A stretch of DNA of 64,000 bases from Phycisphaeraceae bacterium (GTDB lineage Bacteria > Planctomycetota > Phycisphaerae > Phycisphaerales > UBA1924): NCBI GenBank assembly GCA_019636625.1, contig JAHBXE010000020.1, positions 1 through 64,000 of the forward strand, written 5' to 3'. The first letter of the stretch is position 1; every line of letters begins with the position of its first letter. The position numbers and the translations under genes were made by a program. The notes beneath the pieces were generated by a model, which had not been told where the DNA came from, did not search any database, and saw only the letters and a list, made by a program, of their open reading frames with translations. Of the stretch, positions 1 to 64,000 are shown in pieces.

Positions 1-19
1 CTTGTGGGGGGGCCCTCAC

Positions 20-47
20 CCCCCCCCCCCCCCCCCCCCCCCCCACC
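20..47. repeat. poly-C homopolymer tract (~27 C)
   Basis: Read directly from the sequence as an uninterrupted run of C at the window start. Could be an assembly or sequencing artefact. Confidence 0.6.
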
Positions 48-440
48 CCGCCATCATCGCGACCGCCACAAACACATAGAACTGGCTGACAAGTTTCATG
101 GGCGAACTCCTTGTACGTGGCGGCGCTCGTTGCGGTGGACGTCCCGCACGCGAACATCGCCTGGCTCAGTGTACCATCACTTTTCAGAAAGGTTCCAAAG
201 GATCTTCCTTTGACTTGGTGTCCCTTATTTATGAGGGATCCAAGCCGCACCGCACATCCGAACGTACACCGATCAGGATCTGCACAACAAAGCCTCATGC
301 CGCGAACGTGGCGTCGATCGCCCGGGCCGGCCACGCAGGGAGGCCCCGACCCGCTCCAACAGCACCTCGAGTGCCCGCTGTCCGGGGCGGCACTTCAGCA
401 CGGAAACCCGCGAGATGGCGTTCATTCGGCCCTGCCTGAC

Positions 441-1853
441 TCACGCCCCGCCGCCGCCCTCCCCGTTCATCCGCTCCGCCCCCGGACCCAGCGTGATGCA
501 GTTCTTCCCCGCCTTCTTGCTTTGCAACGCCAGTTCATCCGCCCGCGCCAGCAACGATGCGGCATCTGCCCCGTCCCACGGGTACGTCGCCAGGCCCCCG
601 CTGATCGTCAGCGTCGCCGGCGCCTCGCGCCCCAACTTCGGGAACTTGTGATCCAGGATCGCCTTCTGGAACCGCTGCGCAATCGGGAAGATGTTCGTCG
701 GCGGGCGGCTCGTCTGCGTCCGCGGCCCCGTGGGCTCGTGGAAGATCACCGCGAACTCATCCCCGCCGATGCGGCAGACCTTGTCCGACGGGCGGATCAC
801 GCTCCGCAGCAGTTTCACCGTCTCCTTCAGGATCTCATCCCCCGCCCCGTGCCCGTACTGGTCGTTGAACGACTTGAAGTTGTCAATGTCAAACACCAGC
901 ACCGTCAGCGGCAGCCGCTGCTTCCTCGCCTGCTCGATCGCCACGCTCAGGAACTGGTCGAAGTACCGCCGGTTGTGCGCGCCCGAGAGCGGGTCCATGA
1001 ACGCCGCTTCCCGCAACTGCGCGTGCTGATCACGCAGCGCCAGCCACGACGCCAGCCACGCCGCCTGCGGGGCGAGCATCTCCGCCGGCACGTCCGGGCT
1101 CCGCAGCACGCCCATCGCCCGCCCACGCCACCCCACGCTCGCCTGGTGCACCGGCTGGTCCGACGGGGGCGACACGCCCTCCAGTTCCGCCGGCACGAAC
1201 CGCACGTTCCGTCCCGGGAACCGCCGGCGGATCAACTCCACCGCGCTCTCCGTGATGTCCCGCCCTTGCATCAGGAGCCGCACCAGCGACTCATCCCCGA
1301 TATCCGTCCACCCCGCGCTCTTGCGCCCAAGCCCGGGCAGCGATTCCGCCGGCGTCGCGTGCACCCGCACCTCCGGCTGGTCCGCCGCCCGTGCCGCGCC
1401 CACGCCACGGACCTCCGCCCGCAGCGCATCCGCCGGCGAGTCCGCCCGCACCACCCCGTCGTACCCCGCCCGCGCCGGCGCTTCCCCATCGCTCGTTTCC
1501 AGCCGCAGCACCCGTACCTGTGGATCGATGTGCCGCAGCGCCGCCAGGAACTCCCCCGTCCGCGCGTGGTCCTCGTGCACCGATCCATCCGCCGCCCGCC
1601 GAATGGCCGGGTCCGCGTCCGGCGCGATGATCACCACGCACCGCCCCGGCCTGCCCCCGCCCATCGTCGGGTCCGCCAGCTCCCCGACCGCCTCCAGCGG
1701 CGTCCGCACCCGCACCAGCTCCACGTCCGGATCCAGCCGCAGCCGCCCATCCAATCCCGTCCGACCCACCAGCACCACGCGCACCGTCTCCGCCCCCTTC
1801 GCGCCCGGGGTCTCTTCGCTCCGGCCCTCGTGTGCCGCGGCGGATCCCATCAC
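441..1853 (-). CDS. GGDEF-domain diguanylate cyclase with N-terminal receiver-like region
   Basis: The translation contains RIGGDEFAVIF (GGDEF active-site motif), NRRYFDQ and a GAGDEILK-like region typical of diguanylate cyclases. The ORF is 470 aa. Confidence 0.7.
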   Translation of the reverse strand: MMGSAAAHEGRSEETPGAKGAETVRVVLVGRTGLDGRLRLDPDVELVRVRTPLEAVGELADPTMGGGRPGRCVVIIAPDADPAIRRAADGSVHEDHARTGEFLAALRHIDPQVRVLRLETSDGEAPARAGYDGVVRADSPADALRAEVRGVGAARAADQPEVRVHATPAESLPGLGRKSAGWTDIGDESLVRLLMQGRDITESAVELIRRRFPGRNVRFVPAELEGVSPPSDQPVHQASVGWRGRAMGVLRSPDVPAEMLAPQAAWLASWLALRDQHAQLREAAFMDPLSGAHNRRYFDQFLSVAIEQARKQRLPLTVLVFDIDNFKSFNDQYGHGAGDEILKETVKLLRSVIRPSDKVCRIGGDEFAVIFHEPTGPRTQTSRPPTNIFPIAQRFQKAILDHKFPKLGREAPATLTISGGLATYPWDGADAASLLARADELALQSKKAGKNCITLGPGAERMNGEGGGGA

Positions 1854-2555
1854 TCAGCGTTCCTCGCGCCCGTCTTCATTGTGTTCGCCCAGCAGCATCC
1901 GCAGTTCCTCATCCGAGATCAGCGGCGCGCTCTTGCTCGCCGCAGGGGCCACGCCTTCGCCCGCTAACCTCTCACCATCGGCCACTTTCCCATGGTTATC
2001 GAGCGCTTCCGCGCCAGTCCCCAACGAGTCCGGCACAGGCCCTTCCCCTGCCAGCCGCAGCTGCGGACCCACCACCGGCCGGGACGCAACAGTCCGAGAA
2101 CTCCGCGCGGAAATCGCCGATTCCACCGCCGACGGAACGACCGTCACAGGCGACCGACCCGACCACCGGGCCACATCCTCTTCAACGACCGGCCGCAGCG
2201 TCGGGTTCGAGGCCGGCCCGTACTGCCACCGCGGAACGCCCGGTGCATACGTGTCCGCCACGCGGCACAACTCCGCCGCATCCGCCAGCATCTCCGGGTA
2301 GACCATCACCAGCCGCGCCGACGTCACGCCCTTCTCGCCCGAGGCCGACCGTTCCTGCCCACGCACGCGGCACAGCTCCGCCAACGCCATGAACGGATCG
2401 CACACGACCCGCACCCGCACGCTCCCCGGCGACGCCTTCGCCCCCGAGAGCGCAGCGAGCAACGCCGCGGGAACATCCGTTCCCGACGCGTGCCACAAGG
2501 TCACCATGCACGGTGCCGACTCCACGGCGCGGTGTGATTCCTCCATGCTCCGCAA
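1854..2555 (-). CDS. hypothetical protein, possibly co-transcribed with the GGDEF gene
   Basis: Its stop directly abuts the GGDEF start. No recognisable motif. High-GC background makes this uncertain. Confidence 0.25.
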   Translation of the reverse strand: MRSMEESHRAVESAPCMVTLWHASGTDVPAALLAALSGAKASPGSVRVRVVCDPFMALAELCRVRGQERSASGEKGVTSARLVMVYPEMLADAAELCRVADTYAPGVPRWQYGPASNPTLRPVVEEDVARWSGRSPVTVVPSAVESAISARSSRTVASRPVVGPQLRLAGEGPVPDSLGTGAEALDNHGKVADGERLAGEGVAPAASKSAPLISDEELRMLLGEHNEDGREER

Positions 2556-2570
2556 CTGTACGCGCCGCGG

Positions 2571-2900
2571 CTAGTCGTGCCGGAAACGGTACTTCCGCCA
2601 CGCCGCGACCGTCGCCAGACCGACCAGGCCCGTCAACGCCGCCCACGCCCCCGGCGGCAACGGAACCAGCACCGGTTCCGCCGCGGGAGGTGACGACTCC
2701 ACGACCGTCATCGTCGCCGGCGAAAGCTCGTACATCGGACGATGCGCCAAGCCCAGCGGGTCCTCACCCTTGCCCGCCTGCGGCGCCGCCGCACCCACAA
2801 CGTGAGGATGCTTGTCCGCCGCGGCATGGCCGCACGCCAGCGCCACCACGGCGCCCACGATCAACGCGTTGAAGGTCCGAGTTCTCTGCAGGCCCCACAT
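2571..2900 (-). CDS. small secreted protein with PEP-CTERM-like C-terminus
   Basis: N-terminal signal peptide MWGLQRTRTFNALIVGAVVALACGHAAA. C-terminus is VPLPPGAWAALTGLVGLATVAAWRKYRFRHD, i.e. a Pro-rich motif, a hydrophobic helix and a basic cluster at the extreme C-terminus. Confidence 0.45.
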   Translation of the reverse strand: MWGLQRTRTFNALIVGAVVALACGHAAADKHPHVVGAAAPQAGKGEDPLGLAHRPMYELSPATMTVVESSPPAAEPVLVPLPPGAWAALTGLVGLATVAAWRKYRFRHD

Positions 2901-3374
2901 GTCCCGCCTCCAGCCCCGCCCAAATCAGCAGGCCACTCCCGGCGGCGCAGCGGCCGCCCGAGAAAGGCTCAGCTTCCTGCCGAAGATGCGACCCAGTTCC
3001 CCACGGGCCGCAGCTCCGTCGTCTCCCCGGCGCATGCCTTGCGCCGTCCGCGGCCAGACAGCCGCTTCGTGTAGGAGATAAGACTAACCAGTGCGGAATC
3101 TGCGCGTCAATGAAAATCTGAAAACTAGTTTCGCGCCGAATCGGCACAAGCTCGTGTGGCCCAACGACTTCGATCAGCAGTTTCTGCGCTTGTTCTCAGA
3201 ACAGCCGCCACGGGAGGATCGGATTGTCAAGATAGGTAGGGCAGCCTTCAGGGCTCTTCTGCATGCGCCCTGACCTCGCTCGCCTCGCGGGCCGCGTCTG
3301 TCAACGAGGACTTGCGAGCTTTCCGTGTTTTCCGGTCCAATGGGACACGTTCACACCAAGATCAACGCTTTTAG

Positions 3375-3416
3375 AAGCATTCTAATGAATTGTCTGAGTT
3401 GAGATTGAGTCTCAAC
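3375..3416 (+). promoter_or_regulatory. candidate operator palindromes upstream of feoA (possible Fur-type box)
   Basis: AT-richer intergenic region ~40 bp upstream of the feoA start. It contains the imperfect palindromes ATTCtaatGAAT and GTTGAGAttgagTCTCAAC. Confidence 0.25.
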
Positions 3417-3456
3417 AGAGTATCATCCTCCATATCCGCCTCGGAGCGTTCTTCCC

Positions 3457-3714
3457 ATGCCCGCGAACCCTGTTCCGCTCAACCAGCTCAAGCCCGGCGA
3501 GTCCGGGATCGTCCGCGGGGCGCCGGACTCGGGGCAGGATGCGGCGGTCCTGGCGGCGATGGGCCTGTGCTGCAACGCGAAGGTCCGCCTCTGCCGCGCC
3601 GGCGAGCCGTGCATCGTCGCGGTGGTGGCGGGGAGCGGGGCCTCGTGCCGGATCGGCCTGGCCCGGCCGCTGGCAGACCGCATACTTGTGGAACGTCTTG
3701 ACCGGGGCGAGTGA
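3457..3714 (+). CDS. feoA: ferrous iron transport protein A (FeoA)
   Basis: 85-aa SH3-like protein whose stop overlaps the start of feoB. Its size and position match FeoA. Confidence 0.8.
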   Translation: MPANPVPLNQLKPGESGIVRGAPDSGQDAAVLAAMGLCCNAKVRLCRAGEPCIVAVVAGSGASCRIGLARPLADRILVERLDRGE

Positions 3715-5696
3715 TGACGGGCACCATGGCCGAGCCGCGCCGGGAAGCCGCCGCCGCCTTCGGGCGCATCGCCCTGCTGGGCAACCCCAACACGGGCAAG
3801 ACCACCCTCTTCAACCGCCTCACCGGTCTGCGCCACAAGACTTCGAACTTTCCCGGCACCACGCTCGAAGCCCGCATCGGACGCTTCGAGATCGCCGACG
3901 AGGACCACGAACACCCCGTCACGCTCATCGACCTTCCGGGGATCTACTCCCTCGAACTCGACCAACTGGAGGCCGAGGTCTGCCGCTCCGTGCTCGAGGG
4001 CCGCGCCGCGCCCCAGGGGGAGGAGATCGGCGCCCCGACCAGCGTCTGCATCGTCGTTGACGCCTCCAACCTCGCCCGCAACCTCATGCTGGTCGGCGAG
4101 GCCCTCCGCCGCCGCCTTCCCACCGTCGTCGCCCTGAACATGGTCGATCTCGCCGAGAAGCGCGGCATCCGCACCGATGCCGAGGCCCTCGAGCGTGCCC
4201 TCGGCTGCACCGTCGTCCCCATCAGCGCCCGCGACGGCGTCGGCCTTGCCGACCTCCTCCGCGCCATGGGTCACGCCCGCATCCCCAACCACACCCCCCC
4301 GGGCACACGCGACGGCCTCCGCGACTGGGCCGGTGACATTGAGAACAAGTGCTCGCGCGGCCGGTCCGACCCGGACGCCGAGACCCTTACCGACCGCATC
4401 GACCGCATCGTGACGCACCCCGTCCTCGGCCTGCTCGTCTTCGCCCTTATCATGGCCGCCCTGTTCTGGGGGCTTTTCAGCCTCGCCCAACTCCCGATGG
4501 GCCTGCTCGAAGGCGCGTTCGCCGCGCTGGCCGACGCGGCCAAGGGCGTGCTGCCCGATGGCTTCTTCACGCGCCTCCTGGCCGACGGCGTGATCCAGGG
4601 CGTCGGCGCCACCGTCGTCTTCCTGCCACAGATCTGCCTCCTCTTCTTCCTCATCTCGATCCTCGAGGACACCGGCTACCTCGCCCGGGCCGCGTTCGTC
4701 ATGGACCGCGCCCTCCGGCCCTTTGGCCTCCCCGGGCACGCCTTCATGCCCCTGCTCTCGTCTCACGCCTGCGCCCTGCCGGGCATCATGGCCACCCGCG
4801 CCATCCCCGATCGGCGCGAACGCCTCGCGACCATCCTCGTCGCCCCCTTCATGACCTGCTCCGCCCGCCTGCCCGTCTACGTCCTCGTCACCACCGTTCT
4901 CTTCCGCGATGAGCCCCTCAAGGCCTCCCTCGCCTTCATCGGCTGCTACGCCGTGGGCATCGCCGCGGGCATCGGCAGCGCCCTGCTCGCCCGCCGGACC
5001 ATCCTCCGCGGCCCCTCGCGCCCCATGGCCCTCGAACTGCCCACCTACAAGCGCCCCAGTTTCCGCACCGCCCTGATCTCGACCTACGACCGCGCCGTGA
5101 TGTTCCTCAAGCAGGCCGGCACCAACATCCTGGCCATCTGCATCATCCTCTGGTGGCTCAGCGCCTACCCCATCGCGCGGCCGGACCCCCGGGCCGAGTC
5201 GCTCCGCGAGCAGGCCGCCGCCCTGGTCGGCACGCAGCCGGAGAAGGCCTCTGAACTCGAAGCCGAGGCCGACCGGGTCCAGGCCCGGTTCCAGGGCTCG
5301 CAGAGTTTCGCCGCCCGGCTCGGCCGGTTGATCCAGCCCGTCTTCTCGCCCCTCGGGTACGACTGGCAACTGACCGTGGGCATCGTGACGAGTTTCGCCG
5401 CGCGCGAGGTGTTCGTCTCCACCATGGCCGTCGTCGTCTCCGGCCAGGACGACCCCGAGGCCGAGGGCGTGCTCCGGACCGTCAGCGCCGCCCAGCGCGA
5501 CGACGGCTCCCCCATCTTTACGCGTGCCGTCTGCTGGTCCCTGCTCGTCTACTACGTGCTGGCCATGCAATGCCTGCCCACCCTCGCCGTCACCGCGCGC
5601 GAGGCCGGGGGCATCAAGTGGGCCCTCCTGCAACTGGCGTGGATGTCCGGCCTGGCCTACACCGCCGCCCTCCTCGTCTTCCAGGTGCTGCGATGA
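3711..5696 (+). CDS. feoB: ferrous iron transport protein B (FeoB)
   Basis: N-terminal G-domain with LLGNPNTGKTTLFNRLTG (G1), FPGTT (G2) and DLPG (G3). Followed by a long polytopic membrane domain. 661 aa. Confidence 0.9.
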   Translation: MMTGTMAEPRREAAAAFGRIALLGNPNTGKTTLFNRLTGLRHKTSNFPGTTLEARIGRFEIADEDHEHPVTLIDLPGIYSLELDQLEAEVCRSVLEGRAAPQGEEIGAPTSVCIVVDASNLARNLMLVGEALRRRLPTVVALNMVDLAEKRGIRTDAEALERALGCTVVPISARDGVGLADLLRAMGHARIPNHTPPGTRDGLRDWAGDIENKCSRGRSDPDAETLTDRIDRIVTHPVLGLLVFALIMAALFWGLFSLAQLPMGLLEGAFAALADAAKGVLPDGFFTRLLADGVIQGVGATVVFLPQICLLFFLISILEDTGYLARAAFVMDRALRPFGLPGHAFMPLLSSHACALPGIMATRAIPDRRERLATILVAPFMTCSARLPVYVLVTTVLFRDEPLKASLAFIGCYAVGIAAGIGSALLARRTILRGPSRPMALELPTYKRPSFRTALISTYDRAVMFLKQAGTNILAICIILWWLSAYPIARPDPRAESLREQAAALVGTQPEKASELEAEADRVQARFQGSQSFAARLGRLIQPVFSPLGYDWQLTVGIVTSFAAREVFVSTMAVVVSGQDDPEAEGVLRTVSAAQRDDGSPIFTRAVCWSLLVYYVLAMQCLPTLAVTAREAGGIKWALLQLAWMSGLAYTAALLVFQVLR

Positions 5697-5866
5697 GCCT
5701 CCCCCTCGCCGACTGGCAGTTCTGGGCCACCTGCCTCGCCGGCCTCCTCGCCCTCGCCTGGCTGCTCCGCGGCGTGCTCCCCATCCCCATCCTCAGCCGC
5801 CGCCACCGCCGGCGCAAACGCCTCAAGCGCGTCACCCTGACCGTCGAGGGGCGGGTCGCCAAGTGA
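5693..5866 (+). CDS. small membrane protein downstream of feoB
   Basis: MSLPLADWQFWATCLAGLLALAWLLRGV... has one TM helix followed by a basic tail. Its start overlaps the feoB stop (ATGA). Confidence 0.35.
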   Translation: MSLPLADWQFWATCLAGLLALAWLLRGVLPIPILSRRHRRRKRLKRVTLTVEGRVAK

Positions 5867-6194
5867 GCGAGTCTCGCCGGGTTGGGTGGATCCCAGATCA
5901 TCCGAGTCGAATGGTCAGGGCCGAACACCCCCGCGTCCGGGGGATCGCGACCACATGAGAGACCCCCAGAGAGCCCGGGAAGCCGCGTAGGTGGGTGATG
6001 TGGTTGTAGGAGTGGGGGGCTGTTCACCGGGACGCAGACCGCGAAAAGTTGGCGTCAGCGCACAAATTCTTGGCCGTTCTTCACTTTTTGTGTCACACTT
6101 GGTGCAACTGCTTCGACTTCTCTTGGTACAGACCTGAGGCGCACGGTGCGCTTCGAGTCTGCAGCACTCTGAGAGCGGGGGGAAGGAGTCGATC

Positions 6195-7838
6195 ATGAGA
6201 AGCAGACCGAGGATTGGGCTCGCTGTTGGGTTCGCGATATGTTGGGGGGGGGCTGATGAAGTGTTTGCCCAGGGCAAACTCTGGGACAAGAGATATCCGG
6301 ACACGAATCCGGTGATGGGCGCGCCGGATCGCCCGGCGGGGGTCTTTGGCCGGCGCAACGCGGCGTTGAGCACGGGCAGCCGGTTCACTTCAGCGACCAA
6401 CAGCGCCTTCTACTTTGTCCGGCAGAGCGTCGGCGGCCCGACGGGCGCGGCAGGCGGCCAGATCGTGGATACGTTCCAGTGGCCGATCACGGGCAGCCGG
6501 AGGGTCCGCACGGCGATCTGCTCAACGTTCCTTCCCTCAACCGTCAACCAGTACGCTGCGATCGGCGTCGTGGCGGGCACGACGGCCAACGACTTGGGCT
6601 TCCTGAGGCCGGCAATGGTCGCGGTGCAGATCGACACCTTCCCATCGACGGGCACCTTCACGCTGCTCGGTTCCGCGCAGGAGGCCCTGACGCTGAACGA
6701 AGACCGGTTGCCGGTGGCGGTGGAAACCGACGGAGAGTTCATCGCGATCGCCGCGACGGGCAACGGGCACTCGACGGACGTCGGGGCGTACCTGATGGTG
6801 TACGACATGTCGGGCGCGAAGATCGTGGAATCCAAGTTTGATACCGCCGGGGACGATGTGCCCGTGGCGGTCGGGTTCGTGACGACGTCAGCGGGTCAGC
6901 GGGCGGCGTACTTGGTGCTGACGACACCGTCGATCGTGACCCCCGGGGCCACGCAGATGGCGGTGCACGGCTGGGTGGTGTCGGAGTCGGGCCCGTGGCT
7001 TCGGGGCACGGAACTGGGAACGCTGTACGTGCCTCAGAATCCCGGCGACAGCGATGAGGCCCGCGATGCGGCGACGGCGTCCGCGACCAGTGTTGCGGTC
7101 GGTTTGGTCGCGGGGACGGGCACACGGTCCAAGGGGGGCAGCGAGACGGCGAAGGACTACGTGACGTTCTTGGCGATGCCGACAGCGGTTACCGGACAGC
7201 CCGATGCATTTTCGGTCCAATGGGTGGACCTGTGGGACATGCACCAGCAGACCCCGCCGCAGGTTGAGGACACGGACGATGCAAAGGCCATCCTCGTGTA
7301 CGATGCCTCGGGGAGCGGTCAGTCGGACACGCTGGGGAGCATCCGGGTCGCAGTGACGGGCACGACGTCCCCGGTAGGCGGCGTCAAGACTGTGGGGACG
7401 ATTGTGTACACGGGGTTCGGGGAGCGGAAGTGGTTCGGGCACTGGAACGATGCACATCCGACTTACACTGGCGACCGCGTGCCGATGTCCATGGCGTGGG
7501 GTAGATTGGGACCGTCCTCGGTGCCGTTGCTGTTCATCTCGGCTTATGCCGAGAAAGCGGGAGGAAACAGGGACTACGCATGTATGGGCTATTACACGTC
7601 GCTCTTCCTTCCCGAGTTCGGACGAGTACCGGAGTTTTGGAACGATCTAGGTGAGTTCTACTCTGCTGCGTGGGGGACGGTTGATGGCCGTGATGAGGCC
7701 CGGTTCATTTGGACGGGCAACATCGAAGCAGCGGCACCGAACCACGTGAAGGGCACGATTTTCGTGAATGGCGTGTCGGAGCACGCCGTGTCCGGTGACG
7801 ACTGGGTAGTCATGCGGATTGAATCTGGCGAGCCGTAA
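6195..7838 (+). CDS. secreted hypothetical protein
   Basis: Signal peptide MRSRPRIGLAVGFAICWGGADEVFAQ. 547 aa with no recognised domain. A G9 tract lies inside the signal-peptide coding region. Confidence 0.55.
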   Translation: MRSRPRIGLAVGFAICWGGADEVFAQGKLWDKRYPDTNPVMGAPDRPAGVFGRRNAALSTGSRFTSATNSAFYFVRQSVGGPTGAAGGQIVDTFQWPITGSRRVRTAICSTFLPSTVNQYAAIGVVAGTTANDLGFLRPAMVAVQIDTFPSTGTFTLLGSAQEALTLNEDRLPVAVETDGEFIAIAATGNGHSTDVGAYLMVYDMSGAKIVESKFDTAGDDVPVAVGFVTTSAGQRAAYLVLTTPSIVTPGATQMAVHGWVVSESGPWLRGTELGTLYVPQNPGDSDEARDAATASATSVAVGLVAGTGTRSKGGSETAKDYVTFLAMPTAVTGQPDAFSVQWVDLWDMHQQTPPQVEDTDDAKAILVYDASGSGQSDTLGSIRVAVTGTTSPVGGVKTVGTIVYTGFGERKWFGHWNDAHPTYTGDRVPMSMAWGRLGPSSVPLLFISAYAEKAGGNRDYACMGYYTSLFLPEFGRVPEFWNDLGEFYSAAWGTVDGRDEARFIWTGNIEAAAPNHVKGTIFVNGVSEHAVSGDDWVVMRIESGEP

Positions 7839-7925
7839 GCGCCGAGGGGCATTCTTCGGGCGCACGCCGGCAGCCGCCGGCGTGCGCCGTCGGGCCGAGT
7901 ACATTGCCGGCAAACAGGTGTTTGT

Positions 7926-9290
7926 ATGAGAAGTCAACTGAATCGGTTCGGGCGGCGGGGGGTGGCGATTACGACTGTGTTCGGCCTGGCGGGGGCGATC
8001 GCGGCCCAGGACTGCCAGCCGTACTGGACTACGTTGCCGTTACTCTCTTTGCCGGGGTCGCCGCAGGTCACATACGTACCCCTCACAACAGCGGATGGGC
8101 CACAGCTCTTTGGCTACTCCTATCAATCAGCCCGAGATGAGTTGTATCGCTGGGCTCACTCTTCGTGGGTTCAGATGACACGCAAGGGCATTCCGGACAC
8201 GAGCGGCCTTTTATATCTTCAGGCTCTCAATGATGGGGCTGGGGTTCACCTCTACGTGCAGACGGGTACCCGTGGACCGCAGGCCACTCGGTACGCGACG
8301 AGACGGGCATACAAACTGGTTGGCGACCATTGGCACCCCATGCCCTTCAACTTCTGGTCAGGCCAGTTCCAGGCGCCGTTTCTGTCGGCGGACCTCGGCG
8401 ATGGCATGGCGATCTATGGGATCGACTTCTATGGGCGACCGGCCAAGTGGCTCGGGCACGAATGGGAAGCGCTCGGGCCACCCTCGAGTGCGGGCGATCT
8501 GAGGCATATCGAGATCGAACACAACGGGAACGGTCCGGCGTTGTTCGTATTTGGGGGGCTATGGCAGTTCGGGGGGCAAACTGGTTATGGATTCGCGATG
8601 ATGGAGAATGGCCAGTGGTCCGTTCCGAACTCCGGGGTCGTGCATAACCCGTACCAGAACTTCCCTTCGACGTGCGCCGTGACGTTTGACGACGGCACGG
8701 GGCCGGCGATGTACTCGGTCCGGGGTTTCCATCCCGGCTCGACCAACTACCCGTGCCTGTACCGCTTCCGCAACAACCAGTGGTCCGTCGCCGGGTGGCC
8801 CACGGGGACCCCGACGTCGTTCACGGGTGGCCAGGTCCTGACCATCTTCGACGATGGGCGCGGCCCGGCCATCTACGTCGCGGGGAGTTTCAACGATGTC
8901 AACGGTGTGCCCGCCAAGCACATCGCCAGGTGGGACGGACGGACATGGGAGCCGCTTGGTCCGGGTTTACTCGCCGGCTTTGGGAGCACTGCCGTCCACA
9001 TGGGCACGATCAACGATGCCTCCGGCCATTCGCTGGTCATCGCCGGCAACGTGGTGTACGCGGGCGGCGGAAGCCAGGGCAAGTGGCTCCTCAAGTGGGT
9101 CGGCTGCCCCAACTGCTACGCGGACTGCGACCTTTCGGGCGGTTCGCCCCGCCTGACGGCCAACGACTTCCTGTGCTTCATCACCAAGTACGCGGCGAAG
9201 GACCCCTACGCGAACTGCAACCTGGACAACGCCATCAACGCCGCGGACTTCCAGTGCTTCCTGAACCGGTACGCGGCGGGGTGCTCATAG
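7926..9290 (+). CDS. secreted beta-propeller-like repeat protein with conserved C-terminal Cys double-repeat domain
   Basis: Signal peptide. Repeated (A/I)RWDGxxWxxLG motifs. C-terminus is CYADCDLSGGSPRLTANDFLCFITKYAAKDPYANCNLDNAINAADFQCFLNRYAAGCS. Paralog of the gene at 31585-32985. Confidence 0.7.
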   Translation: MRSQLNRFGRRGVAITTVFGLAGAIAAQDCQPYWTTLPLLSLPGSPQVTYVPLTTADGPQLFGYSYQSARDELYRWAHSSWVQMTRKGIPDTSGLLYLQALNDGAGVHLYVQTGTRGPQATRYATRRAYKLVGDHWHPMPFNFWSGQFQAPFLSADLGDGMAIYGIDFYGRPAKWLGHEWEALGPPSSAGDLRHIEIEHNGNGPALFVFGGLWQFGGQTGYGFAMMENGQWSVPNSGVVHNPYQNFPSTCAVTFDDGTGPAMYSVRGFHPGSTNYPCLYRFRNNQWSVAGWPTGTPTSFTGGQVLTIFDDGRGPAIYVAGSFNDVNGVPAKHIARWDGRTWEPLGPGLLAGFGSTAVHMGTINDASGHSLVIAGNVVYAGGGSQGKWLLKWVGCPNCYADCDLSGGSPRLTANDFLCFITKYAAKDPYANCNLDNAINAADFQCFLNRYAAGCS

Positions 9291-9339
9291 GGGGCGCAAT
9301 CGGCCTCCCGGCGCGCGGGGCGTGATCGTGCAAGCCGCC

Positions 9340-9867
9340 TCACGCCGCATCCCGCTCCTGCTTGGCCCACGTAAACGCCCCGCGCAGAAAGCCTTTCTTC
9401 GGCTTGGTGAACGACTGCACCGCCTCGTGCACGTTCTCCGCCAGGATCATCTTCTTGTCCAGTTTCGTCACCTTGAAGACCTTCCGGATCTCCGGCGAGA
9501 GCGCAAAGAGCGCGAGATGCCCCCCAAGTTCGACGCACTTGGCGTGCACCGCCACCAGCGCGTTGATCCCCGACGAGTTCAGCGCCGAGACCTCCGACAG
9601 CGACACCGCCAGTTTCCCGTGCGACCGCTCCGCCACCGCCATCAGCCGCCGCTGCACCATGTCCGCCTGGTGCTCGCGGATCCCGCTCATGGAAAGAAAG
9701 ATCAGCGCCACGTTCTCCATCCCGCTCACCGTGATCAGGCCGTCGTCCGCCGCGGGCGGCGTGGCGTCCGTCCTCGCCGGCGGTGGGCAGGGAGAGGGCG
9801 GTGGGGGGGATGAAGTCGAATCCTGATCCAGCGTTTCAGGACCAAAGAGGTCGTTGGGCCGTCCCAT
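9340..9867 (-). CDS. STAS-domain protein (anti-sigma-factor antagonist-like)
   Basis: LITVSGMENVALIFLSMSGIREHQADMVQRRLMAVAERSHGKLAVSLSEVSALNSSGINALVAVHAKCVELGGHLALFALSPEIRKVFKVTKLD matches the SpoIIAA/STAS fold pattern. The start is uncertain. Confidence 0.55.
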   Translation of the reverse strand: MGRPNDLFGPETLDQDSTSSPPPPSPCPPPARTDATPPAADDGLITVSGMENVALIFLSMSGIREHQADMVQRRLMAVAERSHGKLAVSLSEVSALNSSGINALVAVHAKCVELGGHLALFALSPEIRKVFKVTKLDKKMILAENVHEAVQSFTKPKKGFLRGAFTWAKQERDAA

Positions 9868-10087
9868 GCAAGCAGCCTCCCGCGGCCCCGAACACCCGGG
9901 GCGTAGGGGAATATGGCAACCGCCGAACGCCGCGGCCATGTTCCGGCCCGCGCCGACGCCGCCCCGCGCCCGGATGTGACGATTGCCCGCCCCCTCCCGT
10001 TATCGCCCCGCGATCCGCGCGACAATCCCGGGAACCTACCGGACCGTCCGCGAACAGCGCGCGACCCAAGGCGGATAGCATGCGCCC

Positions 10088-11692
10088 ATGCCGCGGATCC
10101 AGTCCGTGCAACTCAAGGTCGGCCTCGAAGTCCACGTCGAACTGGCAACGCGGACCAAGATGTTCTCACGCTGCCCCAGCCCCGCTCATCCCGAGTTCGA
10201 CGGCGCCGAACCCAACTCCCTGATCGACCCCGTCGTGCTCGCCCTGCCGGGCGCGCTGCCCGTGATGAACCGCGCGGCGATCGAAATGGCCATGATGGTC
10301 GGCCTCGCCCTGAACTGCTCCATCGCCGAGCGGACCAAGTGGGACCGCAAGAGTTACTTCTACCCCGACCTGCCCAAGGGGTACCAGATCAGCCAGTACG
10401 ACCTTCCCCTCTGCTTCGACGGCGCTGTCGATGTCCCCGCGACCGACGACAAGGGCTTCATCATCCCCGACGCCGAGCCCGCCCGCATCGGCATCATCCG
10501 GGCCCACCTGGAAGAGGACGCGGGCAAGCTCCTGCACGAGGCTCCCGGCGGCGGCGCGATCGACTTCTCCATCGTGGACTGGAACCGTGCCGGCACACCC
10601 TTGCTCGAAATCGTCACCCAGCCCGACTTCACCCACGCCGACCAGGTCCTCAGTTTCGCCCGCATGCTCCGGAACATCTGTCGCTTCCTCGGCGTCACCG
10701 AGGGCATCATGCAAAAGGGCCACATCCGCTTCGAGCCCAACATCAACACCATCCTCACCCTCGACGACGGCAGAACCGCGACCACGCCCATCACGGAGGT
10801 GAAGAACCTGAACTCCTTCAAGGCCCTGCGCGGCGCGATCGAGCACGAACTCCGCGAGCAGCCCCGCCGCTGGCTCGGCGATGGCCGTGAGATGGGCGCG
10901 GGCCAGAAGCGCACCATGGGCTGGGATGATGCACGCCAGCAGACGTCCATCCAGCGCGAGAAGGAAGACGCCCACGACTACCGCTACTTCCCCGACCCCG
11001 ACCTGCTCCCCGTGGTCATCAGCCGCGCCTGGCGGGATGAAGTCGCCGCGCGCCTGCCCGAACTCCCCCTCGCTCGGCAGAAGCGGTACATGGAGATGTA
11101 CGCCCTGGCCGCCAAGGAGGCCGCGGCCCTGGTCGAGGAACGCGACGTCTGCCTGCTCTGCGAGGCCGCGATCGACGCCATGCAGCGCCGCGGGATGGAC
11201 GCCCCCCGCGCCGGCAGGGCCGCCGCCAACTTCATCCTGCAGAGCGGCGCCAAACGCGCCAACGAGCGCGACGTGCTCATCAGCGACCTGGGCATCACCG
11301 GCGATGAAATCGCGCAGATCGCCCTCCTCCGTGAGGAAGGCAAACTCAGCGCCGCGGGCGCGGATGAACTCTTCGGGATCCTCTGCGAGCCGGGGCGTCC
11401 CCCCGCCGGCGCGGCCACCCTCGGCGTACCCGAGCGCGATGTCGAAACCCTCGCCGGCGACCGGGGCCTGCTCATCATCCGCGACGACGCCGCCCTCGAC
11501 CGCTGGTGCGATGAAGTAATCGCCAAGAACGACAAGGTTGCCGCCGACGTCCGCGCCGGCAAGGCCGCGGCGATCGGCCGCCTCGTGGGCGAAGTGGTCA
11601 AACTCGCCGCCGCGCAGGGGCAAAGGGTCGATGCGAAGGTCGTGAGGGACGAGTTGGCGAAGAAACTGGGGGTATCCGAACCGCGACGGTAA
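10088..11692 (+). CDS. gatB: Asp-tRNA(Asn)/Glu-tRNA(Gln) amidotransferase subunit B
   Basis: MPRIQSVQLKVGLEVHVEL...KWDRKSYFYPDLPKGYQISQYD is the canonical GatB N-terminus. 534 aa. Confidence 0.9.
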   Translation: MPRIQSVQLKVGLEVHVELATRTKMFSRCPSPAHPEFDGAEPNSLIDPVVLALPGALPVMNRAAIEMAMMVGLALNCSIAERTKWDRKSYFYPDLPKGYQISQYDLPLCFDGAVDVPATDDKGFIIPDAEPARIGIIRAHLEEDAGKLLHEAPGGGAIDFSIVDWNRAGTPLLEIVTQPDFTHADQVLSFARMLRNICRFLGVTEGIMQKGHIRFEPNINTILTLDDGRTATTPITEVKNLNSFKALRGAIEHELREQPRRWLGDGREMGAGQKRTMGWDDARQQTSIQREKEDAHDYRYFPDPDLLPVVISRAWRDEVAARLPELPLARQKRYMEMYALAAKEAAALVEERDVCLLCEAAIDAMQRRGMDAPRAGRAAANFILQSGAKRANERDVLISDLGITGDEIAQIALLREEGKLSAAGADELFGILCEPGRPPAGAATLGVPERDVETLAGDRGLLIIRDDAALDRWCDEVIAKNDKVAADVRAGKAAAIGRLVGEVVKLAAAQGQRVDAKVVRDELAKKLGVSEPRR

Positions 11693-11756
11693 TGGAGCGG
11701 GTGCCTTCCGTATCCGAAGCGCGATACGAGACGAGACATCAAGTCTTCGCTCACCC

Positions 11757-12162
11757 AAATGGATTGATCACTTCCAAACCGGTGACCAGTCCACCGGGCG
11801 CATCTTCCGAGTACAACCTCGTCACCCCCCCCCTCAAGGCACGCCGCGATGATCATGGCATCCCAGAAAGCGATCCCGCGTTCGAGGTGCAACACCCGCG
11901 CCCGATCCAGCGTCGCCGCAGGCGGCATAAGGAGCGGAAAGAGTTTGACCAAAGTGGCAAGCCTCGACCAGGCATCCGCTTGCGTGAAGCCGTACGAGGC
12001 GAGCTTCCGTGAAGCCGCCACGAACTCACAGGCCACTTGCCATGGCATGACGGTGTTTCGCAGGTTGGCGATCAACTCGAACGCCCTTTGCTGCTTGTCG
12101 CGGTCCCGCGCATCGCAGGCATACAGCAGAATGTTCGTATCAACGGCGTTCATGAAGTTCAT
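11757..12162 (-). pseudogene. vapC: PIN-domain toxin VapC, frameshifted at a C9/G9 homopolymer
   Basis: MNAVDTNILLYA...FWDAMIIAACLEGG is a PIN domain. After the poly-C tract at 11825-11833 the frame reads on with no stop. A -1 shift in that tract gives TRLYSEDAPGGLVTGLEVINPFG*, a typical VapC end. Confidence 0.5.
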
Positions 12163-12370
12163 CCCGACTGGGATATCCGCCGCCGTTGGAAGTGAACTTC
12201 ATCCGGGCAACGCCTTCACGGAACTCCCGCAGCGCCTCCGCACGACCCGCCTCATCAGGCTGATCCAGCGACTCCACGATCACACGCACACGTTCATGTT
12301 CGCGGAGCGTCAGCTTGCCCTCGGGCTTGAGGACGCCATTGGCGAAGATGGCTTCGGTGACCTGCGTCAT
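12140..12370 (-). CDS. type II antitoxin (DUF104/VapB-like)
   Basis: MTQVTEAIFANGVLKPEGKLTLREHERVRVIVE is the characteristic antitoxin N-terminus. It lies immediately upstream of vapC and overlaps it. Confidence 0.5.
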   Translation of the reverse strand: MTQVTEAIFANGVLKPEGKLTLREHERVRVIVESLDQPDEAGRAEALREFREGVARMKFTSNGGGYPSRDELHERR

Positions 12371-12437
12371 CGCTCCAAGTGTATCGGTCAAAACGGTCGA
12401 ACGCACCACCACAAGGCGGGTCGTACCATCCTCCCCC

Positions 12438-13751
12438 ATGGACGCCTTCGCCTACACCCCCGACCTTCACTGCGAAAGCCATCCACTCCGCCACCTCGCG
12501 GAACGTTTCGGCACGCCCACCTACATCTACTCCCGCGCCACGCTCGAAGGCCATTACGACCGCCTCGCCGCCGCCTTCGCCGAACTCCACCCGCTCATCT
12601 GCTTCTCCGTCAAGTCCTGCCCCAACATCCACATCGGCCGAATCCTCGCCGAGCGCGGCAGCGGAATGGACGTCGTCTCCGGCGGCGAACTGCACCGGGC
12701 CCTCCTCGCCGGCACGCCCCCGGAAAGAATCGTCTACGCCGGCGTCGGCAAGACCCAGACCGAGATCGACGCCGCGCTGCGCGCCCGCATCGCCTACTTC
12801 AACATCGAATCCGAGCCCGAGTTCGAGACCATCGCTTCGATCGCCCGGCGCCTGAACATCCGCACCCGCGGCGCCCTCCGCATCAACCCCGACGTCGACC
12901 CCCGCACCCATGCCTACACCTCCACCGGCAAGCGCGATTCCAAGTTCGGCGTCGATATCGGGCGCGCCGTCCGCTTCTTTGAGACCTATGGGCGCGACGA
13001 CTTCCTGAAACTCGATGCGCTCCACCTGCACATCGGCTCCCCCGTCTACGAAGTCGCCCCCTACATCGACGCCATCCAGAAGGCCCTCGCCCTCATCGAT
13101 AAACTCGCCGCCCGACACTTCACCGTCTCCACCCTCGACCTCGGCGGAGGCTTCGGCGCCGACTACGAAACCGCCAGGTCCCCGCTCGCCGCCGACTACG
13201 CCGCGGCCATTGTCCCCCTCCTCCGCGACCGCGCCGCCAAGGGGCTGAAGGTCATCCTCGAGCCCGGCCGCTCCATCGCCGCCAACGCCGGCGTTCTGCT
13301 CACGCGTGTCCTGTACGTCAAGGACGGCTGGGGCGCCGGCCCGGACGGCGCGCCCGTGCCAAAGAAGTTCATCATCTGCGACGCCGGGATGAACACCCTC
13401 CTCCGCCCCGCCCTCTACAGCGCCTTCCACTTTGTCTGGCCCGTTGCCCCCGGCCCGAACTTCATCCCCGAGCGCCGCGCCCAAGCCCAGTCCATGCCCG
13501 GCCTCGAACGGTGCGACGTCGTCGGCCCCATCTGCGAGTCCTCCGACTTCCTCGCCAAGGACCGCTTCCTCCCGCCCATGAAGCAAGGCGACCTGCTCGC
13601 CGTCTTCACCGCCGGTGCTTACGGCATGTCCATGGCCTCCACGTACAACTCCCACGGCCTCCCCGCCGAGGTCCTCGTCGAGGGCGCCTCGACCCGGCTC
13701 ATCCGCCGCCGCCAGGCCATCGCCGACCTCGTCGCGCCCGAGCAGTTCTGA
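12438..13751 (+). CDS. lysA: diaminopimelate decarboxylase
   Basis: Contains FGTPTYIY...ICFSVKSCPN...GMDVVSGGEL...LHLHIGSP...CESSDFL, which are PLP-fold type III decarboxylase motifs. Confidence 0.85.
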   Translation: MDAFAYTPDLHCESHPLRHLAERFGTPTYIYSRATLEGHYDRLAAAFAELHPLICFSVKSCPNIHIGRILAERGSGMDVVSGGELHRALLAGTPPERIVYAGVGKTQTEIDAALRARIAYFNIESEPEFETIASIARRLNIRTRGALRINPDVDPRTHAYTSTGKRDSKFGVDIGRAVRFFETYGRDDFLKLDALHLHIGSPVYEVAPYIDAIQKALALIDKLAARHFTVSTLDLGGGFGADYETARSPLAADYAAAIVPLLRDRAAKGLKVILEPGRSIAANAGVLLTRVLYVKDGWGAGPDGAPVPKKFIICDAGMNTLLRPALYSAFHFVWPVAPGPNFIPERRAQAQSMPGLERCDVVGPICESSDFLAKDRFLPPMKQGDLLAVFTAGAYGMSMASTYNSHGLPAEVLVEGASTRLIRRRQAIADLVAPEQF

Positions 13752-13932
13752 CCGAGCCGAGGGGTCCAGCGCCCGAACGCCCTTGGGGCGCACCACCACC
13801 GGTTGTGTGCCGCCGAAAAACTGGCGAATCCGCGCCGGTTTTTCTGAAACTGTCCATGCAACCTGCCAAAGATGCTCGTGACGCCGGCCGTCTCGCTTCA
13901 CACGCACACCCGGCGTCCGCGGGGAGATTCAC

Positions 13933-15615
13933 ATGGGCGTCATGATCATTCTCGTTGGCTTCGGTCTCGCCGTCACGATTCTCGTTGCCGCCTCCAAACT
14001 GCCCGAGAAGTCACTCAAGGCCGCGGCGGGCCTGCTCGCCCTGGTCATCCTTGTCGGCTCGATCGTGGCCAGTTCCGTCCGCCACATCGATTCCGACGAG
14101 GTCGGGATCGTCGTGAAGAACATCGGCACCCGCAGCCTCCAGGGTGGAGCGTACATCGCCGTCAACGGCGAGCAAGGCGTCCAGGCCGACGTCCTCGCCC
14201 CGGGCTGGCACTTCTGGTTCTGGCCCATCATCTACGAGGTGCAGGAAGTCCCCCTCACCGAAGTCCCCTCCGGCCAGATCGCCATCATCGATGCCAAGGA
14301 CGGCCTCCCACTCCCCGCCGGACAGGTCATCGCTCCCGAGTGGAAGGCCGACGACTTCAAGCAAATGCTCGACGCCCGCTACTTCCTCACCACCGGCAAG
14401 GGCGTCCGCGGCACGCAGGCCTCCGTCCTCACGCCCGGCAAGTACCGCCTCAACACCGCCCTCTTCAAGGTCAAGATGGTCCCCGTCACGGAAGTCCTCC
14501 AGGGTGAGGTCGCCGTCCTCAAGGCCAACTTCGGAACGCCGCCGACCATGACCGTGTCCGGCGTCGCCGGTTTGCTCGAATCCACCGGCGGAGACGATCC
14601 CGCGGCCGATCGCCTCATGCTCGCCCGCGAAGGCGAGATGGGCATCCGTCACGCGACCCTTCCCCCGGGCAAGTACCCGATCAATACCGACGCCTACACC
14701 GTCGTCGAGGTCTGGACGACCCAGATGATCGCGCACTACTCGGCCTCCGCCTCAGCTCCAGCGCCGATCACTCCCCCTCCGACCGCCGCCGGTCAGAAGG
14801 CGGCGCAAACGGAGGAACGCGAAATCACCGTCCGCACCAGCGACGGCTTCACCTTCCCGGTGGATGTCCGGATCGAGTACATCGTCGAACCCAAGAACGC
14901 GCCGGTCGTCGTGGCCAAGCTCGGCGATGATGAAGGGGAACGCTTCCGCAACGCGCTCAACTCCGCCGTCCGCGCCATCTTCCGCAACAACGCCGAGAGC
15001 GTCCGCGCCCTCGACTACGTTCAGCAGCGCTCCCACCAGGAGCAGCAGTCCCTCACCATGCTCGCCAAGCAGATGGAACGCTTCGGTGTCACCGTCACCG
15101 CCGTCCGCATCGGCGACATCGGCGACGAGAAAACCCTCGGCAACCTCCTCAAGACCCAGACCGACCGCGAAATCGCCAAGCAGGAACTCCTGACGTTCCA
15201 GGAGCAGCAGAAGGCCGCCGAGCAGAAGCGCCAACTCTCCCGCGCCACCCAGGAAGCCGAGGAAGAAAAGCGCCTCGCCACCGCCGCCTACGCCGCCAAG
15301 ATCGCCGAGGAGACCAAGAAGCAGAAGATCACCGAGGCCATGGCCGAGGCCGAGGCCATCACCATCCGCGCCAAGGCCCAGTCCGACGCCTACAAGCTCA
15401 TCGCCGACCAGATCGGCAAGTCCAACGCCGCCCTCATCGAAGTCCTCAAGATCGTCGGCGAACGCAACATCCAGATCGCCCCGCGCGTCATGGTTACCGG
15501 CAGCGGCGCCGCCAACGGCTCCACCACCGCCCTCATCGGCACCATGCTCGACACCATGATGAGCCGCGAGGAACCCCCCGCACGCCCCGTCTCCGGCCTC
15601 GAACGCCAGCCCTGA
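13933..15615 (+). CDS. SPFH/band-7 family protein (flotillin-like)
   Basis: N-terminal TM helix, an SPFH-like core, and a long C-terminal charged coiled coil (QELLTFQEQQKAAEQKRQLSRATQEAEEEKRLATAAYAAKIAEETKKQK) typical of flotillins. Confidence 0.75.
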   Translation: MGVMIILVGFGLAVTILVAASKLPEKSLKAAAGLLALVILVGSIVASSVRHIDSDEVGIVVKNIGTRSLQGGAYIAVNGEQGVQADVLAPGWHFWFWPIIYEVQEVPLTEVPSGQIAIIDAKDGLPLPAGQVIAPEWKADDFKQMLDARYFLTTGKGVRGTQASVLTPGKYRLNTALFKVKMVPVTEVLQGEVAVLKANFGTPPTMTVSGVAGLLESTGGDDPAADRLMLAREGEMGIRHATLPPGKYPINTDAYTVVEVWTTQMIAHYSASASAPAPITPPPTAAGQKAAQTEEREITVRTSDGFTFPVDVRIEYIVEPKNAPVVVAKLGDDEGERFRNALNSAVRAIFRNNAESVRALDYVQQRSHQEQQSLTMLAKQMERFGVTVTAVRIGDIGDEKTLGNLLKTQTDREIAKQELLTFQEQQKAAEQKRQLSRATQEAEEEKRLATAAYAAKIAEETKKQKITEAMAEAEAITIRAKAQSDAYKLIADQIGKSNAALIEVLKIVGERNIQIAPRVMVTGSGAANGSTTALIGTMLDTMMSREEPPARPVSGLERQP

Positions 15616-15643
15616 TCCTTCGTCGATCCGCACCCCGGCCCCC

Positions 15644-16840
15644 GTGCCCCCGCCGCGCCCTCCGCGGCGGCTTTTCCTCCGTCCGCGTCTACCCTTCCCC
15701 GTGACCGCCCCCGCCCCGCATCCCCTCTCGCTTACCGCCGCACCCTTCGCCGCGGCGTACGCGCACCTTAAGGGCGACACGCGCGCCCTCTACCGCGACC
15801 TCTTCCGCCAAGGCGCCGCCACCGGCCTTTCGATCGACCTTCCGCCCATCGTCCGCCAGCTCCGGTCCGAGTCTCCAGAGGGTGAGGTCATCAAGTTCGT
15901 GCTCGATCTCGGTGGCACGCCTCTCCGAGGCCTGTCTTTGGGCGATGCCTCTGCCCCAGGTACGGCTCGCGACAATGCCACCGGCACGCACGCCTCGGAG
16001 CGGCGTGCCACCTCCGAATCCGTTCTCATTCCGATGATCGGCCGCGGCGGCATCCGCACCTACACCCTCTGCGTCTCCAGCCAGGTCGGCTGCGCCATGG
16101 GCTGCACGTTCTGCGAAACCGCGCAGATGGGCCTGATCCGCTCGCTCGAGCCCCACGAGATTGTCGCCCAGTGGTTTACCGCCGCGCACGTGCTCGGTAT
16201 CCGCCCCAAGAACATCGTCTTCATGGGCATGGGCGAGCCGCTGGACAACTTCGACAACGTCATCCAGGCCATCGCTGTCCTCACCGACCACCTCGGCGCG
16301 CACGTCGCCATGAACAAGATCACGGTCTCCACCGTCGGTCGTATCGACGGCATGAAGAAACTCGCGGCCCAGATCCACCAGCCCGGCTGGCATCGCCTGA
16401 ACCTTGCCGTGTCCGTCAACGCCCCCAACGACCGCATCCGCTCGCAAATCATGCCCATCAACCGTGCCATGCCCATGGCCGAACTTCGCGAGGTTCTCCT
16501 CGACTGGCCCAAGTACGGCGGCGCGAAGATCTGCATCGAGTACGTGCTCATCCCCGGCGTCAACGATGCGCCGGAACACGCCCGCGAGCTGGCGGAGTAC
16601 GTCGCTCCGCTCCCCGCCTGCGTAAACCTCATCCCGTACAACCCGCGCCGTGATTCTCCCTGGCCTGCACCGGATGAAGCGGATGTCACCCGGTTCATGG
16701 AGTGGCTCGCCGCCGCGGGAGCCTATGTCAAACGTCGCCGCACCAAGGGTCGCGACATGATGGGCGCGTGCGGGCAACTGGGGAATCCGGAGATTCGCAA
16801 GCGCAAACACACTCCGCTGACAGTCTCCAGCGCTGAGTGA
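15644..16840 (+). CDS. rlmN: 23S rRNA/tRNA (adenine-C2)-methyltransferase, radical SAM
   Basis: CVSSQVGCAMGCTFCETAQMG is the CxxxCxxC radical-SAM motif in RlmN context, and MGMGEPLDNFDNV follows. The true start may be a downstream alternative start codon. Confidence 0.8.
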   Translation: MPPPRPPRRLFLRPRLPFPVTAPAPHPLSLTAAPFAAAYAHLKGDTRALYRDLFRQGAATGLSIDLPPIVRQLRSESPEGEVIKFVLDLGGTPLRGLSLGDASAPGTARDNATGTHASERRATSESVLIPMIGRGGIRTYTLCVSSQVGCAMGCTFCETAQMGLIRSLEPHEIVAQWFTAAHVLGIRPKNIVFMGMGEPLDNFDNVIQAIAVLTDHLGAHVAMNKITVSTVGRIDGMKKLAAQIHQPGWHRLNLAVSVNAPNDRIRSQIMPINRAMPMAELREVLLDWPKYGGAKICIEYVLIPGVNDAPEHARELAEYVAPLPACVNLIPYNPRRDSPWPAPDEADVTRFMEWLAAAGAYVKRRRTKGRDMMGACGQLGNPEIRKRKHTPLTVSSAE

Positions 16841-16853
16841 ACCGGGACACTGA

Positions 16854-19496
16854 TTGTCTTCCATTCCGCCAGAGTCGAAACACAGGACCCGCCACGTGTG
16901 GCGCCGTGGGCTGCCGCTGGCACTTTACGCGCTACTCGTGCTGCTGTCGTGGGCCGTCGAACGGCCAACCGCCCCCAATGTTCATCGTCCCTCTGCAACG
17001 GTCCGCGCCTTTGGCCACCGTGACAGCGAGGCAACCCACATTCGGGTCGCCTACGACGACTTCCCCTCCCAATCCGACCACGCACGCCCCCCCGTCATCA
17101 TCCTCCACGGCTCCCCCGGCCGCGCCCGCGAACTCGCGCCCCTCGCCCGTGCCTTTCAATCCCACGGCTACCGCGTCCTCACCCCCGACCTCCCCGGCTT
17201 CGGCGATTCCACCCGCGATCCCCCCGACCTCTCCATCGAGGCCCACGCCCGCCAGATCCTCGGGCTCATGGACCAACTCAAGATCCCGCGGGCGCACATC
17301 ATCGGCTGGTCCCTCGGCGGCGGCGTCGGCATGCACATGGCCGACAAGGCCCCCGATCGAATCGCCTCCCTCACGCTCATGGCCTCCATCTCCGACCAGA
17401 GTGTCGAAGGCACGCGGTCGTACTTCGCCGAGCACGCCAAGTACGCCGCGGGTTACGCCGCCGCGACACTCGCCCGTTATGCCATCCCACACTTTGGCCT
17501 CCTCGCCCCGCTCGACGATATCCGCGCCTCCATGCGGAACTTCTGGGACACCGACATGCGCCCCCTCACGGGGATCATGCAGCGCCTCACCACGCCCACC
17601 CTCATCCTCCACGGTCGGCACGACTTCCTCGTTCCTCCCTACGCCGCCGAGCACTCGCACGACCTCATCCAGCCCAGCCGCCTGGTCATCACCGAGCACA
17701 GCCACTTCTACCCCTTCCTGCAGCCCGAGCTCGCCGCCTCGCACATCCTCCCCCTCCTCCGCCGCCACGATGAGCCCGGAATTCCCGCCCTCCGCCAGCG
17801 TGCCGACCTTGCCCCCGAACCTGCGCCGCTCTTTGGCACACCGGGCCGCTGGCTCGAAAGTGCCTTCCATCGCGCCAACTGGATCATCCTCACCATCGCC
17901 GGCTTTCTCCTCCTGCTCTGGCGGTTCCGCACCGGCGCCATCCTGCTCTTCCTCGCCGTCGCCTCCGGCCTCATCGACAACGGCATCGCCTTCGCCGCCC
18001 TCTTCATCCTCCAACTCACCGCCGCCGTCCGCTTCTACCTCCGCGGCCGGCGACTCTCCCACGCCCCGCGCATCATCGGCCGCGGCACCGCCGCCCGCAC
18101 CCCCTCACACTGGCGCGACATCCTCTCCGCGCACCCCATCCGCGCCGCCCTCGCCACTCGCCTCGTCCCCCACGAACTCGAAACCGCCTTCGAAGCCGCA
18201 GGCTTCCACCGGCTCTTCCCGCTCCGCTTCTTCACCGCCGCGTTCCTCGCCTGGTGCCTGTGGATGCTCGGCTACTTCATCGCCTCCATCGCCTCCTACG
18301 CGTTCATCATCCGCCCCCTCACCTCCTCCCTCGGCCCCATCGGCTGCCTCCTCGGCATCGCCCTCACCATCCCCCTCATCCGTTCGGCGGAGCTCCTGCT
18401 CACCCGTCACGGCCGCCGCCGCCTCCGCATGTCGTGGACCCGCCTCACCCGCCGCGAATACTGGCCCGCCGAACTCCTGTACTGGCCCATGGCCCCGTTC
18501 TACATCGTCTGGGGCCTCCGCCATGGCCCGATCGCCTTCACCGCCTGCAATCCCGGCATCGACAGCGGTGGGGGGGTCATCGGCGAGTCGAAGCAGGCCA
18601 TCCTTGACGCGCTCGCCGACGCACACCCATGGGTTCTCCGCTCCATCCGCATCGAACGCGGCAGCCCCGAAACTCGCGCCACGCAAGCCCTGGCCGCCAT
18701 CACCGCCGACCCCGCCCTCGCCTTCCCCGTCATCCTCAAGCCCGACGCCGGCTACCGCGGCTTCGCCGTCAAACTCGCCCGTTCCGAGCAGGACGTACGC
18801 CACTACTTCGCCGCCATGCACGCGCCCGCGATCGTCCAGGAGTACCACCCCGGTCCCAACGAGTGCGGCATCCTTTGGGCCCGCGACCTCGACGCGCCGC
18901 CCGGCTCACCCACCGTCGGTCGCATCTTCTCCATCACCCGCAAGACCTTCCCCATCCTCACCGGCGACGGCCGGCGCCCCCTCGAGGACCTCATCCTCCG
19001 CCACCCGCGCTTCCACGCCCAGGCCGGCATCTTCCTCGAACGCTGGGCGCCAGACCGCCGCACCATCCTCTCCGACGGCCAGGCCCTCCGCCTCGCCGAG
19101 TCCGGCAACCATTGCCAGGGCACGCTGTTCTCCGACGGCAGCGACCTCATCACCCCCGAACTCGAGGCCCGCATCGACGCCATCGCCCGGTCATTCCGCG
19201 GCGGGCTGGACATCGGCCGCTTCGACCTCCGCTACGAATCCGACGAGAAACTCCGCCGCGGCGAGGGCTTCCGCATCATCGAACTCAACGGTGTCACCGG
19301 CGAGTCCACCAACATCTACGACCCCGCCCGATCCCTCCTCTGGGCCTTCGCCGTCACCATCCGCCAATGGCGGCTGATGTACCAACTCGGCGCCGCCCGC
19401 ATCCGCGCCGGCCACAAGCCCCTCCCCGTCCGCGAGCTCTTCCGCCGAATCCGCGAGCACAAACGCTCACGCTCCGGCCCACCCCTCGCCGACTGA
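16854..19496 (+). CDS. three-part fusion: alpha/beta-hydrolase, polytopic membrane segment, ATP-grasp-like ligase domain
   Basis: N-terminus has HGSPG and the nucleophile elbow GWSLGGGVG. The middle has several TM helices. The C-terminus has FPVILKPDAGYRGFAVKL...IVQEYHPGPNECGILWA...IELNGVTGESTNI, an ATP-grasp pattern. TTG or GTG start. Confidence 0.65.
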   Translation: MSSIPPESKHRTRHVWRRGLPLALYALLVLLSWAVERPTAPNVHRPSATVRAFGHRDSEATHIRVAYDDFPSQSDHARPPVIILHGSPGRARELAPLARAFQSHGYRVLTPDLPGFGDSTRDPPDLSIEAHARQILGLMDQLKIPRAHIIGWSLGGGVGMHMADKAPDRIASLTLMASISDQSVEGTRSYFAEHAKYAAGYAAATLARYAIPHFGLLAPLDDIRASMRNFWDTDMRPLTGIMQRLTTPTLILHGRHDFLVPPYAAEHSHDLIQPSRLVITEHSHFYPFLQPELAASHILPLLRRHDEPGIPALRQRADLAPEPAPLFGTPGRWLESAFHRANWIILTIAGFLLLLWRFRTGAILLFLAVASGLIDNGIAFAALFILQLTAAVRFYLRGRRLSHAPRIIGRGTAARTPSHWRDILSAHPIRAALATRLVPHELETAFEAAGFHRLFPLRFFTAAFLAWCLWMLGYFIASIASYAFIIRPLTSSLGPIGCLLGIALTIPLIRSAELLLTRHGRRRLRMSWTRLTRREYWPAELLYWPMAPFYIVWGLRHGPIAFTACNPGIDSGGGVIGESKQAILDALADAHPWVLRSIRIERGSPETRATQALAAITADPALAFPVILKPDAGYRGFAVKLARSEQDVRHYFAAMHAPAIVQEYHPGPNECGILWARDLDAPPGSPTVGRIFSITRKTFPILTGDGRRPLEDLILRHPRFHAQAGIFLERWAPDRRTILSDGQALRLAESGNHCQGTLFSDGSDLITPELEARIDAIARSFRGGLDIGRFDLRYESDEKLRRGEGFRIIELNGVTGESTNIYDPARSLLWAFAVTIRQWRLMYQLGAARIRAGHKPLPVRELFRRIREHKRSRSGPPLAD

Positions 19497-19641
19497 AACG
19501 CTATCCGCTCCGACGCCGCGGCATCGACAAGATCACGCCCGACCATGCCATCGAAGTCGGCTTGGCGACTTCGACGCAATTCACCAGAACCGTGCCCTCA
19601 CCTCGGCCCGACGGACCGGACGCGTACCCGCCCCAGCGTTC

Positions 19642-20859
19642 TCACGCCGCCAGCGAGCGAAGATAGTCCGTCAGCAGCTCCGCATCCTCCCGGCTCACCT
19701 CGTCCAGCCCCAACGCATACAGGATCGACTCCGCCCGGTCCGACCGCGGCCGGAACGCGTGCGAAAGCAGCCGCTTCCCGTTCGAATCGCTCAGGTAAGC
19801 CACCGCATCATCCGGCCCGCCGACCTCGATCTCGATGTTCTGCGTGCCGATCGCGAACCGCTCCGGCCCCTTGGCCGTCTCGTCATAGAGCTGCTTGGAC
19901 ATCGTGCGGTCAATGATCTCGATCAACTGGTTCTGCACCCGGTCCGCGATCGCGCCCACATCGCCGATCGAGTCCGCCGTGTCCTTGAACAACTCCGACA
20001 GCGCGCTGTATTCACCGCTCGACTTGGCCACAATGCCCGCCAGGCGATCCGGCCGCAGCCCGAGCAGCCGCTCCGCCGTCAGCGGCATCGGCGCCGTCTC
20101 GCGCGGCTCCGCGCTCGATTCAAGCTGCAACGACCCCACGTAGTACGCAATCCTCTGCAGCCGCTGCATCGGCGTCGGGCTCCCCGTGCCCTCGACCGGC
20201 GCGGCGTGGTGCCGCTCGATCGGCTTGGCCAGCAGCTCCGGCATCCTCCAGCGCCGCATCAGGGCCGTTGCCACATCCACGTGCGTGAACGGCAGGCTCT
20301 GGAACTCCTCGCGGAACTGCCGCGTCGGCGTGCGCTGCTCGTCCAGCATCTTCAGGTACGGCGCGCCCAGCAGCCGGCACATGATCGGGATGCCCACATC
20401 CAGCATCAATCCGACCACGAACGCCTCTGGCGCATGCCCCGGGCACACCTCGCGCGCAATCTCCGCCGACAGGCACGCCCGGTACACCCCCTCGCCCCAC
20501 ACCCGGCGCGCCACCCCGTGCGCCCCATCCCCCGAAGCCGCCCGGCTCAGGTAGAAACCAAGCGACACCGCCTTCAGCCGCTCCAGCCCGAGCAGCACGC
20601 ACGCCCGCTCCAGCCCCGTCACCGGCTGCCGCTGCGCGAAGTAAGCCGAGTTCGCCAGCCGCAGCAACCGTCCCGAGATCGCCGGGTCGTTCTTGATCAC
20701 GTCCGCGTATTGCTTCAGCCCGGACTGCGGGTCCGACACCAGCTTGAGCACACGCGCCGCCACCTCCGGCTGCGTCTCAATCCCGACCCCTTCAAGTTTG
20801 GTGTCCAGGCTCTGGAGGAGCCCCTCAACTTCGGCCGCGGATAGAAACGCCCGGGGTTT
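19642..20859 (-). CDS. HDOD-domain signalling protein
   Basis: The HDOD pattern (LGLERLKAVSLGFYLSRA..., VGLMLDVGIPIM) is present. The start was chosen at MKPRAF. Confidence 0.6.
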   Translation of the reverse strand, partial: KPRAFLSAAEVEGLLQSLDTKLEGVGIETQPEVAARVLKLVSDPQSGLKQYADVIKNDPAISGRLLRLANSAYFAQRQPVTGLERACVLLGLERLKAVSLGFYLSRAASGDGAHGVARRVWGEGVYRACLSAEIAREVCPGHAPEAFVVGLMLDVGIPIMCRLLGAPYLKMLDEQRTPTRQFREEFQSLPFTHVDVATALMRRWRMPELLAKPIERHHAAPVEGTGSPTPMQRLQRIAYYVGSLQLESSAEPRETAPMPLTAERLLGLRPDRLAGIVAKSSGEYSALSELFKDTADSIGDVGAIADRVQNQLIEIIDRTMSKQLYDETAKGPERFAIGTQNIEIEVGGPDDAVAYLSDSNGKRLLSHAFRPRSDRAESILYALGLDEVSREDAELLTDYLRSLAA

Positions 20860-21026
20860 CATGCGATCGGACTTCCCTCTGCTGATTCGTCCGGGAACAA
20901 CACACCCGGACGCCCGGGCACACATTGGCGACCATAAGAGGTCGGTCCGCCATCCCTCAAACTTGACTGATCGAAGTCCGATAGCCGCGCCCGACAACAG
21001 GAATTGTCCCTAGCGCACCCCGCGTC

Positions 21027-21755
21027 CTACGGCTGCAAGCGGGTTGCCGACCACGCGCCCGCCCGCAGCGACGCCCCCTCGCGCACCAGCGCCCGGCTCC
21101 ACACCGCCCGGTCGTGCAGCCGACCCGCGCCCGCCGCCCACAACTCCATCCGGTCCGCCCAGACCCGATAACCACCCCAGTGCGGCGGCCTCGGGATCGA
21201 CACGCTCGCCCCTTCCCCCGGCGGATTGAATGGGTCCAGTCCGAACCGCTTCATCGTCTCGGCGAGCTTCATCAGCATCGCCCCGGGCGAGTCGATCGGC
21301 CGGCTTTGGTCGCTCGCCCAGGCCCCGATCCGACTCTGCCACGGCCGCGTCGCGAAGTACGCATCGCTCTCCTCCGCCGGCGAACGCACGGCCACACCCT
21401 CCACACGCACCTGCCGATCCAGGTCGTCCCAGTGGAACACCAGCGCCACCCGACCCTTCCCCAGCGGCCCCGACGCCCCGTCCTCGATGGCCACCGCCTT
21501 CCGCCCCGTGTAGTTCGTGTAGAACACGAACACGCCATCCGCCATGTTGAACGCCTTGCACAGCACGATCCGCGCGCTCACCCGACCATCCGCGTCCACC
21601 GTCGCCAGGGTCATCGCATTCGGGTTCGGCTGAACGTGCTTCGCGTGCGCATCGTCCCACCACGCACGAAACAGCGGCATGGGGTCCGCCGGCAGCGGAT
21701 CGGGCAGGTGCTCGCCGCCGCCCCCCGCCATCGCGTTGCTCTGGTCAAAGCCCAT
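21027..21755 (-). CDS. pdxH: pyridoxamine 5'-phosphate oxidase
   Basis: Contains NAMTLATVDADGRVSARIVLCK, VFYTNYTGRKA and HWDDLDRQVRVEGV, and the C-terminus has PRPPHWGGYRV. These are PdxH motifs. Confidence 0.8.
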   Translation of the reverse strand: MGFDQSNAMAGGGGEHLPDPLPADPMPLFRAWWDDAHAKHVQPNPNAMTLATVDADGRVSARIVLCKAFNMADGVFVFYTNYTGRKAVAIEDGASGPLGKGRVALVFHWDDLDRQVRVEGVAVRSPAEESDAYFATRPWQSRIGAWASDQSRPIDSPGAMLMKLAETMKRFGLDPFNPPGEGASVSIPRPPHWGGYRVWADRMELWAAGAGRLHDRAVWSRALVREGASLRAGAWSATRLQP

Positions 21756-23311
21756 CAGAAGGTCTTCCTCAAACGGGCCGAGGGAATCCCGAGCTGGTCC
21801 CGGTACTTCGCCACCGTCCGACGCGCGATCTCAATCCCTTTCCCCTTGAGCGCCTCCACGATCGCCTCGTCCGACAGCGGCTTGCCCTTGTCCTCCGCCG
21901 CGATCACTTCCTGCAGCGCCGCCCGCACCGCATCGTAACTCATGTCCTCCCCGCTCTCGGTCGCCAGGCCGCCTGTGAAGAACTTCCGCAGCGGCACGAT
22001 CCCCCGCGGCGTCTGCAGGTACTTCTCCGCCACCGCCCGCGACACCGTCGCCACGTGGATCCCCAGTTGCTCCGCCACCTGCGTCATCGGCAACGGCTTC
22101 ATCGCCTGCGGCCCGTAGTCGAAAAACTCCCGCTGGGCTTCCACCACCACCCCGATCACCCGCAGCAGCGTATGCCGCCGCTGCCCCACCGCATCGATCA
22201 GCCACTGCGCGTTGCTCATGTTCGTCTTCAGAAACTCCCGGTCCTTCTTCGGCACGTTCTTGTCCCGCGCCATCTCCGCGTACTGCTTGTTGATCCGCAG
22301 GTTCGGCAGCCGCGAATCGTTCAGGTACGCGATGTACCGGTCCTGCTCCTCGTCGTACTCCACGATCGCATCCGGGATGATCGGCGGCGGCGACTCCTCC
22401 ACCAGCCGACGCGCCGGCGCCAGGCTCAGCCGCTTCATCAGCTCCAGCCCCGTCTTGATCTGCTCGATCGAGAACCCCGTCTTCTCGCTGATCCGCGGCA
22501 GGCGGTTCTGCGTCAGGTCGTCCATGTGGTCCGCGATCATCCGCTTCGCGATCGCCAGCGCATCCGGGCTCGCCGCCCCCGCCCGCTGCATCGCCTCGAT
22601 CTGGATGAGCAGGCACTCCCGCGCATCCCGCGCCGCCGTCCCCGGTGGGTCCAGCTGCGCCTGCAGCTCCGCCAGCGCTGCCTCCAGCACCGCCACGCTC
22701 GGACGCATCGCCCCCGCCGGCGCACGGTCCGCGATCACCTCCAGCGGCGTCCGCACATACCCGTCGTCCTCGATGAACGACAGGATCAGCGCCCCCGCCT
22801 CCCGCAGCTCCGCCGGCACGTCCGCCAGCGACCACTGCTCCAGCAACTGCTCCTGCAAGGACGCCGACCGCGCCGGCGCCGCCGCCATCGCGTCCATCTT
22901 CCCGTCACGGTCCCCGTCCGAACGAGCTCGCGAGAACGTCGAAGGTTCAAAGTCGCGGGTCGTCGCCTGGTCCGCCGCGGCGTTCGAGTACTCGTTCTCC
23001 GCCAGGTCCGGGTTCGCCGACTCGAACGACTCGAGCCGCTCAAAGTCGCTCGCCCCCTGCTTCTCATCCACCGACAGCGGCCGCTCGTTCTCCCGCGCCT
23101 CGCGCTCCGCGGACTTCTGCTCCTCCAGCAACTGCCGCCGGTCCGCGCTCCCCTCTGCCACCTCGAGCGTCACGTTGCTCTCCAGCTCCTGCTCGATCCG
23201 CTCCTCCAGCTCCGCCAGCGGCATCTGCAGGATCTCCATCGACTGGATCATCCTGGGCGCCAGCTTCATCTGCTGGCCGAGCTTCATGTGCTGGGAGGTG
23301 TCAAATCGCAT
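21755..23311 (-). CDS. rpoN: RNA polymerase sigma-54 factor
   Basis: The C-terminal RpoN box is ARRTVAKYRDQLGIPSARLRK, and an HTH (QVAEQLGIHVATVSRAV) is present. The N-terminal region is Gln/Leu-rich with an acidic stretch. Confidence 0.9.
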   Translation of the reverse strand: MRFDTSQHMKLGQQMKLAPRMIQSMEILQMPLAELEERIEQELESNVTLEVAEGSADRRQLLEEQKSAEREARENERPLSVDEKQGASDFERLESFESANPDLAENEYSNAAADQATTRDFEPSTFSRARSDGDRDGKMDAMAAAPARSASLQEQLLEQWSLADVPAELREAGALILSFIEDDGYVRTPLEVIADRAPAGAMRPSVAVLEAALAELQAQLDPPGTAARDARECLLIQIEAMQRAGAASPDALAIAKRMIADHMDDLTQNRLPRISEKTGFSIEQIKTGLELMKRLSLAPARRLVEESPPPIIPDAIVEYDEEQDRYIAYLNDSRLPNLRINKQYAEMARDKNVPKKDREFLKTNMSNAQWLIDAVGQRRHTLLRVIGVVVEAQREFFDYGPQAMKPLPMTQVAEQLGIHVATVSRAVAEKYLQTPRGIVPLRKFFTGGLATESGEDMSYDAVRAALQEVIAAEDKGKPLSDEAIVEALKGKGIEIARRTVAKYRDQLGIPSARLRKTF

Positions 23312-23329
23312 CGCGTGTTCCGTGCTCTC

Positions 23330-24037
23330 CTAATCGACCCTCTGCCGCCCCTGGATCGCATCCGCCAGCACCGCTTTGTTCGCATACTCCAGTTGCCCAC
23401 CCGACGGTAACCCCCGGGCAAGACGGGTAACCTGCACCGCCCGGCCCTTGAGCTGCTCCGCAAGATACAGGGCCGTCCCATCCCCCTCGACGTTCGGGTT
23501 CAGTCCAAGGACAACCTCCCGCACGCTCACACCCCCCGGGTTCTTCTTCGGATCGTCGATCCGTGCCAGGAACTCCGCGATGGTCAGGTCCCCCGGACCG
23601 ATCCCGTCCAGCGGGCTCAGCCGCCCCATCAGCACGTGGTACAGCCCCTTGTACATCCCCGTCTGCTCCAGGGCGATGAGGTCCTTGGGCTGCTCCACCA
23701 CGAGGATTGTCCCACGATCCCTCGACGGGTCCGCACAGATCGCGCACGGGTCCTCATCCGTGAGGTTCGAGCACACCGAACAGTGCCGCACCCTCTCCTT
23801 CACATCCTGGATCGCGCGGGCCAGCCCCAGGGCCGCCCCCGGCTCCGACTTGAGCACGTGAAACGCCAGCCGCTCCGCCGACCGCCGCCCGATCCCCGGC
23901 AGCTTCGCGAACTCCGCGATCAACCGCTCCACCGTCCCGGGAAACGCCTGCCGGCGCGCAGCCGGCCCCGGCCCCACGCCTCCGACTCCGGGCTCTCCCC
24001 CGGCCGATGGAACTTCCCTGTCCATGCCCGTCATCGT
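23330..24037 (-). CDS. recR: recombination protein RecR
   Basis: KLPGIGRRSAERLAFHVL is the HhH region, CSVCSNLTDEDPCAICAD is the C4 zinc finger, and a Toprim region follows. Confidence 0.85.
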   Translation of the reverse strand, partial: TMTGMDREVPSAGGEPGVGGVGPGPAARRQAFPGTVERLIAEFAKLPGIGRRSAERLAFHVLKSEPGAALGLARAIQDVKERVRHCSVCSNLTDEDPCAICADPSRDRGTILVVEQPKDLIALEQTGMYKGLYHVLMGRLSPLDGIGPGDLTIAEFLARIDDPKKNPGGVSVREVVLGLNPNVEGDGTALYLAEQLKGRAVQVTRLARGLPSGGQLEYANKAVLADAIQGRQRVD

Positions 24038-24068
24038 ACGCGCGCGTACCCTCCTCCCGATGCCCGAG

Positions 24069-24716
24069 ATGAGCGCCCGCCGTCGCGCCCGACGGCTTTC
24101 CATCATCCTCACCACCCTTCTCGCCGTCGCCCTCGGCGCCCGCTTCGCCTACACGGGCGTCGTCCCCAACCTCTTCCCCAAGCGATTCCACACCGTCGAT
24201 CCCGGCAAGGTCTACCGCTCAGGGCAGCTCACGCCCGCCGCCTTCGAAAGCGTCATCCGCGAACACAAGATCCGCACCATCATCGATCTCGGCTCCACCA
24301 TCCACGGCCAGGCGCCAGGCGAACGCCGCAACCACCGCGCCGCCGAGGCCCTCGGCGTCACCCGCTACGTCTTCCACCTGTACGGCGACTCGTCCGGAAA
24401 CCCCAACGAGTACATCCAGGCGCTCCGCCTCGCCTCCGACCCCGCCAACCAGCCCGTCCTCATCCACTGCGGCGCCGGCACCGAACGCACCGGCTTCGCC
24501 TGCCTGCTCTACAAGGCCCACCACTTCGGCACGCCCATCGACGAGGGCTTCCGCGAGGCCCAGTCCGTCGGCCACAATCCCCGCCGAACCCCCATGCTCC
24601 GCACCATGATCGACAAGTGGGTCAACCCCATCCTCGTCCACCTCCGAGAGGGCGGCCAGATCCAGAGCACCGATTTCCCCACCCTCCCCGACCCCGTCCC
24701 CGACGTCACCCCCTAA
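24069..24716 (+). CDS. membrane-anchored protein-tyrosine/dual-specificity phosphatase-like protein
   Basis: HCGAGTERTG matches the CX5R catalytic P-loop. There is an N-terminal TM/signal segment. Confidence 0.55.
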   Translation: MSARRRARRLSIILTTLLAVALGARFAYTGVVPNLFPKRFHTVDPGKVYRSGQLTPAAFESVIREHKIRTIIDLGSTIHGQAPGERRNHRAAEALGVTRYVFHLYGDSSGNPNEYIQALRLASDPANQPVLIHCGAGTERTGFACLLYKAHHFGTPIDEGFREAQSVGHNPRRTPMLRTMIDKWVNPILVHLREGGQIQSTDFPTLPDPVPDVTP

Positions 24717-24720
24717 GGCC

Positions 24721-25431
24721 TCAACTCTCCCGCTTCCGGAACGCCGCCCGCAAACGCCGCCGCGCCGGCGATTCATCATCCAGAAAATCATCCACCTCGC
24801 GCATCGGCGCCCAGCCGCAGGCGCCAAACAAACCCGTCAACTCATCCACCGTCAGCGCAAACGGCGGAGCCGTCGCCGCAGGTTCACCCGGCTCCCGCCC
24901 GCGGCACACCGCCAGCACAAGCCCCTTGGGCCGCGCAAGCGATACAACGCCCCGCGCCACCCGCTCCCGCAGCGTTGGGTGCACCGCCTGTAGCGTGTTG
25001 ATCTCGACCACCAAGTCCGCCCGGCGCTGCAGCGACGGTGGGGGGCTCATCGCATCCGCCACCACGTACCGGTCCCGCAACGCCGGGAACCGATGGCGCG
25101 CCCACTCCACCGCCGTCGGGGAAACATCAAACCCCACCGGGTCGTACCCGCGATCGGCCAACTCCCGCACATCGTCCCCAAGCCCGCAACCGACCACCGC
25201 CACCCGCGCCCCGGGCCGCATCAACCCCGGCGCCTCCCGGTTGAGCCACGTCACCAGCGCCGGACTCGGCCGCTCATGCGCCCAGGGAACCCGCGCCGCA
25301 TCCCCCGCCGCATCCCGGTACAGGTCCTCGAAGTACGAACTCCACGCCGACGGATCGCCGCTCGTCGGCGGATTCAGACCCGCCACAACCGGCACCTCCA
25401 CACTGCGTTGTTTGTCCGTGCCAAGCACCAT
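24721..25431 (-). CDS. class I SAM-dependent methyltransferase
   Basis: VAVVGCGLGDDVRELA matches motif I (GxGxG), and a downstream acidic motif is present. Confidence 0.6.
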   Translation of the reverse strand: MVLGTDKQRSVEVPVVAGLNPPTSGDPSAWSSYFEDLYRDAAGDAARVPWAHERPSPALVTWLNREAPGLMRPGARVAVVGCGLGDDVRELADRGYDPVGFDVSPTAVEWARHRFPALRDRYVVADAMSPPPSLQRRADLVVEINTLQAVHPTLRERVARGVVSLARPKGLVLAVCRGREPGEPAATAPPFALTVDELTGLFGACGWAPMREVDDFLDDESPARRRLRAAFRKRES

Positions 25432-25606
25432 GCCGCACCCCCTTTCAGGGGAAAGCCGTGAACAGGCCGCGAGCGTGCCCCATGCTACCACGGCCGGTCG
25501 GCGCCGACAAACAGATTCCAAGGGGAACCGCCGAATTCACGCCGCGGGAAAGAAAAAAGCCCGGTGCCAGCGGCACCGGGCCTTGCAACTCGATCCTTCG
25601 CCTTCG

Positions 25607-25752
25607 GCTTACGTGCAGCCCGCGGCGAACTTGTTCAGGAAGCACTGGAAGTCGTTGGCCGTGAGCAGCGGCGTCCCCGTGGACCCGTCGCAGTTGGCGT
25701 ACGTGTCGCCCGCGGCGAACTTGTTCAGGAAGCACTGGAAGTCGTTGGCCGT
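25607..25752. repeat. 90-bp-period tandem duplication inside the C-terminal domain coding region
   Basis: GCCCGCGGCGAACTTGTTCAGGAAGCACTGGAAGTCGTTGGCCGTGAGCAGCGGCG occurs twice, 90 bp (30 codons) apart. The two copies are ~56 nt and identical. Confidence 0.8.
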
Positions 25753-27267
25753 GAGCAGCGGCGAACCCGACGACTGGTCGCAGTTCGCGTAGCACGCCGC
25801 CGGCGGAGGCGCGCCGGGCACATGGGCCGCCGCGGTGATCGTGTCAACATACCCGGTCAGCGGCTTGTAGTAGCCCAGCGTGACGCTGCCGTTCGAGGCC
25901 GGCGCCACGTTCGCGATGAACCGGAAGTTGCACATCGTGCCCCAGCGGATGTAGCTGCCCAGCGTCGGCGTCGCGGCGTTCCACGTGTTGGGCGAGGCCC
26001 ACACGAGTTGCGACCCCGTGTTCGTCTGCGTCCACGCCGCGTTCCGGTTCGCATCGTCCGCCACCGAGCCCGAGTGGCACATGATCTGCCGCATCTCGAT
26101 ATTGGACACCGTCGCCCCGGCGGGAATGTTGACCCGGAACGACCCGACACCCCGGTCCGAGTTCAGGTTGAACACGGCGTACTCATAGTTCCAGAACCCG
26201 CCGCCCAGGTCCGTGGCCTTCGAGGCGACATAAATCCAGCCGTCGCCGTCGGGCGTCACCAGCGTCGTGCCCGCCCCCTGCGCACCGTTGTACGGATACG
26301 CCGGCTGCGAGAAGAACGTCTGCCCGCACGACACTTCCGTGATCATCACGCTGTTGTCCGGCGTGTTGACCCCGTTGCCGTGATCGCGCCACGCGAAGAT
26401 CGCCGGCTTGGTCCGCTGCGTCCCGTTCAAGCCGCCGCCCTGCGAACCGGTAAGCGTGATACTCGTCCCGTTGCCGTTCACCGTGAACCGCCGGTACGAC
26501 GCGTTGTTCTTCGAGTTGCCGAAGCTCGCATCGTCCCGCGTGATGTAGATCGCTTCACCGAAGTACAGCGCGCCCGGGTTCAGCGCCGCGTTGAAGTCGT
26601 CCTTGTGCACCCGCAGCCGCCGCGACGTCCCGTCCGTCGTCGCCGGCCAGGCGTTCCGAACCGCCGTGCTGTCCGGGAACACACCCGTGAACGGGTTGCA
26701 CTCGTACCGCGGGCCGGCCGAGCTCTGCGTCGCGTTCCGGCTCGCTGTGTACGGGTCCGAGCACCCCATCCCCAGCACCGATCCGCCCGAGCCGTTGCAC
26801 CCGATGCTGCACACGTTCTGCGTCAGCGCCGTGAACGCGTACTTGCTCCAGCTGTACCCGATCTGCTCAAACCGGGTCGCCCCGTTCACCGTCTTCAGCC
26901 GGTACATGTTCTGGGGAATGATCGGGTGGAACGGCGTGTTCGACCGCCACAGCAGGTTCTGACCGTTCGAGTTGACCGTGCTGATATTGCACGATGTGGT
27001 CCCAAGGCCGTACGCGTAGTACGGATCCACAAAGGATGAACTTGAGGTGGTCGTATCGCCCGACCCCGTGTTCTCAATCTCACCAACGATCACGTCCGGT
27101 CCGCCGCCCGCGTCAGTGCCCCCGCCCGACACCGGGTACACCCGGTTCAGCGCCGACTGCAGCACAGGATTGTCCGCGAACTTGTCCGACACCTGGCCAT
27201 GGGCCGCGGCCGAAACCACAGACCCCGCCACAGCCGACACCACAAGCGTGCTTCGACGAGTCTTCAT
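25609..27267 (-). CDS. secreted protein with conserved C-terminal Cys double-repeat domain
   Basis: Signal peptide MKTRRSTLVVSAVAGSVVSAAAHG. C-terminus is CYANCDQSSGSPLLTANDFQCFLNKFAAGDTYANCDGSTGTPLLTANDFQCFLNKFAAGCT. Confidence 0.7.
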   Translation of the reverse strand: MKTRRSTLVVSAVAGSVVSAAAHGQVSDKFADNPVLQSALNRVYPVSGGGTDAGGGPDVIVGEIENTGSGDTTTSSSSFVDPYYAYGLGTTSCNISTVNSNGQNLLWRSNTPFHPIIPQNMYRLKTVNGATRFEQIGYSWSKYAFTALTQNVCSIGCNGSGGSVLGMGCSDPYTASRNATQSSAGPRYECNPFTGVFPDSTAVRNAWPATTDGTSRRLRVHKDDFNAALNPGALYFGEAIYITRDDASFGNSKNNASYRRFTVNGNGTSITLTGSQGGGLNGTQRTKPAIFAWRDHGNGVNTPDNSVMITEVSCGQTFFSQPAYPYNGAQGAGTTLVTPDGDGWIYVASKATDLGGGFWNYEYAVFNLNSDRGVGSFRVNIPAGATVSNIEMRQIMCHSGSVADDANRNAAWTQTNTGSQLVWASPNTWNAATPTLGSYIRWGTMCNFRFIANVAPASNGSVTLGYYKPLTGYVDTITAAAHVPGAPPPAACYANCDQSSGSPLLTANDFQCFLNKFAAGDTYANCDGSTGTPLLTANDFQCFLNKFAAGCT

Positions 27268-27430
27268 CGATACCTCCGAAAGTGCTCAAGAAAATGCGGA
27301 CCAGAACCGGCCTGACCCTTGCCTAGTTCAACATACCACGACCTGACACGGATGAAAACCGAAATTCTCAGCCTATCAAACAAAGACCTGATAACCCATG
27401 ACACCTGACCGGGGGATGTCCCCAATGAGA

Positions 27431-29365
27431 TCATCTATTCGCACGGGTCTCCCACTCGGATGCCTCCGCCTCCCGACCAAGTTCCCTCAGCATCCCCGCC
27501 ACATGCCCCGCCACCTCTCGATTCGCCGGATCAAGCCCCGCCGCGGCCTTCATTTCTCGCAATCCATCCTCCATGCGCCCTGTCGCCGCAAGCAAAAGCC
27601 CTAATCTCGCCCTCGCCTGCACCGACTTCGGATTCCGCTCCACCACCCGCTCCACCACGGCCACCGCTTCGCCAGCCTCTCCCAAACCGACAAGCATCTC
27701 CGCCGCGAACATCCCGTTCCGCACATCCCCGGGCCGGGAATCCACCCCGCGCCGGATCATCTCCCGCGCGTCATCCTTCGCCCCCCGCATCCCCGCAAAC
27801 CGCCCCAGCCACAACCACGCGCTGGACAGATCCTGATACTCCCCCGTCAAGGCCTTCAACTCCTTCTCCGCCGCCGCCGCATCCGCCGAACGCAGCATCA
27901 CCAACCGGATCAGCGCATCCTCCACCTGCGATGGCGATGCCCTGCCATCCCGCTTCGCCCACCGCAGCGCCGCGCGAAGTTCCCCCTCCGCGCCCTCCAC
28001 ATTCCCCGCCATCGCCTCCAGCCGCACCACGCGCAGCGTGCGATCCACCGACCGATCCCATCCCCATCCGCCCGCTTCCACCGGCCCCGCGATCCTCAAG
28101 TGACCGAGCGCCGCTTTCGCCGCTGCCTTTTCCGCCTCGCTCGCCTTATACCCCCGCGTCAACACCGCATCCAGCGGCGTCTCGATCCGCTCATCCAGCG
28201 CGGTGCCCCACCACGAACTCCCATTCACCGCCACGCCCCACGCCCCGACCCCCCCGATCACCACCGCCGCGCCCGCCACCGCCCAACCCGCCGGCCGCAC
28301 CCTCCCTTTGAGCCGAAGCTGCCACCCGTGCACCCGCACGTTGGGCAGCCGCGCGATACTCACCGCCTTCCAGATCAGGTACGTCCCGATCCCCGCCATC
28401 CCCATCGCCATCAGCAGCGGCACCAGCCCCATCATCCCACGCAGACCCACCACCAGGCCCAGGAACACCACCCCGTACGCCACTTCCTCCTTCCACGACA
28501 GGTCGTACACCCGGCTCTTGAACTTCGCCGCCTTCGCCACCCGCGGCCGCGCCACCACCGCCGGCTTCCCGAACCCGAAGTACAGCGCCTCATTCGGGCA
28601 CACGCTGACACAATCCATGCACTTCATGCACCCCGGGTCCACCACCATCCCGTAGTCCCGGACCTCCTCGTGCACCCGCACATTACTGGTGCACACCGCC
28701 GTGCAGTGCCCGCAGTGCTCGCACGCGTCCGTCACCCGGATCCGCCCCGGCGCCACCCGGTCCGCCGGCCCGAAGAACCCGCCGTACGGGCACCCGTACG
28801 TGCAGAACCCCTTCGCCCCGAGGAAGTACACCACCGCGAACCCGCACAGCAGCAGGAACGGGATCGCCACATACCACGGCGGGAACGTCTCCCAGAAGTG
28901 CTCCGTCAGGAACGCCGCCTGGAACTCCGGCCGCTTCCCCACCTCCCCCACGTACGGCGCGATCGCCTTCCACCCCTCCGTCCCCACGATCGGCCTGATC
29001 ACTTCCCGCTTGATCGTCGGCCACAAAAACATGTACACCGCCAGCACCAGCGGCGCCCACACCAGCAGCCGCGACCGGAACGGCTTGGGCTTCACGCCCG
29101 CCTTCTTCATCGCCCACGCGCACAGGTCCTGCATCCCGACAACATGGCACCCCCACCCGCAGAAGTACCGCCCGAACACCAGCGTCGAGACAATCGCCAG
29201 CGCAAAGAACACGAACCCCGTGTTCACCTTCCCCAGGTTGATCGTGTACATCGCCTCCGACGGCTCCACCGGCGACAGCGTCATCCCGTACACCAGCCAG
29301 TGCAGGATGTGCACCGCCATCACCACGTGCACCGCCACCAGCACCGCCGCCCGCCGCGGCCCCAT
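27431..29365 (-). CDS. membrane polyferredoxin (NapH/MauN-like 4Fe-4S protein) fused to C-terminal TPR repeats
   Basis: Contains FCGWGCH, CEHCGHCTAVC and CMKCMDCVSVCP ferredoxin Cys clusters among TM helices. The C-terminal region is helical and TPR-like. Confidence 0.6.
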   Translation of the reverse strand: MGPRRAAVLVAVHVVMAVHILHWLVYGMTLSPVEPSEAMYTINLGKVNTGFVFFALAIVSTLVFGRYFCGWGCHVVGMQDLCAWAMKKAGVKPKPFRSRLLVWAPLVLAVYMFLWPTIKREVIRPIVGTEGWKAIAPYVGEVGKRPEFQAAFLTEHFWETFPPWYVAIPFLLLCGFAVVYFLGAKGFCTYGCPYGGFFGPADRVAPGRIRVTDACEHCGHCTAVCTSNVRVHEEVRDYGMVVDPGCMKCMDCVSVCPNEALYFGFGKPAVVARPRVAKAAKFKSRVYDLSWKEEVAYGVVFLGLVVGLRGMMGLVPLLMAMGMAGIGTYLIWKAVSIARLPNVRVHGWQLRLKGRVRPAGWAVAGAAVVIGGVGAWGVAVNGSSWWGTALDERIETPLDAVLTRGYKASEAEKAAAKAALGHLRIAGPVEAGGWGWDRSVDRTLRVVRLEAMAGNVEGAEGELRAALRWAKRDGRASPSQVEDALIRLVMLRSADAAAAEKELKALTGEYQDLSSAWLWLGRFAGMRGAKDDAREMIRRGVDSRPGDVRNGMFAAEMLVGLGEAGEAVAVVERVVERNPKSVQARARLGLLLAATGRMEDGLREMKAAAGLDPANREVAGHVAGMLRELGREAEASEWETRANR

Positions 29366-29527
29366 CTTCGACTTCCGGATCGCCTTCCCCCCAAGCACCG
29401 GCAGCGACACCGCGCTCCCGGAAGAGTGGGGGTGTGCCGCGGCACCGGCGCTGCACGTCCGCGCCGCCCCATCTCCCACATTGTCCCCCACATGGTCCCC
29501 TGGTCTCGGCATCGCGAAACGCTAGGC

Positions 29528-30715
29528 CTACGGCGCCCCCGGCAACTTCCCCTCCGGCACCCGCACAAACCGCGGACGGTACTTCGCCGCGTTCGCCACC
29601 ACATCCCAGAAGTCCGTCGAGTTCACGCTGTACGACACCAGGAGCTCCCCACGCCGCGAAACCTCCGGGTGCGCCTTCGCCGAGTACGCCATCATCCGCC
29701 GATCCTCCACCGGCTCCGGGCAGTCGTACAGCCGCACCGCCTCCGACCAGCGCCCCACGGCCAACCCTTTCCCTGGATCCGCCATCGTCCGCGCCAGGAT
29801 CCCCCGACCTAGCAGCCCCTCGCTGTACACCAGCACCAGCGCATCCCGCCCGCGAACCTTCATCCGGTGCAGCGACACCTCGCTCGAAAGCCCGTCCGCC
29901 ACCGCCGCGGCCTCTTCCTCCCGCTCGCTCCACGCCACGCCAGTCCAGAACCGCCACGTCCCGAACCGCTCCACGCTCCCCACCGGCGCCCGCGCCATCA
30001 CCAACTTCTTGTCAAACACGTTCGTCTCATCAATCCCCACGATCAACGCCTCCCCGCCGATCACCACCGCCCCCGTCCCCCACATCAACACCCGCCCGCC
30101 CTCGCGCAACGTCGTCAACTCCCGCTGCGTCATCCTCCACCGCCCCGGCTCCTCCCCCGGGTTGCTCACCATCACCACCGACGTCCCCCGTGCCCGGAAG
30201 TTCCACACGCCCTCGCCCCCGTCCCGCCTCGACATCCGCGACATGAACAGCACCAGCCGCTCGCGCCCATCCGCCCCCGGCGCCACAAACCCACCGCTCG
30301 CCGGCCAGAACCACAGACCCAGTTCCGTGCCATCCCCCGCACCCGCCTCCGTCCGCCCCTCCGGCGCCACCCAAGCCCCCGGCTTCTCCGCCGTGCCGCC
30401 CCACGCGAACGACACCCGCTTCATCCCCCGCTCCCCAACCCCCGTCACGGCGATCGTGTTGTTCACCATCGCCGTCCCCTCCGCGTGCCTCCCCTCGCGC
30501 ACCGGCCCGATGAACGTGTCCCCGAACAGCCACAGCAGCCGCCCCCCGGGCAGCCGCACCGTCGCGGCCCCGTCCGCTCCCGTCCACCCATCCGTGCGCG
30601 TAAACACCGCCTCCCATTCCGGGTCCGGCGTCACGCGATCCAGTTGAGGCTCCATCACCGGCCGCGCCATGCACGACCCCAGCACCGCCGCGCCGATGAG
30701 CCCAAGGACCCTCAT
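29528..30715 (-). CDS. secreted hypothetical protein (DUF4185/sialidase-like, tentative)
   Basis: Start chosen at MRVLGLIGAAVLGSCMA (signal/lipoprotein-like). Contains DGWTGADGAATVRLPGGRLLWLFGDTF. Confidence 0.45.
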   Translation of the reverse strand: MRVLGLIGAAVLGSCMARPVMEPQLDRVTPDPEWEAVFTRTDGWTGADGAATVRLPGGRLLWLFGDTFIGPVREGRHAEGTAMVNNTIAVTGVGERGMKRVSFAWGGTAEKPGAWVAPEGRTEAGAGDGTELGLWFWPASGGFVAPGADGRERLVLFMSRMSRRDGGEGVWNFRARGTSVVMVSNPGEEPGRWRMTQRELTTLREGGRVLMWGTGAVVIGGEALIVGIDETNVFDKKLVMARAPVGSVERFGTWRFWTGVAWSEREEEAAAVADGLSSEVSLHRMKVRGRDALVLVYSEGLLGRGILARTMADPGKGLAVGRWSEAVRLYDCPEPVEDRRMMAYSAKAHPEVSRRGELLVSYSVNSTDFWDVVANAAKYRPRFVRVPEGKLPGAP

Positions 30716-30782
30716 CACCGCTCCCCATCCCCCCTCACGCCCCCGCGCCACCACCGTCCCATCGAGTCGTGCCACCACCGTG

Positions 30783-30930
30783 CCACCACCGTGCCATCGA
30801 AGTCCCGGCTCTGCGGGACTTCGATGCTCCCCCTCCCCCCGAACACCACCAGCAACCCATGCCACCACCGTGTCACCGAGTCGTGCCATCGAAGTCCCGG
30901 CTCTGCGGGACTTCGATGCTCCCACCCCCT
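30783..30930. repeat. two tandem copies of a palindromic hairpin element
   Basis: CATCGAAGTCCCG-gctctg-CGGGACTTCGATG has a perfect 13-bp stem. It occurs twice inside a ~100-bp tandem duplication between nuoE and the DUF4185-like gene. Confidence 0.7.
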
Positions 30931-30989
30931 CCAAACACCACCCGCGGCCCCCGACACAAGTCCCAACGAAACTTCGACACTTCCCCGTC

Positions 30990-31529
30990 TCAGTGATGCC
31001 CATCATCCTTCACGGAATCCAGGATCGCCCCGACCACCCCCGGCTTCACATTCTCGTGCAGCGTCTCATCCACCAGCATCGCCGGCCCGCCCCCGCACGC
31101 CCCGAGGCACTCCAGTTCGATCAGCGTGAACCGCCCATCCTCCGTCGTCTCCCCCACATCGATCGCCAACTTCGCCTTGATCGCCTCCGTCACCTCCGGC
31201 TGTCCACAGAACTCGCACGCGATCGACCGGCACACCCCGATCAGGTGCTTTCCCTTGGGCTTCAGCCAGTACTCCTCATAAAAACTCGCGCAGTCCAGCA
31301 CCTCCGCCGGCGACACCCCCAGAAACTCCGCCAGCTCCTCCATCGCCTGCGCCGGCACCCACCCGTACTCATGCTGAATCAGGTGCAGCCCCGGCATCGT
31401 GCACGCCAGCCTCGTCTCATACCGCGGCAAGACCTTGCTCGTCATCTCCCGCTTCATCGCGGGTGTGAAGTACGGCTCCTCCCGCCGCGCGATCCGCATC
31501 GTCCCCGACTGCTTGGTAATCCAGGCCAT
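30990..31529 (-). CDS. nuoE: NADH-quinone oxidoreductase subunit E-like (2Fe-2S thioredoxin-like)
   Basis: GKHLIGVCRSIACEFCG...ECLGACGGGPAMLV carries the NuoE Cys motifs. Confidence 0.75.
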   Translation of the reverse strand: MAWITKQSGTMRIARREEPYFTPAMKREMTSKVLPRYETRLACTMPGLHLIQHEYGWVPAQAMEELAEFLGVSPAEVLDCASFYEEYWLKPKGKHLIGVCRSIACEFCGQPEVTEAIKAKLAIDVGETTEDGRFTLIELECLGACGGGPAMLVDETLHENVKPGVVGAILDSVKDDGHH

Positions 31530-31584
31530 AGGGCCTAAGCGTACCCACCGCAACGCCCCCCGGCTTGAATCCCCCAACGCTGCT

Positions 31585-32985
31585 TCACGGACACCCCTGC
31601 GCGTACTTGTTCAGGAAGCACTGAAAGTCCGCGGCGGTCATCACCGGCAAAACCGTGCTGCCGTCGCAGTTGGCGTAGGGGTCCTTCGCGGCGTAGGTGT
31701 TGAGGAAACAGATGAAGTCATTGGCGTTGAGAATCCGGTTGTTGTCGCAATCGGCGTAGCACTGCCCGCCCTTGCAGCCCACGTACTGGGCGATCCGCGT
31801 CACGGACCCGCCACCGGCAGAAAAAATGTCGCCGACCACAAACAGCGACTCGCCGCGCCCGTCGTTGGCCACGGCCATCTGCGTTGCGGCCGCCCCGATC
31901 CCCGCCCCCAGGGGCGCCCAGACCTGCCCGTTCCACTTGGCGATGTTGCGCGCGGGGACGCCGCCGGCCAACGAGAACGCGCCGGAGGCGATAAGGGCCG
32001 GGCCCGTACCGTCGTCGAAGACGGTCATCGCGAACACACCGCCCTGAAGATTGGGATCAGGGAATCCAACCCCGCCGCCGACTCCCACCCACGTGCTGCC
32101 GTTCCATCGGACGATGCCCTGCAGCGCCAGGCCGCTGCCGACGGCGGGAGATGCCGCCCTGAATCCCGCGTAGAGCGACAGGCCGTGAACGCCATCGTCG
32201 TAGGCGCACATCGCGTTGGGCCAGAACACGGCGGTGGGATGCGCCCCGGGAAGATCTGCCATTCCAAGCCATCGGTGTCCGTTCCAGCGCGCCATGCCGC
32301 GAGCGGGCACCCCGCTGATCTCTTCGAAAAAGCCGGACACAATCAGTTCCGGACCCTCGCCGAAGTCGAAGGTGAACATGGGTTGATAGGAAACCGGGCC
32401 GCTTCCCTCAGCCATGCGGCCTATTCGCTTCCACGCTTCTCCGGTCCATCGCAGGATCCAATCCGCCCGCTCCGGCTCGAACCCGTGGCGCTCCACACCA
32501 TACAGGCCCGCTATACCTTCTTGGTCCGTAGAGAACATCGGAGAAATGGAAACGCCATGACCCGGGGTAGGATTCACGTACATACCAAATGGTACTGGTC
32601 GCCACCTCACGTGGCGACGCCACATGTACATGGTCCGCACCTGGCCCGCGCCGACACCGATGTAATACAGCCCGAGCCCCTGACCATCGTGAAGCATGCG
32701 AAAGCCGTTCTGCACGCCGGAGCCCAGTGACGCCGCACCAGCGACTTGCCATGCAAAGCCGTCCCACCGGCGCACGGGGTTCTGCGCCAGCGGGTAGTAC
32801 CCGAACCCCGCCCCATAGACTGAGTGCCCTTCGCCAAAGTCCGCGGCGTAAATGCTGTTCACGAAACCATCCGCGGGCACCGGGACGGCCTTCCAGTACG
32901 GCTGGCATTCCTGAGCAAGGCTGCTTCTCGCCAAGGCCGCCATTGCGAGAAGGCATGCAACAGCAATCGCACTCGTGCTTCGCAT
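31585..32985 (-). CDS. secreted beta-propeller-like repeat protein with conserved C-terminal Cys double-repeat domain
   Basis: Signal peptide. (A/I)RWNGxxWxxLG repeats. C-terminus is CYADCDNNRILNANDFICFLNTYAAKDPYANCDGSTVLPVMTAADFQCFLNKYAQGCP. Confidence 0.7.
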   Translation of the reverse strand: MRSTSAIAVACLLAMAALARSSLAQECQPYWKAVPVPADGFVNSIYAADFGEGHSVYGAGFGYYPLAQNPVRRWDGFAWQVAGAASLGSGVQNGFRMLHDGQGLGLYYIGVGAGQVRTMYMWRRHVRWRPVPFGMYVNPTPGHGVSISPMFSTDQEGIAGLYGVERHGFEPERADWILRWTGEAWKRIGRMAEGSGPVSYQPMFTFDFGEGPELIVSGFFEEISGVPARGMARWNGHRWLGMADLPGAHPTAVFWPNAMCAYDDGVHGLSLYAGFRAASPAVGSGLALQGIVRWNGSTWVGVGGGVGFPDPNLQGGVFAMTVFDDGTGPALIASGAFSLAGGVPARNIAKWNGQVWAPLGAGIGAAATQMAVANDGRGESLFVVGDIFSAGGGSVTRIAQYVGCKGGQCYADCDNNRILNANDFICFLNTYAAKDPYANCDGSTVLPVMTAADFQCFLNKYAQGCP

Positions 32986-33000
32986 GGCCGATCTCTTTCG

Positions 33001-34693
33001 TCAGGGCGCCGGGGTGTACCTGTACTTGCGGGTCACGATGTCGTCGCCGTTGGTTGTACCGTTGAACACGTTGCCCGTGACGACAAAGTTGTGCGCACTG
33101 TCTCCGGCGATGGGCGGGTTGAGCTGCATCTTCATCGGGCGGTCGATGCCCGTCGGGAAGCCCGTCAGGTTCAAAATGGCATTGCCATCCACCGCTTTGA
33201 GGGTTGGCGTCTCCGGTTCAGCGGTGTCCTGGCTCGTGAATACCGCGACCCGCCAGTCCACATCGCCCGCCGCGACCGGTGACTGGCCCATCACGTACAC
33301 GCGGTACCCATTCGAATCGTTGACCTGACTCGCATCCTTTACATCCATCGCGACCCCCGTGCAGGTGTCGAAGATATCGACCACGGGATCATTCTGTTCC
33401 TTGTTCAACCACGCCGACCAGCGCAGGTCCTCCCCCATGTACAGGCACACCAGCGAATCCCGGCCGCGGCTGCTGTCCCGGTACCCGTTGCCCGCCACCG
33501 CGATAAAGTCGCCAAACGACTCGGGGATTTCGGTGGTCGGGTGGATCGTCACCGCCAGCGCCTCGTTGTAACCCGGATCCTGGCCGCGTGCGTTATACGC
33601 AGCACCCCATACGGGCGGGCTGACGGATGTGAAGTTGAACTTCACGGTCAGCATGTACACCGTGTCAACCCCCGACACCCGTCCCACGCCGACGGCATAA
33701 TCACGCACTACACCGTCGTTGATCCCGTCCATCGCGTTGGCCTTGACAACCGAGTGCTCGCTCGGCGCCGGGTACTCGATCTCAAAACGCTCCCAGGCCC
33801 CACTCACCGCCCTGTACTTGAACGCCTTAAGGGAGTTGCCCATCACGCCGTCGTTCATGGTCGCCACCACGTAGGCAACGCCAGTCTCGCCGGAGATCTG
33901 ATCCATGACCATGTGATTCCAGCACCCGGCCGCAAGGTCGTTCCCGTTCGTGCTTGCTTCGACTTCCCAGTTGACCGCCTTTCCGTTCGAGATCTGGTGG
34001 AACACCGTCACCACGTCCCAGTTGAAGCCGTTGAACGTGTTCCCGGTCACACACGCCACATTGGTGCCCGGCCAGATGGAAAGGTCCACCGGGTACTCAT
34101 CGACCTGCAGCGCCGTTTCCAACGCGATCGGCGCCGTGAACTTCTGGTCCCAGCGCACCACCAGATTCCCGTTGAAGCACACCGTCCGAAAGTCCGTGTT
34201 CCCCGTGTCGGGCGCGGAGGAATACCCGGTGACCAGAACGTATGTCTTCTCAGGCTCATCGTGTTCAGTCTCTTGGACGACTTTCATCGCCACGGGCACA
34301 AAGTAGTCCGTCGCCGAAGGCTGACCGGGGTGCAAGAACGACTGCGAGCACGAGGCATCGCCGATGCAATCCCCCGTGGCGTAGTCATACCGTTTGATTA
34401 CCAGCGTCCACCCGCCCCCCCAGTTTCCTTCGATGTAGGTGCGCCCGGCGACGAACGTCACCGGTCGGGCGACGTTGTCGACCTTCATGTTGACGGTCTG
34501 CGTGCCGACCGCGCTGTCCCCAAGCGCCGCCCCCCCTTCGCCGTTGTAGGGCGGGGGCCACATCGGGTGCGGAGGGTTCGCGACCGGCCACATCTCCGCG
34601 ATCGATGACTGCCCCAGAACGGGCTCAGCACCCATACCCCCCCCCCCACAACACCCCCACAACCCCCCAAACCAGCCCAGTTCTCCGCTTCAT
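33001..34693 (-). CDS. secreted hypothetical protein, N-terminus interrupted at a G11 homopolymer
   Basis: Main ORF is 553 aa with no recognised domain. The ATG at 34693 encodes the signal-peptide-like MKRRTGLVWGVVGVLWGGG in another frame. It joins the main frame only if the 11-nt C/G tract at 34637-34647 changes length. Confidence 0.5.
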
Positions 34694-35151
34694 CGCGCGC
34701 TCCTTCGCCCCCCAAGGCCCCAGAAAGCCGGCGTACACACGGCGCGACACCACCGAGTTCTACCGAACAACCTACATCACGGTTGCAGGGGTGTCAAGGA
34801 AATAGTGTGTGCCCTCGCCGTGAGTCGCGGGTCGGCGTGCCGCCGCCGCACAGTCGTGAGCGACTCCATCAACGGCCCGCTGTCCGCTCCGCTGGCAGCA
34901 CGGCAAGTCGCCACCCTCCCGTCGAGCCGCCCGGGGCTCTTCGCACCGACTGTTCACCCCGCGGCAGCGGTTGGCCCATCGACCCCATGACCTCCCGTGC
35001 CACGAACTACGCCAGCATGCCGGGAATCACCAGCAGCACCGCGCCCGCCGGGTCAAACTGGTGTTCAGAGAACTTGAACTGCTCATCGAGCCCGCGGCAT
35101 CCACCCAGCCCCGACAAGAGGATGAGCATCCCGCCGCGAGTCCGGATCGCT

Positions 35152-35355
35152 TCACCTGCACCGGCACGCCTCCGCAATCGCATGGATTCCGTACGCGATC
35201 GCCAGCGCCCCGACCAGGAACCACCCCCCATCCCCGCACGCATCCACGTGCAGGCCGGGGCCATAATAATGCGCATGGAACCCATGGCACCCGCCCAGCC
35301 CGGCAACCAGCCCAAGCCCCACTCCGACCAACAAAGGCTTCCTCATCGCTTTCAT
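35152..35355 (-). CDS. small lipoprotein-like protein
   Basis: MKAMRKPLLVGVGLGLVAGLGGC gives a signal peptide and a lipobox. An RBS-like GGGAGTGAG lies upstream. Confidence 0.35.
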   Translation of the reverse strand: MKAMRKPLLVGVGLGLVAGLGGCHGFHAHYYGPGLHVDACGDGGWFLVGALAIAYGIHAIAEACRCR

Positions 35356-35449
35356 GGCTCACTCCCCGGCGGCACGCGCCGCCTCTCCACCGACCCCGCA
35401 CCATCGCGCCAACACCATGCACCCGCCATCGTCACCAGGCGATAGCGTT

Positions 35450-36244
35450 CTACTTCTCCTCCTTGACCGCATCCGCCGCCCGCTCCGGCTCCTCCCCCTC
35501 CTTCGATCCCGCCTTCCCCTTCCACACCCCCGGCGTGAACGAATCCTGCCCCAGCAGCGGCCCCTCCGCCGTTTCCCGCTCCACGCTGCCGCGGCTCACC
35601 AGCGGCGCTTCTTCCTTCCGCTTCGCCCCCGCCACCGCCTCCGCATCGCCCCACCACACGCAGTGCACCACCGCCCCATCCGGCGCGATCAGTTGCACGC
35701 AATCGCCCTTGTTCGCCAGCCCCACACGCGATGAGTCCACCCCCATCGTGAACACCAGCGCCCCGCCGAACTTCCCGTTGCCACCCTCCGGCGCCGCCTT
35801 GGCCGTCCCCACCGGCCCCGTCCACTTCGCCCCGTGCCCGTTGAACACCACCGCCACCTGCCCGGGCTTGAGCTCCACCGCCGGGAACCGGAACCGCAGA
35901 GATGTGTACGCCTTCCCGTCCTTCTCCAGCGCCCGGTCCGCCAGCACGTACCCCCCCAGTTGGATCGGCGCGTCATGCACGTTCACCAGCTCGATGAACT
36001 CATCCCCGTTCACATCCCGCACCCCGTCCCCGTTCGCATCCCCCGCCGCCCCAGGCGCCACCGCGTACAGGATCTCCGTGATGAGCGGGTGCCGCTCTGT
36101 CCGTTCAGCCGCCTTCTCCGACGGCTTCTCCCCGTCCTTCCGCGCTTCCCTCCCCGGCCCCGCGGGCTGACCCATGCCCGCCACGATCAACGCCAAGACA
36201 CCCGAGGCAAGACCCGTGAACATCCCGGCCGGACCCGCCATCAC
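35450..36244 (-). CDS. lamin-tail-domain (LTD) protein
   Basis: LITEILYAVAPGAAGDANGDGVRDVNGDEFIELVN is the LTD signature. A signal/TM segment is present. Confidence 0.6.
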   Translation of the reverse strand: MMAGPAGMFTGLASGVLALIVAGMGQPAGPGREARKDGEKPSEKAAERTERHPLITEILYAVAPGAAGDANGDGVRDVNGDEFIELVNVHDAPIQLGGYVLADRALEKDGKAYTSLRFRFPAVELKPGQVAVVFNGHGAKWTGPVGTAKAAPEGGNGKFGGALVFTMGVDSSRVGLANKGDCVQLIAPDGAVVHCVWWGDAEAVAGAKRKEEAPLVSRGSVERETAEGPLLGQDSFTPGVWKGKAGSKEGEEPERAADAVKEEK

Positions 36245-36612
36245 TCATCCCTCCGCTTCACGGTGAACACCGTCTCGTCCCGTTCCATGACCGACGCCGA
36301 CGTCACATCCAGCCGCGTCATCCCCGGCGAAATCAGCGCCCGCCCGTTCACCGACTTCTTCGTCTGCGTCCCCGCATCGATCACCACCCGCTGAAACGCC
36401 ACCCGCTTGGGCCCCAGTTTCGCGTGCTCCCCCGGCCCCACACGCACCGAGTCCAGCACCCAGTCCGGCTGGATCGCATCCACCTGCAGCATCTGCACGA
36501 ACACCGGCTCCCCCGTCATGTTCCGCACATCCGCCGTGTACGTGCAACCCCCCAGCCCCACCATGCCGACCAGCGACGCCGCCGACACAAAAGTGAGCAT
36601 CGCCCGCCTCAT
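36241..36612 (-). CDS. small lipoprotein (paralog 1)
   Basis: MRRAMLTFVSAASLVGMVGLGGC lipobox. Shares VRNMTG...SPGMT motifs with its neighbour. Confidence 0.5.
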   Translation of the reverse strand: MRRAMLTFVSAASLVGMVGLGGCTYTADVRNMTGEPVFVQMLQVDAIQPDWVLDSVRVGPGEHAKLGPKRVAFQRVVIDAGTQTKKSVNGRALISPGMTRLDVTSASVMERDETVFTVKRRDE

Positions 36613-36977
36613 CGAACAAGCTCCAGCCGGATCGGCCCCTCGTCCCCCTGCCGCGTCACGTTCACGTACGTCATCCCCGGCGACAGCGGCATCCGCGCCG
36701 GCACCCCGGGGTTGTTCGGTGCCGTCACGCTCAACTCCAGCCGCTCAAACCGCCCACGCCGCGGCAGCGACAACTGCTTCCGGTCGTTCGGAAACACGTT
36801 CGTCCCCGCCGCCACCACCACCCGCTCCGAGTGGTCGTGCACCACCGACGCCTGCACCGTCCCGCCCGTCATGTTCCTCACTTCCACCACGTAATCCACC
36901 TTCATCCCGCGGCACCCCCCAAGCCCCAATCCCGCCGCCGCCACGCCAGCCACCAGCAACGCCCGTGTCATGGTTTT
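36609..36977 (-). CDS. small lipoprotein (paralog 2)
   Basis: MKTMTRALLVAGVAAAGLGLGGC lipobox. Overlaps paralog 1 by 4 nt. Confidence 0.5.
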   Translation of the reverse strand, partial: KTMTRALLVAGVAAAGLGLGGCRGMKVDYVVEVRNMTGGTVQASVVHDHSERVVVAAGTNVFPNDRKQLSLPRRGRFERLELSVTAPNNPGVPARMPLSPGMTYVNVTRQGDEGPIRLELVR

Positions 36978-37121
36978 CATATCGTAAGTATAGCAAGGAC
37001 TAACCAGCACCACAACGCCAAAATCGCCCTCCAGAGCGATCAACGTCCAATAGCCTACCAAATCCCTTTGGAGTCAGGCCCGCGTTCGGTTAGGCTCTCG
37101 TCTGTTCCCCGAGATCCCGCC

Positions 37122-38003
37122 ATGAAAGCCGCCCTCCTCTTGGCCACCTTCGCCACCCCCGCCCTCGCCCAGCCCCCCATCCACGTCGTCCTCGACATGG
37201 ACCCCGCCACCCCCGGCATCCAGAACTCCATCACCATACCCGCCCGCACCACCACGCTCCGCGGACTCGCCGTCTATATCTACGACCCCCTCGCCTCGCG
37301 CACCATCCGCGGCATCGGCTACCTCGGCGGCCTCGACCGCGGCATCGCCCTCGGCCACCAACCGTCCAACCTCCACACCGGCTCCATCACCGCCCTCACC
37401 GGCCACCTCGGCTCCCCCCTCATCCCCAACGCCAACCACTACCTCACCAGCGGCGTCCAGAAAGGCTTCGCCGGCCCCGAGATCCACTACATCCAGACCA
37501 ACGGCGCCCCGACCACGCTCCCCGCCGCGCCGCTCACTCCTGTGTTCACCGTCGATGTCCACCTCGCCAACGCCTCCCCCGGCGACATCTACACCCTCGC
37601 CCTCCTCGACATGGTCGCCGTCTGGCGAGGCAAGGGCGGCGCCTTCACCACCCAGCCCGGCAACGGCCTCGACACCGGCGGCGACGCCAACCCCGAGGGC
37701 ACCCAGACCGCTCTCGGCCCCGACCCCGATCCCCCCGCCCCCGTCCCGCCCGCCTCCTTCCTCGTCGACTACATCGACGGCCTCCAGGGCTGGGGCGGCG
37801 CCCGTATCGTTGTGTCTTGCTACGCCAACTGCGACGGTTCCACGGGAACACCCTCCCTCAGCGCCAACGACTTCCAGTGCTTCCTCAACAAAGTCGCGCA
37901 GGCCGACCCCTACGCCAACTGCGACCAGTCCACCGGAACCCCGGTGCTCACCGCCAACGACTTCCAGTGTTTCCTGAACGCCTTTGCCGGAGGGTGCCCG
38001 TGA
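37122..38003 (+). CDS. secreted protein with conserved C-terminal Cys double-repeat domain
   Basis: Signal peptide MKAALLLATFATPALAQP. C-terminus is CYANCDGSTGTPSLSANDFQCFLNKVAQADPYANCDQSTGTPVLTANDFQCFLNAFAGGCP. Confidence 0.65.
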   Translation: MKAALLLATFATPALAQPPIHVVLDMDPATPGIQNSITIPARTTTLRGLAVYIYDPLASRTIRGIGYLGGLDRGIALGHQPSNLHTGSITALTGHLGSPLIPNANHYLTSGVQKGFAGPEIHYIQTNGAPTTLPAAPLTPVFTVDVHLANASPGDIYTLALLDMVAVWRGKGGAFTTQPGNGLDTGGDANPEGTQTALGPDPDPPAPVPPASFLVDYIDGLQGWGGARIVVSCYANCDGSTGTPSLSANDFQCFLNKVAQADPYANCDQSTGTPVLTANDFQCFLNAFAGGCP

Positions 38004-39406
38004 CGACTTCACCATACCGCGTTGTCCCGACCGCTTTCGGCCTTGCTCTCCTCGCCGGGCTTCCTGTCTCTGCCCAGCCGTGCATCTGGGAGTACACACC
38101 CGCTTCGTCCAGCCCCGGCCTTCGCTTCTTCCAGTCAACCGCCTACGACGCTGGACGCGACCGCATCGTCCTTTTCGGCGGATCCCAGTCAACCTATCTC
38201 GGCGACACATGGGAATGGGATGGGTCCGCCTGGCTCCTCCGCTCGACGACCGGACCATCCCCGCGATCGCGTGCCGCCATGGCCTACGACTCCGTTCGCT
38301 CCAAGGTCGTCCTCTTCGGCGGCATGGCCTCGCCAACGGCCTATCTGAACGACACGTGGGAGTGGGACGGCTCCACATGGACGCGCCTGGCCGACGCGCC
38401 GCCACAGGTCAACTTCTCCGCCATGGCCTTCGACTCGGTCCGCGGCCGAACGGTCGCCCTGGGCGGCTCGGCGCTCCGACACACCCTCGAGTGGGACGGC
38501 GCATCGTGGACGGTCAATCCGGCTCAGGGCCCCAACGAACCCGCCGGCAGCACCATGGTCTTCGACGCCGCGCGCGCCCGCATCATTCTCGCCGCCGCGG
38601 GCCTTGGTCCCAACGCCCCAATGCTCATCTTTGAGTACGACGGCGTCTCATGGACCCAACGCCCGTCCACCAACGCCCCGCCCGCACGTCAAAGGGCCGC
38701 CGCCGCTTTCGATCCGATCCGCCGGCGCCTCATCCTCACCGGCGGGCTTACCGGCTCGCAACTGATCGCCAAGGACACCTGGGAGTGGGATCCGACCACC
38801 GCCGAATGGTCCCGCCGTGCCGAATACCTCCCCTGGATCCGCCCGACGCCGTCGATGGCCTGGGACTCCGCCCGCGGCAAGGCGGTGCTCATCGGCCGGC
38901 CCAATGTCGCCAGCGACATCGAAGTCTGGTACCACAACGGCGCGGGCACGTCCGAGTTCCAGATCGCCCAACCGCCGCAGAATCTCTCCATCGACATCTT
39001 CGAACCGGTCCAGTTCTCCGTCGTCGCGCCAAACGCGACCGCCTTCCGGTGGTACCTCAACAACGCGCCCCTCACCGACGGTCCCCTGGTCTCAGGCGCA
39101 TCCACCGACACGCTCTCGATCTCCTACACCACGTTCAGCTCCGCTGGCACGTACACCGTCGTCGCGCACGGCCACTGCGGCCCCGCCTATGCCAGCGCCA
39201 CCCTCTCGATTGCCCCCAACAGTTGCTACGCCAACTGCGATACATCAAGCGGGTTCCCGGTGCTGACCGCGGGCGACTTTCAGTGCTTCCTCAACAAGTT
39301 CGCCGCCGGCCACCCCTACGCGAACTGCGACGGCTCCACCGGCACGCCCCTGCTCACCGCCAACGACTTTGTGTGCTACCTGAACGCGTTTGTTCGGTGC
39401 CAATAG
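38000..39406 (+). CDS. secreted Kelch-repeat protein with conserved C-terminal Cys double-repeat domain
   Basis: GTG start overlaps the upstream stop (GTGA). Signal peptide. Five (D)TWEWDGxxW Kelch-like repeats. C-terminus is CYANCDTSSGFPVLTAGDFQCFLNKFAAGHPYANCDGSTGTPLLTANDFVCYLNAFVRCQ. Confidence 0.65.
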   Translation: MTTSPYRVVPTAFGLALLAGLPVSAQPCIWEYTPASSSPGLRFFQSTAYDAGRDRIVLFGGSQSTYLGDTWEWDGSAWLLRSTTGPSPRSRAAMAYDSVRSKVVLFGGMASPTAYLNDTWEWDGSTWTRLADAPPQVNFSAMAFDSVRGRTVALGGSALRHTLEWDGASWTVNPAQGPNEPAGSTMVFDAARARIILAAAGLGPNAPMLIFEYDGVSWTQRPSTNAPPARQRAAAAFDPIRRRLILTGGLTGSQLIAKDTWEWDPTTAEWSRRAEYLPWIRPTPSMAWDSARGKAVLIGRPNVASDIEVWYHNGAGTSEFQIAQPPQNLSIDIFEPVQFSVVAPNATAFRWYLNNAPLTDGPLVSGASTDTLSISYTTFSSAGTYTVVAHGHCGPAYASATLSIAPNSCYANCDTSSGFPVLTAGDFQCFLNKFAAGHPYANCDGSTGTPLLTANDFVCYLNAFVRCQ

Positions 39407-39463
39407 CGCTGAGGCGCCAAGCACAATCCCGCACCGGTCTCGGCGCGCCCTCGAAACACCCCT

Positions 39464-39829
39464 TCACCGATCCTCCCTCACCCTCACCCGCGGCTGCCCA
39501 TCCTTGCCCGCCTCCGGGTTCGGCCCGATCACCACCCTCGACAGCCCCACCAGCATCCGGTACACCGACGGCGGCGACGCCTCATCGCCCACCACCCGCG
39601 CCTCCAGCGAGACCTTCTCATCCCGCTCCGCCTTCGTGTGAAACGTCACGTTCTGCCCCGGCCCCACCTGCACCGACTCCACCGTCCGCGCCGAATCCTT
39701 CTTCGCCGCCTGCACCCGCAGCTCCACCGGCTGCTGCATGTTGTTCCGCGCCTGCACGCTGTACCCCGAAGGCGAGCACGCCGTCAACATCGCGACCAGC
39801 ACCGCCAATCCCGCGATAGCACCCTTCAT
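39464..39829 (-). CDS. small lipoprotein (paralog 3)
   Basis: MKGAIAGLAVLVAMLTAC lipobox. Similar in architecture and motifs to the 36241-36977 pair. Confidence 0.5.
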   Translation of the reverse strand: MKGAIAGLAVLVAMLTACSPSGYSVQARNNMQQPVELRVQAAKKDSARTVESVQVGPGQNVTFHTKAERDEKVSLEARVVGDEASPPSVYRMLVGLSRVVIGPNPEAGKDGQPRVRVREDR

Positions 39830-39844
39830 CGCACTATCCTTTCC

Positions 39845-39903
39845 GCTGTCTCGCTGTCTCGCTGTCTCGCTGTCTCGCTGTCTCGCTGTCTCGCTGCCTC
39901 GCT
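39845..39903. repeat. 8-bp tandem repeat (GCTGTCTC)x~7
   Basis: Directly visible. It lies between the nuoD stop and the paralog-3 lipoprotein start, in a 5'-UTR or promoter position. Confidence 0.8.
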
Positions 39904-39908
39904 GTCCT

Positions 39909-41198
39909 CTACCGATCCAACTCCGCCGCCACAACATTGATCGACCCCAGCACCGCCACCACGTCCGCCAGCATGTGCCCCTCCGTCAACTTCGCCATGA
40001 TCTGGTAGTTGATGAAGCACGCCGGCCGCGTCTTCACGCGCCAAGGCCGCGGCCCGCCGTCCGACACAATGTAAAACCCCTGCTCCCCGTTGGGCCCCTC
40101 GTTCGCCCCGTACACCTCCGCCACCGGCGGCGTCCACCCCCGATTGGTCATGATCAACTCGAAGTGCTGGATCAGCCCCTCGATCGACCCGTACACATCC
40201 GCCTTGCTCGGCTTGACCACCTTCGAATCCGCAAACGCATCCACCGGCCCGCCCGGTATCCGGTCGATCAACTGCTCGACGATCTTCGCCGACTGCTTGA
40301 TCTCCTCCAGCCGAACCAGGAACCGCGCGTACACATCCCCATCCTCGCAGATCGGCACCTGGAACTTCACCGCCTCCGCCCCCTGCCCGTCCCAGTTGTC
40401 CTTGTAGCACAGGTACGGCTCATCCTTCCGCAGGTCCCGCTTCACCCCGCTCGCCCGCGCAATCGGCCCCGTCATCGACCACGCGATCGCATCCTCCTTG
40501 CTCAGCACCCCGATCCCCTTCGTCCGCTCGATGAAGATCCGGTTCCGGTTCACCAGCTTCTCGACATCCCTCACCGCCTGCGGCAGGTCGTCGTGGATGA
40601 AACTCTTCACCATCCGCTTGAACACTTCTTCATCCGGCAGGTCCCTCATCAACCCGCCCACCCGCGTCCAGTCCGGGTGGAACCGCTGCCCGCTGATGTA
40701 GTCCACAATGTCGTAGATCTTCTCCCGCGGGTTGAACCCGTACAGGAACGCCGTGAACGCCCCAAGGTCCAGCCCCGCCGCCCCCACGCACAGCAGGTGG
40801 TTCTGAATCCGCGCCAGCTCGTTCATGATCGTCCGCAGCACCTTGCACCGCGGCGTGATGTCAATCCCAAACAACTTCTCCACCGCCCCGTGCCACGTGA
40901 TGTCGTTGTGGATCGGCGACAGGTAATCCATCCGCGACACGATCGTCACGTACTGGTTGTAATCCAGGTGCTCCCCGAGCTTCTCAAAACCCGAGTGCAG
41001 GTACCCGATGTGCGGCGTGCACCGCGCCACCCGCTCCCCATCCAGCTCCAGCACCAGCCGCAGCGTCGTGTGCGTCGCCGGGTGCTGCGGCCCGAAGTTC
41101 AGCACCCAGCGGTCGCCCGTGTCCACGTGCCCGCTGAGGTACTCCGTCTTCTCAACGTCAACATCAAATCCCTGGTCCGGTCGAAGCGTGTACGGCAT
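39909..41198 (-). CDS. nuoD: NADH-quinone oxidoreductase subunit D (49 kDa subunit)
   Basis: NFGPQHPATHTTLRLVLELDGE, RMDYLSP and RIFIERTKGIG are canonical NuoD/NiFe-hydrogenase-large-subunit-like motifs. Confidence 0.85.
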   Translation of the reverse strand: MPYTLRPDQGFDVDVEKTEYLSGHVDTGDRWVLNFGPQHPATHTTLRLVLELDGERVARCTPHIGYLHSGFEKLGEHLDYNQYVTIVSRMDYLSPIHNDITWHGAVEKLFGIDITPRCKVLRTIMNELARIQNHLLCVGAAGLDLGAFTAFLYGFNPREKIYDIVDYISGQRFHPDWTRVGGLMRDLPDEEVFKRMVKSFIHDDLPQAVRDVEKLVNRNRIFIERTKGIGVLSKEDAIAWSMTGPIARASGVKRDLRKDEPYLCYKDNWDGQGAEAVKFQVPICEDGDVYARFLVRLEEIKQSAKIVEQLIDRIPGGPVDAFADSKVVKPSKADVYGSIEGLIQHFELIMTNRGWTPPVAEVYGANEGPNGEQGFYIVSDGGPRPWRVKTRPACFINYQIMAKLTEGHMLADVVAVLGSINVVAAELDR

Positions 41199-41223
41199 GA
41201 GAAGTTCCCGTCGGTGGCTTCCA

Positions 41224-41844
41224 TTATAGGAACTTCGCCTTCGGCTCACCCTGTGCGCCTTTGGTGGGCAAGTTCGAAGTGGGTTTGGTGCCGCGCGGAG
41301 ATTGCCCGGGAATCGGTTCGTTGCCCCATCGGCAACGGATGGTATTCCGAAGTCTCTCCCATCGCTTGAAGACTCCGGCTTCCCGCCTCCGCAGCACCAG
41401 CGCGATTTGGCGGACTTGGAGCCCGCGCCTCTTAAGATCAAGAATCTCGCGGTCGACATCGTCGGTGACATGAGCCATCACACAGGTGATGCCTGCGAGC
41501 GAATCGGAGTCGATCGAAACTCCGAGTCCGTTCGCTCGCTCAGCCTCTCGAAATCGGTTCTCCATTCGGATCGTTCTCAGGCGAGCCATGGCGACATTGT
41601 GCGCCACCGTAGCGAAGAGCGAGCACAACTGTGCTTCCGATACCGCCCGCACTCGTCCCTGGCGAGCCAGATCGTCAACGCGTCGCAGCGTGCTACTCAT
41701 GATGTCGTCGATGTCCACAGCAACGTGCAGTTTGCCGCGCAGCCTCCGCTGAAGCCTTGCCCGAAGTCGGTCATGGTTCTCAACGAGGAACCGAGCGATC
41801 CATAGTCTCTCCGATAAGCCCGAAGCGACATCACCATTGCTCAT
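41224..41844 (-). CDS. ECF-type RNA polymerase sigma factor
   Basis: Sigma-70 region 2 (ERLWIARFLVENHDRLRARLQRRL) and region 4 HTH (DREILDLKRRGLQVRQIALVL). Confidence 0.65.
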   Translation of the reverse strand: MSNGDVASGLSERLWIARFLVENHDRLRARLQRRLRGKLHVAVDIDDIMSSTLRRVDDLARQGRVRAVSEAQLCSLFATVAHNVAMARLRTIRMENRFREAERANGLGVSIDSDSLAGITCVMAHVTDDVDREILDLKRRGLQVRQIALVLRRREAGVFKRWERLRNTIRCRWGNEPIPGQSPRGTKPTSNLPTKGAQGEPKAKFL

Positions 41845-42007
41845 GACACACCTCGCGTCCATTTGTCCAATCGTGGGCAGCCGGCGCATCTCATATACAT
41901 GGTAATGTGCTTCCCGGTTGCTCTGGCGCCGTGAAGAGTGTGAGTCGTACTCGAAACGACATGCGAGGGCTCGTTGCCGGGTGTTCTCTCGCTGAGGAGT
42001 TGCCACC

Positions 42008-43381
42008 ATGAGATCTTACTGTGTCACGCGTGTTCTGCCGATTCTCGCCGTGTGTGCCTTCGCGGGTTCCGCCAATGCACAATGGACGGTGAGTGGAAAT
42101 GATGCGTACTTCAATTTATCCGGCAACGTAGGGGTTGGAACCACAACTCCCGCCTTCAACGTTCACGTGGTCGAAGCGGCCGGAGCCGACGGTACTCGGG
42201 CGATCTATGGGTTGGTCAGTTCCTCAACGGGAGTGACCAACGGTGTGTTCGGACACACAGCCAGCAACGCCGGAAGAGGAGTCGTCGGCTTTGCTGGTTC
42301 CCCCACCGGAATCACCTTCGGGGTGTACGGGCACAACAACAGCGAGAGCGGGCGAGGCGTCTACGGAATATGTTCGTCTCAATCAGGCCAAACATATGGC
42401 GTGTATGGGCAGACCATGAGTACGACCGGTCGTGGAGTCTACGGGTGGGCTTGGAATGCAAACGGACTGACGACTGGTGTTTATGGGCTCTGCGATAGTG
42501 CTGATGGAATCGGAACTGTGGGATATGCGCCATCTACAAGCTTTGGTAGCCTTGCTTCCACCAGGGGGGTGCATGGCGAGGCCGCTGGCCCCGGCTCGAT
42601 CGGCGTCGTTGGTCTCTCCACCGCGTTGACAACGGGGACAAGGGGGGTCACGGGTCAGGTGAGCAGCACGGCCGGCGTCGGAGTTCAAGGGAACGCTTTG
42701 GCCTCAACCGGAGTCACGGCCGGTGTGGTGGGTGTGGCCTCAAGCAATGCCGGGTACGGGATGTACGGCTCCGCTCCTTCCACCTCGGGGCTTGTGTACG
42801 GAGTCTACGGTGCAACGAACAGCACCGTAAGTGGGTACGGTGTGTTCAGTGCTGGCAACTTCGGGGCATCTGGCACCAAGTCCTTCCGCATCGACCATCC
42901 CACTGACCCCACAAACAAGTTTCTGCTTCATTACTGCATCGAGTCCCCCGAAGTCTTGAACAGCTACTCCGGAACAATCAGGCTAGACGGCTCGGGCAAT
43001 GCCGAAGTCGCTTTGCCTGACTACTTCGCCGCCATCAACGCCGACCCGCGCTACGCCCTGACCGCTGTAGGAGCACCCATGCCCCTTCTGCACGTTAGCC
43101 GCGAGATCAGCGCCGCCGCACTGTCCGTCGACCACAAGGCCGGACAGCCAATTGCCCGATGTTCGTTTAGTATCTCCGGCGGCACACCCGGTGGAAAGGT
43201 CAGTTGGCGTATCGATGCCGTTCGAAACGACCTGTGGGTTCGCACAAACGGCGCGCCCGTCGAGATCGACAAGGTGGGGCTTGAGCGGGCCGCCTATCAG
43301 CACCCAGAGCAGTACGGCAAGCCGCCGCGCACCATCCCGTTTGCTGAGTCCGAGGTCAAGAGCATCACCGAACGCGACTAG
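42008..43381 (+). CDS. secreted Gly/Tyr-rich tandem-repeat protein (fibre-like)
   Basis: Signal peptide MRSYCVTRVLPILAVCAFAGSANA. About 14 tandem 14-15-aa repeats (GVYGxxxSxxGRGVxG). Non-repetitive C-terminal domain. Divergently arranged with the ECF sigma gene. Confidence 0.6.
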   Translation: MRSYCVTRVLPILAVCAFAGSANAQWTVSGNDAYFNLSGNVGVGTTTPAFNVHVVEAAGADGTRAIYGLVSSSTGVTNGVFGHTASNAGRGVVGFAGSPTGITFGVYGHNNSESGRGVYGICSSQSGQTYGVYGQTMSTTGRGVYGWAWNANGLTTGVYGLCDSADGIGTVGYAPSTSFGSLASTRGVHGEAAGPGSIGVVGLSTALTTGTRGVTGQVSSTAGVGVQGNALASTGVTAGVVGVASSNAGYGMYGSAPSTSGLVYGVYGATNSTVSGYGVFSAGNFGASGTKSFRIDHPTDPTNKFLLHYCIESPEVLNSYSGTIRLDGSGNAEVALPDYFAAINADPRYALTAVGAPMPLLHVSREISAAALSVDHKAGQPIARCSFSISGGTPGGKVSWRIDAVRNDLWVRTNGAPVEIDKVGLERAAYQHPEQYGKPPRTIPFAESEVKSITERD

Positions 43382-44340
43382 GTGCGCGATGGCGCCTTCA
43401 GTCGTCGAGCGAGTTCTCCGGCGCGTTCGTCGTCATTGTGCAAGAACAGCACATTCTCAGTTCGAGAAGGACGCCACGATCGAGTCACTGGCAGGAGACC
43501 AAGATCCCATCGACGAGCCCACCTCCGCCAGTCGATGGTCAACCCAAATGCCTCGTACCCCGATTCCTGCAGCAGTCCAAAGAGTTCTTCCACGCTCGTG
43601 CCATTGGCCGGAAGCATCTCATTGTTCACCTCAGCAACGATCGCCGGGCGAGCAGATTCCAGCGTTCGGGCGAAGCCCCGCAGAGCCGCGGTTTCGTGTC
43701 CCTCAACATCCAGCTTGATGAGCGAGGGTGCGCCTATCCCCGCAAGCAGTTCGTCTCCCCGGCGAACAGGCACCTCATAGTGCCCGCCCTCGCGACCACC
43801 GTGCCGAGAGGGAAGTCGCCCCAGCGTGGCCGCCCCCGTGTTGCCTGTGGGGGGCAGGGTCAATCGCATCGAGCCGTTGTGATCGCTCAACGCCACGCAG
43901 TGAAGCTGCACCATGTCCAACACATTCTCGGTGACGTGCCACCGCAGTTCGTCGAACACCACAGGGTTCGGCTCGACCGCCACGACTCGACCAGCCGGGC
44001 CCACCAGCCGTGCCGCAAGCATCGTCAGCATCCCGATGTTCGCTCCGGCATCGACAAAGAAATCGCCAGGTCGCAGCAGCGCACGCATCGCGAGTTGGAC
44101 ATGTACATCGAGCAATCGACCGTAAAACCACGCGCCACGCTGGTGGTAGTCGCGCGAATCCAGTCGCATCCGATAGCCGTGCCACACGCCGCGGCATTCT
44201 CGCAGTCCCCCGTTGCGCCAGCGTTCATTCTCCCAGGCGCCCAGGCGACGAAGCACTTTCGCCGTCAAAGGCATGCTCCGCCGAGCCCACCACGCGGCCA
44301 ATCGAACGTCAATCCGGTCAATGCGGGGTGTCGCTTCCAC
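43378..44340 (-). CDS. FkbM-family methyltransferase
   Basis: VDAGANIGMLT and IKLDVEGHE are FkbM motifs. Confidence 0.65.
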   Translation of the reverse strand: MEATPRIDRIDVRLAAWWARRSMPLTAKVLRRLGAWENERWRNGGLRECRGVWHGYRMRLDSRDYHQRGAWFYGRLLDVHVQLAMRALLRPGDFFVDAGANIGMLTMLAARLVGPAGRVVAVEPNPVVFDELRWHVTENVLDMVQLHCVALSDHNGSMRLTLPPTGNTGAATLGRLPSRHGGREGGHYEVPVRRGDELLAGIGAPSLIKLDVEGHETAALRGFARTLESARPAIVAEVNNEMLPANGTSVEELFGLLQESGYEAFGLTIDWRRWARRWDLGLLPVTRSWRPSRTENVLFLHNDDERAGELARRLKAPSRT

Positions 44341-44559
44341 GGCTGAGCGTACTCCACGAATGCGACTGTGGCGCGCGAGTCAGAGAGCCGTCAAGTCCAC
44401 GTTTGTGCGCTCACGGCCGCCCCATCTATTCCCGAACGGTCAACCCGCCGTATCCTCCAGAATACCCCACAATCCAAGCTCATTTACCTCTTCTTACCTT
44501 TTCCCCTCCACCCCCGTGCGCACAAACCCGCCCCCGGCCCCCCCTGTAGAGGAGGGCCT

Positions 44560-45559
44560 CATGTCCACCCTGCCCATCACCACTCCCGTCCAGATCCTCC
44601 CGCCCCTCCGCCTCGCCCAGCCGCCCGATCCCCCGGCCGTCCCCTCGCCCCTTCAAGTCCCATCCGCAACCATCCCCGCGCCCGCTCCTTCCACCTTCGA
44701 CCGCCTCTCCCCCGCCGCGCGCGATCAGATCCTCACCCAGTTCTCCAACTCCAACGCCGACCTCCCCAACATCGCCGTCGGCCGCGGCCTCACCCTCGTC
44801 GAACTCCTCGACTTCTTCGAAGACCCCCGCACCCAGGACATCCTCGACCGCCTCGAACGCCTCGCCCGCCGCCGCGCCGACCACGCCCAGGCCCTCACCC
44901 AGCACACCGCCGTCGAGGCCCTCCGCCTCATCGTCCAGTCCTACCTCAACGCCGAGTACAACCGCCTCACCCCCAACGACTCCCGCTCCCAATCCATCTT
45001 CCGCCGCCACCAGGAATCCGCCCGCCGCTCCGCCAACTCCCTCCTCCGCCCCATCCCCCATCCCCATCGGAACCGCGACCATAAGGGAGCGGAAACCTCC
45101 AACAGACCAACGCGCCCCTTGAGCCCGCAATCACTCGGCCAACTTCAACAGACCCCCAACTCCTCCGCGCCCCACCCGGTCACCAACTCCCCCCACCCAA
45201 CACCACACAAAGCCGAGTCTTCTTTCCCCCTTCCGCGCCCATTCGCGGCTCCTCTCTGTCTTGATCCTGGTTTACACCCATCCGCTCCACTCGCCGCCCC
45301 TCCAACTTCCTCTCGCCATCCGTGCCCATCCGTGCCATCTGTGGCTTCTTCTCTCCCTTCCTACCCGCCATCATCCCCAGCCACCCCCTCTTCCCTTCCG
45401 TCCCACGCCCCGCCATCCGCGGCCAAACCTACACCCCCGTCGACCCAAACCCTCCCACCCCCCGCGCCGTCATCTCAAGTTCCGTCACCTCTTCCACCTT
45501 CACATGCGCCACCGGCGCAATCACCATCTGCGCAATCCGCAGCCCGTGCGTCACCGTGA
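44560..45559 (+). CDS. hypothetical Pro-rich protein (doubtful 3' end)
   Basis: ATG with a GAGGAGG RBS. The N-terminal ~150 aa look protein-like. The C-terminus is low-complexity and overlaps dut convergently. Confidence 0.3.
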
Positions 45560-45869
45560 ACGCCTCCCGCCCAAGATTGATCAGCGGAACCAGCACCTCG
45601 CCCCGGTAGTCCGCATCAATCGTCCCGGGGCTGTTGGGCAGCGTGATCCCATGCTTGCTCGCCAGCCCGCTCCGCGGCCGCACCTGCGCCTCAAACCCCA
45701 CCGGCACCGCCACCGCAATCCCAGTCCGGATCATCGCGATCCGCCCCGGCGCAATGATCAACTCCCCATCCGGCACAAACGCCGAAAGGTCCAGCCCCGC
45801 CGCCAACTCGCTTTGATAGCACGGGATCGATGCGCCTGGATCAAGTTTGCGGATGCGGAGGGTGGGCAT
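45429..45869 (-). CDS. dut: dUTP diphosphatase
   Basis: MPTLRIRKLDPGASIPCYQSELAAGLDL...GRIAMIRTGIAV...PRSGLASKHGITLPNSPGTIDADYRGE are dUTPase motifs 1-5. Confidence 0.85.
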   Translation of the reverse strand: MPTLRIRKLDPGASIPCYQSELAAGLDLSAFVPDGELIIAPGRIAMIRTGIAVAVPVGFEAQVRPRSGLASKHGITLPNSPGTIDADYRGEVLVPLINLGREAFTVTHGLRIAQMVIAPVAHVKVEEVTELEMTARGVGGFGSTGV

Positions 45870-45984
45870 GCCGCAAGAGTAGCGTGTGATGGCCGGAGGG
45901 CGTCGGTGTTGAAGACTCCGAGTTGCGATTGGGTCCCCAGCCAAAGAAGAATTCTCCCGTGCTGGGTTGCAATCCTGTGCCGGT

Positions 45985-47192
45985 ACGTCATGCTTTCACG
46001 GGGGTGTGGACGGGGAATCGTCGAGTTGGTCCCATTGCCTCCAGTCCGTTTGCGTTGTCGAGAAGATCGATGGCGTGCGCTCGCGGCGGCACTTGCGACG
46101 CTGATCGGTGTCACTACAGCCTGGGGTCAGCCCGGTCCAGCCGTCGGTTGGGGGGGCAATACCGGCGGGCAGGCATCGCCACCCGCGGGCGGCTTCAGTG
46201 CGGTGGTCGGCGGCGTCGGCTTTAGTCTCGGTGTCATCGAGGACGGCACGCTGTTGGGGTGGGGTGACAACTTCCACGGTCAGCTCAATGTCCCGGCTGG
46301 AACGTTCAGGGCGGTGGCCGCCGGCGATGGACACGGGGTGGCTTTGCGAACAGATGGCACGCTCGAGGCCTGGGGCCTTAATGTCGTGGGGCAAGCGGTT
46401 GCTCCGGCGGGCACCTACACGGCGATCGCTTCTTGCTTCTTCCACAATATTGCCATTAGGGCCGACAGTACTTTGGTTGGCTGGGGTTACAACATGTATG
46501 GCCAGACCAACGTGCCAACCGGTACGTTTCGGGCGATCGCCACCGGTGACCATCACGGCATCGGGGTGCGCACGGACGGTACGCTTGCACATTGGGGTCG
46601 GGATGCACATGGTCTCTCGAACGTCCCGACGGGTCAGTTCACGGCAGTTGCGGCAGGTACCGATTTCAGCCTCGCGCTACGAACCGATGGGACGCTGGTT
46701 GGCTGGGGTTACAACAACTTCGGCCAGGCGTCAGTCCCCTCCGGCACGTTTATTGGTATCGCAGCTGGCGCAAACTTTGGCTTGGGCCTTCGAAGCGATG
46801 GGCAGCTGGTCGGGTGGGGCCGAAACAACTCGGGCCAAGCGCAGCCTCCCGCGGGTACGTTCACGTTCGTTGCCGCAGGGTACAACCACGGACTGGCCAT
46901 TGTCCCCGCACCCGGCTCGCTAGTGTGCGGAGGACTTGTCATGGCGTCGCTGCTTCGGCGTCCGCGTCGTAGCGGAGCCCAAAGGTACCGCAGTGAAACC
47001 CGGGAGGTGATATGGAGAGCTTTCTTCGGGACCGCAGGCGGCTTGTGGCCGGTTTACTGTTTTGTTGTGGCGGAAAGAGTGTCCTTGCACAACCGGCATC
47101 TCTCGTCGGCTGGGGTCGAAACGACGATGGACAGGCGACGGTGCCCTCCGGCGACTTCAAGTGTGTGGGGGCGGGAAGCAATCACAGTGTAG
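45985..47192 (+). CDS. secreted RCC1-repeat protein with internal PEP-CTERM-like motif (end uncertain)
   Basis: Signal-like RWRALAAALATLIGVTTAWGQP, then ~7 RCC1 repeats (GWGxNxxGQxxxPxGTF...). VPAPGSLVCGGLVMASLLRRPRR at 46902-46973 resembles PEP-CTERM. The ORF continues 74 codons into the next gene. Confidence 0.5.
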
Positions 47193-48067
47193 GAGTGAAA
47201 GCGGACGGTACCCTCGCAGGCTGGGGCGATAACTTCTTCGGTCAAACCACGGTGCCAAGCGGCACGTTCACGTCCGTTGTGGGTGGCCGCGGCCATAGCA
47301 TCGGACTGAAGAGCGATGGAACCCTTGTGGCATGGGGGGACGACGGCTGGCTCCAAGTCAGCGATGTCCCATCCGGTAGTTTTGTGGTGGTTGCGGCCGG
47401 GTTCCACCATGGGCTCGCCATCCGCACTGACGGATCCTTGGCCGGCTGGGGGAAGAACAACTTCGGGCAAGCCACTGTCCCGAGCGGAACGTTCATCGCC
47501 GTCGCTGGCGGCTATGACTTCAGCATCGGGCTTCGATCCGATGGGTCCATCGAAGCGTGGGGCGAGGACACTTCCGGGCAAGCGTCACCTCCAAGCGGCA
47601 CATTCACCGCCATCGCCGCCGGGTGGCACCATGGCATAGCCATCAAGTCGGACGGAACTCTCGCGGGCTGGGGTGACAACACGTACGGACAAATGAACGT
47701 TCCAGCGGGGACGTTCGTCGCCGTTGCAGCCGGTCTCGACCACAGTCTTGGTCTTCGCGGGGATGGGACCATCGTGGGGTGGGGCGACAACACACACGGC
47801 CAACTTAACATTCCATCAGGAGAGTATTGGCGTCTCGAAGTCGGGAGCGCGAGCCTTGGCCATGCCATGGCGATTCGCGGCTGCTGGGTGAACTGCGATG
47901 AGAGCACTGGGAATCCCGCGCTCACCGCCAACGATTACCAATGCTTCATCAACAGGTACGCCGCCAACGACCCCTGGGCCAATTGCGACGGCAGCACGGG
48001 CAACCCATCCCTCACCGCCAACGACTACCAGTGCTTTCTCAACAAGTATGCCGTCGGTTGTTCGTAG
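47012..48067 (+). CDS. secreted RCC1-repeat protein with conserved C-terminal Cys double-repeat domain
   Basis: RBS GGAGGTGA, signal peptide, RCC1 repeats. C-terminus is CWVNCDESTGNPALTANDYQCFINRYAANDPWANCDGSTGNPSLTANDYQCFLNKYAVGCS. Confidence 0.7.
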   Translation: MESFLRDRRRLVAGLLFCCGGKSVLAQPASLVGWGRNDDGQATVPSGDFKCVGAGSNHSVGVKADGTLAGWGDNFFGQTTVPSGTFTSVVGGRGHSIGLKSDGTLVAWGDDGWLQVSDVPSGSFVVVAAGFHHGLAIRTDGSLAGWGKNNFGQATVPSGTFIAVAGGYDFSIGLRSDGSIEAWGEDTSGQASPPSGTFTAIAAGWHHGIAIKSDGTLAGWGDNTYGQMNVPAGTFVAVAAGLDHSLGLRGDGTIVGWGDNTHGQLNIPSGEYWRLEVGSASLGHAMAIRGCWVNCDESTGNPALTANDYQCFINRYAANDPWANCDGSTGNPSLTANDYQCFLNKYAVGCS

Positions 48068-48098
48068 CGAAACGGCGACACATCTCGATCAGTCGCCT

Positions 48099-48446
48099 CT
48101 ACGACCCGATCTCTTCCAGCATCTCCAGGTCCTCATCCGTCATGTCGCGATTCGTCTGCGCGATCACCCGGTTGAGCGCTTCGATCATCCGCTGCGTCGA
48201 AGAGATCGCGCTGTCCAGCGCCGTTCGCGGCATGGGAGCATCCTGCGTGGACCCCCGCTCGCTGGAGCCTCTTTGGGTGGAGCCATTCTGGGTGGAGCCA
48301 TCGCTCCGCGATGGCGGCTCTCCCCTTCCCCGCCGCAGCAGACTCTTCTCGGACCGCTGCTTGTAGTCCAGCAGACTCCGCAGCAGCGCCTCCGCCCGCT
48401 CGCGGGTCGCCATCGTCTCCATCACGATTTGCTGCCGTACCGCCAT
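48099..48446 (-). CDS. small hypothetical protein
   Basis: 115-aa ORF with an acidic C-terminus. No motif recognised. Confidence 0.25.
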   Translation of the reverse strand: MAVRQQIVMETMATRERAEALLRSLLDYKQRSEKSLLRRGRGEPPSRSDGSTQNGSTQRGSSERGSTQDAPMPRTALDSAISSTQRMIEALNRVIAQTNRDMTDEDLEMLEEIGS

Positions 48447-48519
48447 GACGCTCCGAGATCGGACACCCGCGCCCGTTACTTCACCTCACGCGCCGGGCGA
48501 TAACACATTCAGGGTTGAA

Positions 48520-50085
48520 TCACTGCGTCATTTCAGGCACATGCCGCCGGATCGCCGCCAGCACCGCCTCCCGATCGCGCACCGTCCGCACCGCGGAAAG
48601 ATCCGCGATCATCGCCGCGACATCCGGCGTCCCCGCCCCGCCGCGCCACGCGTTGATCCCCGCGAACCTCGTCGGCGCCAGCTCCTCCGCCCCGTACGAC
48701 AGTTCCTCGTACAGCTTCTCTCCCGGACGAGATCCCGTGAACACGATGTCCATCGCCGGCAGCCCGGACTCCTCCGCCTCCTCACCCGCCACCCGCGGCG
48801 AGAACCCGTGCGCCCGCACGAACCGCTTGGCCAGCTCCACGATCCGGATCGGCTCGCCCATGTCCAGCACGTGCACCGCCGCCCGCTCCTGCGGCTTCGG
48901 GCCCGTGTCGTCGTCGATCGCCGCCGTCTGGATCACCAGCGCCGCCGCCTCCGGGATGGTCATGAAGAACCGCGTCATCCGCGGGTCTGTCACCGTGATC
49001 GGCCCGCCCTCGGCCAGCTGCGCCGACCAGATCGTCAGCACGCTCGCGGCCGATCCGATCACGTTCCCGAACCGCACCATGCCAAAGCGCGTCCCCGGCC
49101 GGTTTCCCGACATACGCCTCGAAGCCTCGTGCAGCGCCTGGATGTAGAGCTCCGCCAGCCGCTTGGTCGCCCCCATCACGCTCGTCGGGTTCACGGCCTT
49201 GTCGCTCGAAACCATCACGAATCGCTCGGCGCCCACCGCCATCGCCGCGTCCGCGATCGACTTGGTCCCGAACAGGTTGTTGTTCACCGCGTGCGCCGGG
49301 TGGTCCTCCATCAACGGCACATGCTTGTGCGCCGCGGCGTGGAACACCACGTGCGGCTTGAGGTCCACCAGCAGCCGCAGCGTCGGCTCCGTCTCCACCA
49401 CATCGTGCAGGATCGCCCGGCGCGAGACGCCCGGGTGCTTCCGCGCGATCTGCCGGTCGATCTCGAAGAGCGGGTTCTCCGCCCGCTCGACCAGTTGGAC
49501 CTGCTCCGGGTTGAACGAGGCCACGATCCGCGCGATCTCCGCGCCGATGGAGCCGCCGGCGCCCGTGATCAGCACCCGCTTGCCCGTGAGGATCGAGCCG
49601 ATCGCCGCGCGGTCGATCGGGTGCGGCGTCCGGCCGATCAGGTCGGCGATGTCGATCCGCGGCGTCGCGGCCACCGGCCCGGCCTGCGTCGCGGGCGTCG
49701 CGAGGCCGACCGAGAACGGCGGCGTCTGCGTGAGCAGGTCCTGGATCGGCGGGAGGAAGCGTTCGGCGATGCCCAGCCGGCGCAGCGTGGTCCGCACGGT
49801 GTTGATCGTCTCGGTCATCGCCATCGGCAGGCTGACGATCGCCAGCGTGAGGCGCTGGCGCTCGACGGCGGATTCGAGGTCGGCGACGGTGCCGAAGACG
49901 GGCAGGCCGCCGGCGGCGCGTGGCTGGGTCTTGTCGATCAGGATGCAGCCGAGCGGATCGGGGGCATCGTTGATGATGGCCAGTTGCTCCCGGGCCTGCC
50001 GGACCGTCTCGGGCGTCCCGATCAGGACGGCGCGGTGGGCGGGGCGGGGCGGGGAGAGAGGGGCGCGTGCGGGGAGGCGTGACAT
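48520..50085 (-). CDS. polysaccharide biosynthesis protein, CapD/PglF-like NDP-sugar 4,6-dehydratase
   Basis: ITGAGGSIGAEIARI Rossmann motif, an N-terminal CoA-binding-like region, and the pattern FVMVSSDKAVNPTSVMGATKRLAE. Confidence 0.8.
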   Translation of the reverse strand: MSRLPARAPLSPPRPAHRAVLIGTPETVRQAREQLAIINDAPDPLGCILIDKTQPRAAGGLPVFGTVADLESAVERQRLTLAIVSLPMAMTETINTVRTTLRRLGIAERFLPPIQDLLTQTPPFSVGLATPATQAGPVAATPRIDIADLIGRTPHPIDRAAIGSILTGKRVLITGAGGSIGAEIARIVASFNPEQVQLVERAENPLFEIDRQIARKHPGVSRRAILHDVVETEPTLRLLVDLKPHVVFHAAAHKHVPLMEDHPAHAVNNNLFGTKSIADAAMAVGAERFVMVSSDKAVNPTSVMGATKRLAELYIQALHEASRRMSGNRPGTRFGMVRFGNVIGSAASVLTIWSAQLAEGGPITVTDPRMTRFFMTIPEAAALVIQTAAIDDDTGPKPQERAAVHVLDMGEPIRIVELAKRFVRAHGFSPRVAGEEAEESGLPAMDIVFTGSRPGEKLYEELSYGAEELAPTRFAGINAWRGGAGTPDVAAMIADLSAVRTVRDREAVLAAIRRHVPEMTQ

Positions 50086-50240
50086 GTACCGCAGTTATCG
50101 GCGGTATGCCCGGGCACTTGAGAGTCCGCGGTCCGATGGGCGTTTCCGATTGACGGCGATCGATCGGCGGGCTTGCGGCCGCGCAGAAGTTGCCGCATGT
50201 CGGCAGCAAGTGCGCGGCGGATCTGGTCTACTGTCGGCCA

Positions 50241-50869
50241 TGATCAGCCGGCTGGAAGGGACTCTGGAAGCGGTGGAGGGGATGGAGGCGACGGTCCGGC
50301 CCGCGGGGCTTGGCGTCTGGTATCAGGTGCTGGTGCCGGCGTTCGAGGTGGACCGGTTGCGGTCGCGGATCGGGCAGACGGTCACGCTGCACACGATCGA
50401 ATACCTCGAAGGTCAAGGGGTTGGGAGCAGTTTCATCCCACGGCTGATCGGGTTCACGACGGTTCAGGATCGGCAGTTCTTCAGCTTGCTGACGACGGTG
50501 GATGGGTTCGGGAACAAGAAGGCGCTGCGTGCGATGGCGGAGCAGCCGGCCGTGATTTCGCGGGCGATCCTGAGCGCGGATGCGGCGTGGCTGACGAAGC
50601 TGCCGGAGGTGGGGAAGAAGTCGGCGGAGAAGGTGATTTTGGAGTTGAAGGGGAAGGTTGGGGCGTTCCTGACGGCGGAGGAAGTGAAGGGGTTGGACGC
50701 GGCGGCGGTGAACCTGCCGGCGACGGGGCCTGTGGAGGAGGCGATCGCGGCGATCGTGGCGCTGGGGGAGGGGCGAGGCGAGGCGGAGCAGATGGTTCGT
50801 CGGGCGTTGTCGCGGAACACGGGGCTGAAAACGGCCGATCAGATCGTGGCGGCGGCGTACGGCGGGTAG
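50241..50869 (+). CDS. ruvA: Holliday junction DNA helicase RuvA
   Basis: MISRLEGTLE... is the typical RuvA N-terminus. HhH region LTTVDGFGNKKALRAMA and a C-terminal domain are present. Confidence 0.85.
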
Positions 50870-51210
50870 GCATGGGGGATTCGGGTGAGGACGCCATGGT
50901 CGATTCGTGATGTCCGAACCCCGGAGCGCACGGCGGCAAAGCAGGTTCGAGAGTTGAGAACGTGGGGGTTGTCTATCACGAAGTTTCTCGATCAGGTTGC
51001 CGCGACACCTTGCGAGGGCGAGTCGGAACGGGAGGATCGGTTGGAGGCCTCGGGGCTTTCCGTTGACGCGATCGAGCAAAACGAGGCGACACTCACGCCT
51101 GGCAGGCTGCGGACGCCGGGTGCGACCGAGTCGTGGTAACGCGGCTGGTACACAGGACTGAGCTATGGCCTCCGTTCCGGATCGGTCCGTGGCCATCTGA
51201 CAGATTGTCG

Positions 51211-51981
51211 CTACTTGTCTCTGCCGAACACGCCGTCCTTGGTCGCATCAATTGGAACGCCCGATGACCAATAGGTCGGCGGCGCCAAGTTGCCGTAATG
51301 ATAGAAGTTGGGTTCTCCGGGACGAAGCGCCGACTGGGCTTCATGCGTTGCGCTGCCGTCAGCCCAGAGCACCGCGCTCGGCTCATTGTGGCCGCAGCAT
51401 GCGCCGCATCCTTCCGGAAAGGCCGCGATCGTGTAGACCACCGATTGCCTCATGAACCCTTTTTGCGAAGGGAACGACACGGATGTGAGTCGTTGCGGCA
51501 CGAACTGCGACACGCCCGACTGTGTCCACCGATTCCAGAAGTCGCGACTTGCATAGAACGTGAGTGCAATGCTGTAGTCGCAGGTTCCCGTTCTTCGATA
51601 GTGAACTCTCAAGTGCGAGGGGCGCGAAGGGTCAAAGGCGATGCCGCTGACGGCGTCGCGATCAAGCAAGACGTGGTACCGCCTCGCATTCTCAAACCAT
51701 GACCCGCGAACGGGCTCGCCCTCAACTTCGACGGTCTGCCAGGGACCATCGGGGTACAGTGCCACCTCGGGCCGAAACAGTACTGGGGGCAAGTCGCGGT
51801 TGCTCTGCGAGTAGGCTTGAACGAGCACGCCGTGCTGTCGAATGTTTGACATCGAACCCAGTTCACGGCTCTTCACACGGGCGTTGCTCAATCCGTGCGC
51901 GGCGAGAGAAGCCAACAGAGAGAGGACGCCCAGAGTGACTAACAACTCAGCGAGCGTAAAGGCCCGCTGCGGAACGTGCAT
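51211..51981 (-). CDS. DUF1559 (planctomycete H-X9-DG) protein with prepilin-type N-terminus
   Basis: RAFTLAELLVTLGVLSLLASLA is a type IV pilin-like N-terminal helix. C-terminal H-NEPSAVLWA-DG matches H-X9-DG. Confidence 0.7.
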   Translation of the reverse strand: MHVPQRAFTLAELLVTLGVLSLLASLAAHGLSNARVKSRELGSMSNIRQHGVLVQAYSQSNRDLPPVLFRPEVALYPDGPWQTVEVEGEPVRGSWFENARRYHVLLDRDAVSGIAFDPSRPSHLRVHYRRTGTCDYSIALTFYASRDFWNRWTQSGVSQFVPQRLTSVSFPSQKGFMRQSVVYTIAAFPEGCGACCGHNEPSAVLWADGSATHEAQSALRPGEPNFYHYGNLAPPTYWSSGVPIDATKDGVFGRDK

Positions 51982-52026
51982 GTTGGTTTCTGTGGGTTCT
52001 GGAGGATTCACGCTTGACAGAATAGT

Positions 52027-52040
52027 GGGGGGGGGGGGGT
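52027..52040. repeat. poly-G tract (13-14 G) in a divergent promoter region
   Basis: Directly visible. It lies between the DUF1559 gene start (51981, minus) and the Cys-rich peptide gene start (52072, plus), ~30 bp upstream of the latter's RBS. Confidence 0.8.
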
Positions 52041-52071
52041 ATTCTGTCAAACGTGTTCAAGGAGGTGACCC

Positions 52072-52464
52072 ATGAAATCGAGCGGAATCAGTAAAGTATG
52101 TGGGGTTCTCCTCATTGGGTGTTGCGTGGCAGCAGCAGCAGGAGCTTGTCACGATGTGGTGCTGAAGAACGAGTACTTTCCGCCGGGAGCTTGTGAGAGC
52201 CCCGAGGTTGTGGGCGCTCCGTGTGGAATCTGCCCCAACTACGCGGATTGGAACATGGCGAATCCGTCGGGCAGCTATTGCAAGCACCCGGCGAGCGGTC
52301 CGCCGTGTCCGATGGTGTGCGAACTTGGAGAGGTGAGGCATGATCAGTTCGGGATCTGTCGGTGCATGCCGATTCCTGGGACAAACTGGGTAACGTACTA
52401 CATGGGCCCGCCGGTGTGCGAGGATCTTTGCGATAGTGATACGCCACCACCTTCCGATCCGTAG
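52072..52464 (+). CDS. small secreted cysteine-rich protein
   Basis: Strong RBS AAGGAGGTGA. Signal peptide MKSSGISKVCGVLLIGCCVAAAAGA. About 20 Cys in 130 aa (e.g. CGICPNY, CPMVCELG, CRCMPIPG). Confidence 0.55.
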   Translation: MKSSGISKVCGVLLIGCCVAAAAGACHDVVLKNEYFPPGACESPEVVGAPCGICPNYADWNMANPSGSYCKHPASGPPCPMVCELGEVRHDQFGICRCMPIPGTNWVTYYMGPPVCEDLCDSDTPPPSDP

Positions 52465-52470
52465 TGACCC

Positions 52471-53592
52471 ATGTGGATACTCGCCGCCGCGATACTGTGG
52501 AGTGTGCACGGGGCCGTGCCTTTGGCAGGGGGCGCGCTCGGGGCGAATCAGGACGCGTTGTCCGCGCCTGAGGTATTGCAGCAGGTCCGACTCGCGCACC
52601 TCGGTCAACAGCCGCACCGGGTTGAGTACGTTCGACCAGCGAACTTGGGCTCGTCCGTTCCTGCTGAGATTGCGGAGGTCGTGTCGCGAGTACCCGGTGT
52701 GTCCAAGGTGACATTCGGGGGAAAGGAACTTGTCGTATTGACGAGAGAGACCATGGTGACGGACGGAGCGGATCGGTACCGGATTGAAAGCGAGTCGCTC
52801 CAGCAGGGTGGCATCCGGGACAGGCGAACGTCCGTCAGCATCTGGACGCGCAACACATGGACTCGCGCCGCCGGGATCGGAGTGCCGCTGTGCGAGCACG
52901 ATGAGTACCCGGAAGTAGGCCTGGACGAACACATCAGGTTGATGGCGGCGGGACGCACTCCGCATCGGCGGTTGCTGGCGCGGTGCGGGTATCTGCCCTT
53001 TGTGCGATATGCCATAGAAATGTTGGCGCAAGCAAAGGATGCTGAAACGCTTCTCTATCCTGATGGAGTCATGCTCGTGTCCGAAGCGATCGGTATTGCG
53101 ATCGTGGCGAACCAACGTGGAGAGGTCGTATCCGGGAGGATGTGGGACCCAGCGACCCGCGAGACTCTGGTGATGCGGTTTGTCGGGAGGCATGCCGAGC
53201 CGCTGATGCCCGCTCTTCACCCGAAGGAGAGTCACCAATGGATGGTAGCTGGAAACGCGCTTAAGGCGCATGGCTTTCCTGCGGACTCCGAAGGCGGCCT
53301 TGTGCTCTACACAAGCGCCCGATCCCTGCCAGAGGCACCTGATCGCCTCTTTTCTTGGCGGTCCGTCGCGTTATCCGCGAAAGACCACACCGGCACGATC
53401 GCGCACGCTGACGGCACTGAAGTTCCGGCCCAGAAACCGCAGCCAAAGGCGGTGAATCGTCCGCCAACACCTCTGAGTCATGCCGCGCCGCCGGGTCGGA
53501 GTGCGGTCGTGATTCTGACTGTTACGGGCATCGTTCTTCTCGCGGTCGGAGCTGTCGTTTGGTTGAAGGGGCGAGCGGATGGACGCGGCTGA
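52471..53592 (+). CDS. hypothetical protein with N-terminal signal and C-terminal TM anchor
   Basis: 373 aa. Tightly linked to neighbours (7-nt gap upstream, overlaps the downstream gene). No domain recognised. Confidence 0.5.
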   Translation: MWILAAAILWSVHGAVPLAGGALGANQDALSAPEVLQQVRLAHLGQQPHRVEYVRPANLGSSVPAEIAEVVSRVPGVSKVTFGGKELVVLTRETMVTDGADRYRIESESLQQGGIRDRRTSVSIWTRNTWTRAAGIGVPLCEHDEYPEVGLDEHIRLMAAGRTPHRRLLARCGYLPFVRYAIEMLAQAKDAETLLYPDGVMLVSEAIGIAIVANQRGEVVSGRMWDPATRETLVMRFVGRHAEPLMPALHPKESHQWMVAGNALKAHGFPADSEGGLVLYTSARSLPEAPDRLFSWRSVALSAKDHTGTIAHADGTEVPAQKPQPKAVNRPPTPLSHAAPPGRSAVVILTVTGIVLLAVGAVVWLKGRADGRG

Positions 53593-54088
53593 GCGATCCG
53601 GTTTGGCGAGGTCCAAGAAGACCGGGCTTCCGTTCCGATCGTGCGTGCTCATACTTGCGATTGTCTGGATGTGGGCCGGAGTATGGAAAGTTCTGAACTG
53701 GACAACCTTTGTGAGCATCGTGGATGGCCACGGCGTGATGCCCAGGAGCGTCCTGGGGCTGATCTGGATCGTACCTGCGGTTGAAGTCGCGCTCGGCGTG
53801 GCTCTTGCATGCCTGGCAACTCCTGGCGGCAATCGAAGTTCTGCGCTCGGGTGGATCGTTGCCTCAGCGTTCGCGTTGGCAGGGGCGACGGTCTACGTGT
53901 GGATGGTTCCGGCGCACGTCATTCAGACACTTGGTTGCGGGTGCCGTCCGTCCCTGCTTTCGGCGGGAACATCGTTGGGAGAAAGGTCGGGGACACTTGC
54001 GATCAACGCGGTCATGTTCGGGCCTCATCTCGCTTGCCTGAGACTCTCGAGCGCGAGGAATCGCACGTCGGCGATACCGTCGGCATGA
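53579..54088 (+). CDS. small polytopic membrane protein, MauE/DoxX-like (tentative)
   Basis: Three to four TM helices and a CGC motif. The MauE assignment rests on architecture and context, not on a searched match. Confidence 0.35.
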   Translation: MDAAERSGLARSKKTGLPFRSCVLILAIVWMWAGVWKVLNWTTFVSIVDGHGVMPRSVLGLIWIVPAVEVALGVALACLATPGGNRSSALGWIVASAFALAGATVYVWMVPAHVIQTLGCGCRPSLLSAGTSLGERSGTLAINAVMFGPHLACLRLSSARNRTSAIPSA

Positions 54089-54166
54089 AAGCTGCGACCC
54101 TGACCTCACCGTCACGCTGGGGTCGACTCGGCTGCAGTGGTCCAGATCGTCCTAGACTCTGCCCCC

Positions 54167-55288
54167 ATGCGATACGCGATGATCATGGCCGGTGGCGCCG
54201 GCACCCGTCTTTGGCCGATGAGCCGGGCCGACCGGCCCAAGCAGTTGCTCAAGTTCATTGAACAGCCGGGGGATCCGCAGCCGCGGTCGCTGCTGGAGAT
54301 CGCGGCGATGCGGCTGGAGGGGTTGATCGCGCCGGAGCAGCGGTACATCTGCACGGCGGAGGCGTACCGGGGGGCGATCCGGGCGGCGTTGCCGGAGTTC
54401 ACGGATGAACGGATCCTGGGCGAGCCGATGGGTCGGGACACGGTGAACGCGGTGGGGCTGGCGGCGGCGGTGTTTCAGAAGATCGATCCGGAGGCGGTGT
54501 TCGCGGTGCTGACGGCGGACCACATCATCACGCCGCGGGAGAAGTTTCAGTCGCTGATGGATGCGGGGTTCCGGCTGGTGGAGGAGGATCCATCGCGGCT
54601 GGTGACGTTCTCGATCAAGCCGACGTATCCGGCGACGGGGTTTGGGTATGTGGAGCGTGGGGCGCCGCTGGGTGGGGGAGTGGATGGGCAGGCGTACCGG
54701 GTGGCGCGGTTCGTGGAGAAGCCGGACCTGCCTCGGGCGACGGCGTACGTGCAGTCGGGGGTGTTCGGGTGGAACAGCGGGATGTTCGTGTGGAAGGCCG
54801 GCACATTTCTAAGTGCGTTGAAGCAGTTTAAGCCCGAGAGCTTTGACGGGCTGATGAAGATCCAGGAGGCGTGGGGGACGGACCGGCAGCGGCAGGTGCT
54901 GGGCGAGGTGTACCCGACGCTGCCCAAGACGAGCGTGGATTACGCGGTGATGGAGCCGGCGAGCAAGAGCCGCGAGCGGCAGTTCAGCGTGTGCACGGTG
55001 CTGATGGACCTGGAGTGGCTGGATGTGGGGAGCTGGCCGAGCTTCGGGCAGACGGTGCCGGCCGATGGGCAGAAGAACCGTGTCGCGGCGGGCGGGGGCG
55101 GGAAGGCGACGATCGTGAACAGCACGGGGAACCTGGTGGTGAACCCGGTGAAGGGGCACACGGTGGCGCTCTTGGGGTGCAAGGACCTGATCGTGGTGCA
55201 CACGGAGGATGCGACGCTGGTGATGCCGCGGGAGCGGGCGGAGGAGTTGAAGGAGTTGCACGGGAAGGTGGCGGAGGGGTTGAGGTAG
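54167..55288 (+). CDS. mannose-1-phosphate guanylyltransferase (GDP-mannose pyrophosphorylase)
   Basis: MIMAGGAGTRLWPMSR is the nucleotidyltransferase G-loop. Overall ManC/GMP-like organisation. Confidence 0.8.
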   Translation: MRYAMIMAGGAGTRLWPMSRADRPKQLLKFIEQPGDPQPRSLLEIAAMRLEGLIAPEQRYICTAEAYRGAIRAALPEFTDERILGEPMGRDTVNAVGLAAAVFQKIDPEAVFAVLTADHIITPREKFQSLMDAGFRLVEEDPSRLVTFSIKPTYPATGFGYVERGAPLGGGVDGQAYRVARFVEKPDLPRATAYVQSGVFGWNSGMFVWKAGTFLSALKQFKPESFDGLMKIQEAWGTDRQRQVLGEVYPTLPKTSVDYAVMEPASKSRERQFSVCTVLMDLEWLDVGSWPSFGQTVPADGQKNRVAAGGGGKATIVNSTGNLVVNPVKGHTVALLGCKDLIVVHTEDATLVMPRERAEELKELHGKVAEGLR

Positions 55289-55306
55289 GGGGGGCTGGGG
55301 CCCGGC

Positions 55307-57820
55307 TCATTCCTCGACAAGTCCCTCGAAGGTCGATTTGAAGTCGTCTTCCGATAGCGCCGTATCCCACAGCCCGATGTCCAACGGGCGGTGGCGTTCG
55401 ACCCCCATGTATCGCAAGCTCGCATCTTCGTAGCGCCGGAACTTCCAGACCGCATCGTTCATGAGAGCGCTGTTGAACACTCCGAGACTTACCAGCCGTT
55501 CGAAGTCGGCGGTCGTCAGGCCTGTGACCTTCTGGAATAGCTTCGGCTCGATCTTGGTGATGACATCCTTGAGTCGCTGTTCTCGGTAGTCGGTCAGGTA
55601 CATGAAAACCGGAATTCGCGCCGCGAACTTGATGAGTTTTTCCTGTACCTGCTTGCGCAGGGTCTTGCGTTCCTTTTCGGCCTCCGTAAGCTGCCGTTTG
55701 TCGGTTTCCGGAACATCTTCGCCCTCGCCGAGCTTTCGCTTGGTGTCCTTGATCTGCTCCGAGCGGTTGATAATGGTCTCGAAGAGTTCGCCCGCGTTGA
55801 GATTGCGAAACCCCTCGATATTCGCGATCGCGGCCATTGCCGCCTCGTCCGTCATCAACCTGTTGAGCGTGCCATCGTCGACGTTTACCAACAGCACACT
55901 TTCCCATCGCTTGGCAAGGAGGGTCGCGCTCGTGCCGGCGGTGGCCATATCCAGAATCGCTTCGGCATCCAGTTGCCGCATGGCGCTTCCGTCGTAGGCG
56001 AGCACCGGGAGAAAGCCGACCAGGTCCGCCACGCGCTGCTCGGGTGTCGATTCATCCGTCGCCAGGCGTGAGCCGTAATCCGCGATCTGCCTCAGTGCTC
56101 GATTGGGTGCGAAGTCAAAGACGTAGCACTCCGGCTTAACGATGATCTCGTTGCCGCTTTCATCGCAGGTCGTCCAAGGCGACTGGACGCGGAACGCGCT
56201 CTGAAAGTAGGTTTCGGGGCTGCTGCACTTGCGAAGCACGAGCATCCCGGCCCAGGGCCGCACCGTCACGCCCGTTGTCAGCTTGCCGCACGAGAGCGTG
56301 ATGGTCTTGCTATTGAGCGGGTCGTCCATCGCCTCCAGCACCGGCGGCAGCGCCTCCGCGCCGATGCCCGCGCTGGCTCCTGCAGCAACTACCACGGCGT
56401 AGTCGTGGTAGAACAAGTTCTGCTTCGCTCTCAGCAAGTTCGCCATCGCGTGGCAGCTCGCGACGTTTGGCAAGAACCAGAACGTGTGATTGAGCACGCC
56501 CATCAGGCGGGCGTCGGAGAAGGGCAGCGGCGGCTTGTCCTTTCCCAGTTTCAGGTCATCGACTGTCAGCCCCTTGTAGGCGCCGCGGATCAGGTCAAGC
56601 CATTTCTGCACTTCGTTGAGATGCACGAACGCCGCGGTATCGCCCTCACCCTCGGCTCGAAAAAACTCGTTCAGGTCGAACTCGTTGAACTCGCCCATTT
56701 CCGCGACCTGCCGAATCTCATCCGGCAGGGTGTAGGTCATCAGCACCAGGCGCGGGAGCGATGCGTAGGGGTTGGGGCCTGGGCCCTTCCAGTCGCGTTT
56801 GGCCCGCTGCTCATCGCTGTAGGTCCAGTTGTAGATCTGTTCCTCGATAAACTCGCCCGAGGCAAGGGCTCGGAATGGGGTGCCCGAGAGGTAGAGGTAG
56901 TGCTTGGTTTCGATAGGCAGGATCGACTCATCAAACGCCTGCTCATCCTTACTGATTTCGGCCGCGACTTCGCCTTCATCTTCCTCATCTGCGCCAAAGA
57001 GCCCCTTGGCGTTCTCACGCCATGCCCCGAAGTGGTACTCATCGAGGATCACGCAGTCCCATTCGGTCAGGTGGACCCACTCGTTCTTGGCCTTGATCGC
57101 ACCCGTGCGGTCACGCTGCAAGTAGTCTTGAAAGCTCCCAAAGCAGACGATCGGCCGATTTGGGTCGGCCTCTTCATAGGTCAGGTCGTTGGTCCGGCTG
57201 ATGAATTGCCATCCTTCAAAGTCGATGTGACGATTCAGGTCTTCCGCCCAGGCGTGCACGACGGCGGGCTTGAAGGTCAACACCAAGACCTTGGTCCAAC
57301 CCATCTTCTTTGCCAGTTGATACGCGGCGAAGGTCTTGCCGAAGCGCATCTTGGCATTCCACAGGAAGTGCGGCGTGCGGCCCTTCTGCTCGGTCGCGGC
57401 CTTGGTGAAGTATTCTGCCGTGATCTGGACGGCTTCGGCCTGCTCGGGGCGCATGTCGAAGGAGAGGGTGCGGTCCTCGCGGTTCGCGGTGCGCTCGCGG
57501 ACGGCGAGGATGGCGGCCTGCACGTCCTTGACGGTGCAGCGGAACCACTCGTTGGTCTCTCGCCTGAGCTTCTTGGCCAGTAGGTGTCGGTGCACGTCAC
57601 GGTCGGTGAAGCTGGTGCCATCGGCCCGCATGGCGGAGTCGACCAGGGCGATGGTGTACGGCGTCATACCAGCAGGGAACTGCTCGGCGATGCGCGCGGC
57701 GGCGTTGCGCTCGGTGTAGCCGACCTTCAGCAGGCCCTTGTGGTCGGGGTGGGTGCTTGCGTAGGCGTAGATGGTTGGCGAGGCGCCAGGGCGAGGCGGG
57801 AAAAACTCTTGGGGTTGCAT
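55307..57820 (-). CDS. T5orf172/GIY-YIG-like domain fused to a DEAD/DExH-type helicase (restriction-enzyme-like)
   Basis: N-terminal TIYAYASTHPDHKGLLKVGYTERNAAARI (T5orf172-like). Walker A MRFGKTFAAYQL and DExH box VILDEYHFGA. 837 aa. Follows two DNA methyltransferase genes on the same strand. Confidence 0.65.
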   Translation of the reverse strand: MQPQEFFPPRPGASPTIYAYASTHPDHKGLLKVGYTERNAAARIAEQFPAGMTPYTIALVDSAMRADGTSFTDRDVHRHLLAKKLRRETNEWFRCTVKDVQAAILAVRERTANREDRTLSFDMRPEQAEAVQITAEYFTKAATEQKGRTPHFLWNAKMRFGKTFAAYQLAKKMGWTKVLVLTFKPAVVHAWAEDLNRHIDFEGWQFISRTNDLTYEEADPNRPIVCFGSFQDYLQRDRTGAIKAKNEWVHLTEWDCVILDEYHFGAWRENAKGLFGADEEDEGEVAAEISKDEQAFDESILPIETKHYLYLSGTPFRALASGEFIEEQIYNWTYSDEQRAKRDWKGPGPNPYASLPRLVLMTYTLPDEIRQVAEMGEFNEFDLNEFFRAEGEGDTAAFVHLNEVQKWLDLIRGAYKGLTVDDLKLGKDKPPLPFSDARLMGVLNHTFWFLPNVASCHAMANLLRAKQNLFYHDYAVVVAAGASAGIGAEALPPVLEAMDDPLNSKTITLSCGKLTTGVTVRPWAGMLVLRKCSSPETYFQSAFRVQSPWTTCDESGNEIIVKPECYVFDFAPNRALRQIADYGSRLATDESTPEQRVADLVGFLPVLAYDGSAMRQLDAEAILDMATAGTSATLLAKRWESVLLVNVDDGTLNRLMTDEAAMAAIANIEGFRNLNAGELFETIINRSEQIKDTKRKLGEGEDVPETDKRQLTEAEKERKTLRKQVQEKLIKFAARIPVFMYLTDYREQRLKDVITKIEPKLFQKVTGLTTADFERLVSLGVFNSALMNDAVWKFRRYEDASLRYMGVERHRPLDIGLWDTALSEDDFKSTFEGLVEE

Positions 57821-57835
57821 GTCGTGATTCCGGGA

Positions 57836-59413
57836 TCACTCATCGTCTTCGATCGAGCCTTCATCGCCGCTCGTCGAATCGTCCATAGGCCGCACGATTT
57901 TCTCGATGAATGAGATCTCCTCGGCGGAGAGGCTGTACTTCTTGTAGAGGTCCTTGTCTGTCCACTCCTTCGACCACTTCTGCAACGGCACAAATGTGTA
58001 GACCTTTCGGGTCGTGTCCTGTGCGGGCTTGTGCAGTAAAATCAGGAACCGCGTGAACCTGCAGTAGAGGTAAGACAGCGCGCTTTCGGCCTCTGCCTTG
58101 GAACTAAAGGGGCCAATGCATAGATATGTCTCGGAGCAAATGCTGCCGGGCTCGCCCACAAACGGCGTGCTGATGACGCGGTGGGGATAGGTGTCCTTGT
58201 TGCCGGTTCCCGGCGCCGCGCGCCCAACGTAGATCTTCCAACAGTCAATCAACTCCGTTCCCACCTCAATGGAGCCCCTCGGTGTGTAGCCCTTGCCCCC
58301 ATTCTGGTACACGACAACGTCACCGCTCGCCTTGGTGGTCTTGCCCTTGAAGTATGTCCGGAGTCCGAACGGTCGAAGCGAACTGATGAGACGATCAAAG
58401 CGAGAGCCGTCTGGCAACTCAAGCGTGTTTGCATCAGGTCGCTCCGCGGCAGCGACCTTTCGGAGAATCGCGAGTCCTTCGTTAAATCGCACGAAGATGC
58501 CCACGCCGGTTTCCTGAATCTCACGGATCGCGGAGGAGACCGGCCAGTCCTTGAAGTGTGTCGAAACACGACATGGACCCGGGTTGTCGCGATCCCACAG
58601 GAAATAGCACACCCCGCCTTTCAGCCCGATGCCCGGGAACAGATCGGACGCAGTGAGGTAGTCGGTGATTGACCGCAGCCGCCGGTCCTTGAGCATCGTC
58701 TCCCTGAACGCGTCCAGCCCCTTTCCGCCCGCAAACCACCGCGCGGGAATGACCATTGTCAGATACCGTGGTTGGAGCTTCATGGCCTGCTGTACGAACT
58801 CGTGGTAGATCGGCGATGCGCTCCGTCCGAACCCGCCGTCGTTCATCTGGTAGGGTGGGTTGCCGACGATGACATCAAACTTCACACTAAACTCCTTTGT
58901 CGGATCGACACCGTGGATGAGCGGGTAGGCATAGGCCTCTCGGCCCTCGTCGCGATTTAGTTCTGTCTTGGTCGCGCCGCATTCGGCGCACCGGCCGGAC
59001 TTGTCCCACGTGTGGCTCGTCCTCGGCAGCCGGATGTTCCCATCCGCCCGCGTGAAGGCCGTGGCGATGCTGAACTTCCCGTCGGCCTTCTTCGAGCAGT
59101 ACACGCTCCGCCTGGCGATGTGGCCGGTCAGTTCGGTGATCGCCAGCCCGAAGACCTGCCGCGTTAGGATGTGGTCGATGCGGGCCTGCGTGTCGGGCAT
59201 TTGGTCCTTGAGCCCCTCGTTGAGCCTACGGGCGATCTCGCGCAGGAAGACGCCCGACTTGCACACGGGGTCAAGGAACGTCGTGTCCGGTCGGCGGAAG
59301 AGGTCCTCCGGCAAGAGGTCAAGCATCGCCGCTGCGAGCTTGGGCGGCGTGAAGACCTCATCGGCGCTGAGGTTGGCCAGGCAAGTGAGGATGTCGGGGT
59401 TATGCCCGTTCAA
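57836..59413 (-). CDS. N6-adenine DNA methyltransferase, Eco57I-family with C-terminal specificity domain
   Basis: EVFTPP...FLDPVCKSGVFL (motif X/I) and VIVGNPPYQ (motif IV, NPPY). Confidence 0.75.
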   Translation of the reverse strand: MNGHNPDILTCLANLSADEVFTPPKLAAAMLDLLPEDLFRRPDTTFLDPVCKSGVFLREIARRLNEGLKDQMPDTQARIDHILTRQVFGLAITELTGHIARRSVYCSKKADGKFSIATAFTRADGNIRLPRTSHTWDKSGRCAECGATKTELNRDEGREAYAYPLIHGVDPTKEFSVKFDVIVGNPPYQMNDGGFGRSASPIYHEFVQQAMKLQPRYLTMVIPARWFAGGKGLDAFRETMLKDRRLRSITDYLTASDLFPGIGLKGGVCYFLWDRDNPGPCRVSTHFKDWPVSSAIREIQETGVGIFVRFNEGLAILRKVAAAERPDANTLELPDGSRFDRLISSLRPFGLRTYFKGKTTKASGDVVVYQNGGKGYTPRGSIEVGTELIDCWKIYVGRAAPGTGNKDTYPHRVISTPFVGEPGSICSETYLCIGPFSSKAEAESALSYLYCRFTRFLILLHKPAQDTTRKVYTFVPLQKWSKEWTDKDLYKKYSLSAEEISFIEKIVRPMDDSTSGDEGSIEDDE

Positions 59414-60098
59414 TCGAGGCCTCGGCGTCGCCCACCTTCAGGTAATGGCACGGGGGGTACTCGTCCACGGGAGTTGGGACAAAGACATCCTCTCCCAGGT
59501 CGCTGAAAAGAGGCTGGTTCGAGGTATGGGCGTGTTCGAGCAGGTGGCAGTAGGCGAAGTCCCGGCGTTTAAGCATTGAGCCGTTGATCGGCGACCACTC
59601 GGGGAACACGATCGGACGATCCTGGAGCGTGCGGAGTGTGAGGGCATCGCCCTGTACGATGTTCTTGGACAGGATATAGGCCGCCGCTTGGACAACCTCG
59701 TCGGGCGGCGGCGCTTTGAAACGGGCCGCGTAGGCATCGCTGACCACGGTCAACAGTCGGTCGCGGCAGGCGGCGATGTTGTCGGCAAGCAGGTCGATGC
59801 CGTACAGGCTGGAGATGGCCAGGATGGCGTCACGTTCCCACTTGTCGCGGTTACGGACGTTTTTTGTGTCAACGGTCAGCAGCTTTCGCCGCAGGACTTC
59901 AGCGAGGAAGTTGCCGTCGCCGCAGGCGGGTTCGAGGAAGCGCGAGTCGATGCGTTCGCACTCGTGGGCGACGAGGTTGAGCATGTCGTTCACGAGCCCG
60001 GGCGGGGTGAAGACTTCGCCGTGGTCGATGATGCGCTGGCGGGATTTCACAACCTGATTGTAGTGGGTAGTTTCCGGGAGCACGAAGACACTGGCCAC
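59400..60098 (-). CDS. short DNA-methyltransferase-like protein (motif I only, no NPPY)
   Basis: EVFTPPGLVNDML...LEPACGDGNFLAEVL resembles the N-terminus of the adjacent methyltransferase. No catalytic NPPY found. Overlaps the downstream gene by 14 nt. Confidence 0.5.
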   Translation of the reverse strand: MASVFVLPETTHYNQVVKSRQRIIDHGEVFTPPGLVNDMLNLVAHECERIDSRFLEPACGDGNFLAEVLRRKLLTVDTKNVRNRDKWERDAILAISSLYGIDLLADNIAACRDRLLTVVSDAYAARFKAPPPDEVVQAAAYILSKNIVQGDALTLRTLQDRPIVFPEWSPINGSMLKRRDFAYCHLLEHAHTSNQPLFSDLGEDVFVPTPVDEYPPCHYLKVGDAEASIERA

Positions 60099-60099
60099 T

Positions 60100-60230
60100 C
60101 AGAGCCTGTGGCCAGTGCCACCAGCAACCAGACAGTGCCACATGGGGCATGTGAAGACACTGGCCACTCAGAGCCTGTGGCCAGTGCCACCAGCGGCCTG
60201 CCAGTGCCACCGGGCGGTGGCACGGGTGTG
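60100..60230. terminator. cluster of hairpins (duplicated 42-bp palindrome-containing unit) downstream of the ABC permease gene
   Basis: GAAGACACTGGCCACtcagagccTGTGGCCAGTGCCACCAGC occurs twice, each with a 10-bp stem CACTGGCCAC/GTGGCCAGTG. GTGCCACCGggCGGTGGCAC is a further palindrome. The cluster sits just 3' of the stop at 60231 on the minus strand. Confidence 0.5.
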
Positions 60231-62102
60231 TTACTTCACGCCGGCGAGGCGGCGGACGATCATGTCGAAGTTTTTGACCATGTGGGCGTGGATGCCGTAG
60301 ATGATGGCGAAATAGAGGGGGACGGCGAGGATGCAGGCGCCGAGGAAGAGGGAGAGGCGTGGGGAGTCGAGGCCGCCGCTGCCGGTGACGGATTCGAGCA
60401 TGGCGTCGCCGGGGTAGATGGTGGCGAAGAGGAGGGAGGCGGGGCTGACGGCGCCCATGGCGGGGCCGGCGTAGGAGATGCTGCCGGCGGCGTTCCAGCC
60501 GCAGAGGCCGACGATGCCGGAGATGATGCCGGCGACGGCGACGGTGCCGACGACGGAGGAGAGGGTGCCCTTGCTTTTGAGTGACCAGTAGAGGCCGACC
60601 ATGACGCAGAAGGCCATGAAGGGGACGATGACGAGGGTGGCGAGGAGGCCGGCCTCGGGGAGGATGAGGGGCTCGGTGATGGTGGTGGTGACGACGGTGG
60701 TGGTGAGGCGGGTGTTGCCCTTGCCCAGTCCGTCGGTGAGGGTGTAGAGGCCGGCGAGGGCGAGGGTGCCGATGGGGACGGCGAGGAGGGGGAGGAGGTA
60801 GGCGATGAGGCCGCGGACCTTGCCGGAGAGGTAGGCGGCCTGGGTGATGGGGGTGGTGAGGAGGAGGTCGAGGGTGCCGTCCTCGCGTTCGCGGCTGATG
60901 GCGATGGCGGCCATGTTGACGGCGATGAGGGTGGTGACGATGAGCTCGCCCAGGACTGTGGATATGAGGGCGAGGCGGAAGTTGGCGGCGTTCATCGAGC
61001 CGGTGTGGAACATCACGATGAGGGCGATGCCCCAGAGGCCGCCGGCGGCGACGAAGCTCCAGCGGGCGAGGATGCGGCTGAAGGTGCTGTTGCGGGAGGC
61101 GGCCTCGCGCCAGGCGATGGGGTTGTGCCAGACGGCGCGTGGGGGGCGGTGTTCGGCGCCGGCGCGGCCGAAGCCGAACAGGCGGCGGTACCACGGGGCC
61201 TTGCCCGTGCGCTCGCCGGCGCCGGTGAGGGAGGACAGGCCGCCGAGGCGGACGGTGAAGGTGGAGAGGCCGACGAGGAGGAGGCTGAGCAGGGAGCTGC
61301 CGGTGCACCAGAGGGAGACGGGGGATTCGAAGAACCAGGCTCGGAGGCCGGTGAGGGTGCCGGCTTCGGCGGTCATGTAGGTGGAGGGGCTGAGGAGGGA
61401 CTTGAGGCAGAGGAAGGGGTTGAGGGCGGTCATCCAGGTGACGCCGCGGCCGCCGGGGCCGGCGCCGCTGCCGTTGGAGACGAGCCAGGCGTCGAGGGCG
61501 ATGGTGAGGGCGAGGTAGGAGACGACGGCGATGTAGAAGGCGAAGACGGCGCGTTTGCCGACGAGTCGGGAGACGGAGAGGGCGATGGCGATGGAGCCGA
61601 CGAGGAGGGCGGCGGAGCCGGCGATGGCGTAAGAGATGAAGATGGAGCGGCCGGGGACGCCGCCGAAGTACTGGGTGAGGGCGAAGAGGGGGAGTGAGGA
61701 GAGGAGGAGGGCGAGGATGAAGAAGAGGCGGCCGGAGAGGTTGCCGAGGACGATCTGGAGGGCGGAGAGGGGGGTGGTGAGGAGGACTTCCCAGGTGCGG
61801 GGGCTGGCTTCCTGGGCGATGGCGCCGGCCATGAAGACGGGGGCGAGGATGCAGATGAGGGCGACCTGGAGGTAGGCGACCCAGGCGAAGCTGTTGGCGC
61901 CGGCCTGGGCGAGCTGGGAGTAGGACATGGCGCCGGAGGAGCCGGGGGCGAGGAGGGACCAGAGGAGGACGAGGATGAGAGCGGCGAGGTAGCCGGCGCG
62001 GATATAGAGGTGGCGGGTGCGGCGGGAGCCGTTGTGGACGAGACGGACCGTGATGGGGTTGGTGGGGACGAGGCGGAGGAACCAGCGGAGGATGGGGGGC
62101 AT
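60231..62102 (-). CDS. ABC-2 type transporter permease (duplicated polytopic membrane protein)
   Basis: Start chosen at MPPILRWFLRL (ATG 62102). About 12 TM helices in two halves. No ATPase domain seen in the window. Confidence 0.6.
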   Translation of the reverse strand: MPPILRWFLRLVPTNPITVRLVHNGSRRTRHLYIRAGYLAALILVLLWSLLAPGSSGAMSYSQLAQAGANSFAWVAYLQVALICILAPVFMAGAIAQEASPRTWEVLLTTPLSALQIVLGNLSGRLFFILALLLSSLPLFALTQYFGGVPGRSIFISYAIAGSAALLVGSIAIALSVSRLVGKRAVFAFYIAVVSYLALTIALDAWLVSNGSGAGPGGRGVTWMTALNPFLCLKSLLSPSTYMTAEAGTLTGLRAWFFESPVSLWCTGSSLLSLLLVGLSTFTVRLGGLSSLTGAGERTGKAPWYRRLFGFGRAGAEHRPPRAVWHNPIAWREAASRNSTFSRILARWSFVAAGGLWGIALIVMFHTGSMNAANFRLALISTVLGELIVTTLIAVNMAAIAISREREDGTLDLLLTTPITQAAYLSGKVRGLIAYLLPLLAVPIGTLALAGLYTLTDGLGKGNTRLTTTVVTTTITEPLILPEAGLLATLVIVPFMAFCVMVGLYWSLKSKGTLSSVVGTVAVAGIISGIVGLCGWNAAGSISYAGPAMGAVSPASLLFATIYPGDAMLESVTGSGGLDSPRLSLFLGACILAVPLYFAIIYGIHAHMVKNFDMIVRRLAGVK

Positions 62103-62192
62103 TGCGGGAGATGCTACCGGGGAGGGGGGGGTTGGGTTCGGGGACGGAATCGGTGGGGGCAGCAGGGGGGGACAGGCCTTGGGAGTCGGGGA

Positions 62193-62455
62193 TTCAAAGA
62201 TGGCCACGGGTGGGAGGGGGGTTGGCCATCTTTGACATGAGGCGATTGAACGATGAGGGCGTGCGGAAGAGAGCCTTCTTTCGTTGAGATCATTTGGGTG
62301 GGCGGGGTGCACGTGGGCTTGAGGGCATCGAAGTCCCGCAAAGCCGGGACTTCGATGGCACGGGTTCAAAGATGGCCACGGGTGGTAGAGGGGTTGGCCA
62401 TCTTTGACGTGAGGCGAAGGAACGATGAGGGCGTGCGTAAGGGAGCCTTCCTTAC
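62193..62455. repeat. two ~95-bp dispersed repeat copies (~90% identical) flanking a palindromic hairpin element
   Basis: TTCAAAGATGGCCACGGGTGG...GGTTGGCCATCTTTGAC...GAACGATGAGGGCGTGCG...GAGCCTTC occurs at 62193-62285 and 62355-62452. The hairpin CATCGAAGTCCCG-caaagc-CGGGACTTCGATG at 62326-62357 has the same stem as the element at 30.8 kb. Confidence 0.75.
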
Positions 62456-62697
62456 TTTGGTTCGTTTTGTGGGGGGTGGGGGGGGCGCGATGGCGGCCAT
62501 CTGGCCAGGGAGGCTTCCGAAATTTGGTATTGGCGGAAGGCTCCGGCCATGGTAAGGTGGGCCGGGTCAGCAATGAGATCAGCTCGGTCGGGGATTGTCG
62601 CGGTGATGGCCTTGGCCGGGGTGTTCGTGTCCGCGCGGAGCGGTCTTGTCGATCGACTTGGCGAAAGCGGGCGATGGTTTTTGTTCGGAGGAATCAC

Positions 62698-64000
62698 ATG
62701 AAGCAGCCACAAGCGAAGGTAACGGCGGCGGCGTTGTTCTGCTGCGCCGGGATGGCGTACGGGCAGGTGTGGAACGAGTTGGGGGATGCGGGGGACCTGC
62801 CGGTGTCGGCGCAGGCGGTGACGGGGGCGGGGACGCTGTCGGGCATCGCGGGAACGATGGATGCGAACGATGTGGACATGTACCGGTTCCTGGTGTGCGA
62901 CGCCGCGAACTTCTCGGCGACGACGGTGGGGCAGGTGACGTGGGACACGCAGCTGTGGCTGTTTTCGACGACGGGGGTCGGGGTGGTGTACAACGATGAT
63001 TCGCCGGCGGGCACTCTGCAGTCGCGTCTGACGAACCTCTTTGTTCCGGCCAACGGCGAGTACCTGATCGCCATAACGCGGTACAACCGGGATGCGGTGG
63101 ATGCATCCAATCAGCTGCTCTGGCTCAACGCGCCGTTCAATGTCGAGCGGGCGCCGGACGGCCCCGGGGCTGCGAATCCGGTTGCCTCGTGGGTGAACAC
63201 GACGGTGAGCGGCGGGACGTACACGATCGCGATGACGGGGTCGTGCTTTATCGCTGGTGGTCCCACAGGGGCGTGCTGCCTCGGGGCCCCCGGATACTCG
63301 TGCATCACGACGTCGTCGAGTTCGTGCGCCACGGCGGGTGGGACGTACCTGGGCGATGGGTCGCTGTGCAGCTCGTGCCCGCCGCCGCCGACGGGGGCGT
63401 GCTGCCTGAATGATGGGACGTGCCAGACGTTGACGCAGTTGGCGTGCATCACCGCCAACGGCACGTACGCGGGCAACGGCGTGTTGTGCGCGGCGGCGAA
63501 CTGCCCGCCGGGCGGGGCGTGCTGCTTCTTTGCGACGTGCTCGACGCTGACCTCGGCGGCGTGCGCGGCCCAGGGCGGAGCGTGGCTGGGGGCCGGGTCG
63601 GCCTGCGGCTCGTGCCCGACGCCGTACGCCGAGACGGGCGACGCCGGGGATTTGCCGGCGACGGCGGAGAGCGTCAACGGCTCGGGCACGCTCGTCGGGA
63701 TCGTGGGCAACCTGGGCACGGGCGATGCGGACATGTTCAAGATCAACGTCTGCAACGCCGCGAACTTTGAGGCGAGCACGGTGGGCCTGACGACGGTGGA
63801 CACGCAGTTGTTCCTGTTCAAGTCGGACGGGACGGGCGTGGCGGTGAACGACGACCACGTGGTGATCGCGCCGGAGGCGACGACGCTGCAGTCGCGGATC
63901 ACGAGCCAGTTTGTGGCGCCGCTGGGCAACGGGGACTACTACCTGGGTATCTCGCAGTACAACAAGGACCCGCAGGGCAACGTGACCTCGGGCCTGATCT
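62698..64000 (+). CDS. secreted protein with two PPC (pre-peptidase C-terminal)-like domains and Cys-rich tandem repeats (partial, runs off the window)
   Basis: Not in the ORF track because it has no stop in the window. I translated it by hand from ATG 62698 (RBS GGAGG 8 nt upstream) and found no stop through 64000. Signal peptide MKQPQAKVTAAALFCCAGMAYGQ. Two ~130-aa domains carry DANDVDMYRF and GTGDADMFKI (PPC-like DxDxYxF). Three GACCx5Cx3Tx3C...GxYxGxGxxCxxxxCP repeats lie between them. Confidence 0.65.
   Translation, partial: MKQPQAKVTAAALFCCAGMAYGQVWNELGDAGDLPVSAQAVTGAGTLSGIAGTMDANDVDMYRFLVCDAANFSATTVGQVTWDTQLWLFSTTGVGVVYNDDSPAGTLQSRLTNLFVPANGEYLIAITRYNRDAVDASNQLLWLNAPFNVERAPDGPGAANPVASWVNTTVSGGTYTIAMTGSCFIAGGPTGACCLGAPGYSCITTSSSSCATAGGTYLGDGSLCSSCPPPPTGACCLNDGTCQTLTQLACITANGTYAGNGVLCAAANCPPGGACCFFATCSTLTSAACAAQGGAWLGAGSACGSCPTPYAETGDAGDLPATAESVNGSGTLVGIVGNLGTGDADMFKINVCNAANFEASTVGLTTVDTQLFLFKSDGTGVAVNDDHVVIAPEATTLQSRITSQFVAPLGNGDYYLGISQYNKDPQGNVTSGLI

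Follow-up and report, generated by a model that had tools for sequence, protein, structure and literature searches.

What is the cysteine-rich double repeat that closes six proteins encoded in a 64,000-nucleotide stretch of Phycisphaeraceae DNA (hereafter, the window), and what does it do for its carriers? The repeat, with six conserved Cys, ends exactly six of the window's ORFs (g1 to g6), 0–1 residue before the stop codon. Measured from the first Cys (C[YW][AV][ND]C) to its end, the module spans 58–61 aa and holds exactly six Cys per copy; 5 of the 6 tails finish with GC plus one residue, and that of g5 with RCQ. When an HMM of the six tails was searched with --max against all six reading frames of the window, it recovered exactly those six, each at an ORF end (E = 1e-31 to 1e-39), and no further copies; the next best match had E = 3. 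Thus, the similarity goes far beyond chance and the window holds no extra copies, so that the HMM and the translations agree with the first-pass annotation, which had described six genes with a common C-terminal double repeat and six Cys. The pairwise DNA identity of the tails is 64–78%, arguing against recent gene conversion, with the exception of the two half-repeats inside g2, which are 92% identical. In GenBank, all six products, from a Phycisphaeraceae MAG, are labeled 'hypothetical protein' (locus tags KF678_13245 to 13380).

The first-pass annotation had put the domain forward as a candidate undescribed one, but the NCBIfam model NF041540 ('dockerin_GC'; curated cutoff, 29 bits) matches all six tails at 28–36 bits, with 5 of them passing the cutoff and g4 (28.1 bits) falling just under it, as well as 96 of 96 family representatives (best E = 6.9e-22). 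The matches to the window's tails often start only at model position 14–17, and the C-terminal Gly-Cys ending as a criterion of the model is implied by the family name. Against the criterion set in the first-pass annotation, under which a clean match to a characterised family would refute novelty, this is an intermediate outcome: the family had already been named, but the literature yielded neither a cohesin partner nor an experiment, and we found no paper, PDB sequence or Pfam model covering the tail. Judged by sequence, the tail common to the six proteins belongs to the GC-type dockerins, a catalogued but unstudied derivative of the classical dockerin.

The likeness to dockerins and EF-hands that had been suspected from the translations was borne out by both structure prediction and homology. 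The AF2 model of the g2 copy (pLDDT 88.5) displays a duplicated loop-helix, with helices 25–36 and 55–67 each following a loop, that is, two tandem F-hand segments in a compact module of about 60 aa. The link to classical dockerins is provided by the hybrid protein P0126, in which every module consists of a GC-type half and a Cys-free canonical half (DVNGDGVLNTGDF), the latter matching Pfam Dockerin_1 (PF00404; gathering score, 22.9 bits) at 40.2 bits, in addition to EF-hand matches. Dockerin_1 itself gave no match to the four window tails that were scanned with E values of up to 10 allowed; hhalign against a single C. thermocellum dockerin sequence and a Foldseek search of the PDB gave no match either.

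A census of 776 fifteen-residue loops revealed near-invariant N1 (99%), D3 (100%), S5 (99%) and D15 (100%), which correspond to positions 1, 3, 5 and 12 of the EF-hand and dockerin ligand set (1, 3, 5, 9 and 12), given the 3-residue insert (15 instead of 12 residues) that 753 of 774 loops contain. The second loop of the g1 module (NCNLDNAINAAD) and the first loop of the g3 module (DCDNNRILNAND) are canonical 12-residue loops matching the canonical ligand spacing. In several of the 12-residue loops, position 5 is occupied by Val, suggesting that the binding of Ca2+ may have changed or disappeared. The two Cys of a half-repeat are found together in 764 of the 774 halves, and both are missing from the canonical halves of P0126 and from one ORF of L013. 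Mature g4 contains exactly 6 Cys, every one in the tail; this even, self-contained count suggests that the last Cys is probably disulfide-bonded. Tyr at position −1 is 87% conserved in GC-type tails, and dockerins generally have an intramolecular clasp between their N- and C-termini, often with a Tyr at position −1 (PMC3821032).

The six carriers differ in their N-terminal passengers, although not all of these are unrelated, as had been assumed: g1 (7926..9290, forward strand; NF041540, 32.7 bits) and g3 (31585..32985, reverse strand; 33.8 bits) are paralogous over their full length (32% identity, E = 1e-57). The beta-propeller-like passenger of g1, preceded by a signal peptide, gives only a faint match to the propeller family DUF5122 in Pfam; the GC-type dockerin modules of the two proteins (58 aa, 6 Cys each) lie at 9114..9287 (forward) and 31588..31761 (reverse), respectively. 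On the reverse strand, g2 (25609..27267; 35.6 bits) encodes a signal peptide, a passenger without an assigned family (faint GEVED match in Pfam) and a 61-aa module with 6 Cys (25612..25794). The remaining genes are all on the forward strand. In g4 (37122..38003), the signal peptide is followed by a cohesin-like domain and a 61-aa module with 6 Cys (37818..38000), and in g5 (38000..39406, with an identical gene call in GenBank; 30.4 bits) by a Kelch propeller, an Ig-like domain (Pfam Kelch and Ig_3) and a 60-aa module with 6 Cys (39224..39403). Finally, g6 (47012..48067; 30.9 bits) combines a signal peptide, an RCC1-repeat propeller (Pfam RCC1_2, E = 2.7e-50) and a 61-aa module with 6 Cys (47882..48064). 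Signal peptides were assigned by eye.

Public data contain 5383 clusters of GC-type dockerin proteins at 50% identity, and the Phycisphaerales MAGs L037 and L077 encode at least 69 and at least 74 such ORFs, respectively. About 98% of the modules occupy the extreme C-terminus: in three samples, 119 of 120, 135 of 137 and 144 of 145 last modules end no more than 3 aa from the protein terminus or stop codon, confirming that a strictly C-terminal module is shared by heterogeneous secreted passengers. In the family sample, the G-C ending is invariant and followed by 0–2 residues. Frequent internal placement had been regarded in the first-pass annotation as speaking against a sorting signal; tandem, internal or N-terminal modules do occur, but occasionally (P0121, P0122, P0126 and P0149). 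Passengers across the family include HAF repeats, choice-of-anchor J/I/Q domains and T5SS/PEP-CTERM-associated repeats, kinds that bear PEP-CTERM, LPXTG or T9SS anchors in other lineages (for the concept, see bioRxiv 10.1101/2023.03.06.531300). The consensus of 96 family members starts with M...AxAQ.

The passenger of g4 (about residues 18–222; 37173..37787, forward strand) had been left unassigned and proved to be a cohesin-like beta-sandwich, a nine-stranded jelly roll that superposes on solved cohesins. Pfam assigns it to no family at E<0.01, and none of the 54 aligned members of the g4 family matches Pfam Cohesin (PF00963) at E≤1. With a cohesin-like domain followed by a dockerin, the architecture of g4 resembles that of an adaptor scaffoldin. 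The g4 stop codon overlaps the GTG start codon of g5 by 4 nucleotides (GTGA), and the order of a cohesin-like/GC-dockerin gene followed by one or more GC-dockerin genes recurs in L037 and L077, the downstream genes in L077 being Kelch proteins.

Among g4-passenger orthologues, the cohesin-like domain is mostly paired with a dockerin of some kind: 25 of 54 have plain Pfam dockerins, and others carry either six-Cys GC tails or canonical-loop tails bracketed by C...GC, the latter reaching 54–58 bits with NF041540. Six orthologues have T9SS-like CTDs and two IPTL-CTERM tails (P0305 and P0313, with true IPTL-like tails). This variety forms a graded evolutionary series, from plain dockerin through the C...GC-bracketed form to the six-Cys form, and shows the tail to be an interchangeable anchor. 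The T9SS and IPTL-CTERM tails indicate that this passenger is not confined to dockerin systems.

We consider it probable that the GC-type tail is an uncleaved, non-cellulosomal cohesin-dockerin docking module, for which the cohesin-like domain of g4 is the best receptor candidate. In such a module, two EF-hand-like loop-helix units, putatively Ca2+-binding, would each probably be held by a disulfide that connects loop position 2 with helix position 15, and a third disulfide would probably join the ends of the module, linking the Cys located two residues before the first loop to the terminal G-C, as a covalent form of the dockerin clasp. Sec signal peptides would export the carriers, and the module would fold and oxidize outside the cytoplasm, docking dozens of passengers (propellers, Ig domains, peptidases and lyases) on a cohesin-type receptor, presumably at the cell surface. 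With a GC-type dockerin of its own, g4 could serve as an adaptor or link up head to tail into chains. More tentatively, and with somewhat less than even confidence, we envisage a large non-cellulosomal display system in Phycisphaerales, in which at least about 70 secreted proteins per genome, each with a triple-disulfide, covalently clasped dockerin, would assemble on a Pfam-invisible cohesin adaptor of the g4 family; carrying the same dockerin, this adaptor could polymerize head-to-tail into a scaffold. The six-Cys form would in that case be a redox-hardened dockerin, adapted to oxic surroundings outside the cell and binding with a specificity of its own.

A rather unlikely alternative is that the dockerin-derived module has lost cohesin binding and is now a disulfide-stabilized C-terminal domain with a different target, for instance a glycan of the envelope, peptidoglycan, a protein of the S-layer or outer membrane, or the module itself, in which case the cohesin-like fold of g4 would be just another passenger. 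Consistent with such a loss, neither the window nor 76 related loci yielded a sequence-level cohesin besides the g4 family, and no cell-anchored receptor was found in the loci examined; each locus set showed only one cohesin-like gene, compared to roughly 70 carrier genes per genome. The occurrence of the g4 passenger with T9SS and IPTL-CTERM anchors, the altered loops (three extra residues, Asn at position 1, and Ser or sometimes Val at position 5) and the cited prevalence of dockerin-like modules without a known cohesin (PMC6461901, its reference 52) point in the same direction. By contrast, the coupling of g4 to g5, the conserved gene order and the predominant pairing of the orthologous cohesin-like domain with a dockerin, as in adaptor scaffoldins, favor retained cohesin binding.

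We regard as improbable the possibility, raised in the first-pass annotation, that the module is a C-terminal sorting signal of the PEP-CTERM/exosortase, MYXO-CTERM or T9SS CTD kind, recognized by a dedicated machine and then removed or covalently attached, perhaps through the terminal Cys. The near-absolute C-terminal position, the invariant G-C ending, the true sorting signals borne by the same passengers elsewhere and the exchange of the module with T9SS-like and IPTL-CTERM signals in g4 orthologues would all fit such a role. However, inspection of the six tails revealed no transmembrane helix, hydrophobic stretch, Arg cluster or other basic tail, none of the six proteins matches the T9SS CTD models (TIGR04183 or PF18962), and the predicted fold is a two-helix domain rather than a T9SS beta-sandwich. 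The self-contained Cys complement with its probably bonded last Cys, the existence of tandem, internal and N-terminal modules, and the homology to dockerin repeats further argue against a sorting signal, as does the lack of a sortase-like or exosortase-like gene among the window ORFs scanned. Finally, chance, low complexity or an assembly artefact is a practically negligible explanation, already refuted by the HMM E-values without background matches, the thousands of public clusters and the presence of the six proteins, or close relatives, in independent assemblies.

These results allow the six hypothetical proteins to be renamed GC-type dockerin-anchored proteins, members of a very large family, with dozens of copies per Phycisphaerales genome, for which no structure was found. 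The fold of the g4 family, its 4-nucleotide overlap with a Kelch/GC-dockerin gene and the tail-swap series together offer a concrete and cheap hypothesis, pointing to a docking protein for the tails and to a route from the classical Ca2+ dockerin to a disulfide-stapled one. If correct, cohesin-dockerin assembly would extend to the surface biology of Planctomycetota, and protein engineering would gain compact, covalently clasped dockerin-cohesin pairs.

Among known systems, NF041540 covers the module, with its C-terminal location and G-C end, but the six-Cys, 15-residue-loop form of the window scores lower than the canonical-loop forms with outer C...GC (28–36 versus 54–58 bits). PEP-CTERM, IPTL-CTERM, MYXO-CTERM and T9SS CTD signals share with GC-type modules the extreme C-terminal position, the varied secreted passengers and the interchangeability in orthologues, whereas GC-type modules have neither a transmembrane segment nor an Arg cluster, adopt a helical, predicted disulfide-rich fold and are sometimes tandem or non-terminal. 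The classical dockerins of clostridial cellulosomes (PF00404) are likewise C-terminal duplicated loop-helix modules of about 60 aa on secreted carriers, numbering dozens per genome, with helices that begin near loop position 10, ligand positions occupied by acidic or polar residues, Tyr at −1 and clasped termini (the clasp being predicted for the GC type), and the hybrids and orthologue tail swaps connect the two. GC-type dockerins differ by the six conserved Cys, a loop lengthened by 3 residues, and Asn and Ser in place of Asp at positions 1 and 5, respectively. Their passengers differ as well, with propellers, Ig domains and adhesin-like repeats prevailing instead of glycoside hydrolases, and the host here is an aerobic-type Phycisphaeraceae, not a cellulolytic Firmicute. 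Compared to scaffoldin cohesins (PDB 4uyp_A, 2vn5_A and 1ohz_A), the g4 domain shows 8–14% identity and no Pfam Cohesin match, and g4 contains only one such domain, for which binding is a prediction. Related in concept is the 'planctosome', a non-cellulosomal assembly of cohesins and dockerins postulated for the cell surface of Phycisphaerae (Nemodlikiaceae), which rests on cohesin and dockerin modules and peptidase cargo and is tethered by a lamin-tail-domain protein (Andrei et al. 2019, PMC6461901). That paper does not mention Cys-rich GC-type tails, and in our case Pfam detects neither the dockerin nor the cohesin; a further parallel is an LTD gene, which adjoins g4 both in the window (35450–36244, reverse strand) and in L077.

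Translation of all six ORFs (7926-9290, 37122-38003, 38000-39406 and 47012-48067 on the plus strand; 25609-27267 and 31585-32985 on the minus strand) bore out the shared C-terminal repeat described in the first-pass annotation. In the six tails, the module begins with a C[YW][AV][ND]C motif, extends over 58-61 aa to the protein end and contains exactly six Cys per copy, with G-C plus one residue forming the terminus of 5 of the 6 copies and R-C-Q that of 38000-39406. A filter-free search of the six reading frames of the window with an HMM of the six tails gave exactly six matches, all of them directly at a stop codon, with E values of 1e-31 to 1e-39; the next best match had E=3. The tail DNA is 64-78% identical between genes, so the similarity has been conserved rather than recently copied; among the tails, only the two module halves within 25609-27267 (92% DNA identity) look, from their sequence, recently homogenised. 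In GenBank, the six products are listed as "hypothetical protein" of a Phycisphaeraceae MAG (locus tags KF678_13245 to 13380).

Pfam scans of approximately 40 neighbouring ORFs showed that the six carriers are scattered among housekeeping genes (GatB, sigma-54, RecR, NuoD/E, FeoB) with no island, and revealed no sortase, exosortase or protease consistently adjoining them. The N-terminal regions had been taken to be unrelated, which does not hold for 7926-9290 and 31585-32985, full-length propeller paralogues, and the passenger of 37122-38003, originally left anonymous, proved to be a cohesin-like domain. The mature chains of the two paralogues begin with AQ(D/E)CQPYW, and extra Cys lie just N-terminal to the module (VGCPNC and VGCKGGQC); judging from these motifs, the propeller may be closed by a disulfide linking its N-terminal to its C-terminal end. 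A duplicated partner cassette upstream of the paralogues was considered and rejected: the genes located there, 6195-7838 (plus strand) and 33001-34662 (minus strand), are unrelated (E 0.59), and neither has a Pfam match.

Elsewhere in the window, the GC skew of the plus strand (12000-64000) is -0.2 to -0.36 from ~12 kb to ~46 kb and positive from ~50 kb, with the cumulative minimum near 46-50 kb; the sign change could reflect the origin or terminus of replication or the edge of an inversion. Lower-GC DNA (0.61) at 55307-60098 (minus strand) holds a cluster that resembles a restriction-modification or defence system: by Pfam, 55307-57820 encodes a T5orf172/MUG113 plus ResIII helicase protein, 57836-59437 an Eco57I-type methylase and 59400-60098 an MmeI_Mtase-like fragment. 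The product of 51211-52050 (minus strand) carries a prepilin-type N-terminal methylation motif; the ORFs on either side, 50228-51196 and 52057-53271, are also on the minus strand and match no Pfam family, and the 50228-53271 region may form a cluster for pseudopilins or functions related to type II secretion.

The six tails add new members to a family already catalogued and are not, as first proposed, an undescribed domain. NCBIfam model NF041540, "dockerin_GC" (GC-type dockerin domain-anchored protein), matches all of them, with 32.7, 35.6, 33.8, 28.1, 30.4 and 30.9 bits in plus-strand coordinate order against a cutoff of 29 bits, the tail of 37122-38003 being the one at 28.1, and recognizes 96/96 full-length family representatives. 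Pfam scans of four isolated window tails at E<=10 returned nothing but a chance match to PTN_MK_C, neither one tail nor a 126-sequence profile found more than chance matches among PDB sequences (haptoglobin, ICAM-1), and a literature search under the family name and accession found no paper in the library covered. Thus, the family has a name but is uncharacterised. What is new here is a cohesin-like partner candidate, an evolutionary series of tails, and evidence on the scale of the family and the position of the module; the family is ordinary in kind, yet large, unstudied and now directly testable.

We regard the identity of the module as a GC-type dockerin as very probable. The AF2 model of the 25609-27267 tail, built on 126 aligned sequences (pLDDT 88.5), contains two helices (residues 25-36 and 55-67) with a loop in front of each, and these two loop-helix units have the same layout as the duplicated F-hands of dockerins. 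Across 776 fifteen-residue loops, N1 (99%), C2 (100%), D3 (100%), S5 (99%), P9 (99%), L11 (98%), D15 (100%), F16 (100%) and C18 (100%) are conserved; if residues 7-9 are an insertion, the polar positions become 1, 3, 5 and 12 of the EF-hand/dockerin loop. Rare 12-residue loops with the canonical spacing occur in 7926-9290 (NCNLDNAINAAD) and 31585-32985 (DCDNNRILNAND). A natural hybrid, the public family protein P0126, combines in every module a Cys-free canonical half (DVNGDGVLNTGDFAAFQTAF), which matches Pfam Dockerin_1 at 40.2 bits and also EF-hand, with a GC-type half (NCDGSTAKPVLNVGDFTCFLRSF). Orthologues of the 37122-38003 passenger (63 matches, 38-91% identity) carry varied tails: six-Cys tails with 15-residue or 12-residue loops; canonical Cys-free loops with a leading Cys and a final G-C, which have the top NF041540 scores (54-58 bits); plain Pfam dockerins (25/54 at E<=1); FlgD_ig/T9SS-like CTDs (6); and IPTL-CTERM-like tails (2). 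These tails form a graded series from the classical dockerin to the six-Cys form of the window, and their range shows that the tail is an interchangeable anchor. No match was obtained with hhalign between the tail profile and one single C. thermocellum CelS dockerin sequence, or with Foldseek between the tail model and the PDB.

The distribution of the Cys residues points to a likely disulfide pattern of C1-C6, C2-C3 and C4-C5. The Cys at loop position 2 and at helix position 15 occur together in 764/774 half-repeats and are both missing in the canonical halves of P0126 and in one ORF of the related genomic locus L013. Similarly, the leading and final Cys are both kept in the C...GC-bracketed canonical forms and both missing in P0126, and mature 37122-38003 contains the six Cys of the module and no others. 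In dockerins, the stretch directly preceding the first loop characteristically forms a non-covalent "intramolecular clasp" with the C-terminus, and position -1 is frequently Tyr (Slutzki et al. 2013, PMC3821032). GC-type modules conserve Tyr at -1 (87%) and have Cys at -2, so that, by analogy, a C1-C6 bond would be a covalent version of this clasp.

HMMER, run without filters against 1.84 billion cluster representatives, recovered 5383 proteins with E<=1e-3, 3244 of them with E<=1e-10. The last module lies <=3 aa from the protein end or stop codon in 135/137 of the best new representatives and in 119/120 hits of a word-indexed search, as do 144/145 modules in 76 genomic loci from two Phycisphaerales MAGs. 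One hit list held no protein longer than 116 aa, and most of its entries were fragments or truncated gene calls; position was therefore judged not on this list alone but on the best new representatives and the 76 loci. The two MAGs encode at least 69 and at least 74 distinct carrier ORFs, and 46/76 loci contain more than one. The passengers include Ig, Kelch, RCC1, DUF5122/Rax2 propeller, peptidase M14 and M10 and pectate-lyase-like domains, HAF repeats, T5SS/PEP-CTERM-associated repeats and choice-of-anchor J/I/Q domains, the last named after the alternative anchors (LPXTG, PEP-CTERM, T9SS) found elsewhere (bioRxiv 10.1101/2023.03.06.531300). Among other arrangements, P0121 and P0122 hold four half-repeats enclosed by a single leading Cys and a single final G-C, three modules lie internally in P0126, and P0149 (572 aa) represents a rare inverted architecture, with the module straight after the signal peptide, followed by a ~480-aa domain without Pfam match.

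Many short proteins of 60-116 aa from long contigs, such as P0005, P0028, P0019, P0036 and P0040, consist of nearly the module alone, with no signal peptide; probably they stem from carrier genes that were called too short or survive as pseudogene remnants; P0005 (KF678_03685) comes from the window's own MAG. The tails of P0028 and P0084 are encoded on a 5.09-Mb contig labelled "Leptolyngbya sp. 15MV", a label that looks doubtful, since all other named records with GC-type tails here are from Phycisphaerales or Phycisphaeraceae.

The module had been proposed as a sorting or anchoring domain. Its C-terminal position stands, in line with the best new representatives and the genomic loci, but a processed sorting signal fits poorly with a predicted folded helical domain that has no transmembrane or basic tail. 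The even, self-contained Cys count, the existence of tandem and non-terminal copies, and the homology to dockerin repeats likewise argue that the module is, with good confidence, an uncleaved docking or anchoring module. On balance, we favour an overall explanation in which GC-type dockerin tails, which we infer to bind Ca2+ and to be located at the surface, would dock uncleaved to a cohesin-type receptor, the candidate being 37122-38003.

In this protein, a signal peptide is followed by a cohesin-like domain and a GC-type dockerin; in the sequence GTGA, the stop codon of its gene and the GTG start of 38000-39406, the Kelch/Ig/GC-dockerin gene, overlap. One or two GC-dockerin genes downstream of a cohesin-like/GC-dockerin gene are also present in JBGAND01 (L037) and JBGANS01 (L077); in the latter, the downstream genes encode Kelch proteins and the wider neighbourhood matches the window (DUF4185, NuoE-like, LTD, NuoD, Polysacc_synt_2). 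No sequence model names the domain a cohesin. An HMM of the domain, searched against 257 family proteins, the 76 loci and the window in all six frames, matched only 37122-38003 and its L037 orthologue; it thus gave no sign of another cohesin-like gene or of an anchoring scaffoldin, and no membrane-anchored receptor was found in the same set. Considering also the caveat that some orthologues end in T9SS or IPTL-CTERM tails, we propose the cohesin-like domain only tentatively as the receptor for the modules.

For Phycisphaerae, a "planctosome" of cohesin/dockerin modules has been suggested, with a lamin-tail domain (LTD) as the proposed outer-membrane tether (Andrei et al. 2019, PMC6461901). An LTD gene beside the cohesin-like gene is a trait shared with that idea: one lies at 35450-36244 (minus strand), divergently upstream of 37122-38003, with a counterpart in L077 (3071-3763, minus strand). 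The entire neighbourhood is syntenic, and hence the LTD link is not specific and provides only a lead. With classical dockerins, the window tails share architecture and demonstrable homology, but they differ in their six Cys and loop insert, and the Pfam model fails on them. Among the closest known counterparts are the cohesin-plus-dockerin adaptor scaffoldins, the architecture of which is the same as that of 37122-38003.

Follow-up and report, generated by a model that had tools for sequence, protein, structure and literature searches.

A candidate three-subunit restriction-modification cassette with a T5orf172-helicase and a half-methyltransferase in a Phycisphaeraceae bacterium

Do three neighbouring genes—one for a helicase joined to a nuclease-like domain, one for a DNA methyltransferase (MTase) and one for a protein resembling only part of an MTase—make up a restriction-modification (RM) system and, if so, of which kind? 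The question is raised by a locus at 55307-60098 of a 64,000-nucleotide stretch of DNA from a Phycisphaeraceae bacterium (here called the window), where an initial annotation, prepared from the letters alone, had proposed three co-directional, overlapping or abutting genes on the minus strand, forming an RM-like cluster with an architecture outside the classical types. The ORF list of the window confirmed the three reading frames (Table 1), and the unusual architecture held up on comparison with described systems, as the cassette shows the full set of defining features of none of Types I, IIG, III or ISP. Our best reading is an ATP-dependent RM system that resembles Type ISP, Type I and YeeABC systems in its mode of working but falls within none of them. 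We propose with moderate confidence, on the evidence of sequence comparison, that the system is functional, horizontally acquired and built from three subunits: an 837-aa nuclease-helicase (R), a 525-aa MTase (M) and a small MTase-like protein.

Table 1. Coordinates of the cassette, its predicted domains and its neighbours in the window.
Feature	Position	Strand	Extent or description	Basis
manC-like gene	54137-55288		flanks cassette	NTP_transferase and ManC beta-helix
R subunit gene	55307-57820	-	837 aa, ATG start	ORF, Pfam
C-terminal R region, conserved, largely helical	55310-56050	-	residues 591-837	
SF2 helicase core	56051-57460	-	residues 121-590	Pfam, alignment, motif reading
T5orf172 (GIY-YIG-like) nuclease domain	57506-57769	-	residues 18-105	Pfam, alignment
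M subunit gene	57836-59413	-	525 aa, TTG start	ORF, Pfam
Variable target-recognition domain (TRD)	58004-58573	-	residues 281-470	conservation, mosaic pattern
MTase catalytic domain	58574-59413	-	residues 1-280	alignment
MTase NPPY	58850-58861	-	residues 185-188	
Small gene, favoured start GTG 60050	59400-60050	-	216 aa	
Small gene, longest open frame	59400-60098	-	232 aa, GTG start	
Repeat region	60084-60226	.	two tandem 58-nt hairpin repeats and a third hairpin	
ABC-2 permease	60231-62573		flanks cassette, other side	

Layout and distribution of the cassette

The stop of the small gene overlaps the start of the MTase gene by 14 nt, and 15 nt separate the MTase stop from the helicase ATG. Because each of the three has thousands of homologues, they are real genes as opposed to chance ORFs in a GC-rich genome. 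The cassette occupies 4.75 kb and is the GC minimum among all 4.7-kb stretches of the window, so that the compositional deviation suggested as a check is indeed present. Its neighbours in the window are manC-like, ABC-2 permease and MauE-like genes, the manC flank having been recognised earlier.

Searches with the helicase and with the small protein each returned at least 8000 scored protein clusters. Homologues of the R protein number >8000, with the best 120 all at ≥78% identity, and the helicase gene occurs across bacterial phyla, in at least 588 species genomes, and in one archaeal MAG. Of the 58 loci that offer at least 2.3 kb of upstream DNA, and that likewise span many bacterial phyla plus one archaeal MAG, 55 preserve the arrangement small-MTase-helicase, with the small and MTase matches lying nearly end to end (median gap 8 nt). 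In 20 of these 55, genes for DUF1016/YhcG, RhuM, Bro-N, Fic, AbiEi/Eii or DUF3800 proteins lie between M and R; of these families, DUF1016, RhuM and Fic/DOC have been reported inside Type I RM operons as well, between the core genes (PMC9881135).

In some relatives R and M are fused: a 1417-aa T5orf172-ResIII-Eco57I protein is encoded on Pediococcus pRS5 and on other Lactobacillales plasmids. Conservation of the three-gene unit across phyla, together with this fusion, supports an RM reading. The cassette also occurs on plasmids, in a temperate phage and in an integrative element, and is horizontally mobile.

The nuclease-helicase and the methyltransferase

The R protein had been described as a T5orf172/GIY-YIG-like N-terminus joined to a Walker A/DExH helicase, and Pfam agrees, giving a T5orf172 match above the cut-off (E 1.4e-9) and a ResIII match at residues 121-268 that is marginal at 22.7 bits against a cut-off of 22.5. 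Within the T5orf172 domain, the family alignment shows K32, G34, T36, R43 and E91 to be invariant and Y18 nearly so, with R43 and E91 unchanged in 29 sequences, distant ones included. The T5orf172 domain of ICP1 Odn is a proven nuclease, in which an Arg and a Glu have been described as the conserved catalytic residues of such domains (PMC8263062); the 837-aa protein has both residues, which marks it as a putative member of this nuclease family. The helicase core carries FGKT (160-163), DEYH (260-263), SGTP (312-315), LTTGVT (514-519) and QSAFRVQ (540-546). NCBIfam holds no model for the 837-aa protein, and PDB sequence and profile searches with the helicase gave nothing useful.

As far as residue 820, blocks of 20 residues in the C-terminal region beyond the core score 0.69-0.89 in conservation, and a Pfam search found no PD-(D/E)xK family in this region. 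A NAP1 match from the PDB search was set aside as a probable coiled-coil artefact of this helical region. In the 1417-aa fusion, a stretch between helicase core and MTase is positioned like the C-terminal region, which may be a coupler or MTase-docking region.

The M protein fits its annotation as an Eco57I-family N6-adenine MTase with NPPY. Pfam places Eco57I at residues 86-259 (E 3.8e-30), and PADLOC gives MTase_II (E 1.1e-51) and REase_MTase_IIG (E 1.2e-44). The motifs run in the order X (EVFTPP), I and IV (NPPY), with the variable domain C-terminal, an order that makes the enzyme gamma-class; we accordingly class it as a predicted gamma-class Eco57I-family N6-adenine MTase with a C-terminal TRD. 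Motif I is non-canonical (DPVCKSGVF), with an invariant lysine, K52, in the glycine loop; four cysteines (C11, C106, C142 and C145) are invariant, the N-terminal half has a Cys4 insertion, and the family alignment reveals no recognisable motif III. Activity of the MTase is assumed, given this motif I and the missing motif III. Remote MTases alone (Type I HsdM, MmeI and BREX PglX) were matched in PDB searches.

Across the TRD, conservation falls to 0.21-0.60. Its identity is 66-73% to the TRDs of four loci (L003, L012, L041 and L060) and 23-38% to those of all other loci, a pattern unrelated to helicase or catalytic-domain identity of the same loci, which shows that the TRD has been exchanged between lineages independently of the other cassette parts. 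Such independent exchange is expected of RM specificity modules.

Relation to known systems and proposed mode of action

Neither PADLOC nor NCBIfam contains a named system matching all three genes, the outcome that the annotation's proposed PADLOC check had left open. The 837-aa and 525-aa proteins both match the 1359-position PADLOC model PDLC03626, 'Type IIG restriction enzyme-methyltransferase'; a fused form is already covered by that model, and the match reflects the MTase and helicase parts of a fused relative. Elsewhere the labels are generic, with 'DNA helicase' and 'DNA methyltransferase' the only PHROGs labels for cassette proteins. The suggestion of an uncharacterised variant stands to the extent that our literature search found no paper characterising the exact cassette, experimentally or otherwise; the combination of an MTase, a helicase and a GIY-YIG nuclease had, in general form, been predicted in 2009 by Morgan et al. 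(PMC2731913), and a fused form is in PADLOC.

The closest described systems are of four kinds: DnmA(YeeA)-YeeB-YeeC, Type ISP, Type III and Type IIG/IIL. DnmA(YeeA)-YeeB-YeeC and the cassette both combine an SF2 helicase and a T5orf172 nuclease with a gamma-class N6-adenine MTase that carries its TRD, and they have in common the operon logic, the absence of a second MTase and a mobile-island context. The DnmA system differs in that its T5orf172 domain forms the C-terminus of a protein of its own, YeeC, whereas the cassette domain is fused to the helicase N-terminus, and in that its MTase is MmeI-like, about 880 aa long and devoid of a nuclease motif, whereas the cassette enzyme is a 525-aa Eco57I-family protein whose MmeI_Mtase Pfam match (E 0.062) falls below the cut-off. 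The cassette also adds a conserved half-MTase subunit; YeeB and YeeC are set apart here by their description only. Type ISP enzymes (LlaGI and LlaBIII; PDB 4XQK) have a comparable logic of nuclease, SF2 motor, coupler, gamma-class MTase and TRD, and the fused cassette relatives share their linear domain order in one polypeptide. Their nuclease is Mrr/PD-(D/E)xK, in contrast to the T5orf172/GIY-YIG-like domain of the cassette and its fused relatives, and they are single polypeptides, unlike the split R and M with a third subunit seen here. No LlaBIII match was obtained in PDB with either the single protein or the family profile.

In Type III systems (e.g. EcoP15I), too, a helicase-nuclease subunit is paired with a distinct MTase polypeptide that includes a TRD, and the ResIII match is shared, but their Mod is beta-class (motif IV before I) with an internal TRD, whereas the cassette MTase is gamma-class with a C-terminal one; Res begins with its SF2 helicase and has a C-terminal PD-(D/E)xK nuclease, while the nuclease-like domain of the cassette is an N-terminal T5orf172 domain. 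Type I systems use an HsdS with two TRDs, an HsdM and an HsdR with an N-terminal PD-(D/E)xK nuclease, while the cassette TRD lies within the MTase, and Pfam finds no Methylase_S or HsdM_N domain in the cassette proteins. Type IIG/IIL enzymes (Eco57I, MmeI, BpuSI) resemble the cassette in their Eco57I-family MTase and TRD module and in the PADLOC IIG model match, but lack an ATPase or helicase and hold a PD-ExK nuclease in the MTase chain, whereas the cassette has a DEYH helicase with invariant ATPase motifs.

These comparisons suggest the following mode of action. The C-terminal variable domain would direct the MTase to a DNA site that is short and probably asymmetric, and the enzyme would label the host's own DNA with N6-methyladenine, probably in just one of the two strands. 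The R protein would dock on the MTase and, on unmodified foreign DNA, its SF2 motor would translocate along the double strand and its N-terminal T5orf172 nuclease would cut, probably away from the site and on collision or stalling, on the model of Type ISP and Type I enzymes. The catalytic signatures that such a scheme calls on (nuclease R43/E91, Walker A GKT, DEYH and NPPY) are intact in the window and invariant in the family. AlphaFold2 models of the R protein (pLDDT 49.3) and the small protein (pLDDT 62.9) are too poor for a firm fold assignment, probably as a result of alignments limited to homologues of ≥72% identity; because of these poor predictions (pLDDT 49 and 63), nuclease geometry, motor class and subunit contacts have no structural support. 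Foldseek with the low-confidence R model returned generic SF2 matches, such as XPB, Snf2, SauUSI and HsdR.

The same three proteins could instead serve a BREX- or DISARM-like system, in which methylation marks self from non-self and the helicase-nuclease acts on replicating foreign DNA by blocking or degrading it without defined double-strand cuts, or else by nicking. The MTase N-terminus does show weak, partial similarity to PglX and MAD2, an extra non-catalytic subunit suggests control more complex than that of plain RM, and one T5orf172 paper describes a nicking nuclease effector. The PglX and MAD2 matches are, however, far below curated cut-offs, the three-gene unit is self-contained, and neither the window nor related loci contain any other BREX, DISARM or MADS core gene (PglZ, BrxC, BrxL; DrmA, DrmB; mad1-8); we judge this alternative unlikely.

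Architecture alone is no proof of defence, because triads of similar make-up have behaved differently: yeeAB, of the YeeA/YeeB(/YeeC) triad, protects Vibrio crassostreae from phage (bioRxiv 10.1101/2021.05.05.442762), and the DnmA-YeeB-YeeC locus of B. subtilis gave neither phage protection nor restriction (PMC9973331). On that precedent, the locus might mainly be that of an epigenetic or orphan methylase whose restriction arm is silent or a relic, as proposed for DnmA-YeeB-YeeC. Decayed cassettes (L002, L011, L039 and L046) and stand-alone MTases with no adjacent helicase, in which a small-like N-half is joined to an NPPY/TRD half (P0327, P0332 and P0374), fit such a course of events. In the window, though, none of the three ORFs is truncated and no catalytic motif is damaged, and R is the best-conserved part of the cassette (mean column conservation 0.77 vs 0.62 for the MTase), which argues for strong purifying selection on restriction; we regard a mainly epigenetic role as quite unlikely.

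If the cassette acts as an RM system, it offers a third way of combining nuclease, motor and methylase, beside Type ISP (Mrr, one chain) and YeeABC (three separate activities), and with the half-methyltransferase brings in a further subunit that is conserved but non-catalytic. Very large, and reaching plasmids and phages as well as several hundred species genomes, the family is nevertheless only generically annotated, and its characterisation would provide a defined class for thousands of genes in REBASE-type resources, reveal whether a translocase can drive T5orf172 nucleases and test whether an MTase-derived pseudo-enzyme can regulate restriction. The swappable recognition domain and compact size also make the cassette a candidate for programmable methylation or restriction tools.

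The small subunit and the flanking repeats

What, then, does the small protein contribute? It had been annotated as a 232-aa MTase-like protein with motif I only. The likeness to MTases is borne out, and the length is probably 216 aa, since the NCBI model (P0121, 216 aa) and the homologue alignment favour GTG 60050 as the start. More than one motif is present: GEVFTPP, EPACGDGNF, YGIDL and QGDAL correspond to motifs X, I, II and III, after which come IVF(S/P)EWS and a conserved tail. NPPY and motifs IV-VIII are absent, both on reading the sequence and in the homologue alignment. Pfam gives weak N-terminal MTase matches only, but hhalign aligns the protein to the N-terminus of the M protein with a probability of 97.7%, and it is paralogous to a gamma-class MTase over the N-terminal half of that enzyme. 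One homologue has been named 'type III restriction endonuclease subunit M' by PGAP. A Foldseek search of the small-protein model against PDB yielded nothing at E<0.5, LlaBIII appearing only weakly.

Both functions first suggested for this protein fail on these data. As a second-strand methyltransferase it would lack motif IV and all later motifs, and a specificity subunit is contradicted by its identity pattern, which tracks the helicase and the catalytic domain and does not co-vary with the TRD of the MTase. What is retained is the cofactor-binding half: among 52 sequences, motif I is kept in 52, the acidic motif II residue in 52 and the GDAL aspartate in 49.

Within the proposed RM system, the small protein would be an obligatory third subunit that very probably binds SAM and cannot methylate. 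It would most likely be a structural or regulatory partner of the MTase, and might, we suggest with low confidence, make the activity of the complex respond to the state of the cofactor or of DNA modification. Taken as a whole, the proposal of a SAM-binding pseudo-enzyme essential to the system is a tentative one, to which we give a low though appreciable probability. It may take two forms: the protein may supply a canonical cofactor-binding half (motifs I-III) in trans to an MTase with a non-canonical N-terminal half, marked by its lysine, its missing motif III and its Cys4 insertion, or it may sense SAM/SAH and thereby license the helicase-nuclease. In both cases restriction would be under the control of a half-methyltransferase subunit dedicated to that task, an arrangement that is not known to have been described for any RM type in the literature covered.

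That the small ORF is instead a functionless fragment, left by duplication or recombination of the MTase gene, would fit its paralogy to the MTase N-terminal half and a longest open frame that begins inside a repeat, but is very improbable and effectively refuted by conservation: across phyla, 55 of 58 loci keep the ORF as a separate, unbroken frame of some 210-240 aa, and it has 23 invariant columns with a tail conserved even past the MTase-like part, is represented by 591 representative clusters at E≤1e-30, and is retained upstream even of the fused 1417-aa nuclease-helicase-MTase protein.

The repeat in question, within which GTG 60098 falls, belongs to a region bounded by the small gene and the stop of the ABC-2 permease, where hairpin repeats had been noted near 60100-60230. 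We located two 58-nt copies there, at 60084-60141 and 60153-60210, which are 93% identical and each contain a 10-bp stem, and a third hairpin at 60201-60226. Promoter and terminator scans at the cassette performed no better than on shuffled sequence, and a dispersed REP/MITE family is unsupported, given two copies in the window and one exact match to a metagenome contig. The region has an RNA fold z of -2.87 and is probably a terminator region or an insertion scar, a candidate neighbour element of the cassette.

Layout and flanks of the cassette

The ORF list bore out the three co-directional minus-strand genes of the initial annotation, with coordinates exactly as claimed. They encode a small half-methyltransferase-like protein, an Eco57I-family methyltransferase (mt525, the M subunit) and a T5orf172-SF2 helicase (hel837, the R subunit). 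The first two genes overlap by 14 nt and a gap of 15 nt separates the second from the third. For the small protein, the GTG at 60050 (216 aa) is a more likely start than the GTG at 60098, as the latter sits within a hairpin repeat; NCBI's own model (P0121) is also 216 aa long and starts at 60050.

Features of the window and of related loci
Feature	Location	Strand	Description
Small-protein gene, longest frame	59400-60098	-	232 aa, GTG start
mt525 gene	57836-59413	-	525 aa, TTG start
hel837 gene	55307-57820	-	837 aa, ATG start
Invariant mt525 cysteines	58979-59101 and 59381-59383
Hairpin repeat region	60084-60226		between ABC-2 permease stop and small gene
PF07963 protein	51211-52050	-	prepilin-type N-terminal methylation motif
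P0327	L087 6001-7743		full-length Eco57I-type methyltransferase
P0332	L086 276-1778		full-length Eco57I-type methyltransferase
P0374	L088 443-2041		full-length Eco57I-type methyltransferase
Decayed copy	L002 5417-7111		insertion-sequence transposase genes (DDE_Tnp_1, Y1_Tnp)
Decayed copy	L011 7353-7984		frameshifted small gene adjoins helicase

The hairpin repeats and the manC flank were likewise present, with a manC-like gene on one side and an ABC-2 permease on the other. The hairpin region (RNA fold z-score −2.87) comprises two repeats of 58 nt in tandem, which share 93% identity and both form a perfect 10-bp stem, and a third hairpin. A dispersed element was rejected on copy counts, as the repeat occurs only twice within the window and the metagenome collection yielded a single exact match (L092); the region may act as a terminator or be the scar of an insertion. 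The compositional check proposed earlier revealed a deviation: the cassette has the lowest GC content (0.608) among 238 overlapping 4.7-kb windows of the stretch (median 0.661) and its GC3 of 0.79–0.80 lies below the 0.89–0.90 of the adjacent manC and ABC-2 genes. The window comes from a Phycisphaeraceae MAG, with P0001 and P0121 at 100% identity. Elsewhere, it encodes a prepilin-type protein, a class abundant in Planctomycetota and so in keeping with that origin.

Domains, spread and passenger genes

Pfam searches of hel837 identified T5orf172 (residues 18–105, E 1.4e-9) and ResIII (121–268) domains, and the helicase motifs FGKT, DEYH, SGTP, LTTGVT and QSAFRVQ could be read from the sequence. 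Nucleases of the T5orf172 type belong to the GIY-YIG superfamily and use a catalytic Arg and Glu, which has been demonstrated for Odn of phage ICP1 (PMC8263062). Alignment of the family revealed invariant K32, G34, T36, R43 and E91 and a nearly invariant Y18 in the nuclease domain, together with invariant Walker A, DE.H, SGTP and Q..FR.Q motifs in the helicase. The AlphaFold model of hel837 was poor and a fold search with it returned only generic SF2 matches; PDB profile searches gave only remote methyltransferase matches.

In mt525, the Eco57I domain spans residues 86–259 (E 3.8e-30), with EVFTPP, DPVCKSGVF and NPPY (185–188) motifs, and FDV..NPPY is invariant across the family. Its N-terminal half is atypical, with an invariant K52 in the glycine loop and no recognisable motif III. 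Cysteines C11, C106, C142 and C145 are invariant in 34/34 aligned methyltransferases, which points to a putative Zn-binding insertion lying between motif II and motif IV. Column conservation falls from 0.57–0.81 over residues 1–280 to 0.21–0.60 over 281–420. The variable target-recognition domain (TRD) is 66–73% identical to that of the window in L003, L012, L041 and L060, although the catalytic domains of L041 and L060 are just 63% identical; in L001, L005 and L015 it is only 29–32% identical, despite catalytic domains at 73–78% and, in L001, a helicase at 80%. This uncoupling indicates that lineages have exchanged the domain, which is how RM specificity modules behave.

Homologues of hel837 fall into >8,000 clusters, and the top 120 share at least 78% identity with it. 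Scanning one genome per species turned up no fewer than 588 stretches with relatives at 62–85% identity, which belong to Planctomycetota, Verrucomicrobiota, Bacteroidota, Cyanobacteria, Pseudomonadota, Actinomycetota, Chloroflexota, Acidobacteriota and Spirochaetota and one Woesearchaeota MAG, a pattern typical of horizontally moving genes. The cassette also occurs on plasmids of Sphingopyxis (L084) and Mycolicibacterium (L085), in a temperate gut phage and in an integrative element that encodes an integrase, a serine recombinase and a Rep protein. Among the neighbours at L084, L085 and L090 are DUF262, HigBA and the combinations AAA ATPase–S8 peptidase, TIR domain–HIT domain, helicase-related gene–DUF1156 and SIR2–SMC-like ATPase, all typical of defence islands.

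We fetched 80 loci, of which 58 include 2.3 kb or more of sequence on the upstream side of the helicase; the order small protein–methyltransferase–helicase held in 55/58, the exceptions being L011, L039 and L046. These three and L002 look like decayed copies: in L002, transposase genes replace most of the methyltransferase and the helicase ORF is intact, while L011 has lost its methyltransferase. An intact R gene without its partner suggests that the R subunit is inactive alone or that the loss is recent.

Additional genes (0.3–3.7 kb) lie between M and R in 20 of the 55 complete cassettes (loci listed: L004, L010, L018, L020, L029, L033, L038, L041, L042, L050–L052, L056, L058, L068, L079 and L082). 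They include DUF1016/YhcG, RhuM, Bro-N, Fic/DOC, AbiEi/AbiEii, DUF3800, IS200-like and PIN-type toxin-antitoxin families, of which DUF1016, RhuM and Fic/DOC are reported inside Type I RM operons, between the core genes (PMC9881135), suggesting that accessory defence genes have a hotspot at the M–R junction. On Lactobacillales plasmids (e.g. Pediococcus pRS5), T5orf172, ResIII and Eco57I domains are joined in a 1,417-aa protein whose N-terminal 680 residues align with hel837 and C-terminal 480 with mt525 (31% identity, E 2e-77); the cysteine-bearing segment is absent from the Pediococcus enzyme. Both large window proteins match separate parts of the PADLOC model PDLC03626, ‘Type IIG restriction enzyme-methyltransferase’ (positions 151–674 and 864–1348).

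Known systems and proposed mode of action

The closest described architecture is DnmA(YeeA)–YeeB–YeeC, which combines an MmeI-like methyltransferase, an SF2 helicase and a T5orf172 protein; the combination was predicted in 2009 (PMC2731913) and yeeAB protect Vibrio crassostreae (bioRxiv 10.1101/2021.05.05.442762). The cassette in the window, by contrast, joins nuclease and helicase in one protein, has a shorter methyltransferase of Eco57I type and includes an additional subunit. Type ISP enzymes share the domain logic, but their nuclease is Mrr, in one chain, and no sequence match to the window proteins was detectable. Set against the defining features of Type I, Type III, Type IIG/IIL and BREX/DISARM/MADS systems, the cassette conformed to none. 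Literature searches turned up no paper on the three-gene cassette, nor did a term search within a 2025 review on host-dependent restriction-modification match it. The earlier reading as a defence cluster is partly supported, as RM-like and outside the tested types. The cassette is genuine and intact, was acquired horizontally and belongs to a large, apparently uncharacterised group of predicted ATP-dependent RM-like systems.

The fusion, the swapped specificity module, the M–R passengers and the intact motifs argue that the parts act together, and we moderately favour a joint RM core. We have low confidence in mechanistic details: the methyltransferase–TRD subunit would read a short, probably asymmetric site and methylate adenine, and on unmodified DNA the R subunit would translocate, driven by ATP, with cutting by the T5orf172 domain, as in Type ISP or Type I enzymes, the small subunit being a third component. 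A cleavage-free mode of the BREX or DISARM kind is unlikely. Slightly less likely still is a relic locus with its methyltransferase used for epigenetic regulation, as proposed for Bacillus subtilis DnmA–YeeBC (PMC9973331).

The small subunit

Pfam gave only weak N-terminal methyltransferase matches for the small protein. The initial annotation credited it with motif I only; motifs X, I, II and III are in fact all there. GEVFTPP, EPACGDGNF, YGIDL, QGDAL and PEWS can be read from the sequence, and NPPY is absent. Residues 26–112 align with mt525 17–101, covering motifs X, I and II (profile–profile, 97.7% probability, E 1.3e-12). FLEPA(C)GxGNF and YG(I/V)(D/E) each occur in 52/52 sequences and N(I)xxGDAL in 49/52, with an invariant E-W further on and a tail that is also conserved; homologues form 591 representative clusters (E ≤ 1e-30), nearly all of 200–290 aa. 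Such conservation rules out a gene fragment and leaves a junk ORF highly implausible. Neither role suggested earlier survived: a second-strand methylase is ruled out by the absence of motifs IV–VIII, and a specificity subunit because the identity of the small protein tracks that of the helicase and the catalytic domain rather than that of the TRD.

Our inference is that the small protein serves as an obligatory partner, structural or regulatory in role, with probable SAM binding. A half-methyltransferase pseudo-enzyme that binds SAM and completes or licenses the enzyme is a tentative and rather doubtful proposal. The AlphaFold model was poor and a fold search with it yielded nothing significant. 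In P0327, P0332 and P0374, a small-like N-terminal half is fused in frame to an mt525-like NPPY/TRD half, which indicates that the small protein derives from a canonical Eco57I-type methyltransferase, specifically from its cofactor-binding half. No helicase gene lies beside them at those loci, and they may represent the ancestral undivided enzyme or fusions that arose secondarily once the R gene was lost. A small-protein homologue is retained beside the fused R–M protein, with a degenerate glycine loop.
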